NCBI GenBank assembly: GCA_951406725.2
Contig: OX597820.1
Location: 36,952,001-37,016,000, forward strand
Source of the DNA: Octopus vulgaris
Lineage: Eukaryota
Length of the DNA: 64,000 bases
Reading direction: 5' to 3'
The position numbers and the translations under genes are program-made. Below, in pieces: positions 1 through 64,000 of this stretch. The notes below the pieces were generated by a model, which was given only the letters and a program-made list of their open reading frames with translations, was not told the DNA's origin and did not search any database. Each line of letters begins with the position of its first letter. Within the stretch, counting starts at the first letter, position 1.

Positions 1-700
1 TCCCCCAGCCATGCAGGGGACAATATAACAGTAGAAATGTGAGGTAGAAGGGTTATCAAAGGTGAGAATTTTTGAAGAGGTAAAAAGTGTGTAATGCCAA
101 GAAATACCTAGACCCTAGGCTGGATGATACATGCCAGGTGTGCCTTGCTAGAAATATGTTGCTGTTTTACATTAAGGTGAAGTGTTTCAAATTGTATTAT
201 AGTATATATATGTGAATTACAATGTCACTGTGGGGGAAAGTGTATCTAAAATGATATGGATGTATCAGTGTCATAAGTTCTTAAATAAAGAAACTGAAGG
301 TATAGCAAAAGCATAGTTCTATTGATATAAGCTGAAAGTCTAGCTGGAGTGATCAATGTGAGTTTGTTAATAAAACAATTGAAATGACAAGAAAAAGTTA
401 TAGTTTCCTCACAGATTGTTCAGATATAGTTTCCTCACAGATAATGAAGATAGGGTGATGTTAAGCTAATTACTTAGTTTATGAGATTGTATAGTATGGT
501 ACTTTTGAAAATGATTGGATAGTATCATGTACTGTGAGAAAATACAAATGTCAGTTAACAATGGTTGTAAGTAATCAGGAAAATTACTACAAGAGAGTTA
601 ACACTTGAGAATGTAGTTTGACTTTGTATAAAAACATGAACTCTTGGATTCTATATATTTCTTGAGATAATTGTTGGAAGTTAGTAACCCAGCACTAAGG
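1..700 (-). mobile_element. Highly degraded Penelope-like RT relic
   Basis: Minus-strand fragments loosely resemble the PLE RT motifs N.F.FN...Y.Q..G.AMG (~100-190) and AIP.SQFLR (~270-320); no ORF remains. Confidence 0.3.
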
Positions 701-1944
701 TGACACCTTGGTTTTTGGTATTTAGAAAATGTCTTCGGTAGGTTTCCAAGTTAAATAGATTGGTGGACAATGAGAAATTTAGGTATGTACAAAGGTAGAA
801 AAAGTAGTTAAGGGTGTATTTAATGGTGCTGTGAATAAGACAAGTAGTTAATAAATCAGCATTGTTGCAAGAGTTAACTAGAAATTAAGTTCCATCATTA
901 TTTCTGTCTAGATATGTGTGTGTACCATTTTTTGCAATAGCCCATACTTGCCTGAAAGGCTCCTAAAAAATTCATTTGCTGAAACTAGAGAAAATCTTTT
1001 AGAGATGTAGCATTTGCTTAATTCAAGTGCTGAGGTAAAAACATTATTCCTTATTCAGTAGCATGAATGTTATAAAATTTTCTAACATAAAAGATAAATA
1101 TATAAATGAGCTGGATTCTTTGAGATGTTAAGAGTAATTTAAATATATTTGACTTCATTTGCATATGCAAGAACTGGTGCTAAATGTTTTGACACTTTGA
1201 AAAGTTATGCAATTAAAATAAGTAGTGTCTGCAGCATTATATATATATATACATACACACACACACTAGAGCATTACCTGTCATTTTCAAAATATACTTT
1301 TGCCCTCATCCATGCATAATATCAAAAAATATGACATACAATAATAATTTAACTTTTATCAAATTTTATTTTACGTATACAAAATGATGAAATGATTACA
1401 AATTTTCAAAAGAAATATATTTACCTTAAAATTAGGTAAAGCAAATTTTTTTCATTTGTATATTTGCAATAAATACATTGTTTTCTAAATTTTCTCAATA
1501 CGATAGCAATCCACTTCATCACAAACCTATCTGCAAAATTTCATAAAAAGTATGTGCTTTAATCAGAAAATTATAAGACAATCAACCTGCACCACATATG
1601 TTAACTCTGTAGTTGTCCTTTACTTTCAGTATACAATGTAAAGTGTAACTTGAGAGAAATCAACTAACCAATATTTATATCAAATATTATTGTATATATA
1701 TGTATGTATCATCATCATCAGTTTAATGTCCACTTTTCCATACTTGCATGGTTCAGACATAGTTTGTTGAGGGAGATTTTGTATGCCTGGATGCCCATCA
1801 CATCACCAACCCTCACTTCTTTCCATTAAGGTCATATTTCTTTGTGGCCAGATATGTTTTCATGGAAGATAAGAAATGAACATCATACAACAGTAATGCT
1901 TAGTTTACAACTGTTAGTGATGTTCAAGGAAGGAGAGATACAAA

Positions 1945-4005
1945 CACACTTCATCATCATCAGCATTTAACATCTGTTTTCTATGCTGGCATGGATTGGA
2001 CAGCTTGAGGGGAACCGGCAAGTCAGAGGCTGCACTAAGTTCCATAGTCTGCTTTAGCTTGGTTTCTACAACTGGATGCCATTGCTAACACCAGCACCCA
2101 TACCAATACTTTTTACATGGCATCTTGATTTTAGTATCTCAATTTGTTGGGTCTTGTTGATTATAGCAATATGCCACATATCTCAGGCCTCTGTCATCTT
2201 CATAAAGCTCAGCATTTTGAGATTAGCCTTCAATACTTCATCCTATTTCTTCCTGGGTCATGCAACTATCCTCATCCATCCACATTATACAACCAAAATA
2301 GCATAGTCTCTTCTCTCGCACACTGCATATAATTCCTCTTATCCCAACTTCTCTCTCAATATGCCATTGCTCTGTCGCATATGCACACTGACATTGCATA
2401 TCCAGATGAGTATACCAGCTTCATTCCTCTCCAACCAATGCGTGTCCTCTGCATTCAGGGCCCACTTCTCACCACCCTGTAGCATCACATTTTGTACACA
2501 TGCAATCTTTTTTTTCACTTGGAAAGATCTTTGGTTGCAAACAGGCAACAGCTGTCTGAACTTTCTTCATCCTATTCTTATTCTAGCAATTACCCTTTTT
2601 ATACAACCTCCTCCACTGCTGATTAGGTTACCTAGGTAGCAAAAATTATCTACAACTATCAGAGAGCCACTTATACATTTGAGGAAAACAGATTCTTGTG
2701 TATCTGGGGGTCTTTATAGCTTCCATACATCTCCCACATGCTAACACTGCTTTCTCTGTTAACCTTCCTACTATTCTACTGCACCTCTTGTGTGTCCACA
2801 ACTTGCACTGGGTTCACTGGAAGGGTGAAGGATCCTTTTCGATCTCTTGCTAAGTTTACTTTCAGACCCTTTGGTTCCAGATTCTGCTATGAGAGCAAGA
2901 TCATCAGCATATAGTAGTTCCCATGAGCTTCCAGTCTTAAATTCCTCTGTTATGGCCTGGAGGACAACGATGAATAGCAGGGCACTGAGGACCGAGCCTT
3001 GGTGAGCACCTGCTTGTTCACTAAATTCATCGCAGTACCGAAGGCCAACTCTTACATTACCAACAGCACCCCTGTACGTGGCCTGTGCTGCTTTTAAAAG
3101 CCAATCATCTATCCCTAGCTTCCACTTCCTTTGAGTCCAAAATATCACTGAGTGAGGTACTCGGTCAAAGGCTTTCTCTAGATCAACAAATGCCAAGTAC
3201 AACAGCTTGTTCTTTGCTAAATATTCCTCTTGCAGTTGCCTGACTATGACAATATTATCTGTGGTATTTTCCCCTGGATTTCATCTGGTCTAATTCCGTT
3301 CCTAATTAATTGGGCTATAGCTCTCTACGCCACTTTCATCACCTGGTCCAGCAATTTGATGCCTCTATAATTACTTCTATTTAACGCATCCTCTTTGCTC
3401 TTGTAACAGCTGACTATGATGCTGCTGTGCCAGTCACTTGGGATTATGCCTTCTTGCATAACCTGATTAACTATACGGGTAACTAGACTGTATCCATCTG
3501 TATCAGTTTACTTAAGCATCTCAGCAGTGACTCTTGATGGACCAGGGGCCTTCCCTGTTTTCATATCTTTAATTGCCTTATCTATGATGCTGTTGTCAAC
3601 TAGGCCAGCTGGTACCTCTGTTGGGTTCACATGAGGAAGATTCCCTTTCTCCCATTCATTCTCTGCATTTAATAGTTTTTCATAGCTCTTTCATGCCATT
3701 TTCTTTTCAGGATCACTAAGAGCAAGTGTACAACTATCTGTACACACTTCTCTCCCACAACATCTCGATTATCTCTAACACACTGTGTAGCAATCTGGAA
3801 CACATCAAGTATCTGATCTATGTGCTGCAAGACATTGGCAGACCTCTTTCCTTCTGCATCTGCCTAACTGAATATATCTGATGGCTAGTTTCTCTTTTAG
3901 CTATCTGATATGGTTCTTTGTTACCACCACTCTTCCAGTCTTTCCAACCCCATCTCTTCTCTTTTATAACTTTGTTGACCTCACTCTTCTACTGCCATGT
4001 CACCC
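1945..4005 (-). mobile_element. Degenerate RTE-clade LINE (RT region plus 3' tail)
   Basis: ORF 2771..3202 has LYLAFVDLEKAFDRVP, HQGSVLS and LLYADDLAL RT motifs; (CAT)n-type tail near 1950; homologous to 30000-31803. Confidence 0.85.
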
Positions 4006-4009
4006 TTTG

Positions 4010-4609
4010 TGTGTAGCAGCAACATGATTTCATATTCATTGAACAGAGAGGGAGCTTTATATTATTGTATGGATAGTGATTGTGTCTTCTGGCTGTTGAA
4101 AGAGACTATGCTGTCATGATTCCATTAGATTTTCTAAGGTTTTGTTGGCCTCAATAAGCCAAGCTTCTACCTCTTATTCAACCTTTGGACAAGTAATGGA
4201 AGTGAGCACAAAAAATATACTATTTATAGTCTTCTCTTCTATTTCGTCATCAAATTTATTTTACTGCATAGTTAGCTGAAATTTATTAGTGTTTAGGTAT
4301 GACAAACTAAATAAAATGTACTGAGATTGACATTCAAAAGCCTCCAGCAAATTTTGATAAAGCTATCATTACCCTATCTCAGTAACATCTTTTGACAGCT
4401 AAACACACTGTCTCTACCAACATCAAGAAGAAAACATCATTCGCCACTGTTTCATGGAGGCTCAGAATGTTTCTGTGTAGCAGCAACATAATTTCATATT
4501 CCTTGAACCGAGAAGGAGCTTTATATTATTGTATGGATAGTGATTGTGTCTTCTGGCTGTTGAAAGAGACTATGCTGTCATGATTCCATTAGATTTTCTA
4601 AGGTTTTGT
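4010..4609 (+). repeat. ~135-bp near-identical direct repeat (4010-4146 and 4475-4609)
   Basis: TGTGTAGCAGCAACAT...GATTTTCTAAGGTTTTGTT occurs twice with about 4 mismatches. Confidence 0.9.
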
Positions 4610-4949
4610 TCAAGGACAACCTAGGTGTTTGGCTATGGATTATATTGTGTGAAATTTATTACTAAAATTAAAAATAATTGTAACACAAATCAAAGAACGG
4701 ATGAAAATGACATTTCAATGTTTTAACATTCACTTTTCAATACTTATATAGGTCAAATAGAGTATATTGAGGTGGATTTTCTATTGCCAGATACCTTTCC
4801 TGTTACCAACCCTCATCTGATTCCAAAGAATGTAATATTTCCCCATGGCCTAACATGTTTCCACTGAATATTAGAAGTCACTGAAACAGCTTGCATGACA
4901 AACACATGATGTCAAGACAAAGAGACAAACATACATATTTATAAGACAG

Positions 4950-5095
4950 GATTCTTTCAGTTCCTGTCATCTGAATCCATTCTGAAGACATTGGTCAGTC
5001 TGGGAGCACAGCTCAAGATGCCACATAGTGGGACTGAATCAAAAACTATTTGATTGGGAAGCAAACTTCTTAACCACACAGCCATGCTTGCACCT
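4950..5095 (-). mobile_element. tRNA-derived octopus SINE (OR-like) 5' part
   Basis: Reverse complement of the SINE head at 29325 (GGCTGTGTGGTTAAGAAGTTTGCTTCCCAA...CAGTCCCAC). Confidence 0.7.
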
Positions 5096-5739
5096 ACTAT
5101 TAGCAAATTAAAAGTTTGTAGGAGGCAAAGGGAATAGCAGATTTAATTAGGTCTACAGTATTTCCCTCAACTATCACGGGTGTTACATTCCAAAACCTCC
5201 CACAAAAATAATTAAAAGCTAAAAAATATAAATACCTATCGGCCACAGAAACCTGCAATATACTGAGGGGTCCACTATATAAATTTACATATATTAACGA
5301 GAAAAATCCATTATGTACTGAGTGCGCGTTATGTCGACCACAATATGGCAAAGGACTATTATAGTATGGCAGTTGATTTTGTCTTGTCCTCATAGGTAGA
5401 AGTTTACAGATTGGAGGTTGGTAAAATAAATGCAAGCAATATCCTTGGGTGATTATTGATGCTATTTAAACCCAGGTACTTCAATCAAGAGACATATAGT
5501 CTAAAGCATTCCAACTATGACCATCCAGTTTTATTTCAGACACAGTGTCTAGGAGTAGATTATCCAACGTGTCTTATTTTTATAAGATATCAGAATGTGA
5601 TTTGAGAGGTGCTTGATTGTTATTTGTAGCAGGTTGAGTAATCTTATAGAGACTCTTTGTTGATTTGAATATATTGGGGTTGACTTAATCAACTATGTCC
5701 TACCCCAAAACATTTCTGGTTATGTGCTTATCTATTTTT

Positions 5740-6085
5740 ACTTGTCCCAGTTAATTTATTGTGGCTATGCTGGGGCACCATCTTGAAAAGTCTACCTGAA
5801 CAAATCAACACTATTACTTATTTTTAAAGTCTGGTACTTATTCTATCAGTCTCTTGTGCATAACTGCTAAGTTATAACAAACCAAAGCCAGTTGTCAAGT
5901 GTAGTGGAGGTTACAAAGACATACACATACATACATACATATGACAGTATTCCACAGTTTTCATCTATCAAATTCACACACAAGGCATTGGTTGGCCGGG
6001 GATATAATAGAAGACATTTTCTAATGTTTGGGACTGAACCCAAAACCATGTGGTTGCAAAGCAAGCTTTTTAATCACACAGCCAG
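5740..6085 (-). mobile_element. tRNA-derived octopus SINE (OR-like)
   Basis: Colinear with the reverse complement of 29325-29700. Confidence 0.75.
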
Positions 6086-6094
6086 AAATCCTTT

Positions 6095-6300
6095 CTACTA
6101 TAGGCACAAGGCCTGAAATTTTAGGGGAGCAGGTAAGTTGATTACATCGACCTCAGTCCACAACTGGTATTTGTTTTATCAACCCTGAAAGGATGTAAAA
6201 TAAAGTCAACCTCTGTGGAATTTGAACTGAGAACGTAACATGGACAAAATTCCACTAAGTATTTTGCCCAGTGGGTAACGATTCTGCCAGCTCACCACTT
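6095..6300 (-). mobile_element. Second SINE family with Meta/MESC-like central domain
   Basis: GGTA(T/C)TT.TTTTATC.ACC.(T/C)GAAA.GGATG...GGAATTTGAACT.AGAACG; second copy at 25190-25390. Confidence 0.6.
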
Positions 6301-6725
6301 TGAAACCATCAAATATCTACTGCATTAATGTTCAGTGAAGGCAGGTGTTGAACTCAGAATTGTAAGTTTGTGGTTTCAATTCCCAAACTGGATAGGGCAT
6401 AGTGTTCTTGAGCAAAACACTTCATTTCACATTGCTTCAGTCTACTCAATTCAAAAAAAGTACCAGCAGCATCTGGAGTTTAATCCTGCAGCAGTCTGAT
6501 GCCCTTTGAGGGCAGGGTAAGGGGTATTATATCCGCCTGGTCATTTTAAAGCTATGGATACAGGGATAAGTTCTAGTCTAATGTACTTCTAGATTTGTGA
6601 CAAATGCTATTCACTTTTTTTTTAACTTCTCCATATCAACATTTCTGATAGCCTGTTTACAAATGTAAACAGGCAAAACGTTAAATTAATTAAAGATAGA
6701 TCAGCTAGAAATATAAATAATATAG

Positions 6726-6929
6726 CCCTTTTGTTACCTTGTTTCTGTTGAAATATACCACCTTATAATTCATTTTGAAAATTATGAAGAATTAAGTAAA
6801 ATAATTTTATCAATATTAAGTTGGTATTTGAAGCATAATTTAAATTTTTATATAAAGTAGATCTCTTTTAAAGAGGAAGTTTGTATCACAGAACTAGGGG
6901 TAGTCTTGAGTGGAATGATATCAAAAGGG
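6726..6929. mobile_element. piggyBac-like MITE
   Basis: CCCTTTTGTTACC...GATATCAAAAGGG termini, TTAA on the right side. Confidence 0.5.
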
Positions 6930-7005
6930 TTAAGGAAAGGGTAATTTATTAATCAGGAAACAGTATACAAACTCCATTGTTTACAGTAGGTTTTGACCAG
7001 TTTAA

Positions 7006-7203
7006 CCCTCTAGCTTTCAGATTATTCTGTCAAATGTAATTCACATTGTTTTCAATTTATCCTGCATTATCTTGTAGCTGTGAGATTATATATATTTTTA
7101 GATTAACATTGTAGGGTAGGCATGAGAGGCTGGATCTTGCCAGTTTGAACATAAAATAGGAAGAATATTTTGGCTGGATATGGCCAGTTTAAATGCTAAA
7201 GGG
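7006..7203. mobile_element. piggyBac-like MITE
   Basis: TTAA|CCCTCTAGC...GCTAAAGGG|TCAA: CCC/GGG ends and a TTAA-type TSD. Confidence 0.6.
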
Positions 7204-8370
7204 TCAATGCTTATATTGACACAAATACTTTTGCATTCAGTTGCAAAGGATTCTGGAACAGTAGAGAATTTCAGTCTGACACAAATAATAGGTCTTGCTT
7301 TTTCTCATTTTGCCATGCTGGTTATGTTTACATGAGTTCAGAGTAATGGAATAATCAGTCTTTGTGAATCCATGCAATGTATTATGGGTTTTCTTTTTTA
7401 CACCCGAAACTGGAGATTTTAGTCTTCTACAGTATTAACTGGTTTGATATTAGTTCAGCCATTTATTTCTTGGTGTGCATAACCAACTTTAGTATTAAAT
7501 AAAGTAAATAAAACATACAGTGGTATAGAGCAGGTAAAACAATGCTATCAGAATAAAGTTACTGTAAAACTGTTTCAATAGACAACAAAATAAAGAAAGA
7601 AGACCAGTCTGTGTGAACTGTAGAAGTGAATAGTGTTTATTTTATAGTTATTAAAGTTAAAATCCCTCAAATTTTCTATATTCATCATAAACCAATGTTC
7701 TACAACCTAAATGACTCAGTCCCTGGTTGTGTACTATTTCAGTTGAGTTGAAGAATCCATTGTACATTGTTTGCTATATCATTTTTGCTTGTGCATTAAG
7801 TTAATTTTGCCTCTGGTTCATCAGTAAATTTATTCACATATAATTAATGAGATTTATGTTGACCTTTAAGAGAAAGAAAATTAAACACTCCAAGTTATCA
7901 AATAACTTATTGATTTGACTAAGTGGTTGATAAATCAAATCGAGGAGTGGCAACATAGAGCTTGAAGGGACATTTTAGTCAAATTGAGGGCAAGGGAATC
8001 TCTACAGTGATGGTTCCACAAAAAATTCATCCTGTACACTGAAGTGACTGGTGTTAGGAAGGACATATAGCTGTAGAAACCATAGAACTGAGACAATGGA
8101 ACAAGATGTAATCCTCCAGCCTGTTAGATTTGGTTGAACAATCCAATATGGAAAACATACAAATCAATTTCTGTGCTACATGCAGTAGGAAGTTGTTCCT
8201 ACAATACCATACCTAATACAATAGATAGAATTAGTGGATTGAGAACAGAATACAAACTGCAAACATTTAAACTGGGTAAATGCTATGCTATTTATTCAGC
8301 CATTCTTGCTCTCCACAGTGTTATAGGTTCTCATAAATGCCAAAATGCATTTGAGATTCGAAGTTCTAAT

Positions 8371-9570
8371 TCAGTGTTTTGATTTCTCATTTGTATGAAC
8401 ACGTCTGTGAGAAATCAAACTACCACTCTGAGTGAAAGTTTTATCACAGATATCACAGTGGTAGGGTTTTTCCCCTGTATGAATACGTCTGTGAATCGTT
8501 ACACTATTACTCCGAGTGAAAGTTTTACCACAGATATCACAGTGGTATGATTTCTCATTCGTATGAAAACGCCTGTGAGAAATCAAACTACCACTCTGAG
8601 TGAAAGTTTTATCACAGATATCACAGTGGTAGGGTTTTTCCCCTGTATGAATACGTCTGTGAATAGTTACACTATTACTCCGAGTGAAATTTTTACCACA
8701 GATATCACATTGGTATGGTTTCTCATTTGTGTGAATACTTTTATGATTAGTTAAAGTTGTACTCTGAGAGAAAGTTTTATCACAGATATCACAATGGTAT
8801 GGTTTTTCACCAGTATGAATACGTCTATGATCAAGCATGCTACCTCTGTGTAAGAAAGATTTACCACAGATATCACAATGATAGGGTTTTTCACCAGTAT
8901 GAACGCGTATGTGATAAGTTAAACTACTGTGGTGAGCAAAATCTTTCCCACAGATCTCGCAATGGTATGGTTTTTCACCAGTGTGAACACGTATGTGATA
9001 CGTTAAGCTACTATGATAAGCAAAATCTTTACCACAAACATCACAATGGTAAGGTTTTTCCCCAGTATGAATTCGTTGATGCACAAGCATTCCATCTTTC
9101 TGTGAGAAGGATTTACCACAAATCTCACAGTGGTATGGTTTGTCATCTGTGTGAACACGTTTGTGAGTAATTAACTGATAACTCATTGAGAATGCTTTAC
9201 CACAAATACCACATTGATGTCGTTTCTCACCTGTGTGAACACTTTTATGACTAATTAGCTGTCCTCTCTCAGAGAATGTGTCACCACAGATATCACAGTG
9301 GTATGGTTTCTCACCTGTATGAATACGTTTGTGTACAGACAAAAAGCCTTTAACCATGAACTTTTTACCACAAATATCGCAGCGATAACGCAATGAACTG
9401 GTGTTAATAAATTTTGGTCCACTGATATTACTATTATGCGTAAATGTTTTAGAAGACTTATCAGGTAGCTTTAATTTCTTTCCCATATTTGTCAGTCTTT
9501 TATGAGATACACGAGTATTCTTGGAGGGGTTTTCACCCTCAACCTCACTCCCACACAGTTTATCTTCCAT
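8371..9570 (-). CDS. G1: C2H2 zinc-finger protein, 12 tandem fingers, 399 aa
   Basis: Repeated YxCxxCGKxFxxxxxLxxHxRxH-TGEKP; first ATG (MEDKLC) at 9570, whereas the ORF track starts at an upstream TTG; predicted exon acceptor TTTTTTGCAG at 9812/9811. Confidence 0.93.
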   Translation of the reverse strand: MEDKLCGSEVEGENPSKNTRVSHKRLTNMGKKLKLPDKSSKTFTHNSNISGPKFINTSSLRYRCDICGKKFMVKGFLSVHKRIHTGEKPYHCDICGDTFSERGQLISHKSVHTGEKRHQCGICGKAFSMSYQLITHKRVHTDDKPYHCEICGKSFSQKDGMLVHQRIHTGEKPYHCDVCGKDFAYHSSLTYHIRVHTGEKPYHCEICGKDFAHHSSLTYHIRVHTGEKPYHCDICGKSFLHRGSMLDHRRIHTGEKPYHCDICDKTFSQSTTLTNHKSIHTNEKPYQCDICGKNFTRSNSVTIHRRIHTGEKPYHCDICDKTFTQSGSLISHRRFHTNEKSYHCDICGKTFTRSNSVTIHRRIHTGEKPYHCDICDKTFTQSGSLISHRRVHTNEKSKH

Positions 9571-11065
9571 AATTTCTTCTTGCACCAATATTTCAAAAAA
9601 GCATATATCAGATACTACAGAAAAACAGTTGTAGTATAATGTCAAATCTTCTCTAATATGACTGCCACCACCCAGCCAGTATATTTCCAATCAACACTAA
9701 AATCTTTTAGAGTTATCTAATCACAGCCTTCTTGATGATTATGTCATTCTGTAGTTTTTAAACTTTCTTACGTTTGTAAATATATCTTCTCTCAATGTTA
9801 CCAGAAAAATCTGCAAAAAAAGAAGACATAACAGATAAGCAACAATGATATACTAAGATGGAAGTTATTTAAGATAAGATGATATTTGATGGCATAGTTA
9901 AAGTGAATTACAAAAATTTTAAACTGAACTACATTTTAATATACTTCAATAATATAGAAATATCGATCAAGTATCTTTCAAAAAGTACTATTTCTAACTC
10001 CCCATTATGTTCAGCATCATGTCATATTCAAATATATCATAAAAAGGCTCAGTGTAAGCTTTTGTCAGTGAGCTTGTCTTCGGGTTTTTTCTTCATATTG
10101 AACGACCCAGATACTGCTCCTGTTTTGTAAGTACACCAATCAGGGAAAAAAATCGTATGACAGATATAACAATTCAAAAACGTTTTGTCAGTAAAATAAG
10201 AAATTGTATACAATATCAAAGAGTGTGAAAAATTATAACTAACGCTAGATATCTGACAGACATGAGTGCGTTTTCAAAGATTTTGATTACAACTATAAAA
10301 AAAAAAATCATAAAATAGTTATATTTTTTAATTGGAAACTGATCAGGGTTGAGGTATTTACTGCTTCTTACTAGGCACTGGAGAGCTAGTCATACTTATT
10401 CTAGATGATGGTGTTCAGGGAGCAAAGACCCAATTTACACAATGGAATTTAGGGAGTTAAACAAGGCAATGAAGTTTAGGGAATTTGTCAAATCACTCAG
10501 TCTAGACAATGACATTTCAGGAGTTGGGCAATGGAGTTTAGAGAGTTAGACAAAGCCCCATTCTAAAAATAGAGTTTAAGAAGCTAACCAAACACTTCTA
10601 GACTCCATAAGTCTAGGGAGCTAGGTAAGCTGCTATTCTGTTTTAGTTACCTTAGTAAACATGGCATCGAAGATTACGTTTGTGACTAGGGGAACCCGGC
10701 ATAAACTAAAAATTTCACTTTCGGACAGTGTTTCATTCTACGTGTTCGATTCGGACAGATATTATCAAGATAACATTTCTAATTGAGAGATAAATATACT
10801 GAGCCAAACAGGAACGTGGGAAACTATTATATTTAAAAGCGTACTTCCCCCCGCTAAAGCCGAAAGACGTCAAATGCGATCCCCTTGCAAAGAGAATTTT
10901 TCAACTAATCTACAATCATTCGTGTATTCCAAACTTTGAATACCGGCCTAAAACAAGCAAAATTATATAACCTAACAACCACTTATAAAATTTATTTCCT
11001 TATACATTCTTCAAAACTTCCAAGTAACACAAGATGTAGTTAATATAGATAAATATTTTACTTAC

Positions 11066-11310
11066 ATAACAATTAAGTCCCAATTTTATATACGTGGTCT
11101 TCTAAAGTGGACAGTTAATTAATACGAACAGTGATTGCTGTAAATAGACAACTGAATTTCAACGATAAAGCTTAAAGAAGCTAACATCGTTATTCCAGTT
11201 GATTTTCTTTACATACCAATTGCAGACTACCAAAGTGTATATTGACACGATAAACAACACCAGCGAAGTCTATTTTGATTACCCTTAACAATGTCAGGGG
11301 AGTTAACTCT
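11066..11310 (-). promoter_or_regulatory. G1 putative promoter motif plus non-coding exon 1
   Basis: AGAGTTAACTCCCCTG at 11310-11295; donor AT|GTAAGT at 11065; region homologous to 23410-23711. Confidence 0.6.
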
Positions 11311-12042
11311 ACCATCATTAATAACTCTCACTATATAAACCTCTTCTATAAACAGTTGCTAACTTTAAGCCCAGAACTTATTAATGTGACTAAGCTATTT
11401 GGAGAATCTCTAGCAAATTAATAAGGTTTCAGTCAATCTGAAGTGGAATAATTAACTTTGCATCCTAATTCAAAAAGAAAAGTAATCATTACACCAACTA
11501 CTTTTGTAGAAACGGAACTAGAACTCTTTTATAGAAAAAGTAATTTGCATAAAATATTCAACACTATAATTAATTCTCTCTCTCACACACAGCAATGCCA
11601 CTGTTAATTAAAAGAAATAAATAATTAAGCTATGAGGAAAGAATCTAAAGATAACATAATGTCAAGTCATAATTCATATAATGCAATATATTCAATTTCA
11701 ATATATCAGGCGTTGCTTAATATGATTGATATGTGATTTTAATTATAGACAATTAATTATGAAAAAAACAAGGTATTTACGTAATCAGTGCTTTCAAACA
11801 GGTTTTCCTTCATGTGCTTGATGTGTTGAATAAGAATTATGTGTAATTTCGTTTACAGACATATCTTAATGTTCTCTTTAAAAAAATAATTCACTTGCAA
11901 ATCCTCTGATCGCAGAATAAGCCTCAATCTTCACTCAGGTTTTTCAAATAGTCTTTTCTAAAGGAGAACTAATTTAAACTAAACTAAATATGTCACTATA
12001 TTCTTTAAAATTGTATCAGCTACAGTACAGTTTATTTAACTT

Positions 12043-13206
12043 GGATCTTTTCGGTTTGAACGGCAGTTTTTAACATAATTTTTAGGTAACTAAAAAATTT
12101 TAAACTTCGTATACTGGTAGAATGTGTCAAAATAAAACATTTTTTTTCTCTTGGCTTTCTTGAGAAAATTGTAATTTGTTTGTTTAACGTAGTTTAGTTT
12201 TTCGAATTTTAACCAATGAATCGCCTCTAGTAAGCTAAAATCATTTGCTGCGTCTAAAACTGAGACAACATCCTGTCACTAACCCTAACCCTAAATTTTA
12301 GCCTTTCGTTTTTTTTTCTTAATTGTTACTCGTGTGTCTAAAATTATTCTTTTTGTTATTGTTTTGAGTTTTTGCTTTCGTTTTAGCCTTTCGTTATGTA
12401 TATGTACGGAAAGCGTGTGCATAAAATTATAGAATTATTTTGTTTGTTAATTGTTTAAATTATTTTCCATTGCTTTCGTTTTAGCCTTTCGTTCTTTTTT
12501 CTTAATTATCCTTAAATTAATTTAACAATTAAGAAAAAAAACCAAAGGCTAAAATTTAGGGTTAGAGTGAGGGTTAGGGTTAGTGACAGGATGTTGTCTC
12601 AGTTTTAGACGCAGCAAATGATTTTAGCTCAATTAGATGCAATTGATTGGTTAAAATTCGAAAAATTAAACTACGTTAAACAAACGAATTACAATTTTAT
12701 CAAGAAAGCCAAGAGAAAAAAATGTTTTATTTTGACACATTCTACCAGTATACGAAGTTTTAAAGTGTTTAGTTAACTAGAAATTGTGTTGACATGTGCC
12801 GTTCAAAAGGAAAAGATCCGAATGTTTATAAAACATCTTTTTCTCTTGGCTTTATTGAGAAAATTCTATAGTTTGTAAGATATTTTCTTCAACTTCATCT
12901 TAGTTAGGAGTGGGGGAAGGGTATCTTTTTTTCTTCACAAATGTAAATAAACCCAATCTGTTTCTTAAACGAGGGACACATTCATATGGCACAGAAGGTT
13001 GTTTATGTCAATGGACGTAATTAATTGGTTGAAATTGCCGAAATGCAAGAAATTAAAGACCAAATATCTTACAAACTATAGAATTTTCTCAATAAAGCCA
13101 AGAGAAAAAGATGTTTTATAAACACATTCTACAAGTATATGAAGATTAAAATTTTTTAGTTACCTAGAAATTATGTTAAAAACTGCCGTTCTAATCGAAA
13201 AGATCC
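12043..13206. mobile_element. Compound foldback MITE (TIR GGATCTTTTCGGTTTGAACGGCA) with internal telomere-like repeats
   Basis: Palindromic unit 12043-12819 with ~280-bp arms containing CCCTAA/TTAGGG, fused to a 5'-truncated unit 12820-13206; degenerate 8-bp TSD TTTAACTT/TTTAATTC. Confidence 0.85.
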
Positions 13207-13278
13207 TTTAATTCAATATATTTATGAATAAAAGAACTTTTTAGATGGTTAAAAGTTGACATTATCAAATTAATGATA

Positions 13279-13430
13279 GGTGCTGGCGTGGCTGTGTGGT
13301 AAGAAGCTTGCTTCCCAACCTCATGGATCTGGGTGGCACCTTGGGCAAAGTATTTTCTACTATAACCTCAGGCCAAACCAAACCTTGTGACTGGATTTCG
13401 TAGATGGAAACTGAAAGAAACCTGTTGTGT
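13279..13430 (+). mobile_element. tRNA-derived SINE 5' part
   Basis: GGCTGTGTGGTAAGAAGCTTGCTTCCCAAC...CACCTTGGGCAA, followed by (GT)n. Confidence 0.75.
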
Positions 13431-13581
13431 GTGTGTGTGTGTGTATGAATAAATGCTACAATCGGTCAAAACAACTTTATAATATTCCCATAATATCATA
13501 AATCTAACATAAATATATATATATATATATACGTAAACATTTACATATATATATATTTATCAGTACATATTTATATATATC

Positions 13582-13962
13582 CGGGCTTCTGTGCCGGTGG
13601 CACATAAAAAAGCACCATCCGAACGTGGCCGATGCCAGCGCCGCCTCGACTGGCTTCTGTGCCGGTGGCACATAAAAAGCACTATCCGAACGTGGCCGAT
13701 GCCAGCTCCGCCTTGGCTGGCTTCCGTGCCGGTGGCACGTTAAAAGAACCAACCGATCGTGGCCGATGTCAGACCCCCCTGGCACCTGTGCAGGTGGCAC
13801 GTAAAAAGCACCCACTACACTCGCGGAGTAGTTGGCGTTAGGAAGGGCATCCAGCTGTGGAAACACTGCCAGATCAGATTGGAGCCTGGTGCAGACCCCG
13901 GTCGAACCGTCCAACCCGTGCTAGCGCGGAAAACGGACGTTAAACGATGATGATGATGATGA
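13582..13962 (+). mobile_element. RTE 3'-UTR-derived element (OK-SINE-like) with ~64-bp internal tandem repeats
   Basis: GTGCCGGTGGCACATAAAAAGCAC units; tail CGGACGTTAAACGATGATGATG shared with the RTE end at 31790 and with 51130. Confidence 0.8.
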
Positions 13963-13992
13963 TATATATATATATATATAAGTATATACATA

Positions 13993-14855
13993 TGAGGAGG
14001 CACCCTAAAGGAACTGGAATTTTGCAATATTAATTTATTTAATACTTAGTTTTACATGTATACACTTTTATTGCAGTCAAAGTATTCTCCATTTGAAGCA
14101 ATGCATCAGTCCAGATGCATTTCCCACTGTTCAAAGCAGTACTGGAGCTTTTGCAAAGTGATGCCTTTTAATAACTCCATTACTTTTTTCTTCACCTCTT
14201 CCATATCTGCAAACTCCATAGCATCAGCTTTCATCACCAGTGATGACCTTCAGAAAAAGGTCTGGAACAACTTCCAACCGTTCTTTCAGTTTATGACATG
14301 CATTCAGTCATAACTGCTTTTGATCTTCTTGAGTAGGCGAAGCACAAATCTTGCCCCAACTCTTTTCATTCGCTATTTCTCACTCATAATTCATTGGCAG
14401 GAGCTCCAGGACACATCAGTCATATCAACAAGTTTGTCAATCATTCGGTGACAGTCCTCCAAGATCAGTTCATGAATTTTCATGATGTTTTCATTTGTTT
14501 GGGAGGTCAATAGTCACCATGAACAAGGTTGGTCTCCAAGTAACAAGTGACCTTTTCTAAAGTTTGAAAATCATTAGTAAACTTGTGTTTTGCTCATGGC
14601 AGTGTCCTTATAAGCTGTTTCAAGCATGATGACTGTTTCTGCTGCCAGTTTCCCCAGCAGAGAACAGAATTTCATGGAAGCACACTCTTCTTTTGTTTCA
14701 GCCATTGCAAAAACCAATGAACAGGTGAGAAGTACTGCAAAACAAAGACACAGCATGTAGCAGTACAACTTTACTTAATGCCGCCAGTTGGCAGACTGAT
14801 GCCTGAGGGTCTTGTCCCACAGGGAATTTTCTGGTTACTTTTGAGTACCTCCTCG
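13993..14855 (-). mobile_element. Internally deleted mariner (Tc1/mariner)
   Basis: TA|TGAGGAGG...CCTCCTCG|TA TIRs; ORF 14574..14768 KFCSLLGKLAAETVIMLETAY...MSKTQVY matches the mariner N-terminal HTH. Confidence 0.85.
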
Positions 14856-14867
14856 TATATATATGCA

Positions 14868-15200
14868 TAGTCTGTTTTCCATGCTGGCATGGGTTGGATG
14901 GTTTGACCGGAAACTGGCAAGTCATTAGGCTGCACCAGGCTCCACCTGATCTGGCAAGATTTCTACAGTTGGATGCCCTTCCTAATGCCAACCACTCCAA
15001 GAGTGTAGTGGGTGCTTTTTACGTACCACCGGCATGGGAACCAGTCAGGCGACACTGGCATTGGCTATGTTCGGACAGTGCTTTTTATGTGCAACTGACA
15101 CAGGGAGCCAGTCAGGCAGCACTGGCAACAAGCCATGCATGAATGGTACTTAATTGCATGCCACCAGCACAGAAGCCAGTCAGGCGGCACTGGCATCAGC
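14868..15200 (-). mobile_element. RTE 3'-tail/OK-like element
   Basis: Reverse complement of the 13582-13962 family. Confidence 0.75.
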
Positions 15201-15954
15201 CAAAACTACAATTTCCATTTTGATTTCGATTTGATTGAGATTCTGATTGATATATATATATTGTACCCATATGTATGTATATATGCATATAATTATATAT
15301 TATTTATATTATTATATGATCGAATGCCACACATCCTTTTCCAAGTAAGTTTTATTGTAATAATTACAATGTGTGCTCTTCTATCTTTACTATCTCTCTC
15401 CCTCTCTTGTTCTTCATCCTTTCTGGTTTTTCTCTCCTACCCTTCCCTATTCTTCTCCTCTCCTCTTCACCATTCCCTCTCTCTCACTCCTCCTCCTCAA
15501 CTCTCTCGTCACTGACACGTGACGAAAGAGAATCTATCTTTCTGTCCACAACCTTTGTAAAGACAAAATGTACGTATACTGTCTCCTTCATAAGCTCATA
15601 TTTCTAGCGATCATAATAATTTTTCTATCGTCTTGACTTAACAGCCCTCACCATTTGTTTTTACTGTTTTGTTCTTGTTACCACTTTCACCCTCCACAAA
15701 AAATCCCAAATTTTATTTAATTTGCTTTGCAGGAAGGACTGTTTCAATGAAGTTGCATCTTGTCCTTGCCTTTGAAACGCGGAGTAGATGAAACAGGGAT
15801 AACTGAAGGGGAATATTCTTTATGTTGTATTTCTCATTTCTCTGTTTGTTTCTTTCATTGTTAAAAAAAAAGTTTTCTGTTTTGTTTTTGTTTTCATTTC
15901 TCATTGTTTTCAACGTTTTTTTGATGTCCTGTACCCATATATGCATGTTTATAT

Positions 15955-15990
<36 letters not shown>

Positions 15991-16242
15991 GTGATAAGGG
16001 CAGTCCACTTGTGACTGAGGAACACCATCACTGACCACTGCCTATGCAAAATGCCAGCAATGCCTTTGCATGAGGTTATTGTACCGGCAGTTGGCTTCAC
16101 CCAAAATTGTATCTACAGCTTCCATGCTCACTGCAGTAGCTCCTATTTGACCAAGCATCAAACAGTTGCTTCATTGGTGATTGCACAACCTAAAAATTTA
16201 GGTCCAATAAGGCTTGCACAGAAACCTTATAGACATATATAT

Positions 16243-16640
16243 ACAAGGGGAAATCAAAAATTATCCGCACTTTCACAATAACATATATTTATTATTCATA
16301 TATTGCCTTCAGTGCATGAGTGCTTATAGTTGGTACTATTGTGGTCACGTGATTGAAGTTTGAGCCCCAGGAAGGGGCTAAATTACAGCAACATTCGTCC
16401 TAAACCAGAGCTGCCATGTTATGTTGGCAAATAATCTTTACTCCAAAGTACTGTTGATGAATGTCTCTCGTTTGTGAGATTTGCAAATAGTAATTTTCTG
16501 TTTATGAGTGGATTGAGAAGTTTAAAAGTTGCTGGACAAGCATGACACACGAAGAAGGAGCAGGACACCAATCAACCTCCACCACTGATGAGATTCAGCA
16601 AATTTGAGAGATGGTAATAGTGAACCAGTTCACCATTACC
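16243..16640 (+). mobile_element. mariner 5' fragment
   Basis: TA|CAAGGGGAAATCAAAAATTATCCG end; translation SVYEWIEKFKSCWTSMTHEEGAGHQSTSTTDE resembles mariner HTH2/GRP. Confidence 0.7.
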
Positions 16641-17029
16641 ATATCTTGGATCATTGCTCTTTGTTCTTCTTGGTGCACATTGCTAGTGGAGTGGCCATGC
16701 TTACACTGTAAAGCCAGAAAGAAAAATGGCATGATCATGCTCAAACATCGATCACAAGATCATAATAGTACCAACTAGAAGTATGCATGCACAGAAGGCA
16801 GTGTGACAATACTAAAGATATGTTACGGCAAAAGTGAGGATAATTTTTGATTTCCTCTCGTTTATAAATATACACATATAAATTTGACATGGGTGATTCT
16901 TTCTTGTCTTGGGATTCACGGTCAAACGGCTGGGTGGAATTGCGCAAAAAATTACAGATGTGTAGAATGATCCAGTGGTGATGCTGGGCTTTGTATTTTT
17001 TTTCATAGCTCTCATGGTTACCAAGATAA

Positions 17030-17463
17030 TCTACTATAATAATACTCCTGTATTTATGAATGAGAAAGGAAGGGGTGATAGATGAATAAGGAAGGAAGAG
17101 GTGATGTCATACTTGGTAGTGAGATGATGAAAATTGTATGCTGAAAAATAAATCAAACAGCGTTTCAACTCTGTGTGAATATATGTATGTAAAAGTGTGG
17201 GGGGATATGTGAGTGTGTATGTGTGTGTGTACGTGCATAATGGTTTGTCTTTGTTCGCTTAGTATTTGGGTTTCTTTTTTGATTTGGTTGAATCTTGGTT
17301 ATTTTTTTTGTTGGTTAGTTATTTTTAGAATGTTGACAGAAAAAAGTCATTCTAAAATTGTTTTTTAACATAAGCGTGCCCAAACAAGTCGAATGCTTAC
17401 ACAGAGCAGGTTTTACAACCACATCCTCCAAACTGACTGGGTGAAACCAGGCTTAGCTGCTAG
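17030..17463 (+). mobile_element. Non-autonomous Helitron
   Basis: A|TCTACTATAATAAT start; subterminal CTGGGTGAAACCAG hairpin and CTAG|T end; no TSD. Confidence 0.7.
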
Positions 17464-17973
17464 TATATCTATACAGTTATATACACATATATATATATAT
17501 ACATATGTATATGTGGTATATATGTTTCTTTGCGTATTTCCTTGTTTTTACATCATGCAATTGTTGTAAGCAAGTAACATCATTATACAAGCAGTGTCCT
17601 TAGTTTCCAATATTCTGTAAGAATTGCAAAGCCATGGGAAATATTGCCCTGTTTGAGGGTTGTTAACATGAAAGGCATCCAGTCTTCCAAAATCTGCCTC
17701 AAGGAATTTCATCTGACCCATGCAAAGATGGAAAAGTGAATGTTAAAAAGACAAATAGACAGACATATAGATTGGAGTTCAAAGTAATAGTTTAATAGGT
17801 CTTTGTGAATCCGTTCAGAGGACTCCATTATAAAATAATTTTGTCTATGTATTAAGTGTTGCCTTCTTTACACTAGAAACTGGAGATTCTAGCCTCCTAC
17901 TCTATTAACAAGTTTGATATTAGTTTATCAATTTATTTCTCAGCGAACACAGAACATAAACTTTAGTGTTAAA

Positions 17974-19169
17974 TTTGTATATATATAAGGCAAGATGTGT
18001 GTGTGTGTACGTGATTGTAGTTTATGCACATCCACAAATTAGCTCGCATGTTGTTCAAATTTTAGGACATTCTATCAACATCCTCTCTGGGTTTTGTCAA
18101 ATTATTTTTTTCCCCAAGGCACCTGTGGATAGCGGTAAAAATCTTTTTTCAGCCATAGCTTTTAGCCATAAAAAATATCAGCCATAGCTTTTTGACGGCG
18201 TCTAACAAAAAAAAACAAGATAAAGAAAAGTGGAAGAGAAGCAGAGTTTCACAGCATCTAAAGAAAAAAAAACGAAAGACAAAGTGAGAGAGAGAGAGAA
18301 AATGACAACGTTCATAAAAAATATCAGCCATAGCTTTTTGACAGCGTCTAACAAAAAAACAAGATAAAGAAAGGTGGAAGAGAAACAGTTTCACAGCGTC
18401 TAAACAAAAAAAAGAGAAAGACAAAGTGAGAGAGAGAAAGTGACGACGTTTATAAAAATTAAAATGTAAAATGTTTTGTTTTTTCTTAAACACGAGATAT
18501 AGTGTTCAAATTCAGGATGTTTTTGAAAGACACTATATTTTATAATCATAGTATATATACTTTCTCACACAACAATTACAATATATTTATTTTAAATTGT
18601 TCATCTTTCTCCCCGCCCTCTCTCACACACATTACTTTGGGTGCGAAAGAGTTTTGTTTTTATTTTACGCCGAGTAAAAAAGTTTTTTGTTGACAATCCA
18701 TTTATTTAACAACAAAGAAACAAGGTGGTAGCTAACAATTTGTCAGTGAATTACACAATATAAATGGGTACAATTTGCGAGGCTTCCACCACACCCCACT
18801 CCATTTCACGGACCACAAAAAAAGGGTTTTGTAGCATATTAGGAGGCCAGAGTATTTGATGCCATGCAAAAAAACCGAATTTTTTTCTTAGTGAAAATCT
18901 ACAAATTTACCAACATTTTTTTCAATTCATTTCTATTTATGAACATGTATGCATGCACAAAACATGCAATAGTTGTACGTATGTGTGTTCGTGTCTGTTG
19001 CCCATATATATTTATATTATATTATATTATATATATATATAATATAACTAATTTCAATGGATTTCACCCAAATTTGACGTCGATATTACTTAGTTTGGTT
19101 TGAAATAAAGAACTTGATTAGCTTAATAACCGTAACTTAATCCCAGGCAAGGTCGGGTTATACTGCTAG
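17974..19169 (+). mobile_element. Non-autonomous Helitron with internal ~145-bp tandem repeat (18170-18455)
   Basis: Ends CCCAGGCAAGGTCGGG...CTAG|T; inserted at A|T without TSD; the empty site is visible in the paralogous G1 flank (~7499). Confidence 0.8.
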
Positions 19170-19779
19170 TACAGTATAAAAAACATACTGTAGAACAAAG
19201 CATGTAAAATAACATTATCTGAATAAACTCATTACAATACTCGTTCAAAGGATTACAAAATAAAGAAGGAAGACTAGTCAGTATGAACTTTAGAAGTGAG
19301 CTGTGTTTATTTTATTGTTTATTAGAGTTGAAATCCTTCAAATTTTCTAAGTTCAAGGTAAACCAAAGTTCTACAACCCAAATTACCAAATGCCTGGTTA
19401 AACATTTCAGTCAGGTTGAAGAACATAGTAAACTGTTTGCAGTGCCATCTTTGCTTGTGTAGAAGAGTATACAGAGATAACGCTGCCTTTGGTTCATCAG
19501 TATATCTATTCACAGATAATTAGTCTTGATATGGTCTCGTATATACAATGTGCACAATCAATGCAAGATGACTTCAATTTATCAATAGTTTAATATGTAA
19601 TCTAGTATATATTTTAGACCTAATAAGTCAATCATGTTAGCTGCAATTTTGAAATTTTGAAGAAAATAATAGGCACATTTGTCTACATCAAATGAAACAA
19701 AAGAGATAAAGAGATTATAATGAAGTAAAGAGATACTGGTAGTATTTCTGACGACTGTAGTAGTTTTACAGCTTATTTC

Positions 19780-19945
19780 CAGTGTTTGTGACCAGCCAAA
19801 TATTTTTTATCAGGCAAGGTTTAAAACAGATTATATCTCAATGCTATGGTTACCTCAAAATGTGAGGATGTGTATGATGAAATGAAATTCGACCCTGACA
19901 GAATGCTTCACCACAAATTTCACAGTGATAAATTCTCTTCTGAAT
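19780..19945 (-). pseudogene. Decayed zinc-finger units downstream of G2
   Basis: Minus strand reads KRIYHCEICGEAF...HH.HPH followed by stop codons. Confidence 0.6.
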
Positions 19946-20384
19946 CACAATGATTAATATAGCTTCATATTTATCATCAGTTTATATAGAGTCAAATCTC
20001 ACTCTGGATATGAAAACGGTTTGTTACAGGTAGTTTTTCCTTTAGAAGGAAAATCAAATTCAACAATGCAAGTAAAGAGATTATTCATCACTTGAACATT
20101 GCTGCTGCATGCAGAGACAAGTTGTTCCTAAACTGCAGTACATATTACAGCATGATACACTGGGTTGAGAAGAATATAAACTGTTGACATCACAATCAGT
20201 TATTCCTACACAGCAGAACCTATTTCAGCTAGGTGTATTTAGTTGAGAAGAGAATACAAGCTGACATTGCCACTTGGTATGTGCTATGCTCTTCATTCAG
20301 CAATTCATACTTTACTCAGAGCTACAACTTCCGAGAAATTTGAATGTATTTGTTTGTGATTTGAAATTTCATTTCAGTTTATGG

Positions 20385-21236
20385 TTACTCATTCATGTGA
20401 ACACGCTTGTGGGAAGTTAAACTACCACTCTGAGTAAAAGTCTTATCACAAATATCACAATGGAAGGGTTTTTCACCAGTATGAACACGTATGTGATTAG
20501 TTAAGCTACAACTATGAGCAAAATCTTTACCACAGATATCACAGTGGTAAGGTTTTTCACCAGTATGAATACGTTTATGATCAAGCATACTACATTTGTG
20601 TAAAAATGCTCTACCACAGATATCACAATGGTAGGGTTTCTCACCACTATGAATACGCTTATGCTTATGCATAGTGCCTTTGCAGGAGAATGTTTTACCA
20701 CAGATATCACAACAGTATGGTCTTTCACCAGTATGCATACGTTCATGTATAAGCATACCATCTTTCTGTGAGAATGATTTACCACAGAACTCACAGTGGT
20801 ATGGTTTCTCATCTGTGTGAACACGTTTGTGAAGATTTAGCTGATAACTTATTGAAAATGCTTTACCACAGATATCACAGTGGAGTCGTTTCTCACCTGT
20901 GTGAACACTTTTATGGCTAATTAACTGTCCTCTCTCAGAGAATGCTTCACCACAGATATCACAGTGGTATGGTTTCTCACCTGTATGAATACGTTTGTGT
21001 ACAGACAAAAAGCCTTTAACCATAAACTTTTTACCACAAATATCACATCGATAACGCAGTGAACTTGTGTTAATAAATTTCTGCTCATTGATATTACTAT
21101 TATGTGTAAATGTTTTAGAAGACTTATCGGGTAGTTTTAATTTCTTTCCCATATTTGTCAGTCTTTTATGAGATACACGAGTATTCTTGGAGGGTTTTTC
21201 ACCCTCAACCTCACTCCCACACAGTTTATCTTCCAT
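20385..21236 (-). CDS. G2: C2H2 zinc-finger protein, 8 fingers, 283 aa; close paralog of G1
   Basis: TGEKP-linked C2H2 array; ATG (MEDKLC) at 21236; acceptor TTTCAG at 21518/21517. Confidence 0.93.
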   Translation of the reverse strand: MEDKLCGSEVEGEKPSKNTRVSHKRLTNMGKKLKLPDKSSKTFTHNSNINEQKFINTSSLRYRCDICGKKFMVKGFLSVHKRIHTGEKPYHCDICGEAFSERGQLISHKSVHTGEKRLHCDICGKAFSISYQLNLHKRVHTDEKPYHCEFCGKSFSQKDGMLIHERMHTGERPYCCDICGKTFSCKGTMHKHKRIHSGEKPYHCDICGRAFLHKCSMLDHKRIHTGEKPYHCDICGKDFAHSCSLTNHIRVHTGEKPFHCDICDKTFTQSGSLTSHKRVHMNE

Positions 21237-21689
21237 GATTTCTTCTTGCTGCAATATTTCAAAAATGAAGCAGATATTAGACACTACAGAAAAACAGTTG
21301 TAGTATAATGTCAAATCTTCTCTAATATGACTGCCATGACCCAGCCAGTATATTTCCAATCAACATAACAATTGTTAATTAAATCAAATCTTTTAGAGTA
21401 ATCCAATCACAATTAGATAAACAATGTCACAAGCTTTCTTGAGGATTATGTCATTCTGTAGTCTTCAAAATTTTGTATGTATGTAAATATATTTTCTCTC
21501 AATGTCACCAGAAAATCTGAAATTAAAAAAAAACAACATAATAGGTAAGCAATATGAACTGCCAAGACAGAACTTACTAACGAGAAAATATTTATTGGTA
21601 GACATTAAAAATTAGTCCATTACCCACAAGAATGTTAGTGCTGTATCTCTAATTTAAAACTGAACTATATTTTGATAAGCTTCAGCCTA

Positions 21690-21935
21690 CTCAAATATTG
21701 TTACTCCTTTTGATATCAGCGTACTCACAATCTTCTTTTGTATGCCTTTGATCTTCAAAAAGAACACTCTCTTTATTATAGTTTGATTTCCTACACAAAA
21801 ACACTTCGGCAACCTAGAACACAAAGGGAGATGTATCCCAAGACCATTATTCATTAGGCAAACCCAATTAAACTTCTTTATACAATGTTCCTTTCTAAAG
21901 TTAAACCAATCTACCACACGCTCCTGTGTTAGCAC
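21690..21935 (-). mobile_element. Possible Merlin/ISXO2-type transposase relic
   Basis: VVDWFNFRKEHC resembles the recalled TVVDWFNFCREVC motif; the rest is poorly conserved. Confidence 0.3.
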
Positions 21936-23409
21936 TTATTTATCCTGTGCCTCATGATTTACAGCACCTTCATAGGAAAGAGCTCTGAGTTGGCTGATTT
22001 AGTTGGGATATAAAATGATAAGGTCTTACATTTAAGGGGAGAACTTTGTCTAGCAACCTGTATGGTGTAGTGATTGTATTGCTTGGTCTCTTCCTTGACC
22101 CTCTCAATTTAGTTATATTTTAGGATGTGAAGTTTCTGGTTTTGTACCCAGCTTTGAAAGGAGTTTAATTCTTTTAATACCTTCCAGTCTAAGAACACTT
22201 CTGTTCTGTTACAATCTTCCTATTTTTAAAGTGAGTTTAATTAAAGCCTTCCATTTAAATATCATGTTAATCTAGGTTTCAGATACCAGCTTCATATTGA
22301 CGATGTTATTTTTCAAAATTCTTCAGTGCTTGATAATAGGAAGGGCATCCAGTAATGGAAAGCAAGCCAAAATGGCATGTATGAGCAGTAACTTCAAATA
22401 GAAAATAATTCAAACCCTTCTGGCAGAGAAAGTGGATAATGATCTACAGGTTCATAAATATAATCCCAATACAAACTGATATAGTAACTTATTTACACAA
22501 AAGAAAAAGTTCGGCATCCAAACAAGTTTGATTAAGAAAAAAAGAACATAAAAAATGGAAAAGAGAAAAAAATTCTTCTGTCTTCCACAGACTAATATGT
22601 AGTGCCCACCAAACTAAAACTATAAATATTAATAATTAGAATAACATTTAAATTCCATTTTAGTATTTTGGCAGTGACAAGGGCATTTATATATATAGTG
22701 TTTGGAGGGACATATTATCTGGTCGAATACCATGTTATGTTCCAGGTTATGGCTATCCACATTGATGATGAACAAATCTCCATATTCTATATCATCATAA
22801 TTATTGTTTAATGATGATAATGATGTATAGCAATCATTTAGTGTGTAATTATGCAAGGGAGTCAATGGTTAAAAGACAGCATTTGGATATTTGAGAATCA
22901 GTGAAATAAAGGATTCCTCATTGCTGAAAAGATTTATAGTTATTTTGCCCTACATAGCCTAGAATGAACTGATCTATAAAATATGTTGCAGATGTTTGCT
23001 TGTACATAAAAAAATGACATTGTACAATGTGTTTCCTGTTTTGCAGGGAAGCTATGTCATGTAATCTGATGGACACACACACGTAGATGGAAGTATAAAT
23101 TATGTACAACCACACGTATGGTGTGTATGTGTACACAGGTAGTTTAATAGAAGAGAAAGATGATTCTGGTAAATTAAGTTTAACATTTCTTCCTTCTTAT
23201 TCTTAGTTTCGTGAACCATTTTATCACTTTCTGTCACATAAATCCTCAGAGAGCTACGCTGTCCTCAACCCTGACAACAGAAAAAGAAACAAAGCGACGT
23301 AACAGCCAATAGTTAGGTAAAACGTATTTTCCCTAAACATGTTTCAAGACATCTGGCCAACAGATGTGCATAAGATGTATTTAATATAGGTAGGTATAAC
23401 AATACTCAC

Positions 23410-23711
23410 ATGACAATGTAACCCCAATTTAAAATGTATGTGTAGTAAAGCAGTCAAGTGGTACTAAAATTCAATAAAGACATTGATTTATTAAAAACTT
23501 CTAATGCTCACGATAAACCATGACTTCCTTCAAATAAAAAAAAGCTTCAAAGTGCCAGTGTGTAATATAATTAATGGTATTTTTATAGTCCAATTTCCCT
23601 TTTATACCGTTTGAAGACTGCCAAACCCTATATTGGTGTTGTAAACAATAACATCAGTGGAGAAAAGAGTCTATTATGATAGCCTTAAACAATATCAAGG
23701 GAGTTAACTCT
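23410..23711 (-). promoter_or_regulatory. G2 putative promoter motif plus non-coding exon 1
   Basis: AGAGTTAACTCCCTTG at 23711-23696; donor AT|GTGAGT at 23409. Confidence 0.6.
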
Positions 23712-24146
23712 ACCATCATTAATAACTCAGTAAATTTCTAAACCTTTTCTATGAACAGTTGCTAGTATTAAGCTAGAAACATATTAAATGCTACGAAGAT
23801 ATTTGTAGCAAAGTATAAAGGCTTCAGTCAATATGAAGTGAAATAACTTAACTTCGCATCCTAATTCAAGAAGGAAAACAATAAGTCCCTCAGCCACATT
23901 AGTATAAACGGAACTAGAACTCTTTTATACAAAATGTATAAAATATCCACCAATATAATTAATTATCTCTCTCTCTCTCTCTCTTTCTGAAATTTTACTA
24001 TTAATTAAAGGAAGTAAATGATTAAAAGGTGAGGAAAGAGCTGAATGATAATGTAATGAATGTCAAGTCATAATTAAGTTGATAGAGTTGTCGCGAGGGA
24101 TGACTGATCTTTCATCATCTGAGGTGATGACTGGCTTAGTTGATGA

Positions 24147-24556
24147 GGATCTTTTCGGTTTGAACGGCAGTTTTTTCTAGTGGTGTCATATGAAATTGTC
24201 ACCCATAATTATGACCCTAGTATCGATCTATTGCATTTCAATCTGTTTTAGGGTTAGGGTGGGGGGAGGGTATCTTTTTTCTTCACAAATGTAAATAAAC
24301 CCAATCTGTTTCTTAAACGAGGGACATATTCATACGGCACAATGTTTTTCTTTTACCTCAATAGACGTCAGTGATTGGTTGAATTTGCAGAAATTGAAGA
24401 AAAAACAACAACAAATATCTTACAAGCTATAGAATTTTCTCAATAAAGCCAAGAGAATAAGATGTTTTATAAACACATTCTACCAGTATACGAAGTTTAA
24501 AATTTTTTAGTTACCCAGAAATTATGTTAAAAACTGCCATTCAAACCGAAAGATCC
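24147..24556. mobile_element. GGATC-TIR MITE with 8-bp TSD
   Basis: TIRs GGATCTTTTCGGTTTGAACGGCAG / CTGCCATTCAAACCGAAAGATCC; TSD GTTGATGA/GTGGATGA; internal TTAGGGTTAGGG. Confidence 0.9.
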
Positions 24557-24564
24557 GTGGATGA

Positions 24565-25170
24565 ATGAAAATATGTTTCTTGAGCACCATGAAGAAGTAA
24601 CTAACAAGAAATATCTTGGAGTCTAAATTCCTGGTGAAGCCACATGTAAAAAGAAATTAGGACGCGGCTGGCCATGACAAGAACGACTATGGAAAAGCTT
24701 AATAACATCTGGAGCAGCGAAACTGTCCCAAGTAAGTTATGAACAAGGTTACAGGCAGCACTTACTTGGCCAATAGGCATTTTTGGTTGTGAAGCATGGA
24801 CTCTGAACCAATTTGAAGAAAATATAATAGATGCGTTTGAAATGTGAAAAGATCATCAGACAAATGAATTGCTGTTAAAACAAGTAGCTGAAAGACAACT
24901 CCTGAATATTGTGAAAAAAACAAAAGTTCGACTGTTGTGGCCATATTCGAAGAAGCAGAGATCTGGAAAACATTATCGCGGAAGGAAGAGTAGAGACTGG
25001 CAGATCAAGAAGTAGGCAAAGAATACAGTAGATGGACTATGTTATGAGCTGGTTGAACAAGGCAGCTGGAGAACACGCATTTAATCGGGAAGATTTTCGT
25101 TGTAGTGTCTTCGATGCTCTGCAGGCGTACAATATATGACGACGATTGCTCAATGTGACTGATATGAAAA
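24565..25170 (+). mobile_element. Old RTE-like LINE 3' fragment (interrupted by the MITE)
   Basis: Fragments read KYLG, EIRTRLAM, GCEAWTL, IDAFEM and EGRVE; (GAC/GAT)n tail. Confidence 0.6.
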
Positions 25171-25189
25171 CAATTACTGATTTCAAATT

Positions 25190-25390
25190 TTGACACACGG
25201 CTAACAATTTCGCGCGGGGAGGGGTAAGTTGATTACATGGTCCCCACTGCTCAACTGGTACTTATTTTATCGACCTCGAAAAGGATGCAGTCGAGCCCGG
25301 CAGCATTTGAACTCAGAACGTGAAAGTCAGAAGAAATGCTGCTAAGTATTTTTTCCGGCGCAGTAACGATTCTGCCTGCTCGTTGCCTTT
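25190..25390 (-). mobile_element. SINE, same family as 6095-6300
   Basis: Direct homology to 6095-6300. Confidence 0.65.
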
Positions 25391-25589
25391 TATATAAGAA
25401 CATAATTATTAACAACAATTAATGACACAAAAACCAAAGAATAGATACAAAATATTAACGTAATCAGAGCGGTTTTTCTTCTATGTCTCTATAGTATTGA
25501 ATAATAATTAATTGTACTTTCACTCACAATATCATAATGTTCTCTTAAAACATAATTTCAATTGTGAATCTTTTCGTAGTTGTAATCAT

Positions 25590-25770
25590 CATCAGGTCAG
25601 TTTTTCCCTCGTGTATTGCATATGCAATTTCTATCCACAAATCACAGGGAATAAGGGGTAATGTCATTGTTGATTTGGGTACCGGCGTTTTCTCCGATGG
25701 TATGGTTTATGCGTCCTTGTCCAGAGCTCACAAACTGTGCAATTTGATCCATCGAGTTTGATCATGATGC
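25590..25770 (+). mobile_element. PIF1-family helicase C-terminal relic (Helitron/Helentron)
   Basis: FPSCIAYAISIHKSQG...VIVDLG..VFSDGMVYASLSR matches helicase motifs V and VI. Confidence 0.75.
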
Positions 25771-26977
25771 ATCGAGCTTGATCATGTGCGATTCCAGCGA
25801 CTGGAAAGAATACTACTATTTGAGAGAGTGCTTTAATATGGAGCCCTTATGTGTTGTTATTTCACATATGTGGTGGACTCTGTCGTCGTAAACAGGAGAC
25901 ATAAGTTCCGCAACTTCTTGCTGAACAGTTTGAACAAATGATTTGTTTATAATGATCAAATGTTTGTGCTGTTCATTAGTTCACTGCCTCCATCAAATCG
26001 ACATTGCCTGTACACATGCACAGTGCGCCTCACTTCAGATATCGAAGTGATCGAAGAGCAACTGCGAAATGAAGTATTTTGCTTAAGAACACAACGCACC
26101 CATCCGGGCCGGGAATCGAATCCACGATCTTGCGTGACCCCCCCCCCCCAACCGCCTTCACAAGTTCACATAAGTATATAATGACTATAAGGAGGTGAAT
26201 TAGTTGAGTCGTTGGCTTGTACGCTATGGGTTAAAAAAAAACTCCCGAGGTCAGTTTGGCCTTTCTGAGTCGATATACGAAATATCATTTCTAAATTGAG
26301 GGTGCATTCTCTTCAGTTAATTTCATTTACAAAATTTTAGTCAAATCAAACATATGGTAAAAGACATTTTACCAGTATGCCACACTGCAGGGTCAACGAG
26401 TAACTCCTAAAAATAACATGGCTATGTCTACGCCGTACTGTCTAATGCTACTTAGTACCAGGTCTGTACAAAGCTGGAAATATATATTCAGGCCAGAAAT
26501 GAAATGTAAGCCCCATCTGAATTGGTAATAAGCCTGGGGCAGATGTGACATTAAGTCCTAGTTCAATTTACTCATTAATTATATTTTTGTTATCAGCCCT
26601 AAACGCATATTTGACATGTATGGGTTGGATGTGTGTGAGTACAGAATGTACTTATAAACTCAAGACATGCGAATAAAGAATCAGAATGATTTCTAATAAA
26701 GCCAATTCTCTAGCAAAAGTTCTCTCATTGTCTCTTGAATGGGGAGTAGACTCCCATCAAATTCGTATGTCCAAGGTAATCGACTCACCTGCTGGTTTCT
26801 CTGTTCTGGCCAGGCTGGTACATATTTATAACTAGGTGATCTGAGCCTCTGAAAATTGCCTTTATCAAGGGTCAAATATAGATTACCCATTTTTCGGCTA
26901 CCAACCTCTCAACGATTAACCTAGCTTTATAAAAAAAAAAAATCGAAATAGCCATTTGTAATGGAACCCCTATCTTG

Positions 26978-27485
26978 CCAGCGATGTGCAACCAAAAGAA
27001 TACCCTCCATCAGGCATTTGCCATATTCTGAACGCCTTACTTCCTTGGGCATGGACATATTAAAACTCCGACGTCTGGCAGCTGACTTGGCAGACACCCA
27101 TAAATTTATCAACCATCTTACAAGCAATAACTCTGAGCACCTTTTCAAACTCCACCGGTCTAACACCCGTGGACATATTTACAAAGTCAGAAAACAGCAC
27201 AGCTCCCATGACTTTAGGAAACATTTTTTCACGCTGAGAATTGCTGAAGCATGGAACAAACTGCCGGCACCAGTTGTTAGTTGTCGGAGCATTGCATCCT
27301 TCAAAACTTCCATGCTTTCTGAGATTCGCCAACACTACACCTGATTTTCTCCCCTCCATACACACACAAGCATGTATCTGACTCATACATTGTTCGCTTT
27401 CCAGACATTTGTACATTACTGCATATACTCTATACGCACTTTCTGACAAGTTGTGGTGCACCTGAGCACTGTATACAATAATTTC
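26978..27485 (+). mobile_element. CR1/L2-group LINE 3' end
   Basis: QRCATKRIP...LPYSERL...LRRLAADL...TRGH...RKHFFTLRIAEAWNKLP; same family as 41345-42880. Confidence 0.85.
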
Positions 27486-27711
27486 AACTTGCACCACAAC
27501 TTGTCAGAAAGTGCGTATAGAGTATATGCAGTAATGTACAAATGTCTGGAAAGCGAACAATGTATGAGTCAGATACATGCTTGTGTGTGTATGGAGGGGA
27601 AAATCACGTGTTGGCGAATCTCAGAAAGCATGGAAGTTTTGAAGGATGCAATGCTCCGACAACTAACAACTGGTGCCGACAGTTTGTTCCATGCTTCAGC
27701 AATTCTCAGCG
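27232..27711. repeat. Near-perfect ~225-bp inverted repeat with 29-bp spacer
   Basis: 27232-27460 is the reverse complement of 27490-27711 with few differences. Confidence 0.95.
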
Positions 27712-27748
27712 CTATGAAAATATTTTTAAAATTCTATAAAGTGGTCGC

Positions 27749-28023
27749 AGAGTTACTTCCCCTGTTTGATGTTAGGTTCTCGCGTTTAAATGCTTTAGTT
27801 GTGGGTTTTTCTGCAGATGCGCTATTGAATTATATACACACTCTGTATGGTAATTAACAACACAAACATAGTAGTGTTAATAGAAAGAGTATTATTTATG
27901 AAAAAAAAATAATAATAACGGTTCATCGTAAACTTTCAGCTGAAGCTGTCAATGTAATTTTGGATTTTCAAGTCTCAGCATCTGAGAACATTTCCAATAT
28001 TTCGCATCTGAAATGCTTTTTAT
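27749..28023 (+). promoter_or_regulatory. G3 putative promoter motif plus non-coding exon 1
   Basis: AGAGTTACTTCCCCTG at 27749-27764; donor AT|GTAAGT at 28024. Confidence 0.55.
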
Positions 28024-28546
28024 GTAAGTATAATTAAAATATCCATCAAAAACTTGTACATTTCGTTCTTTGATTTAATCAATAACATAACAGATGATAT
28101 ATGGCGTAACAAAGATAAGACATTTTACGAAAGTATGGAAGCTACATTTTTTTTTTAAATTTCGTCATCATTATGCATTATTAATTGATTATCACTGAGT
28201 TAACCGTTGTGTGTCTGTTGACATAATTGTGAAGCTAGAGAACTAACAGTGGGGTGGGTGGCCTAATTGTCATTTAGTTTTATTCTCTACATAGTTTGAC
28301 TTCCTGTGTCAAAGTTGCAACAGTCTAATGGCATTGGTAACTTATCAACTAAAACCTTCCCCTCAATATTTGTACGCTTGCGTCATTATATAAGAAACTG
28401 TTATTGTCGAGATATCCAATAAAAGTCCAAAATGTTTTTTTGTTTTCTTATCCATCAAAAAACTGACAACAGTCGCAAATGTAAATAGTGTTAAATAAGT
28501 TTCCAATAATCTTTACTTTCTGTTTTAATTGTCTGTGCCTCTAGCG

Positions 28547-28841
28547 CAGTGGTTCTCAACTATTTTTTATGTATGGAACCCTTTGATTACTACTTTAGTC
28601 TGGTGGACCCCGTAGCCATTCGGTATTTAAAAACTAGTTTTATAGATACTTTTTTCAAAATACCTGTTTTGTTTTCCACACGCCTACTTATGTAGGTTGA
28701 ACTATGTAAAACATTCGAGAAAGAAATCTTGCTGTTTCCTCCAATAAATACAGCTAAAACAATTTTTTTCATGAAACTAACATTCTACTGTGGGTTCCCA
28801 ATTTGCTATTTTGTTGTGTGAACCCCAGTTGAGAATAACTG
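28547..28841. mobile_element. hAT (Charlie-like) MITE
   Basis: TIR CAGTGGTTCTCAAC...GTTGAGAATAACTG; degenerate 8-bp TSD CTCTAGCG/TTCTAACC. Confidence 0.75.
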
Positions 28842-29324
28842 TTCTAACCCCAGTCTAAAAGGTTTCAGGGAACAACATTTTAGTTAACGTTGTTTATATC
28901 TTCCCCTAATCTTCGGAGGATACGAAGGGATGTTCCTTTTGTCGTCATGTTTTTTAATCATAGAGACCTAAACCGGGATATAACCCGTTCCCCGATATAG
29001 CAACTTCATTAAATCCCTTAACTACATTACTTTGTACATTCGTGGCGAATGCCATAAGATACACAGAAAATGATCAGATGAAAATAATAGGCAATTTGTT
29101 TTTATGCTTACCATCAGTGGTATGCTAAATCCCTTTATATTTCTCAATTTATTCAAAATAAAGTAGATAATTGTTCGATTTTCCTTACATTTCGGAAAGA
29201 AAAAAATCTCACTCATTAGCAGCTAAGCTCAACGATTTTTAGTTCTGGAGCTATTGAAAGTTGTCTATACCACAATATCAACATATAAGTTACAAACTTT
29301 GGAAAAAAAATTTTTACGCAACAT

Positions 29325-29702
29325 AGGCGCAGGAGTGGCTGTGTGGTAAGTAGCTTGCTTACCAACCACATGGTTCCGGGTTCAGTCCCACTGCGTGACA
29401 CTTTGGGCAAGTGACTTCTATTATAGCCTCCGGCTGACCAAAGCCTTGTGAGTGGATTTGGTAGACGGGAACTGAAAGAAGCCTGTCGTATATATATGTG
29501 TGTGTGTTTGTCTGTATTTGTCTCTCCACCATCACTTGACAAACAACCTTGGTGTGTTTACATCCGGTAAATTACCGGTTTGGCAAAAGAGACTGATAGA
29601 CTAAGTACCAGACTTACAAAGAATAAGTCCAGGGGCTGATTTGTTCAACTAAAAGGCAGTACTCCAGCATGGCCACAGTCAAATGACTGAAACAAATAAA
29701 AG
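29325..29702 (+). mobile_element. Full-length tRNA-derived octopus SINE (OR-like, CORE-like centre)
   Basis: A box TGGCTGTGTGG, B-box-like GGTTCAGTCCC, TTGGGCAAGTG core, A-rich tail. Confidence 0.85.
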
Positions 29703-29999
29703 AACAGACAAATAAAAATCTGAAAAGGAATGATGAAATGTGGGTGGCGAGTGATGATCCTGACTTGAGATTGAATACTACTCAGTCAAATCAGCAGATG
29801 GGGGCCTCACAACAGTGAGGAGGGTCAGTCTGTTGTAAAGCTGTTGAGAAGAAAGCCCTGAAGCAGTGCACGTTCTTTCCAGATGACCCCTAATACTTAC
29901 TGGCATCAAGAATGCAGAGTATTTTGACTAACTGCACTTGCACAAGCAAGTTGTTTCAAAGTCTCTCTCTCTCTCTCTCTCTGAGAGAGTCATAATAAT

Positions 30000-31803
30000 A
30001 AGGGAGAGAGAGTTAGCCTAGATGAGATGCAGCTTGGTTTTGTGCCAGGGAGAAGCACCACTAATGTTATATTTCTGGTAAGACAGCTGCAGGAGAAATA
30101 CCTAGCCAAAGATAAACCTCTGTACTTGGCCTTTATTGACTTGGAGAAAGCTTTTGACAGGGTCCCCCCAAACCCTTATCTGGTAGTCAATGTGGAAACT
30201 TGAGATAGATGATTGGTTGGTGAGAGCTGTACAAGCCATGTATAGGGATGCTACCTGTAAGGTGAGGGTTGGCAATGAGTACAGTGAAGAAATCAGGGTA
30301 CAAGTAAGGGTTCACCAAGGATCGGTGTCAGCCCCCTCTTGTTCATCATAGTCCTTCAGGCAATATCAAAGGAATTTAAGACAGGCTGCTCCTGGGAGCT
30401 CCTCTATGCTGATGACCTTGCTCTTATAGCTGAATCACTACGAACTAAAGAAGTTCCAGGTATGGAAGCAAGGTCTAGAATCGAATGGCCTTAGAGTTAA
30501 TGTAGCAAAAACAAACGTCATAGTAAGTAGGAAAGTAGACAAATCACAAATCTCTTCAGGTAGATGGCCCTGCTCGATCTGTAGAAAAGGTGTAGGTAGA
30601 AACTCCATAAGATGCACCTAGTATAAGCTTTGGACACAGAAAAGGTGCAGCAATATCAGAAGGTTAACAGCAAAACTAGCTTTTGTATGTGGAAGATGCA
30701 CAGATACAATAAATGCTGAAAATCTGCAGAAAATAAACTCCATCAACTGCCAGGGAGACAAGTTAGAGGTAGTAGATAACTTCCATTATCTAAGTGACCA
30801 AGTTAGTAGTGGAAGGGGGTGCTCCAAGAATGTAGCTGTCAGAATAAGATTAGGCTCGGCAAAGTTCAGAGAGCTCCTGCCTCTGCTGGCAACAAAATAC
30901 TTCTCTCTCAGTGTGAAAGGCAGATTATATGATACCTGTGTGCGAACAGCTGTACTAATGGTGGTGGCAGCTGAGGACATGCGTAGGCTTGAAAATAATA
31001 AAGCCAGAATGCTTCACTGGATATGCAATGTTAGCATGCATGTTTGACAGTGTGTCAGTATCTAGAGAGAAAATTAGGTATAAGAGGCATCATATGTGTT
31101 GTGCAAGAGAAACAACTGTGCTGGTATGGTCATGTGATGCATATGGACAAGGGCAACTATGTAAAGAAGTGCTGATCTCTAACTGTGGAGGGAATTTTTG
31201 GTAGAGGTTGACCCAAGAAGACATGGGACGAAGTAGTGAAGCATGATCTTCGAACTTTGATCCTAACAGAGGCAATGACTAGTGACCGAGAAGACCCATC
31301 AAGCCAAGTGAAATCATAGTCATGGCTGATGCTGGTGTCCTGTAACTGGCAGTCATGCCAGTGGCACATAAAGAGCACCGCTGGAGCATTGGGCCTCATG
31401 GAGGCAAAGTGGCCGAGTTCCTTTCAAGTGTTGGGCTTCATCGAGGCAAAGTGGCCGAGTTCCTTTCAAGTGTTGGGCCTTATGAAGGCAAAGTGACCAA
31501 GTTCCTTTCAAACATTGGGCTTCACCGAGAGCTTTGGCATTATGTCATGCTTGCGAAGAAGACCCATCAAGCCGAGCAAAATCACCGTTGTGGCAGATAC
31601 TGGTGTCACGCAAATGGTACCCATGCTGGTGGCACGTAAAGGCACCCATTACACTCTTGGAGTGGTTGGCATTAGGAAGAGTATCCAGCCATAGAAAACC
31701 ATGACAAATCAGACTGGAGCCTGATGCAGCTTTTCAGCTTACCAGCACTGGTCAAACCATCCAACCTATGCCAGCATGGACAATGGACGTTAAATGATGA
31801 TGG
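30000..31803 (+). mobile_element. 5'-truncated RTE LINE (RT, 3' UTR with 39-bp tandem repeats, (GAT)n tail)
   Basis: GFVPGRSTT, LYLAFIDLEKAFDRVP, VHQGS and LLYADDL with frameshifts; tail GGACGTTAAATGATGATG. Confidence 0.9.
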
Positions 31804-34072
31804 TATATATACATTGTGAAGAATGGAGCAAACCATTTATAGAGGTGTTATCAGCAAGCTCAGGGACATTGAATTCAGCAATAAAAGCAAAAACTTACCA
31901 TGCAAACATTAAGACTTATTCAGCCCACTTTTAATTATTATAGTCTACCTAGTCATAACAGAGTAACTGTTCATGGAAACTCCTGTATGCTGATGAAATG
32001 GTATGTCCTAAGCAGACGGCAAAATGAGTGCTCTAAAAACACATTTGCCAGAATAAGAATGGAGGATAAAACATTTGGGGACTGGTTACCTCTATTGGAT
32101 AGAAAAGAATTTTCACTCAGAGTAAATGGCCAATTGTATTATGTTTGTGTATACAATGTAATACTACCTATCTCTTTCTTTCTGTCTATATATCTATCTT
32201 GACCTCCCTCCATTCACTCTCTCTTCCTGCAATCTCTCTCCACTTCACATTCCTCAATCTATTTCTAGTGAACCTCATTACCAATAGTCATTATATAGCA
32301 GTATATCATGCTCTCCTATCTTTCAGTTTCCATTTCTATCACTTTCTCACTTCTATCACTCTGGTTCTCTTCCATTATGCTCCACTTTATCACCTTCCCT
32401 CTCTGGCCTTCTTATAGCTCTCTCTTTTCTACATACCAATGATGAGACAACCCTGTAGTTCTGGTGAACAAACAAACAAATAAAACATAGGGTTGAGAAA
32501 ACTCTCTAGTCTCCCAGAGTGAGACAACCTCTCTAGTGTTAGTACCCTGACAAATGTATCTGGTACACACATGCACATACACGTGTGTGTGTGCGTAGTT
32601 TGCTTAAAATGAACTTTTCTTTTGATTTGAGTTTCATGCCATTACAATAAACAGAAAATGATTAAGAAATCAATAATCAAAGCCAGAACAACACTGAATT
32701 AATCAGTGGAAAAGACAAGATAAAAAAAGATCTGAATTAAAAAATCAATGACAACCTGGATATATTAGTGAAGTCTACTAAAGAAAATGGAACATAAATG
32801 AATTGGCAAATGAAACAACAACAAACCATAGGTGACATCCTAATAAAACACCATTCAGAAACCAGGCAATAAAAACAATAACCTGCTCCAATGTATATAA
32901 AAGCAGAAATAAAGATAAAATTCCAATGACCACAATAGTATGAAACTCAAGTCATGTGAAAGAGAATTCATGTTAGATAAATGATATATATTGAATGTTC
33001 TTTCTGTTTTGTTGACAAACTAACATTTGAATATCATCATAATTATTTTAACATCTACTTTTCTATTCTCACATGGATCAGATGGAATTTGTTACAACAA
33101 ATTTTCTTCAACCAGATGCTGTTCTTGTTGCCAACAATCACCTGTTTCCAAGGAAGGTAGTATTTCCCCATGGTTGGACATGTTTTGCTTAAACTAAGCA
33201 TTACTAAATACTGGGGTTGTGGCATATGTAGCAAAAAGCTGCAGTTAGAAGAAATGGTTGAAGAAGGAATTGTTTTAGCCAAGCAAACAAAAGAAAATGC
33301 AACCCACATTTTTTTTTTTTTACAAATACACAATGCAAACTATAATTCAACAAAGCATTCCTGTCTTTATATTACATGCTCAAACTCAGATGCAGTCTTA
33401 GCATGTCCAAATTAACACTATTGAGCAAAACAATAGTGACGTTGCTTACTTTCTCCAGTAAACAAACCGTCCTTTAGTTTGTAGTTTTATTGGTTTTGAC
33501 GAGTGAGGACTGGAATGTTTTTTATTTTTTATTTTTTTGTAAGTCGAGACCAGGCCCAGTTTAAAGAGTTATAAAGCACTAAACTGCTATTCAGGTAATG
33601 TAGTCCGTAGATTAAAGGGACATCCAAAATGGACACACCATATCAAGTGCAGGAATTATTATGCATCTTGGGGAACATCACGGCTCGAAAACTACCTGCT
33701 TCACATTCCAAGAGACCATTTTTAAGTGTGACCAAGTCTTGTCGGACACGGTTACCATAATCGTACAAGGGAGATAACCTCGTACCTATGAAGAAACATA
33801 GAAACACGCCAAAATATTATAAGGACCAGCAGAATAAAAACACTTTACTTGTAAAACAGGTAAGGATTAATGAAAGAAAAAGTAACTAGCTATAAAAATT
33901 TTTACCCAATAAATACTGACTCATAGTATGGGGAAAATAGATTTAAAAACAATGATAATGTTTGGTATTGAAGTCACTCTAAGATCTCCTTTCCCACAAA
34001 ATGTCATACTTGACACTGCAAACCTAGTCTCAAAGTTATATTACCTAAAATTTATTACTATCACAGCTTATA

Positions 34073-35285
34073 TCAGGTCATTAAGAATGAAATGTCCGAT
34101 TTTGAACTGTTTATTTTATTTTATCTCAGCAAAAAGTAATGCAGTTAATCGAAGTATGCACCTAAATTATCAACACAATTTTGCCATTTTATCAGTAGCT
34201 TATTTATGCTGGCAGTGAAGAATTCTGGAGAGCAAGAGGTGATGAAATCACGAAGGGCTGTTCTTGCATCTTCTTCAGATTTGAAGCTTTTTCTTTGCAA
34301 AACTTGTCTAATGCCTGGAAAATGTGATTGTCAGTTGGTGCAAGGTCTACTGAGTGCGGCGTTCATTGTGCATTATCTTGCAAGAGAATTGGCCAGTCTC
34401 TATTGACCATTCACGGTTGTTTAATTGCAAGTTCACTTATCATTTCATCCAATTGGTTGATGTATACATCTGCTGTAATTGACTTACCAGGTCTCATGAA
34501 GCTGTAGTAGATGACACCAGCATTGGACCACCAAACAGTCACCATTAGCTTTTTTTGGTGAATATTCTTTTTTGGATTTTATTTTGACACTTCATCTCTA
34601 TCCAACCACTGTGTAGAATGCTTGCTACTGTTGAAAAGAATCCAATTTTCATCACATAACAATACGATATGAAAATGGTTCGCTTTTATTCCATGACAGC
34701 AAAGAACAGTAAGTTTCAAGATGATGTTCCATTTGATGCTCATTCAGTTCATGTGATACCCACTTGTCCGGCTTCTTTACCTGGCCTATTTGTTTCAGAT
34801 GGTCCAACACAGTTGGAATCAAAATATCAAACCTTGCTGTTCACACAAATGTGGCTTGAGATGTATCTGCTTCCACTAGTTTCCAGCTTATTGTTATCCA
34901 CCTTGGTCTCAGGTCTACCACAGGGCTGATTTTCAAGAGTAAAGTCACCAGACCAGAACTTCTCAAACTATTTGACATAGAGTGCGCTCATTCACCACAT
35001 CTTCACCAAACACTTCATTGATGTTTTGAGTTGTCTAGGATGCATTGGTTCCACAACAGAACTCATATTCATAAACAACACAAATTTTTTATCTCTCCAT
35101 GGGTTCACAAAAATTGATTTACAAGAGAAAACTTACAATATAATCAGACACCATGAATTGTATTCCAAAAAGTGATGATGTAACTCTTGAATGTTGTAAA
35201 ACAATTGTCAGGATAAAAAATTAGAGTTAACGACTGTTAAATTTGGTGCATAAGAAAATCAGATATTTCATTCTTAATGACCTGA
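34073..35285 (-). mobile_element. Near full-length degenerate mariner
   Basis: ~30-bp TIRs TA|TCAGGTCATTAAGAATGAAAT...ATTTCATTCTTAATGACCTGA|TA; minus-strand CDENWILF, KLMVTVWW and LLQDNA motifs. Confidence 0.9.
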
Positions 35286-35500
35286 TATTATCAGAGCTTT
35301 CAGTACTAAAATTTGAAAACATTCTATTCTTTGCCTTCTACAGAAAATTCATCATTGTAAACACTGAGTATATTGACAATAGGTCTTCCCTCTGGGTATT
35401 CTTTGGATCCTCTTCCCAACATATCCCATAGATTAGTCATCTTATTTCTTCCATTCATTAGTAATCTCTACTCCTCCATTTCCGACTATATGCAACTAAC

Positions 35501-35504
<4 letters not shown>

Positions 35505-35566
<62 letters not shown>
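35505..35566. repeat. (TA)n(GA)n microsatellite
   Basis: Seen directly. Confidence 0.95.
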
Positions 35567-37515
35567 TGAATGTTAGAATCATGTTGATATCTGTTAGGCA
35601 GCTGAGGAAGGGAATCCAGATTTAGTTAAGTTTATTCCGTGGTTGGTTATGTTTCTAAGGTTATCTGATTGATTGAGCACTATATATCTGTAGGTATGGT
35701 TGTTTATGTTTATTGGTTTTAATGTTGGAGTCTTTTTTGTGGTGTTTATCTGTAAACTTTTTTACACATACTTCAATTAGACATTTTATTCTAGAATGGC
35801 TAGGGGTTCTTGATTAGTTTATTTCATACCATTCTGGATTGTACTGGTTGAGGTTAATCTATTTTTTAATTTGATGAAGATAGTTTTTTGGTGAGAAGTA
35901 TCAATTATCTTGTTATTTTAACAATATAGGATAAATATATTGCATATACAGAAAGAGAGAGAGAGAGAGACCGACAGACAGACAGACAAACATAACGCAA
36001 GGCATAAGGGATTTTAAAATTTAGGCGGATACTCTGTAAGCACTGCATGGTAATCCAAACTTAGCCATCTAGATTGACTGGTGGGAAACATTAGAATCCA
36101 TAAGGACCATATAATTACAATTGCACTCCTGTTAGATTAGTAAATCCAAAGTTTGCTTTGATGAATTTCATATAAGATTCCAGAGTAAATTAAAAAAAAC
36201 AAAGAATAATGGAGAGTTACACATTTTTAATTGATAATTTATAACATATCAATTGCCGATAAATCCATATAATATTATAATTGATCTAAATTGAATTTAT
36301 TAACATGCAAAATCATCACACTAAATCATTACACAATAGTAGCATATTAGAAATGTACATTGGCAATTTATGTTATAAGTTATCAATTAAAAGTGTTTAA
36401 CTTTCCATTCTTCTTTGTGTTTTATATAAATACACACACACCATGCTATTTCTAATGACAATATTCTCCACTCAAAGTATCAGAAACTTCCATTTATGTT
36501 CTGCTTTCTTCATCACTAAGAAGTTCCTCTCTGTCCGCCGGAGAAGATGACAAATTTGGAAGACTTAATATTTTTAATGTAATGTAGGAACTGATGCTCC
36601 TCTGTAGAGAGGCATCAGTTCCCATATGTCATATGTGCACACTGATATTACATATCCACCGGAGCATGCTTGCTTCATTTCTTTCAAGCTTTCACATAGA
36701 GAACAGTAATTTTAAATAAGATGTTGTTTCAAGGCAGAGAAATTACTTTATTCTTGCTACAGAAGCTTCTTATGCCAATTGCAACCAGTCATCAAAAAAC
36801 CAAGCCAAATGCATAACAAAGATGGACAATTTTGTCTGCTCTTGTGTGTACCAGACCCTTTAAACTCTTTGCTAGCATGGAAAGATGTAAAATGAGGATG
36901 ATGATGTAGTGGTTGTTTGCTTGTTGGTCTATTCAAGACTATACTTTTTAATTATTTTTTCCTGTTATTTAAATATCTTTAATATCTTTTACTGTCTCTA
37001 TATTTCAGAGTATCTAGTGACATTGATGTAAGAATTTATTGACAGAATACAGCAAGTAATTTGTGAAGAATCTTAGAAGACTAAAGAATGGTGTTGTGAA
37101 GATGAGATGTGACTATATATAACCTTGATCAAATTGCTGTGAAGTTAATATAAGGAGTTTATACCTGAGACTTTTTACACAAAGCTACAAAACTCCATTA
37201 ATTTATGTGTAATGCTTTTGATGTATGGATATATATTTGAAGCTTATATGGATCAGCTGTTATTTATTTCAAGTTATGCAATTGCGCCTTTGATATCTGT
37301 CAAAATAGCCTTTTTAATGTAACTTAGCTTTAAGAAACTACCATGAAAGAGTTATTTTTGTTTTCCTATACAAACTTTGTTAAATGTTTCTATTTCATTT
37401 AAGAAGAAATAGCTTCAATATTTCACTGGGAAATTCTATGGAATTTGTTTCTTATTTTTTTTAGACATTGCAAAATAAGAATTATCATTGTATTTTTAGT
37501 ACATTAGAACAAATA

Positions 37516-38712
37516 ATGGAAGAGAGATTGTGTGAGAGTCAGGACTATGGAGAGACACCGCTTGAAACTAGTGATTTATCTCATCAGATACAAGTAGATA
37601 CAGAAAAGTCATATACCTGTAACACCTTTGGAGAGACTTTCATCAAAAGTAGTGGCATCATTGAACATAAATTACATCACACAATTTCAAAACTCTACCT
37701 TTGTGATGTTTGTGGAAAAAGATTCACTACAAACAGTTCTTTATCTTTACATAAACGTACTCATACAGGTGAGAAACCATACAATTGTAATATTTGTGGT
37801 AAAACATTCTCTTATAGTGGTATACTAACATGCCATAAACGAATTCATACAGGTGAGAAACCATACCATTGTGACAAATGTGGAAAAACATTTGCTCGAA
37901 ATGATCATTTAACCATTCACAAACGTGTTCATGCTGATGAGAAACCATACCATTGTGATATCTGTGGAAAAACATTTTCTCATGATAGTCACTTAACTAT
38001 TCACAAGCATGCACACACTAGTGAAAAACCATACAATTGTGACATCTGTGGTAAAACATTTCCTTACAGGGGTAAATTGACAAGCCACAAACGTATCCAT
38101 AGCGGTGAGAAACCATACCATTGTGATACTTGTGGTAAAACATTTTCGCACAATGGTGATTTGACTGTTCACAAACGAGTTCACACAGGTGAAAAACCAT
38201 ACCATTGTGATGTCTGTGATGAAACGTTTTATCGGAGTAGTAAATTAACTGTTCACAAACGTGTTCACACAGGAGATAAACCATATCACTGTGATATCTG
38301 TGGTAAAACATTCTCTGACAATAGAGATTTAACTCGTCATATCCGTATTCACACAGGGGAAAAACCATACCACTGTGATATTTGTGGTAAAACATTCTCT
38401 CAGAATGGTAGCTTAAATATTCATCAACGTGTTCACACAGGTGAGAAACCATACCACTGTGATATCTGTGATAAAACATTCTCCCACAATGGTAGTTTAA
38501 CTGTTCACAAACGAATCCACACAGGAGAGAAACCATATAGCTGTTATATCTGCAGTAAAACATTCTCTGATAATCGAGATTTAACTCGTCATATACGCAT
38601 TCACACAGGTGAAAAACCATACAACTGTAATATTTGTGGTAAAACATTCTCTCAGAATAGTAATTTAACTATTCACAAACGTGCTTGTGCAAATGACAAA
38701 TCACATCACTGA
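37516..38712 (+). CDS. G3: C2H2 zinc-finger protein, 12 fingers (last is C2HC), 398 aa
   Basis: TGEKP-linked array; ATG (MEERLC) at 37516; acceptor TTTCAG at 37007/37008. Confidence 0.93.
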   Translation: MEERLCESQDYGETPLETSDLSHQIQVDTEKSYTCNTFGETFIKSSGIIEHKLHHTISKLYLCDVCGKRFTTNSSLSLHKRTHTGEKPYNCNICGKTFSYSGILTCHKRIHTGEKPYHCDKCGKTFARNDHLTIHKRVHADEKPYHCDICGKTFSHDSHLTIHKHAHTSEKPYNCDICGKTFPYRGKLTSHKRIHSGEKPYHCDTCGKTFSHNGDLTVHKRVHTGEKPYHCDVCDETFYRSSKLTVHKRVHTGDKPYHCDICGKTFSDNRDLTRHIRIHTGEKPYHCDICGKTFSQNGSLNIHQRVHTGEKPYHCDICDKTFSHNGSLTVHKRIHTGEKPYSCYICSKTFSDNRDLTRHIRIHTGEKPYNCNICGKTFSQNSNLTIHKRACANDKSHH

Positions 38713-41344
38713 GATATTTTTGGGTAAAACAGCCATGTATGAAACTCCATCACTCTTTAATCTCTTTACAAACATTGTTACAAAATGATGGATTTTTGTG
38801 TTGATTTCAACATATGAGCATCCAGTTGTTTAATCAACTTGATAACCTACTCATTGAAATGGTGCACAAAGAGACTAAGTATTGCCATACCTGCATCCAT
38901 TACAAAATAATCCTCAATGAGAGCACATTAAGGTTATTGTTGGAGAATATTCACTTTGGTATTTTTTAGAAACTTTTGTTGTAAAATATCTTTGGATAAG
39001 GCTGTGATTATCTACAACTAATATGTCTATAATAATGAGTTAATAATGTTAACATGCTGTATGTTTATTGTTGTTTACTAATAATATAATTTAATTGATA
39101 ATTATTTTATTTATTGTAATCGAAATGTTTTCTTGTTACTGTTCTCATTTTTTGTTCCTTCGACTTAGCTGTAACCCATTTAAAAAAAAATTATATATAA
39201 TATATAATGACAACAAATTAAATTGAAGTTGTTGGAGTTGATTAAATGAGTTTAGTTTTGTAGAAACGGTTTCCTGGATACACTTGGTTATCCCCGGGTA
39301 TCTATATTCCATGTACATTACTACTCTGAGTTTCGAAAGAAAGGTTTCTAGTTTTAATCTAGTCCATAACTGGTCAAAGCTTATTCTAATGACCACATCA
39401 TCTGTGGATACTCAGAGGCTAGCACTGCTCACTTATTAGATGAAGTATGTTTTACATATAGTGAATGTAAAATGATTTTTAGGGTTGATGTCATTATTAG
39501 AGGACATCTCAAAGTATGTTAAATCAATGTACAGGAGTCTTCACCAAAATTTTTAACTTGCTTCTCACAGTGATTATTACATGCTTCAAACTAGGGACTG
39601 TTGTGACAGTACTTTAGTTATTACTTGTATCTGTTCAACACTCATTGTGATCATTATGAAGTATCATTGCTTATTGTGTTATACTGACAAAGATATCCTA
39701 GAGTATCACCAATTGGAATGGAGTTTTCACTTGCTCTTATAGCAAATGATGGTCTGTGAGCCTTGTTCCATGAATTGAGAATATTAATTGGTTTAAGAAT
39801 ACTTGGAATTTGATATTTTTTATGTCATCCTGATTACTTTATACACCTTTATGCTGACTCATCTGAATGTTGCAATATTGTTGTTTTTATTAACAAACAT
39901 ACCTCATTATTCATGCACAATCTTGTTGGAAAATACATCGATGCCTGTTGGAACTTCATTTCCACCTACTGCTCCAGGGCAATTGAAGTTATAAAAATAT
40001 TAGAAAGAATTGATGAGATAGTCTTTCAAAAGATTGTTCAACAATATCTTCAGAAAAAATGTAAATTAACAAACTAAATTTCTGGTGTATCATGCTGCTG
40101 TTCCAACCTTACTTGTGGAAATGGTCTTTTCAGTCTTTAGGAATAGCTGAAATCAACAGCATTGAAATCATCATCAACAAAAATCAGTTTACATGGACAG
40201 GTTATGTACACTAAATGAGCAACAGCAGGCTTCTCCATTAGATCTTTTACAGTAAACTCAGCACCAGCAAAAGACCTTGCAAGTGCCCTCTGTGATGTTA
40301 TATAAAGATTAACTCAAACTATGAAGAAGACTAACATCCACTTCAAAACTGAGGAAGTACTAGTAACAGATTACAAATTCTGACATCAAAATTATCTCAA
40401 CTGCTACAGAATTGTTTGAAGAACATTATCACAGAAATAAAGGTGAAAAATCTGTCACTCCCAATCATGTCTTATTTTGCCTGCAAAGTGCAGCTTATAT
40501 GAATGCCTGTTTCATCAAGAGATTGGTTTTCTCACTCAGCAAAAGTAACATCACAACAAATAAGAAAGGAAAAGCAAAAATCAAATTTCTGAAACAAAGA
40601 TAGCTGCCAATGACAATGACTCACATCATTATACATAGGTTTTGTATCAGGCTACCATATTTCTACTCTTACTCCTTCTGTAGTGCCACTCATCACCTCA
40701 ACCCATTACTTTCTTCTCAAACTCACATTTCCCATTGGCCATGTTATCACTTTTGTTCACCATTTACTACATTTACTTCTATCTCAATCTCTAAACATCC
40801 GTCACTCTCCTCTCACATGCTTGCAAACTTATATACCCACCCTTCCCAATCCTCTGACCCCATTTTCTCTTCTAATCAGTTTCTTGTACCCTCTTTATCT
40901 TTCTCTCCAGCTACTCCTGCACACCCTTATATAATGTTGGGTAGCCCTGTATCTCCTCTGCAGCAAGACACCTATTCATATCCTTCTGTCATACTTTAAC
41001 CTAGGCATGGGCAACCTTTTACAAGAAGTGGACTGCATGAAACATGGCTCATCATTAGGTAGGTTGCATGACTGCTTTAACCTTTGGACACCTGACGTAA
41101 ATCCACCTCCCTCTCTATTACAGGCCCACTCAGTTGAGTTGGTTTTTAGTGTTGCTAGTTACACAGTAATTCCATTAATGCTAGTGTCATGAAAAAAAGC
41201 AACTGGTACACTCTGTAAAGCAGTTGATGTTAGAAATAGCATCCAGCTAAATTGGAGTTTGATGCAGTCCTCTGACTAATTGGATCCTAGAAGACAAACA
41301 TTAAATGATGATAATAATTATATATATAATAATAATAATAATAA

Positions 41345-42880
41345 TTGTGTACAGTGCTCAGGTGCACTACAACTCATCGAAAGTGTATATATAATCAGGT
41401 GTAGTTTCGGCGGATTTCGGAAAGCATGAGGGCCTTAAAAGATGCAGTGTCATGGCAGTCAACAACTGACGCAGGCAGTTTATTCCATGCTTCAGCAATT
41501 CTGAGCGTGAAAAAATGTTTCCGAAAGTCATGGGAGCTGTGTTGTTTTCTGACTTTGTAGGCATGTCCACGTGTGTTAGATACATGGAGATCAAAAAGGT
41601 GTTCAGTGTTGTTGTTGGTGAGGCGGTTGATAACTTTGTGGGTGCTTACCAAGTCCGTCGCCAGACGCCGGAGCTTCAGTGAATCCATGCCCAGGGAAAC
41701 AAGGCACTCAGAATATGGTAGGTGTCTGATGGAGGGTATGCGTTTGGTTGCACGTCTCTGGACAGATTCCAGGAGGTCAATGTTCTAAGCAAGATAGGGG
41801 TTCCAAACTGATGATGCGAATTCCAAGTGTGGTCGTACCATGGCTGTATACAGTTTTAAATAGATGGCTGGAGAGCGGCTAACAAAAGTCTTGCTGAGTG
41901 ATGCCAAGACACCCTCAGCCTTCTTGACAATTTTAGAGATATGCTTTGTCCAACGCAAATCACTGCTGACAGTGATGCCTAGGCCACGCTCGCAAGAGGA
42001 TTTCTTGATATCAGTGTTGTGGAGGGAGTATGTGGACGCAGGGTTTTTTCTCCCAAAATGCATGGTGGTACACTTGTCCACAGCCAGTTTCAGTTGCCAG
42101 TCTGTGATCCATTGCTGCATTGTGTCTAGGTCTGATTGCAGGAAAGAGTTGTAGACATCAGGATCTGTCCTCTTGATTTCAAGGTACAGCTTGATGTCGG
42201 CTGCATATTTCAATACTGTGGCATTCTTTAAATTGGCATCTATGTCATTAATGTATGCCACAAACTAGAGGGGACCAAGGACAGATCCCTGTGGTACACC
42301 CGATGACATCTCATATGGTGTAGAGTGCTGTCCTAGAACTGTGACTACCTCCTTTTGGCTGAGGATGAAGGATTTCAACCAGTTAAAAAGGTCATCCCTC
42401 ACACCCATTGCAGAGAGTTTCAGCATAAGCCTTTTGTGTGGCACAGAGTTGAAAGCCTTAGCAAAGTCAAGGTAGACAACATCCACCCATGAGCCACTGT
42501 CAGTGATCTGAGTAATGTCCTCAAGGAACTCGATAAGCTGATCACTGCAGCTGGAGTTAGGGACAAATCCATATTGTGAGAGCTCCAGAAGTTCCAGAGT
42601 GTTTCTCTGAAACACGATTCCATCAGTTTTGCAATACAGCTAGTGAGACTGACTGGGCGATAGTTGACAGGGGATGTGCGGTCGCCCTTTTTGAACAGAG
42701 GAATGACACTGGCAGTTTTCCACTGCTCCGGAGTAGCACCATTGTTGAGACAGTACTGGAAGAAAATAGAAAGCTGGTGTAAAAGGAAGTACCTGCCATG
42801 TTTGAGAAGCAGGTATGTAACTCCATCGAGACCAGGGGAGGCATAGTTGCGCTTATTTTGCAGTTTCCTACCAAGCAACA
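41345..42880 (-). mobile_element. 5'-truncated CR1/L2-group LINE
   Basis: SPGLDG, NYRPVSLTS, VYLDFAKAF, SGVPQGSVLGPL and KYAADIKL with premature stops; (ATT)n tail at 41315-41345. Confidence 0.93.
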
Positions 42881-45834
42881 TTATATTCATACACAAGTAT
42901 TATACAATTTACTCTTCGTTTGTTGATAGACATTTTTTGTTGCTTGCAGTGATGTCAGCTCCCTAAACTTTTCCAGCCCTAATCTTACTCAGGCTACTAC
43001 ACATCTGTCACACCAACTTCTACTGATAATTGAATTACCTATGTAAAAGCCAATCATAAATTCCTTTGTTTAGGTTTTAAGGACTAAGTAAACAGGAAAA
43101 GACCTGAAAATCCCCTTCTGGTGGACACTCACCTTCATGCTAAATTCTTTGAACTTATTGCCAACTCTTACCATGCTGGCAGTAACTCTGTACATGGTTT
43201 TCACAGCTCACACATGCAATTTAGCTATATGTATTTTAATTAGCAATCACAAACTACCAAGCACAGAACCCTATCAAAGACATTTTCCAGATCAACAAAC
43301 ATAGATATAGTGGCTTACTCTTGAAGTTGTCTCATTAGGACAATAACATCAGTGGTATCTCATCCTGGCACAAATTCAAATTGTGTATCATCTATGCTAA
43401 TTCTCTTCTTAATCAGATGTATTAAAACTCTTTACTATTTCATAACTTGGTCCCTTAGTTTGCCTTTGTGATAGTTAATGATGAAACTGTTGTGCAAAGT
43501 CATTGAGTTTAACATCTCCATTTTACTTGCTGGAGTGGCTTAAACTCTACACTACAACAGTTTTTTTATGAGAAACATCTATAGCAATGAAAATTGTAAA
43601 TTCCTGTAAATTTGTCACAGTGCATCATATTTAAATGTTGATTAAATCATTTAAAAGTTCTTCGCCATTTACTTCAAAATTGTACATTATAATTTATCCT
43701 GTTATTCTTTCTGCGATAGTTCATTAAAACTTTGCACAAATGTATCAGCACCAGAAATCTTAAAACAAAATAAAAAATTACAAATAACAAAAGACATAAA
43801 TCTTGGATATTATAAAAATACATCTATTCAATTCTTTTGTTTTTTGTCATGAATCTCACATGGAATCTCTCTTAACAACCTAGCAATCAAAGTAATTATA
43901 GTAAATGCAATACTTTACACTTGATCTTCATCAATGGAAGTGAATAGTCCATGTCCTGTTGAGAATGTGCATGCTGAAATGTCTGGATGAGATGTTAGAT
44001 AAATGGACTTTTACACACATGCATATGCAAATGCATGCATATACACACATACAAGTGGAGGATCTAACAAAACGTTGCACTCAACACATTAAGTTAGAGT
44101 TGTGTTTCATAACAGGTAGATTCAGCTTCATCGTGCTTTAAGTTTTGTGGGTGTGAAATGCACCTACACCCTCAGATGTATGATGTAAAGATGATGAGAA
44201 CTTTTTAACGAGTTAAAAAAATTTTTAATGGTCATCATCATCATCATCGTCGTTTAACGTCCGTTCTCCATGCTAGCATGGGTTGAGAATATTTAATCAA
44301 TTCAGGTTATGTGGATCCTTTAATTAGGCAGGGACGGTGATTCTTACATTATATGCTCCATGTGAAAGAGCAGACAAGATGTTGGTGTCAGCAATCTGTT
44401 AGATTTGACAGCTAACACATGACAAAATAAATGTTTTTAGGGTGTCAGATTACATATCAATTTGTGCGTTGACCATGACTGTATGATACAAATATAGCTG
44501 GTGTTAGTAGGTCACAGTGATAACATACTGAAGAGGAAATAATCTTACTGCAGGCAAAAGAAGATAATATACCCTGAAATTGTGCATGGGCCAGTTGGCA
44601 CTAGGGTGGTCTTTTCAGATTATCAGTGTCCTACAGTTTCAAGTTCATTAATAGGGTATATCTTTGGAGACAACAATAGGACAGATCGTTTTTCCTGCTG
44701 ATACATATTCAGGTTGTTGCAGATTATAGTTTCCCACGGAAATGGCCACTGTGAACATTGGATAAGGAGGTCCCAGTCAAGAGTACTCCATGTGATGTTT
44801 AGGAAGTTATTTCCAAGGTCTCAGAGTCTCCAGACAAATACAGGACAGTGGGATGCAGTTTCCTGTTTCCATACTCCTGAAAAAGTACATGTTTTGCATA
44901 TATATGTGTGTGTATGTATATATATATATATCAGTGGTATACAAGTCATGCACACTGCAAGCCATAAATAAATTTAAAATATAAATTATCTCCAACAACA
45001 TTGAAAAGTTGTCAAAATCATTAGCGACTTCATTGCTGAAACCGTTTCTGATCTCATTTCTCACCCCTTTAAAAATATATTTGAAGGTCATGCAATTTCA
45101 AAAATGCATATAACATTCTCTCTTTCTGTTGATACTGCTCTCTCTGCTGTCATCTTCATAACTGATGTCACTAAACAATCAACTGACCTGATGTTTGATC
45201 ATTTGACCTCAAGTGAAACATGTAGAAAAGCTCTAAATTTAAAAATAGAAGTTTAACCTCTCACAAAGATATTTTGACTTCTCTGTAGAGTGTTCCTTTT
45301 CTGCATAGAAAAGAATTAACATACCAAAGAAATACAAGAGAAAGACTTTCAGGGTTGAGTCTTATGTCAAATGAAAAAAGTTTACTCCAACAACTAATTA
45401 AAACAGAAAACTCCTATGAGAATGTAATAAATATATTTGCCCTGAAAGATCAAAGAACTGAATTAATTCATAAAGGAGTTAAATAAATAACTGGGCATTT
45501 TTTAAACATCTTTTAAAAAATGTTATATGTATTAAACAGCAATCTCCATGGCCATATTATGAAACTAAATGGTTTGTCTTCTGAGACCCTTGTTTCTCAG
45601 TCTACATTTGTTGTACATAGTCAGGAATCAGGATGATTCTGGGACTGAAAATCTGCCCTTCATTTAATTCTTGAACATTCAGCATTAGGATCTGATTTCA
45701 AAGCATTTGGGTTGCTATTTGTAGCAGGTAAAGTAGCTGCAAGAGGGTTCAGTGCCGTAGTATTACTACGATAGGAGAACAAGAATTACCTTCCTTAGCT
45801 TAAGTTTTACTAAGGAATTTAGTGACTCTTTTAT

Positions 45835-46030
45835 ATTTTTCAGTCATAAGACTGTGACCATGCTGGGGCACTGCCTTAAATAATTTCAATCAAACAAATT
45901 GACACCAGTTCTTTCTTTTTTATGCCTGGTACTTTTTTTATCGGCTTCTTTCACCGAACTGCTAAGTTATGTGAATGCAAACAGACCACCAGTTATCAAC
46001 TGGTAATGGGGAACAAACACAGACACAAAA
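45835..46030 (-). mobile_element. SINE 3' half
   Basis: Reverse complement of 29520-29700. Confidence 0.7.
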
Positions 46031-46031
46031 C

Positions 46032-46070
<39 letters not shown>

Positions 46071-47249
46071 CTTCTATAATAATAACTACTGAGTTTCTTA
46101 ACTCTTTGAATCCTCCTGGAATGCCTTCTCACAAACTGACATTGAAGAAAGGAGCTCCAATTATAATTTTGAGAAATCTGGATCTCTCAAAACTGTGCAA
46201 TAGAACATAACTGATTCTCAGGCAAATGCATCCACATCTATTGGAAGCAACAATCCTCACTGAGCAAGGAAAGGGAGAAAATGTGTTAATACTCCTTACA
46301 TCAGAGTATTTAAAAAGTAAAACATACACAAGTCTGAATGGTTAGAAAGAGAGATGCATATTGCCTTAGGCAAGACAATATCATCTTTAAACAATCATAA
46401 TGTACCTCCACATTCGATATCCATGTTTTCATCTGCAACATTTCTTTTAATCCACTAATTTTATTTACATCACTTTAAGGTAATCTAATCAGCCAAATGT
46501 TTCACACTGGTTTAATTTAAACTCACATTGTAAAAAGACAACTATGCATTACCTAACATTTTCAATTCTGACTTTTATGTATATACAATATATTTAAGAT
46601 ACACTTAAATAGATACTTTGGGTGGCAGATCTAACCTGTTGCCCAGTTTAGCACCACCACATAGCCTTTGGTTATTTTTAACATATGGGGTATCAAAAGA
46701 TTCAGTAATCTTTCAGCTACCAAATAAACTTTATTTTCATTTGCATATATGAATCACAAAAATTTAATATAATCTTTCTATAAGTCAACTATCATAAATG
46801 CCATTTTATACCAACACCATGATGATGATTATGTTACATTTTCTACATGAGTGTGTGTGTGTTTGCATGCTCATTACGTACTTTAAACCAATGACTAAGA
46901 AGTATGTGTGAGTGTATGTGATGGTGTATGTGTGTGTGAACATACATACATTTTTGTGATGACTGACACACACACATCTAAAGAGAAAGAGACACACACA
47001 GAGGGACAGATATATGCCTGAGGTGTGTGTGAATGTATGTCTTTCTGTGTCTGTTTTAGTATATGTATGTGAGTGTATGGCAGACTATATGTGTGTACAA
47101 CTGAGATAATTTTTATGTGTTAGGCCTCAGACAATTAAACACACATATCTACACATACATGTGTATGAGTGTGCATGGTTTTCCGCATTCGTTATGTCTA
47201 TAGTAAACAACATTTTATGCTGTTTTATTGAATCCACATCTAATGAAGT

Positions 47250-48165
47250 AGTCATCTTTGTGGTAGGTAATCCCCATGAAAATCATGATATTCTCATTCG
47301 TGCTTGAGATAACAACCTTAAGAGTGTTTCAGATAATCATCCCTCTTATGATGCACTCCAGTATCCTCTTATGTTGTGGAATGGACAAGATGGGTATCAT
47401 ATTCCACAGATTGAACCTGCAACAGAAGAGCCAATTACAAACAAAAAGGTGTCATCAAATGACTTCTATTCTATTTCAGCAATACCTGGTTGATATGTAT
47501 GCTAAAGTTGAGAGTCAGCATCACCTCTACATTCATAACAATTTAAAAAAAGTTAAGGGCTAAAAATTATGTTCATCTCCAAGACGTTCTGAGGACAGAT
47601 GGTGATATTCAAAACATGGGGCAACTTATAATCCTCCCATCATCATTCACAGGTGGCCCTCAATATATGCATGAATGAACACAAGATGCTATGACATATG
47701 TCAAGTCATATGGAAAACCAGATTTTACTACTTTCACCTGCAATCATAAATGGGAGGAAATAAAATTTAACAATCGTCCAGTGTTGCATTTTCTCGTATT
47801 GCAGCTACCTTCCTCAATAGGGGTAGAATTGCTCATTCCACGTTCAAGCTCCCTCTAAACCTTGTAATGAAAGAATCTCAAATCTGGAATATTTCCCAAA
47901 ACTCTGCAATGGCAACAGTTCTCCAACAAACTTGCCTCATTGTTTGGGATGAGTGCACTATGTCATATTATGGAGCTCTAGAGGTACTTCACCCTACTCT
48001 CCAAGACATAAAAAATAGCAAACTCATGGGAGGAGTAACAGTTCTTCTTGCAGATTTTTGTCAAACATTGCCAGTTATCCCCAAAGGATCAAAAGCTGAT
48101 GAGGTCAATGTATGCTTACAAAAATCATACCTCTGGAGACTTGTTGATCAAAAAAATAACGAACA
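47250..48165 (+). mobile_element. Internally deleted Helitron RepHel relic
   Basis: HPSYDALQYPL, QQYLVDMYAKVE, ILPSSFTGGP.YM, TFTCN.KW (Rep), then GRIAHSTFKLPL, IVWDECTM, DF.QTLPVIP (helicase). Confidence 0.85.
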
Positions 48166-48169
48166 CAAA

Positions 48170-48830
48170 CACCGTACTTTGGTCACCACCTGGTGCCATA
48201 CTATCTTTAGTACCAACTGACATCCTAAATATCAACTTTCACCTCTGAAACACGGACCATACTTTCAAACCCACCACTGTAAACACAAGCATAACGTGTA
48301 TTTATACGTAAACAAAATAAGAACTACTGCCTAAATTTGCCCTTCCTAAAAAAACTCACCCTTAGAACGAATTTACCTACCTATTTACCACTGGACAAAA
48401 TAACATGAATCTTGGAAGGCAACACTTGAAGTCTATGACTTATTTCCCTTTCCTATACCTAATCCATTTTACTCCTCTCACATGCTAAGTCTTGCTCCTA
48501 TTCAATAAGAAAAATATACCGTACCTATTGGTAACTGACTTTTGTATGTATCGGCTCTCCTAAACATTTGGACCCTCTGATGATGCTTAGAGGCACACTC
48601 ACCATCCAAACTCTATCTACCCATCCCTACAGAACACTGAAGTGATGGAGCTAACATGCAGGATATCGTGGTCTCTTGGCAGAAACAGCCATAAGGAACT
48701 GATCTTTTAATCTTTTACCCTTTTATGTATTACTAGTATATATTTCTGTAGCACAGTCCTTGCATGTGTATGTATTCTTATAACACTCCCTTTTGTTTTG
48801 GAATAAAAAGCCATAATAGAATGTCTACTG
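48170..48830 (+). mobile_element. Penelope-like 3' fragment
   Basis: CCCTCTGATGATGC...GCAGAAACAGC signature resembling the CUGAUGA...GAAA hammerhead core found at PLE ends. Confidence 0.4.
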
Positions 48831-48887
48831 ACTGATGTGTCATTTTTGCATATCCCCATTTTCTTTTTGTCATATATATGTATATAT

Positions 48888-49144
48888 ATATATTTACAGG
48901 AAGTTAATTATATGGCCGGTCATAGAGTGACCAATGGTTTTACATCCATAAAGCGCTTAGTCTTATATATGACTTGTCAGACTCCAATGGCCAGATATAA
49001 CCTCTCTTCAAATACTTTGAAGAGAGATTATAAACCTGTAATCATCGGAGTCTGACAAGTTGTCTATAAGGCTAATTGCTTTATGGATGCGAAACTATTG
49101 GTCAGTCTACAACCAGCCACATAATTAACCTCCTGTAAATATAT
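48888..49144. mobile_element. ~250-bp imperfect palindrome (foldback MITE)
   Basis: TA|CAGGAAGTTAATTAT...ATAATTAACCTCCTG|TA; arms pair to a TCAAA-TAC-TTTGA centre. Confidence 0.85.
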
Positions 49145-49349
49145 TACTGCCTTAACTTTTAGAGTGTGCTTCTTTTTCATATATATGATCCACTGATGAT
49201 ATATATATATATATATATATATTAAGACACATGTGCTTGTCCCTGTATCATACTTTAACCTTCAAAACCTGGCATAAAGAAACTCTTCCCTCTCAAATAC
49301 ACTCCTACTCTGTCAAAAGGATTTTTCCTGTTCCTTTCTTTGCTTTGCA

Positions 49350-49545
49350 AGTTACTTGATGATCTCACTAATGCTAGTGTCACAGAAAAAAAAAGTACAC
49401 ACTATAAAGTGGTTGGCATTAAAAAGGGCATCTGGCTGTAAAAACCACGCCATAACTGAAATTAGGGCGTAGCACATCTCTGCAGCTTGTTGGATCCTGT
49501 CAAACCATCTAACCCAAGCCAGCATGGATAACACATTAAATAATG
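49350..49545 (+). mobile_element. RTE-tail/OK-like element
   Basis: GGTTGGCATTAAAAAGGGCATC...GCCAGCATGGA...CATTAAA. Confidence 0.65.
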
Positions 49546-49705
49546 ATATATATATATACACACACACATACTAGAGATGGCAAACCTGATATGTGTGTCA
49601 TTGCCAACATAAGTGAAGCTTTTAAGTGACATGTAATAGGCTTTAAAAAAAAATCATACTGCCATATCATATCATAAAATGTGTTTCAATAAGCATTTAC
49701 CTAAA

Positions 49706-49708
49706 ACT

Positions 49709-49782
<74 letters not shown>
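49706..49782. repeat. (CA)n(TA)n microsatellite
   Basis: Seen directly. Confidence 0.95.
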
Positions 49783-49787
<5 letters not shown>

Positions 49788-50519
49788 AGCACTTCAGTTA
49801 CAGGATTATCAAATCAATTCAACATATCAGACTAAAAAAAGGTTCACTCTTACTGAAGCACATGTAGATTCTTTGGATGGTACCTATGAATGAAAATTCT
49901 AATATTAATTTGTAGAATAAAAGTATTTAAGATGAATTATGAAGAGCTCTAAGTAGTAACCCTGTCAGTAAAATGAGTTTATAATCAGATTACAGGTTAA
50001 AATTATTTTCTAATAAATCAGTAGCAAATTTAACAGACAATTACATTTGAATGTCAATAATTTAAAACAGAATTTTAAATATTTATATAATTCAGATTTT
50101 AGAACAAAGTTTACACAGACAAGTTGCAGTTTCTGTCTATCTGAAAAAGTAAAATTAACTAACGCAAGGAAATAAAATGTAAACATTACATTGTGAAAGA
50201 TCTGTGCTTGGATATTTTCAAAATTCCTTACTACACAAATATGTGAGAGGATGAAAAAAGACAGTTGTACAGAGTCAAGAGTGCTGGATATTACAGCCAT
50301 GTATTTTATAATTTCAAATCAAATAGTACAAATATGACAAACACAATAAAACAGTATAGATACTATCTTCATTCATTTTTCCATAACACAATAAAACAGT
50401 ATAAATACTATCTTCATTCATTTTCCCAAAATTTACTATAAATTCAAATGTAATTACATATCACAGATGTATCCAATAGTGGCTTGATGTAATATTGTGA
50501 AATATTTCTCAATTTTAAT

Positions 50520-50690
50520 AGGCACAAGCATAGATGTATGATCAATAAGTTTGCTTCCCAACCATATGGCTTCTTGTTCAGACCCACAGTGCTGCACCTT
50601 AGGCAAGTGTCTTCTCTTTTAACCCTGGGCCAAACAAAACCTTGTGAGGAGATCTGGTAGATGTAAAGTGAAAAATACCATTATATGTAT
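50520..50690 (+). mobile_element. tRNA-derived SINE 5' part
   Basis: Homologous to 29325-29490. Confidence 0.7.
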
Positions 50691-50744
50691 ATGTATATAT
50701 ATAAATTTGGAAATATGCTGTGTGTGAGAATACCCGGCAGGACA

Positions 50745-51157
50745 AGTGAGACCATAACCCGTGGCCTTTACCTGTGATGTAGCCAGTCCACTTATGCATA
50801 CCTTTCTTTCTTTGGACACAAAACTTTGCTTGTGAAGACCTGTTGAGGCAAGTGAAATTGAAATCGATCAAAAATCAATGGAAATTGTAGTTGTGATACC
50901 AGTGCTGGTGGCATGTAAAAAGCACCATCCGAACGTGGCTGTTGCCAGCTCTGCCTCAACTGACTTCCATGCTGATGGCACGTAAAAAGCACCCACTACA
51001 CTCACGGAGTGGTTGGCGTTAGGAAGAGCATCCAGCTGTAGAAACACTGCCAGATCAGACTGGAGCCTGGTGCAACCTCCTGGCTTCCTAGACCCCGGTC
51101 GAACCGTCCATCCCATGCTAGCATGGAAAACAGACGTTAAACGACGATGATGATGAT
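50745..51157 (+). mobile_element. RTE-tail/OK-like element
   Basis: Homologous to 13700-13962; (GAT)n tail. Confidence 0.8.
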
Positions 51158-51581
51158 ATATATGAGTGTGTGTGTGTCTGTATTTATTTACATCTGAACT
51201 TGCTTATTTGAAAGTCACATCATATCTGTGGTGTTCTGAAGACATTTCTCCTGTCAACAGATTGCCCAATCACTTCTGCCAAAGTTATGTGGAATAAGAG
51301 ATCCATTACTTGAAAAACAAGTAAAGATAAGCATCAGAATGAGTATCTAGCCATAAAAGAATGCCTCAGTAACATGTTTGTCTAACTCATGCTAGTACGT
51401 AAAAAGGGACATAAAACAGACAAATAAAATTGTTGTTTAAATGTATTGCTGACAAATTACATCAGTATTTTGAGATTATATTTTGCCACAAATCTCAAAC
51501 TTATTTGGTTTATTATTTTTGAACATGCATAGAACAAGTTGTATGAGCATTCTGAAACAGAGACACATCTATCCACAGAAG

Positions 51582-53279
51582 TTACAGTGGTATGGTTTCT
51601 TTCTTGCATGGGGATATTTGTGAAGTCAATTCACTATTACGAGAAAATTTATTACCAGATATCACAGTATTATAGTCTCTTGTGTGAACACGCATGTGAG
51701 TAGTCACATTTCCATTACGAGAGAATGCTTTACCACAGATATCACAATGATATGGTTTCTCTCCCGAGTGAATACGTTTATGACTAGTCATATTTCCAAC
51801 AGAGGAGAATTTTTTGCCACAGATATCACAATGGTATGGTTTCTCACCTGTGTGAATACGTATGTGCCTAGTCAAATGAAAATTACGGGAAAACTTTTTA
51901 CCACAGATATCACAATTATATGGTTTCTCACCTGTATGAATACGTTTGTGAAGAGTTAGTTTAGAAGTAGAAAAAAATGTCTTACCACAGATATCACAAG
52001 GATAGAGTTTCTCACCTGTGTGAGTAAGCATATGAGAAGTTAAACTAGGCTTTTGGGAGTATGCTTTACCACAAATATCACAGTGGTATGGTTTTTCCCC
52101 TGTATGACAACGTTTATGAATAGTCAATTCACCGTTACGTGAGAATGTTGCACCACAGATATCACAATGGTATGGTTTCTCACCTGTATGTATACGTTTG
52201 TGAACTGTCAAAGCACTACTACATGTGAAAGTTTTACCACAGATATCACAATGGTAGGGTTTTTCACCTGTGTGAGTACGTTTGTGAACAGACAAGGTAT
52301 TACTACGAGGAAATGTTTTCCCACAAATATCACAGTGGTATGGTTTCTCACCTGTGTGACTACGTTTGTGAATAGTCAATTCACCATTACGAGAGAATGT
52401 TTTACCACAGATATCACAGTGAAAGGGTTTCTCACCTGTGTGAGTACGTTTATGGTTAACTAAATGTACATGCATATAAAATTTGTTACCACAGATATCA
52501 CAATGGTATGGTTTTTCACCTGTATGCTTACGCTTATGAACATTCACTTCATAATTACGAGAGAATGTTTTACCACAAATATCACAGTGGTATGGTTCCT
52601 CACCAGTATGAGTACGTTTGTGAACAGTTAAAATACCATTACGAGAGAATGTTTTACCACAGATATCACAATGGTATGGTTTCTCACCTGTGTGAATACG
52701 TTTGTGACTAATCACATTTCCATTGTATGTGAATGATTTACCACAGATATCACAATGGTATGGTTTCTCACCTGTGTGAATACGTTTGTGACTAGTGAAA
52801 TGCTCATTCCAAGAAAAATTTTTACCACAGACATTACAGTAGTATGGTTTCTCCCCTGTGTGAGTACGCTTATGACTAGTTAAATAATCATTCCGAGAGA
52901 ATGTTTTACCACAGATATCACAGTGGTATGGTTTCTCACCTGTATGTGTACGTTTGTGTCTCATCAAAATTCTACTGTTAGAAAATGTTTTACAACATAT
53001 ATCACATTGGTATAGTCTTTTAACTGTGTGAGTACATTTGTGTGATAACAATGAACCCTTTGTAGTGAACCCTTTGCCACAAACTTTACAATAGTAAACA
53101 TTTGGACTTGTGCAAAGTGACTTGTGTTTACTAATATATTTATGCCTTATAAATGTTTTTTTCTTGATGTCACAGTGTTCAGATTTCTTCTTTAAATCTT
53201 CCTTAGTTTTGTGAGAAAAGTCATTAGTCTCACAATGTGTGTCATTATAAACTTGATTTTCACACAGTTTCTCCTCCAT
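51582..53279 (-). CDS. G4: C2H2 zinc-finger protein, 17 fingers plus a decayed tail, 565 aa
   Basis: TGEKP-linked array; ATG (MEEKLC) at 53279; acceptor TTTCAG at 53731/53730. Confidence 0.94.
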   Translation of the reverse strand: MEEKLCENQVYNDTHCETNDFSHKTKEDLKKKSEHCDIKKKTFIRHKYISKHKSLCTSPNVYYCKVCGKGFTTKGSLLSHKCTHTVKRLYQCDICCKTFSNSRILMRHKRTHTGEKPYHCDICGKTFSRNDYLTSHKRTHTGEKPYYCNVCGKNFSWNEHFTSHKRIHTGEKPYHCDICGKSFTYNGNVISHKRIHTGEKPYHCDICGKTFSRNGILTVHKRTHTGEEPYHCDICGKTFSRNYEVNVHKRKHTGEKPYHCDICGNKFYMHVHLVNHKRTHTGEKPFHCDICGKTFSRNGELTIHKRSHTGEKPYHCDICGKTFPRSNTLSVHKRTHTGEKPYHCDICGKTFTCSSALTVHKRIHTGEKPYHCDICGATFSRNGELTIHKRCHTGEKPYHCDICGKAYSQKPSLTSHMLTHTGEKLYPCDICGKTFFSTSKLTLHKRIHTGEKPYNCDICGKKFSRNFHLTRHIRIHTGEKPYHCDICGKKFSSVGNMTSHKRIHSGEKPYHCDICGKAFSRNGNVTTHMRVHTRDYNTVISGNKFSRNSELTSQISPCKKETIPL

Positions 53280-54559
53280 GTTGTTTGTTAAAAAAAAGAA
53301 CAACTATAATTCCTTCCTTTATTGTTATTTGTGAAGTCAAATTGGTTGTTCATAAGGGGTATGCTAAACTACTGAGCACAAGGTCATGAAATAAAAACAT
53401 ACTGTTAATGGTAGTCTATTTAATCTGACAATTAGAATATTTAAAATGTGTCTCAGCTATTAATAAGCTTCTTTTAAATATATTGGAGAACAGTCATTCC
53501 TCACAAGACATTACTCATTAGCCATGTCAAATCTTCTATTAAATTTCTTGAGTTCGATCATCATATAAAATCAGCCATGGAATTTATTTCAATGGACCTC
53601 AGAAAATTGCTGTAAAGTTAGATAACACTGTTTTATTTTCTATAAAACCATTCTTAAAACTTTCATATTCTTCAAAGATTTGTTGATGTGTCTTGGGTGA
53701 AAAATTGTCACCTCAAGTTACCAGATAACCTGAAATAAAGAGATAATAACTCATATCAGACAATTAAATATCATCACAAATGATATTAGAGAAAAATATT
53801 GAGAGAAAACATGATGTGAGTTTTGATTTGTGGAACAACACTAGGTTATCATGTATCTATTCGAGAAAATTATCAAAGTTTCATGGTGTCATTGGAAAAT
53901 TGGAGTGAAGCATGAAGGTTGCATGGATGAATGATACCTGTGTACAGAAGAGTTATAAGGAAAGAGTAATATCATCTACATACGAATGTGTGTTACTAGA
54001 GCTGACAGCAAGTAAGTAGTTAAAGTACAAAAACAACGTATTGGAGAAAGTTCTGCCAACATAGATATCAATAATGCTGTCATCTATTAAGTTTCTGATC
54101 CAAGGAGAATATTGAAGCTGAGTTTCAAGATTTAGTCAATATTTATTTTAAGTTTCTGGATTTAGTCATGCACTATTTTTCCATGACCCTCTTTCATTTG
54201 ACTTAAATATTTTAAATTTTTGTAGCATTTCTGATCTTTCTGATGTCTAAGGATGGACATTAATGTGTGTGTGGCGTTTTTCAAATGTAATTCTGGATAA
54301 TTAAAAGGGCAAATTTACATTATCTTACTAATTTTGCCCCAGCAAAATTAGTAAGATAATTAGCCAAAAAAAGAACAGTGATAATTTTCTGAAATAGTGT
54401 TCTGAATATATTATTGTTTTTAATACATTTAGAGAAGGTCATTTGCTTCGCTGATATAGGAATTGTAGGGAGGTGAACATTTATAAAATATATTATTTCT
54501 CAAGGTCAGAAGCACATTAAATATTCCTCATTGCCCTCTTTGTTAAAAGTTTATCTTTT

Positions 54560-54767
54560 ATCCTTTACTTGTTTCAGTCAATTAAACTGCAGCCATGCTG
54601 GCAGTCTTGAAGAATTTTTAATCGAATGAATCGACCCGAGTATTTTTTAGCTTGGTATTTATTCTATCGGTCTTTTGCTGAACCGCTAAGTTACGAGGGC
54701 GTAAACAAACCGACACTGGTTGTCAGTGATGAGGGACAAACACAAAGACATAAACACATATATACAA

Positions 54768-54799
<32 letters not shown>

Positions 54800-54930
54800 G
54801 ATAGGTTTCTTTCAGTTTCCGTCTATCAAATCCACTCACAAAACTTTGGTCAGCCGAGGCGATAGTAGAAAACCCTTGCCCAAGGTACCATGCAGTGGGA
54901 CTGAACCCTGAACCATGTAGTTGGGAAGTA
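54560..54930 (-). mobile_element. tRNA-derived octopus SINE
   Basis: Reverse complement of 29325-29702. Confidence 0.8.
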
Positions 54931-55133
54931 AACTGATCAAACGCAAGGCTTGCACCTCGTTGAAGTGCAAGAGACTTTCAAAGTGAACCAACTCGGAACA
55001 GTCTGATAAAAGTGTCAATTAATGATAACGATATTTGCCGGAGGGTGACCCTGGCTAAGAATAACGATATTAATCTACATAGGTCTGTAGATCTACGACA
55101 TTATATCAGCAATAGATAGATAGATAAGGAAAG

Positions 55134-55227
55134 GGCGGAGGTAAACAATACGCACACCACCCGACTTCGGCGTAACCCTAAACCTAACCGCCGAAAACGG
55201 GAGGTGTGTGTATTCTTTACCTTCACC
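55134..55227. mobile_element. 94-bp mini-MITE with perfect 9-bp TSD and telomere-like loop
   Basis: TAAGGAAAG on both sides; 39-bp imperfect TIRs GG...CC; loop TAACCCTAAACCTAAC. Confidence 0.85.
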
Positions 55228-55600
55228 TAAGGAAAGATATGACATTCATTTTTTCGCAGCGTCGCATGTTTTATGTGATTCATTCCGACGATCATTTAAT
55301 CAGTTGTATTTAAAATGGCTACCAATTGACATTTATAAAAACAAATTATTATTCGGCTAAATAACACTTCTGGAGTAAAAGAATACAGTCCAATAAAGAT
55401 TCACTTGAATAAATGTTTACTGTAACACTTCATTGGACTTGAATAAATTCCTTACTCGACTCATAACTTCGTGTGATTTTAAAGCACTTTTGCAAGATGC
55501 CTTCTTTTATGTCCATCGGTTTCTTCACTTTATCTTACTGAACTCATCAAAACAAACAAATGACATGTGGAAGAAAGACAGGTATATCAATAATACTTAC

Positions 55601-55856
55601 ATATTAATATAGACCTATGTAACAATATTAGAACGTAAGTTGTAATGTGACAACGACAGCTTCCAAGCTTTTGCAGCAAACATTGATTTCCATTTTCAAA
55701 GCAACAAAGAATCTGTACTGTTCCTCTACACAGTTATTTAGCAATTGATCCAACTGAATGGCAGATATAACCAAGAACTGTTAGAGAAAAATAACCAGCT
55801 AAGAAGATTAAGACGAGAAAATTTGGGAACAATAAACCGACAGGGGAAATAACTCT
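55601..55856 (-). promoter_or_regulatory. G4 putative promoter motif plus non-coding exon 1
   Basis: AGAGTTATTTCCCCTG at 55856-55841; donor AT|GTAAGT at 55600. Confidence 0.6.
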
Positions 55857-56599
55857 AATTGTATTTTATTAATAAGCTACTGTTCTAAAAGAATTCTACG
55901 TGACAATTCTTCATTAAAACTACTAGTTTCACATTAATTATTGTCACTATAATCATCAAATATATATATTTTTCTATTTTAGTATAAGTTTGTGTGGCTG
56001 CCAGTGAAGAAACCATGTTTAGGCTGATGGGAATGTTTTTTATCCAACGAAGTCATAGTACAAATACTAGTTTCGAATTTTTAAAAAATCTAAAATACGA
56101 GAATATTTCAAGTATTAAATTTTTCTATTATGAAATAAAACAATAGAAAATATTCTTTATATCTTTGTATAAAGATGTAAAACACAAGAGTATTTCAGTC
56201 ATCTTTCTATTTTATTTTTATGAAGTAAATTTACTCAATGCTTTTCAATAGCCGGAGGTTAAATAACTTGAAGATAATAACTACAAATAAATTGGAAAAT
56301 CTCACGATCAAGTTGCTGATTAAGCTATGATCTGCGATCTACAAAAAACAAAATAATCATATATTCATTTCTCTATGTTAGCTTTCAGCCACCAAGAATT
56401 AAAACTGAACTATTAATTGCCAGTAAGGAGACTATCTCGTTTTGCGACCATAATATACTATCAAGCCTATTGAGCGTTTATAAATGAATAGTGTGCCTTT
56501 ATTATTATGAATTGATTTTTATTTTGCAGCGTTATTGTTCCAGTGTACTCAATTACATAAATATTCCACATTAAAATACACATCGAAAACCAAAGATAA

Positions 56600-56930
56600 C
56601 ACAATCATGAGCGAAAAAAAAAAGAAAGAAGAAAAACATCAATTCAACACTAAGCGTCTCAGTCGATCGCGTGCAATAAGGCTCAACGAAACCTATTGAA
56701 GCAAGCCAACACGCTCGCAGCATTACCGCAGATGATGGCGAGGTTACGGCGCTGTAACAGCCAGGCACCCACACTGGCATTATCTGACACCTCAGTAAGG
56801 CGAGCTGCTAACGATGACAGGAACTTCGCTGTCAGCTGCACAGCTCTTCCAAATATCTCAAAAGTCACAGGCCGGGAGAAATGGTTCACCGACAAGTTCC
56901 GATACTTAGGGATTTTGTTCCGATGTCCTC
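56600..56930 (-). mobile_element. CRE-clade (RLE) non-LTR retrotransposon 3' relic
   Basis: RNKIPKYRNL...PVTFEIFG...FLSSLAARL...GAWLLQRRNLAIICGNAASVL matches the recalled CRE C-terminus. Confidence 0.7.
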
Positions 56931-56959
56931 CGACCCATTCGAGTGACTACTTATACTGG

Positions 56960-57185
56960 CCCGACCCATAAGGTAGGTGCCTCATCTGAGACGCCAATCA
57001 GTGACTCCTTTGCCACCCTAACATCCTGGATGCTGTAGTAAACGGGTGAGTCTTGCTTCTGTAGCCGAACGGAACAAAATCCTAAAATATCGGGAATTGT
57101 CAGTAAGCCCTTTCTCTACTTTGTAACCTTTGAAGGAGCTGGGCCGCTAACAAGAATTCTTGTCATCGTTTTGTGTTGGCAGTCC
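56960..57185 (+). mobile_element. Second CRE relic, opposite orientation
   Basis: GRCLI*DA...DSFA...AERNKILKYREL; 57070-57170 is a diverged reverse complement of 56810-56922. Confidence 0.65.
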
Positions 57186-57587
57186 ATTGTTTCCATTTTA
57201 AGTTTATCTCTACTGGGTTTGTACAGAGTTCAGAGCCAGCCCTGAAAGTTATGACATTTCTATACGAATACGACTATGTAAACAATGAGATCGAAGACAG
57301 AAAACATAGGTAAAGCGTGTATATGCATATTTAAAAAGTTATTGTTTTTTCTTCAGCACCACATCCAAGTCATCTACAAACGCTTTGGTTAAATATCCAT
57401 TAAGTTTATGTGTGTAACGCTATTGGATAGACCAATTTACATATTCAACACATTCCTTGTAACTGAAACTTAAATATTAATTCCTAACAAGGAGGTAGTA
57501 TTTCGTTTTGCAACCTTAAAAACTAATGTGTGTGCGTGTGAAAGAAATGTCAGCTTTTTTTTCTATTTTAAATAAATTATATTATTG

Positions 57588-57990
57588 GGATCTTTTCGGT
57601 TTGAACGGCAGTTTTTAACATAATTTCTAGGTAACTAAAAAATTTTAAACTTCGTATACTGGTAGAATGTGTTTATAAAATATCTTTTTCTCTTGGCTTT
57701 ATTGAGAAAATTCTATAGTTTGTAAGATATTTGGTTTTTAATTTCTTGCATTTCGGCAATTTCAACCAATCAATGACAATCTATTGAGGTGAAAACATTC
57801 TGTGCCGTATGAATATGTCCCTCGTTTAAGAAACAGATTGGGTTTATTTACATTTGTGAAGAAAAAAAGATACCCTTCCCCTAACCCTAAAATAGATTGA
57901 AATGCAATAGATCGATACTAGGGTCATAATTATGGGTGACAATTTCATATGACACCGCTAGAAAAACTGCCGTTCAAACCAAAAAGATCT
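57588..57990. mobile_element. GGATC-TIR MITE with perfect 8-bp TSD
   Basis: TATTATTG on both sides; reverse-orientation copy of 24147-24556; internal CCCTAACCCTAA. Confidence 0.92.
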
Positions 57991-58730
57991 TATTATTGTC
58001 CTCAGACAGAGAGAGAAATCCATTTCTCTACTGTAAGCTTTCATATATTCTTGTTTACTTTTCGAAATGACATCAGTTTGCAATTACTTTTTAGTGTATT
58101 TGTTTGTTTTTGTCTTTTTTCAACAGAAAAAAATGTTTTGTTTTCAATAATGTAACCCGTAATGATGTTTAATTTCAAGTACTTGTTGTTCGTTTCACTC
58201 CTGCTTGATGTCCATGTCTATTTTTGTAGATTCTCTGTTTCAGTTTTTCCATTTTCAATTGCTCACTTAGATCCGTACTCCTAATTTTTTTTTTAATTAG
58301 CTAACCAGTGTCAAATATATAACACGTTACTGACATTTACCAACTCATTATTTTAACCATGAGAAATATTATTTTCTATTATTTAATCTTTTAGCGTTAA
58401 AAATATCAAATAATTGAAATCATAAAAAGTAGAGGTATTTTTGTAATTTGCTCCATAAAAATTATTTCAGCAACATTACCTTACAAAAAATTAAAATTTC
58501 CATTCTTTTAAAATGTTTTAAACAAAACATAGTATTTATAAAGCGAATAAATATTCGAAACTTAGGCTATGAAAACGAAACTATCTGCCAGTCTTCCGCC
58601 AATCACCAAAATCACCAAAAGTAAATATTAGACGAAGTATATTCATCATGTCGAAGATGATAATGAAGTGTGGAAAATCATAAGGCAACTTATAATAATC
58701 AAGTACACAGCTTTTAGACTCCTTGACAAT

Positions 58731-58989
58731 AGAGATACTTCTCTTGACTCTTAAATTTTCACAAATTCTGTTCACATCTATAGCCGTCATCTGTACTTAA
58801 CTATCATTTAGACGATGAATTTGAATATAGTTGATTGGTAATGAACTCTGTAAGACATACAGAATTCTTGATTAGTGAACTTAAGAATAGAAATTAACGT
58901 TTATCGTAAAAGGCTGAAGTTCTCTTGAAGCTATCATTATCCACTCTTACTTGAACAAAGGCAACATATTACACATTGTGACTACGTAT
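58731..58989 (+). promoter_or_regulatory. G5 putative promoter motif plus non-coding exon 1
   Basis: AGAGATACTTCTCTTG at 58731-58746 (weakest match); donor AT|GTAAGT at 58990. Confidence 0.45.
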
Positions 58990-61900
58990 GTAAGTATGTT
59001 AATATAATTATCTACATAGTACTACGTTATTTTTCATACGTTTGTTTTTATATGCTTAATAATAATATAAATTTTACGAAACTAATTGATATTCTCATGT
59101 TAGACTAATGATGCTGTTATCCTCTCTCCTGCCTCATCTGATTATCTTCACACTACATAAAACATGAAGGTTCGCAGAGAAAACAGAAATTGATGTAGAA
59201 GGGGAAGGTGGCGAGGAGGGTATCGAGGTAGGCAGTGATAAGTTCAGTATGGTCAGTTATTAGTGGAGACAATTGGGCAACTGGGGTTTTGGGGTTTATG
59301 GATCGATTAGGTTGGAAGTAGTGGGGGAGGAGGGCACGGGGCGATGGAAGGAGTTCCACAAATGTACCACTGCATTTCTGTAGAGGTTGGCCCGCCATAC
59401 CACCACGTCAGCGCCCTTGTCCGCCGGTTTGATGACGATGCCGTCGCAGTGAAGAGGGGAATAGAGAGTGACAAGTTCGGTTCTGGAGTTGCTCTTGCGT
59501 TATGATGGTTTGGGGAAGTTGAAGTGGTTAATTGCATGGCGACCAGCATCACTGAATAGATCCAGATTGCTGAAATGGCTAGGAATCGGTGGTGACCGAA
59601 GCAAGTGAAGCAACTGGAAGCAGTTGGTGCAGGAGAACTGTTGCCATAAAAAGCATATAGCTAGATACAGTGCAGAAACCATTCAATTTTAGTATGGGTT
59701 TGGAACTGTGTCCATCTCCAATGTTTGTTTTGGCATGGTTTCTATGGTTAGGACACCTTTCCTAAAAACCAACTGTTTTACAGTGAATTGGGTGATTTAT
59801 CTATGAGACCAGCACTAGTGAGGTTGACAATTACTTGCAAGACAGAAAAGACTCTGAGTGGGATTGAAGTAGATGGGGAAGTGGCTTTATGTCAGGTGTT
59901 GAAAGACAGAAGTTTGATAGAGGTACAGGCACAAGTGTCTTGTTATAGAGGAGATACATGTTTATCTTGCATTATATAAGGATGAGTGGGAGTAGCTGGA
60001 AAGAAGACAATGATGGTGATGGCAAGGTGTCAGAGCATACTCTTAAGATAGAAGAAAGTGAATACGAGGGAATATAGACAAAGAATCCGGAAGTGTGGGT
60101 AGGTAAAGTCATTAGAGTGTAAGAATGGCAGATGATTAGCGTTGGGCATAGAGGTCATTGCAGTAAATGGATCAAAGAAACCTGATGGAGAGAATGAAAG
60201 TCATACTTGTAATCTTTTTCTCAGACTTTGTATTATCTAATTTGTCTGTACACTTTTAATTCTGTATGGTGTTTGTTGAGGGAAGATTTGGCTGCTATCT
60301 CTAGCAGGTTGAGCAACCACATAGAGACTCATTTGCTAGCTTGTCTACTTTACTCTAGTAAAGTCTATATGTGTGATTTCTCTATATGTTCAGCAACTGT
60401 TTAAAACTGAAGTATTTTATAGATCTAAGCATGAGCCTCAATCTTTATGATGTAGCCTTTAAAATATATTGTTTCTATAAAGGTTAAAGAGATTTTAAAA
60501 CCTCTCATTGTAATGAGCATTTATGGATGTCCTGTTTGAGTGTGATTTGTTGGTACATACAGTTTGTGTTTTTGTTTAACAAGACCAAATTATCAAATCC
60601 CAATTGTATGATGTTTTTCAGGTCCTTTTCATGGTATATAATCGCATCATGTAGGAAATGTTGATGTTTTGTTTGAATAGGATTTATATACAGAAGATGA
60701 TGCAATAAAGATTAAATTAAATACGGAATGCGTAGGATTAGGTTGAGAGTGGGTTAGTAATGCAGTTAAAGAACTGTCTCGGAGAGATAACATTGTTCTT
60801 AAATATACCCAATTGATAGAGTATCTGTGGTAGTGCTCTGAGTGATAATTAAGTTGGTAAAGTGATACCACGAGAGGAGAATGATTGAAGTGAAAATCAT
60901 GTAAAAAAAATAACAACTTAGCTTTCACCATATTTCTGACAGGGAGAGACTAGTGATGAGTAATGTTCAAAAGAAATAATCTAATGACTTGAGCTCTACG
61001 GATCATATACTGGTGATCAAGAAATTAAACAATCAAAGTGTAAGCTCTGCATGTTTGTGCATGAGTTTAGGACAGCTTGCACAATGTACTTAGCTATAGA
61101 GAATGATTCAAGATATAAACATATTTACTACACTAAGTTTTGATGTTAGATTGATTAACCAAACTCATTTACATTATAATTGGGATTACTATGTGCATTT
61201 AATATTATTAATACTTGTTAAGAACTTTAGAATAATTGTTAAGGGAAAATGGCAGTAGAGGATTAGATGGAAAGTTGTGTACAGTCAGTGGGTTGAAATA
61301 AAAGTAGACTCTGCTGTAGTAATAGTAGCATATACAACTTTATAGGGAAGTCAAATAACCTCTTATGATTACAGTCCAGAATATGTTGGTATGAATGATC
61401 AACTGTTGGACATATTTGAACATTCTGTAATGTTAGCAAGTGTTTATTGCCTCATGCAGTTGACTGAAGCACTTCAGTGGGAGTAAATGAAGTTGCAATA
61501 TGTAGTACCTGGTTACTTCGTCCCACAGGAAAGTATAAATTTGACAATTTGAAACTTCTCATCCCATTTCACATGTTATGACCAGTTCTCTGCCTCTGGT
61601 CTGTTCTCTCAAACGTCTACACATCTTCCCACAGTGCTCTAGTACTTCAGTTAACTCAATAATTCTAAACCAGGGTGATAGCACCCCTTGGTTGGGGGTG
61701 CTACCGGCTAGGTTTAGAATAACTGTGGTATTGTAAACTCATAAAGAGGTATTATAAGAAGTACTAGGTGTTTAAATGCTGTTATTTTCCTTAGAAATAA
61801 AATATTTAAACAAAGTGCAATACTTATATTTCATATACATTTTCAAAAGAACTTTGTGTCAAGCATAAAATATAATACATTGTTTTTTCAGTGAGCAGAA

Positions 61901-62679
61901 GTATGTGTTGATGTGACAGAATAAAAATCTTATTTTATTATATAAATCACCACCTTCTCTAGTAATTTTCATAAAATTCAACATAAGGAATAATAATCCA
62001 GGTAAATATTTAAAAGAAGGCATAGATAGGATAATATAAGGAAATATGAATGATAAACCATAGCATGAAATTGCCGATTTCATTTAGATAATCTGCTTTT
62101 GATTTATTTAATTTGTAAAATATGGGAGGAGGTGTGCCATTTGGAGGAAAGGAGCATTAAGCTACAAAATGATGAAAAGCATTGAATTAACTGATCAAGT
62201 TCCACCACTTCTGAGACAACTAAATATATATGTAACTAACACCATCTTCCAAACTATACGCCTTTACATTCCTCATACAACTAAATCTTTTAACTCTCAA
62301 ATGTTTTTTTTTTATTGCTACTGAGTTGTAGTAATATTATCAGTGAACACTGCAAACAATTCCTGGAGGAAGACACTGGTACCAACCTGATTATCAAACT
62401 TTAACAACCTTTTATTAATTATATATATGTTCTGTTTATTCTATCATTCATAGACATTGCTTCATCATCATCGTTTTAATTTTTATGGATGGATACTCTT
62501 TCTGTTGCAAACTTACAAGCAAGCTAATTTCCCTATGGCCATTTTCACAAAAGATTGGAAATGAAAGAACTGCTTTTATGATGGTGATGCTCATTTGCAA
62601 CTATCACATGATGTCGAGACAAGGCAATACAAACACACACTCTCTCTCTCACACATGCACACACACACATACATACACA

Positions 62680-62830
62680 ACAGATTTCTTTCAGTTTCTG
62701 CCTACCAAATCCACTCACAAGATTTTGGTCATCTCTGGATGACACTTTCCCAAGGTGGCATGCCATGGGACTGAACTTGAAACTGTGCTTGGGAAGCAAA
62801 TTTCTTAACCACACAGCTATATCTGTGCCA
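62680..62830 (-). mobile_element. tRNA-derived SINE 5' part
   Basis: Reverse complement of 29325-29490. Confidence 0.75.
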
Positions 62831-63570
62831 TAAATACATAAAGAAGATTTCACTCTGTGTTTGTCTATATTTATTATATTCTGCTTCCCTTAACTTCTCA
62901 TCCCATTTCACATGATGACCAGTTCTCTGCCTCTGGTCTGTCCTCTCAAACTTCTATTCTTATCTATCATAAATCTCATGATATTTTTCCATAGTTTTCT
63001 TCAGTCTCTTTCTTCCAGTTCTATCTTTCATTATCTCTGATGTCTCTTCTTTGTTCATATATAATTATCTCTCATTTTTTACTATCTCTTTTTTTTTTAG
63101 TGTATCTGGTAATAACTGAGTTGACAATTTCTCACACAAGACACATCAAGAGATTTATGAAAAATATGAAAAGCTGAAGAATGACTTAATAGAAAAAATA
63201 TAAAAATATAATATTTCAACATTTTTTGAAAATGAATGGAAAATTTAGCACAGTTGATGTAAATATTAGCCACATGTTGTATGCTTGAGCTGAGTCATAT
63301 AAATTCAAGGATTAAATCTTGGAGAAGAAATCTGTCCTCAAACATACTTGAAAGATGTTATGTATAACTGAGACAAAAGTACAAATATTTTCAAATATTT
63401 ATGTCAGATAAAATAGACTGTATTATCAGTAAGTTTTGATCTCCTGATTATTCAGTAGTCTAGCATGTTAATCACAGTGTCTCTTTGCCTTCTAACCACA
63501 CAATTTATTTTCACAAAATTATATAATAATAATAAAAAGGAATAATATTTTATGACCGACAAATCACATA

Positions 63571-64000
63571 ATGGAGGAGAGACTGTCTGAGAATCAGGTT
63601 TCTAACGAAACACAATGTGAGAATAATGAGTTTAATCACCAAACTGAAGAAGATGTAGGGAAGAAATCATACCACTGTGACATCAAAGGAAAGACATTCA
63701 TGAAAAGTAAGGACTGCAATGAAGACAAACCATTTCAAGCAGGTTCAAATGTTTACTGTTCTAAAATATGTGGTAAAGGATTTATCAGAAGTTGTTCTGT
63801 ATCTCCACATCAATGTATTGAGACATGTGAGAAACAATATCACTGTGATATGTGTGGTGAAGCATTTTCTTGGAATGAAGATGAACATTCAGCTAGTCAT
63901 GTATGCACTCACACAGGGGAAAAATCATACTGTTGTGAATTCTGTGGCAAAACATTTGCGTACATCGGAATTGCAAATACCCACAAACGTACACACACAG
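63571..64000 (+). CDS. G5: C2H2 zinc-finger protein, 5' part (runs off the window); paralog of G4
   Basis: Open frame MEERLSENQVSNETQCE...YHCDMCGEAF...HTGEKSYCCEFCGKTFAYIGIANTHKRTHT; acceptor TTTTTTAG at 63099/63100; leader homologous to that of G4. Confidence 0.88.
   Translation, partial: MEERLSENQVSNETQCENNEFNHQTEEDVGKKSYHCDIKGKTFMKSKDCNEDKPFQAGSNVYCSKICGKGFIRSCSVSPHQCIETCEKQYHCDMCGEAFSWNEDEHSASHVCTHTGEKSYCCEFCGKTFAYIGIANTHKRTHT

Follow-up and report, generated by a model that had tools for sequence, protein, structure and literature searches.

The ZNF143 site of vertebrates is a long, promoter-proximal element of a general factor, which according to the available part of PMC3627581 is enriched at the promoters of tandem KRAB-ZNF genes (114 targets) and is also embedded in the transposon MLT1J. 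The FiNZ-ZNF genes of zebrafish form a C2H2 family that has expanded, in which first exons can be aligned and promoters fall into shared classes (PMC10547256, available sections), and position-conserved motifs with a putative factor have been described for the paralogous myticin promoters of the mollusc Mytilus (PMC7356231, available sections). The same sections of the latter source state that as of 2020 no cis-elements of molluscs had been studied comprehensively, and in a recent survey of the cephalopod C2H2 expansion the words 'promoter' and 'motif' are absent (PMC12513265). A matching sequence comes from the oyster Crassostrea gigas, in which the 161-bp CL8 repeat unit includes AGAGTTA-TGG-CCCTTG (PMC7492417, supplement 2) and CL8-type arrays are regarded as Helentron-carried (PMC7492417, available text).

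In the window, i.e., the whole 64-kb stretch of octopus DNA that has been analysed, five copies of a bipartite 16-bp motif have been found upstream of five C2H2 zinc-finger genes (G1 to G5), with the consensus AGAGTTA-N3-CCCYTG, two arms around a 3-base spacer:

11295..11310, minus strand: motif copy of G1, AGAGTTA-ACT-CCCCTG
23696..23711, minus strand: motif copy of G2, AGAGTTA-ACT-CCCTTG
27749..27764, plus strand: motif copy of G3, AGAGTTA-CTT-CCCCTG; a LINE-derived fold-back ends 21 nt upstream
55841..55856, minus strand: motif copy of G4, AGAGTTA-TTT-CCCCTG; probable-RNA contigs stop 4 and 8 nt beyond
58731..58746, plus strand: motif copy of G5, decayed, with two changes in the fixed arms; within probable-RNA contigs
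590..605, minus strand: weak match, the sixth; probably a chance occurrence or a defunct copy

The initial annotation had listed five 16-mers upstream of the ZNF genes, and all are exact, correctly placed on position and strand, and sense-oriented; the AT|GT(A/G)AGT donor claimed to follow each has been found at +245, +302, +275, +256 and +259 in G1 to G5. Copies, strands and donors therefore stand, whereas the allegedly fixed distance between motif and donor ranges from 245 to 302 nt (spread 57 nt), and the allegedly unalignable flanks do in part align, as described below. Four copies match the frame AGAGTTA-N3-CCCYTG with 0 mismatches, the variable columns among G1 to G4 being only 8 and 9 of the spacer and 14; G1, G3 and G4 are identical in 14-15 of 16 bases, and the copy in G5, the most decayed of the five, shares 12/16 with G4. 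The sixth match, with one mismatch, had been overlooked; as a promoter of an unseen gene it has been rejected, having no same-strand donor, an unalignable flank and a CpG o/e of 0.00. Within 64 kb of repeat-rich octopus DNA, no further full copy occurs beyond the five ZNF sites, at which no tandem repeat has been found, and Rfam has returned 0 matches at the gathering score.

The motif itself is real. The initial IUPAC pattern, which had been fitted to the same sites it was scored on, gives 6 matches at ≤1 mismatch versus 0.04 expected; with leave-one-out PWMs the omitted sites rank 3rd to 6th of 127,970 positions. An exhaustive search for the best shared 16-mer in the 590 nt upstream of four donors (G2 omitted as the sister of G1) recovers the motif with a score of 42/48, a value that 0 of 150 control sets have reached (mean 36.1, maximum 41).

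The likeness to the ZNF143/THAP11 element, proposed at first, has not been retained in either sequence or geometry: the motif matches 5/11 defined positions of the SBS2/THAP11 site ACTACANNTCCCA in the best alignment on either strand, and the 16-mer consensus matches 6/18 of the 18-bp part of SBS1 that lies 3' of TTCCCA. Bidirectional promoters are delimited by a threshold of under 1 kb, and in contrast to the bidirectional use of ZNF143/THAP11 sites, the divergent octopus copies lie ~4.0 kb (G2/G3) and ~2.9 kb (G4/G5) apart, one per gene. To our knowledge, none of the RFX, Myb, EBF, NR5A, ETS and SNAPc sites matches both arms. The preferred position also differs, with about -70 for the ZNF143 site (PMC3627581, available part) as against about -20 to +140 of the contig ends for the octopus motif, and the parallel with ZNF143 is one of function alone. 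In FiNZ-ZNF genes, exon 1 contains the translation start and classes are distinguished by a TATA box (PMC10547256, available sections), whereas the octopus exon 1 is non-coding; the myticin motifs differ in sequence (4/10 motifs compared) and are, in the available sections of PMC7356231, reported not to be shared with other genes. The oyster CL8 unit has the same two arms and a 3-base spacer, but its spacer is TGG and it forms a tandem repeat rather than a promoter; the words do not occur in the main text of PMC7492417, as far as available. The literature searched contains no description of the motif, with figure logos being unsearchable and supplements only partly covered, and it is quite possible that it has been reported earlier as an unnamed de novo motif.

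All five genes share one two-exon plan, with a non-coding exon 1 and the ATG 240-510 nt into exon 2. For G1 to G3, exon 1 is predicted from sequence and homology, with a provisional 5' end; for G4 and G5, its extent is that of the contig cover:

11066..11294, minus strand: predicted non-coding exon 1 of G1, donor 11065, intron 1255 nt
8374..9810, minus strand: exon 2 of G1, predicted start 9810, ATG 9570, 399-aa C2H2 ORF, 12 fingers by pattern
23410..23695, minus strand: predicted non-coding exon 1 of G2, donor 23409, intron 1893 nt
20388..21516, minus strand: exon 2 of G2, predicted start 21516, ATG 21236, 283-aa ORF, 8 fingers
27765..28023, plus strand: predicted non-coding exon 1 of G3, donor 28024, intron 8985 nt
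37009..38709, plus strand: exon 2 of G3, predicted start 37009, ATG 37516, 398-aa ORF, 11 fingers
55601..55837, minus strand: exon 1 of G4, spliced to 53729, bridged by records 13 (X15) and 16 (X16)
51585..53729, minus strand: exon 2 of G4, start 53729 (RNA contigs), ATG 53279, 565-aa ORF, 17 fingers
58590..58989, plus strand: exon 1 of G5, spliced to 63101, bridged by record 12 (X15)
63101..64000, plus strand: exon 2 of G5, start 63101 (RNA contig), ATG 63571, ORF exceeding the window

The identity as octopus C2H2 genes is borne out by the leader, which matches proteins of O. sinensis and O. bimaculoides. Among five hits of a profile search that were looked up by name, 2 are Octopus, 1 is a marsupial and 2 have no species name, and two word-based protein searches have returned no octopus relatives (2 hits in one, a vertebrate-dominated list in the other). 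Since the five genes are paralogues with a single plan, orientation and spacing of the motif would be inherited. An ATG formed across the conserved AT|GT junction has been considered and rejected: exon 2 begins with G only in G4, and therefore such an ATG is not conserved. The window holds no other intact gene for comparison with the ZNF promoters.

The explanation we favour, at a probability of roughly 55%, is that the motif is a promoter-proximal site of a putative molluscan factor, retained by selection in duplicated promoters. The ancestral gene would have carried it just upstream of its transcription start, and tandem and inverted duplication may have carried the promoter along with exon 1 and the coding exon in a single block, accounting for orientation and spacing. 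Selection would then have held both arms while the spacer and the flanking DNA diverged. The G5 motif would have decayed, with an Inr-like site further upstream, near 58590, likely taking over initiation. The presumed mollusc-wide DNA-binding protein may help to open the promoter or to position the transcription start. From the original interpretation, this keeps the C2H2 genes, exon 1, promoter context and conservation, and gives up the specificity to ZNF genes and cephalopods, the fixed relation to the start and the ZNF143 likeness.

Surrounding DNA had been described as unalignable except for G1/G2, which has proved too strict. The exon-1 interiors of G4 and G5 align (z 8.8), as does the DNA upstream of them (z 4.0), and those of G3 and G5 align weakly (z 2.9, reached by 2/200 shuffles); only the pairing of G1/G2 with G3-G5 gives no exon-1 alignment, and it is between these deep lineages that the motif has indeed survived beyond its flanks. 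One may regard it as functionless leftover homology, the part of an inherited first exon that has lasted best, a reading that we consider unlikely. The whole gene plan is homologous, all five genes are linked by a shared block where exon 2 begins, and other non-coding islands (donor, exon-2 start) are kept about equally well; moreover, motif conservation exceeds the third-position identity of ~0.6-0.7 by a modest margin (binomial p 0.003-0.07 per pair, for pairs that are not independent and a best window picked post hoc), and the G4-G5 pair does not rise above background. Against this, the motif persists where the flanks of the lineages are unalignable, most of its substitutions lie in the spacer, and its consensus coincides with a word that is over-represented in DNA of bivalve type.

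Splicing at the donors of G4 and G5 is seen in probable-RNA contigs, and hence an exon 1 exists there, which supports the proposed non-coding first exon for these two genes; splicing in G1 to G3 is a prediction. The G4 junction is bridged in 2/4 runs (two studies) and that of G5 in 1/4, with record 5 (X14) ending at the G5 donor. G4 contigs, from two studies, stop at +19 and +23 relative to the motif, a weak hint of a start site from contigs that can fix neither starts nor strand and whose RNA status is a guess; none of the runs listed is recorded as RNA. In G5, contigs of 3/4 runs reach 95-141 nt upstream of the motif, so that it does not lie upstream of every transcript, and the claim of one fixed relation between motif and start is not supported. 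X15 contigs start at a pyrimidine-A step in both genes (55833, and 58590 within CCAGTC), with 3-4 unaligned letters, a pattern suggestive of true 5' ends that carries little weight. Cover is low upstream of G4 in the probable-RNA runs, to which we attach no evidential weight.

A promoter-like context has been corroborated by CpG retention at all five sites, with a CpG o/e, taken over 600 nt starting at each site, of 1.13, 0.49, 0.75, 0.75 and 0.69 for G1 to G5 (window median 0.30), i.e., the 68th to 99th percentile of the window. Upstream of G3, the following feature fills the region up to motif -22 and is homologous to an RT-bearing element at about 41340-42900:

27219..27727, strand not assigned: LINE-derived fold-back, 91% inverted

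The motif may also be a core-promoter element of the initiator type, serving the basal machinery, with transcription beginning inside the word or at its end, which we likewise hold to be unlikely. The initiator consensus is YYANWYY, and the motif resembles it in being pyrimidine-rich and near the 5' end and in containing YYANWYY at +4 in G3 and G4. AT-rich, TATA-like words occur 13-18 nt upstream in G1, G2 and G4 and at -14 in G3, the DNA beyond -22 in G3 is LINE-derived, and the G4 contig ends are compatible with normal 5' loss. However, G1, G2 and G5 have no initiator match at that place, 16 bases with two fixed arms are much longer than an initiator (also in the form BBCA+1BW, PMC5287114), and bivalve copies are clustered or in inverted pairs, like factor sites or repeat ends.

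Outside octopus, the assembly Ga0224511 supplies 9 of the 117 exact matches listed, in 7 unrelated contexts, where roughly 0.2-1.6 are expected from the estimated assembly size; a Ruditapes philippinarum protein has 53% identity with an ORF of this assembly. Its flanks contain 6 further copies in 5/9 loci (control mean 0.13, maximum 1). Locus L076 has three copies within about 60 nt, alongside GATTGG and CACGTGAC. OREC01, the second over-represented assembly (6 of the 117 listed), has 0 extra copies in 12.3 kb. A scan of metagenome contigs for motif plus donor has given 0 hits; 49 matches in viral contigs, 43 of them within ORFs and without extra copies, have been put down to chance, and eleven Ga0307507 loci, ten visibly one dispersed repeat, have been set aside as uninformative. 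Because the motif is over-represented in a bivalve-like assembly and its frame is present in the Helentron-borne oyster repeat, it is probably a mollusc-wide signal and not ZNF-specific, contrary to the confinement to cephalopods and their ZNF clusters that had been proposed.

The same data may be read as a transposon-borne remnant captured as the ancestral promoter, the bivalve spread reflecting mobile elements and no host factor. This we regard as improbable, although it is compatible with the favoured promoter-site explanation. Besides the frame in the Helentron-carried CL8 unit (PMC7492417, available text), palindromic or inverted pairs at L032, L055, L117, L051 and L061 speak for it. The bivalve copies also differ from those of octopus in their setting, which tells against the favoured explanation: several belong to repeat families or form inverted pairs, one falls within a coding sequence, and the CpG o/e is low for most. 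Yet bivalve-like loci share with the window the word alone, save two short weak hits, the repeat-rich window holds no extra full copy, and the oyster arrays contain no exact octopus-type 12-mers. Within 60 nt of four octopus sites no inverted partner stands out (G1 has one 3-mismatch hit), and the terminal structure that defines Helentrons/HINEs (subTIR with adjacent inverted repeat, microsatellite, 3' palindrome) has not been found there.

That the element is specific to the ZNF family and co-regulates the cephalopod C2H2 expansion, as originally suggested, is most improbable: the full word is confined to five ZNF promoters in a window without other intact genes for comparison, but it also occurs in bivalve DNA distant from ZNF genes, and octopus C2H2 paralogues are spread over different co-expression modules, a published result that points away from co-regulation (PMC12513265).

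Promoter motifs common to tandem paralogues are unsurprising, and the interest lies in the possible reach across molluscs. An ancient, undescribed factor site predating the cephalopod-bivalve split and used by transposon-borne repeats as well as octopus ZNF promoters is a rather doubtful extension; if true, it would be a convergent repeat of the vertebrate case, with the ZNF143 site in MLT1J elements and KRAB-ZNF promoters. Few mollusc cis-elements have been described, and the 16-bp site may serve as bait for a factor pull-down, as a marker for overlooked non-coding first exons, and to test how ZNF genes, duplicated in the hundreds, retain working promoters. In the extension to an ancient factor site, the 16 bases and exon 1 would form a portable mini-promoter that keeps new ZNF copies expressed, as is suggested by the intact ORF of G3 despite the LINE-derived DNA beyond -22.

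The motif itself is real. The five 16-mers described in the initial annotation have been found exactly, on the sense strand of each of the five paralogous C2H2 zinc-finger (ZNF) genes G1–G5, and each is followed at +245 to +302 from the motif by an AT|GT(A/G)AGT donor. The window holds 13 such donor words, and the one assigned to each gene is the sole same-strand word nearby upstream of the coding exon, except at G4, where the intron is defined by RNA. In leave-one-out matrices the left-out copies have ranked 3rd–6th among 127,970 positions, and an unbiased search for the best 16-mer shared before four donors has returned this same motif, which exceeds 150 of 150 control sets. Its frame AGAGTTA-N3-CCCYTG is exact in four copies, G1–G4 varying only at two columns of the spacer and at a single C/T column, and the G5 copy carries two arm changes. 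A sixth, weak copy at 590–605 has neither a same-strand donor nor promoter-like CpG.

The window contains five C2H2 ORFs, that of G5 being cut by the window end; above the curated Pfam cut-off they have matched zinc-binding families only, with small exceptions among weak hits, and from residue 1 onwards their N-terminal leader gives matches to proteins of Octopus sinensis and O. bimaculoides, which makes the window octopus-like. All five genes are built alike: the first exon, predicted in G1–G3, is non-coding, a single intron of 1.3–9.0 kb follows, and exon 2 begins with a conserved block and continues with a leader of 240–510 nt and the entire ORF. Exon-1 interiors align between G1 and G2 (z 9.6), between G4 and G5 (z 8.8) and weakly between G3 and G5 (z 2.9), and no alignment has been found between G1/G2 and G3–G5; the initial view that the flanks cannot be aligned outside G1/G2 thus holds across these two groups and fails for G4–G5 and, weakly, G3–G5. 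Given the shared plan and the partly alignable exon 1, the orientation and spacing of the motif are therefore inherited by duplication and require no separate explanation; what is left to explain is that the motif has outlasted its own flanks. Here leftover homology without function is an unlikely account. The G1, G3 and G4 motifs have 14–15 of 16 bases in common against a third-position identity of about 0.6–0.7 (p 0.003–0.07 per pair, before allowing for best-window selection), and G4–G5 motif identity is at background.

Two other blocks are shared. One of ~20 nt opens exon 2 in all five paralogues without a common reading frame and is possibly a splicing or UTR element; a residual block of ~60 nt within exon 1 is common to G3, G4 and G5:
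9810 (−), exon-2 start block, G1
21516 (−), exon-2 start block, G2
37009 (+), exon-2 start block, G3
53729 (−), exon-2 start block, G4
63101 (+), exon-2 start block, G5
about 27915–27970, exon-1 block, G3, leave-one-out E 0.06
about 55650–55710, exon-1 block, G4, E 2.3
about 58860–58940, exon-1 block, G5, E 0.025

The motif is probably both promoter-associated and functional. CpG o/e over 600 nt from each of the five sites lies at the 68th–99th percentile of the window. Contigs from 4 of 24 listed runs, presumed RNA, have been aligned to the G4 and G5 region (50500–64000); two of the four runs, drawn from different studies, have contigs across the G4 intron, one run has a contig across the G5 intron, and a further contig breaks off precisely at the G5 donor. 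Both introns are GT..AG. By nature fixing neither transcription start nor strand, these contigs end at G4 at motif +19 and +23, with a third at +83 and the exon 1 of the fourth run too sparse to place, and begin at G5 at −141, −122 and −95, a fourth piece being internal. The near-consensus G4 copy thus lies just before contig ends, and the decayed G5 copy is read through. We favor, at a probability of about 0.55, a sequence-specific protein that would bind both arms immediately 5′ of the start and assist in opening or positioning the promoter. One motif site would have been present in the ancestral ZNF promoter and been retained by the duplicates, and G5 would have lost it as initiation shifted upstream. 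An initiator-type core-promoter element is an unlikely alternative. Upstream of G3 lies a LINE-derived fold-back (27219–27727; 91%, LINE 3′ piece) that stops 21 nt short of the motif, and the native promoter upstream of G3 is therefore either gone or displaced; the G3 ORF is nonetheless intact, and CpG is high downstream of the motif.

One G5 contig has an Inr-like CCAGTC at its 5′ end, with CTTCCG and a CCAAT word after it (58586–58604, +), a possible replacement promoter for G5. Relative to the window, three runs have 16 nt inserted in the G5 leader (63203–63209) and lack 10 nt downstream of the G4 ORF (51382); these are alleles or assembly differences.

Outside octopus, metagenome contigs have been scanned for exact occurrences of the word; the listing covers one eighth of the collection and gives 117 loci, among which three assemblies stand out with 11, 9 (Ga0224511) and 6 (OREC01) loci; the first, mostly one dispersed repeat, has been left aside. 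The loci of the other two are mostly non-coding, and Ga0224511 is likely bivalve DNA because the single match of one of its ORFs is Ruditapes philippinarum (53%). With seeds masked, the flanks of five of the nine Ga0224511 loci hold six further copies between them, two of these copies in homologous flanks (shuffled-word mean 0.13), OREC01 flanks hold none, and in the remaining 91 metagenome and 49 viral loci further copies are at background. In oyster, an EST primer annotated as UTR contains the 12-base core (PMC4169597, as far as available), and the CL8 repeat holds the motif frame with the spacer TGG, a form of bivalve repeats that was searched for specifically; in the PMC7492417 supplement its two 12-mers occur 200 and 216 times, and the 12-mers with octopus spacers 0 times. 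Taken together, the bivalve-like assembly, the primer and the CL8 copies make the word look mollusc-wide, though the contexts in which it occurs in bivalves vary among clusters, inverted pairs and repeats. That it is both mollusc-wide and transposon-shared is rather unlikely; a transposon remnant, itself compatible with a protein-bound promoter site, is quite improbable for the octopus copies.

At locus L076 (73–138) three copies fall within about 60 nt, adjoining GATTGG and CACGTGAC, CCAAT- and E-box-like words that give a promoter-like cluster in likely bivalve DNA. In five other loci (L032, L055, L117, L051, L061) the word lies in palindromes or inverted pairs of two small repeat families.

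Recurrence in likely bivalve DNA and in CL8 has weakened the proposal of a ZNF-specific co-regulating element, the least probable reading of all; the spread of cephalopod C2H2 paralogues over different co-expression modules, in the available part of PMC12513265, argues against tight co-regulation. The suggested likeness to ZNF143 survives as a good functional analogy, since ZNF143 sites are over-represented at the promoters of KRAB-ZNF genes and lie embedded in MLT1J as well (PMC3627581, in part), and falls on sequence and geometry, both of which differ in the octopus motif. Zebrafish FiNZ genes, in the portion of PMC10547256 available, have promoter classes and alignable first exons, the latter as in some octopus paralogue pairs. 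The word is absent from the examined text and supplement portions of PMC9023564, PMC7854359 and PMC9977687.

The window further contains a ~400-nt repeat, abundant in RNA contigs, upstream of G1, G2 and G5, and several remnants:
about 12000–13200, 24100–24550 and 57585–57990, ~400-nt repeat
47771–48217 (+), fragment of a PIF1-like helicase, probably left by a Helitron
2774–3280 (−) and 41398–42899 (−), broken reverse-transcriptase ORFs of LINE-like elements
19861–19946 (−) and 30046–30088 (+), single finger-like remnants
7500–7649 and 19170–19319, 150-nt duplicate downstream of G1 and G2
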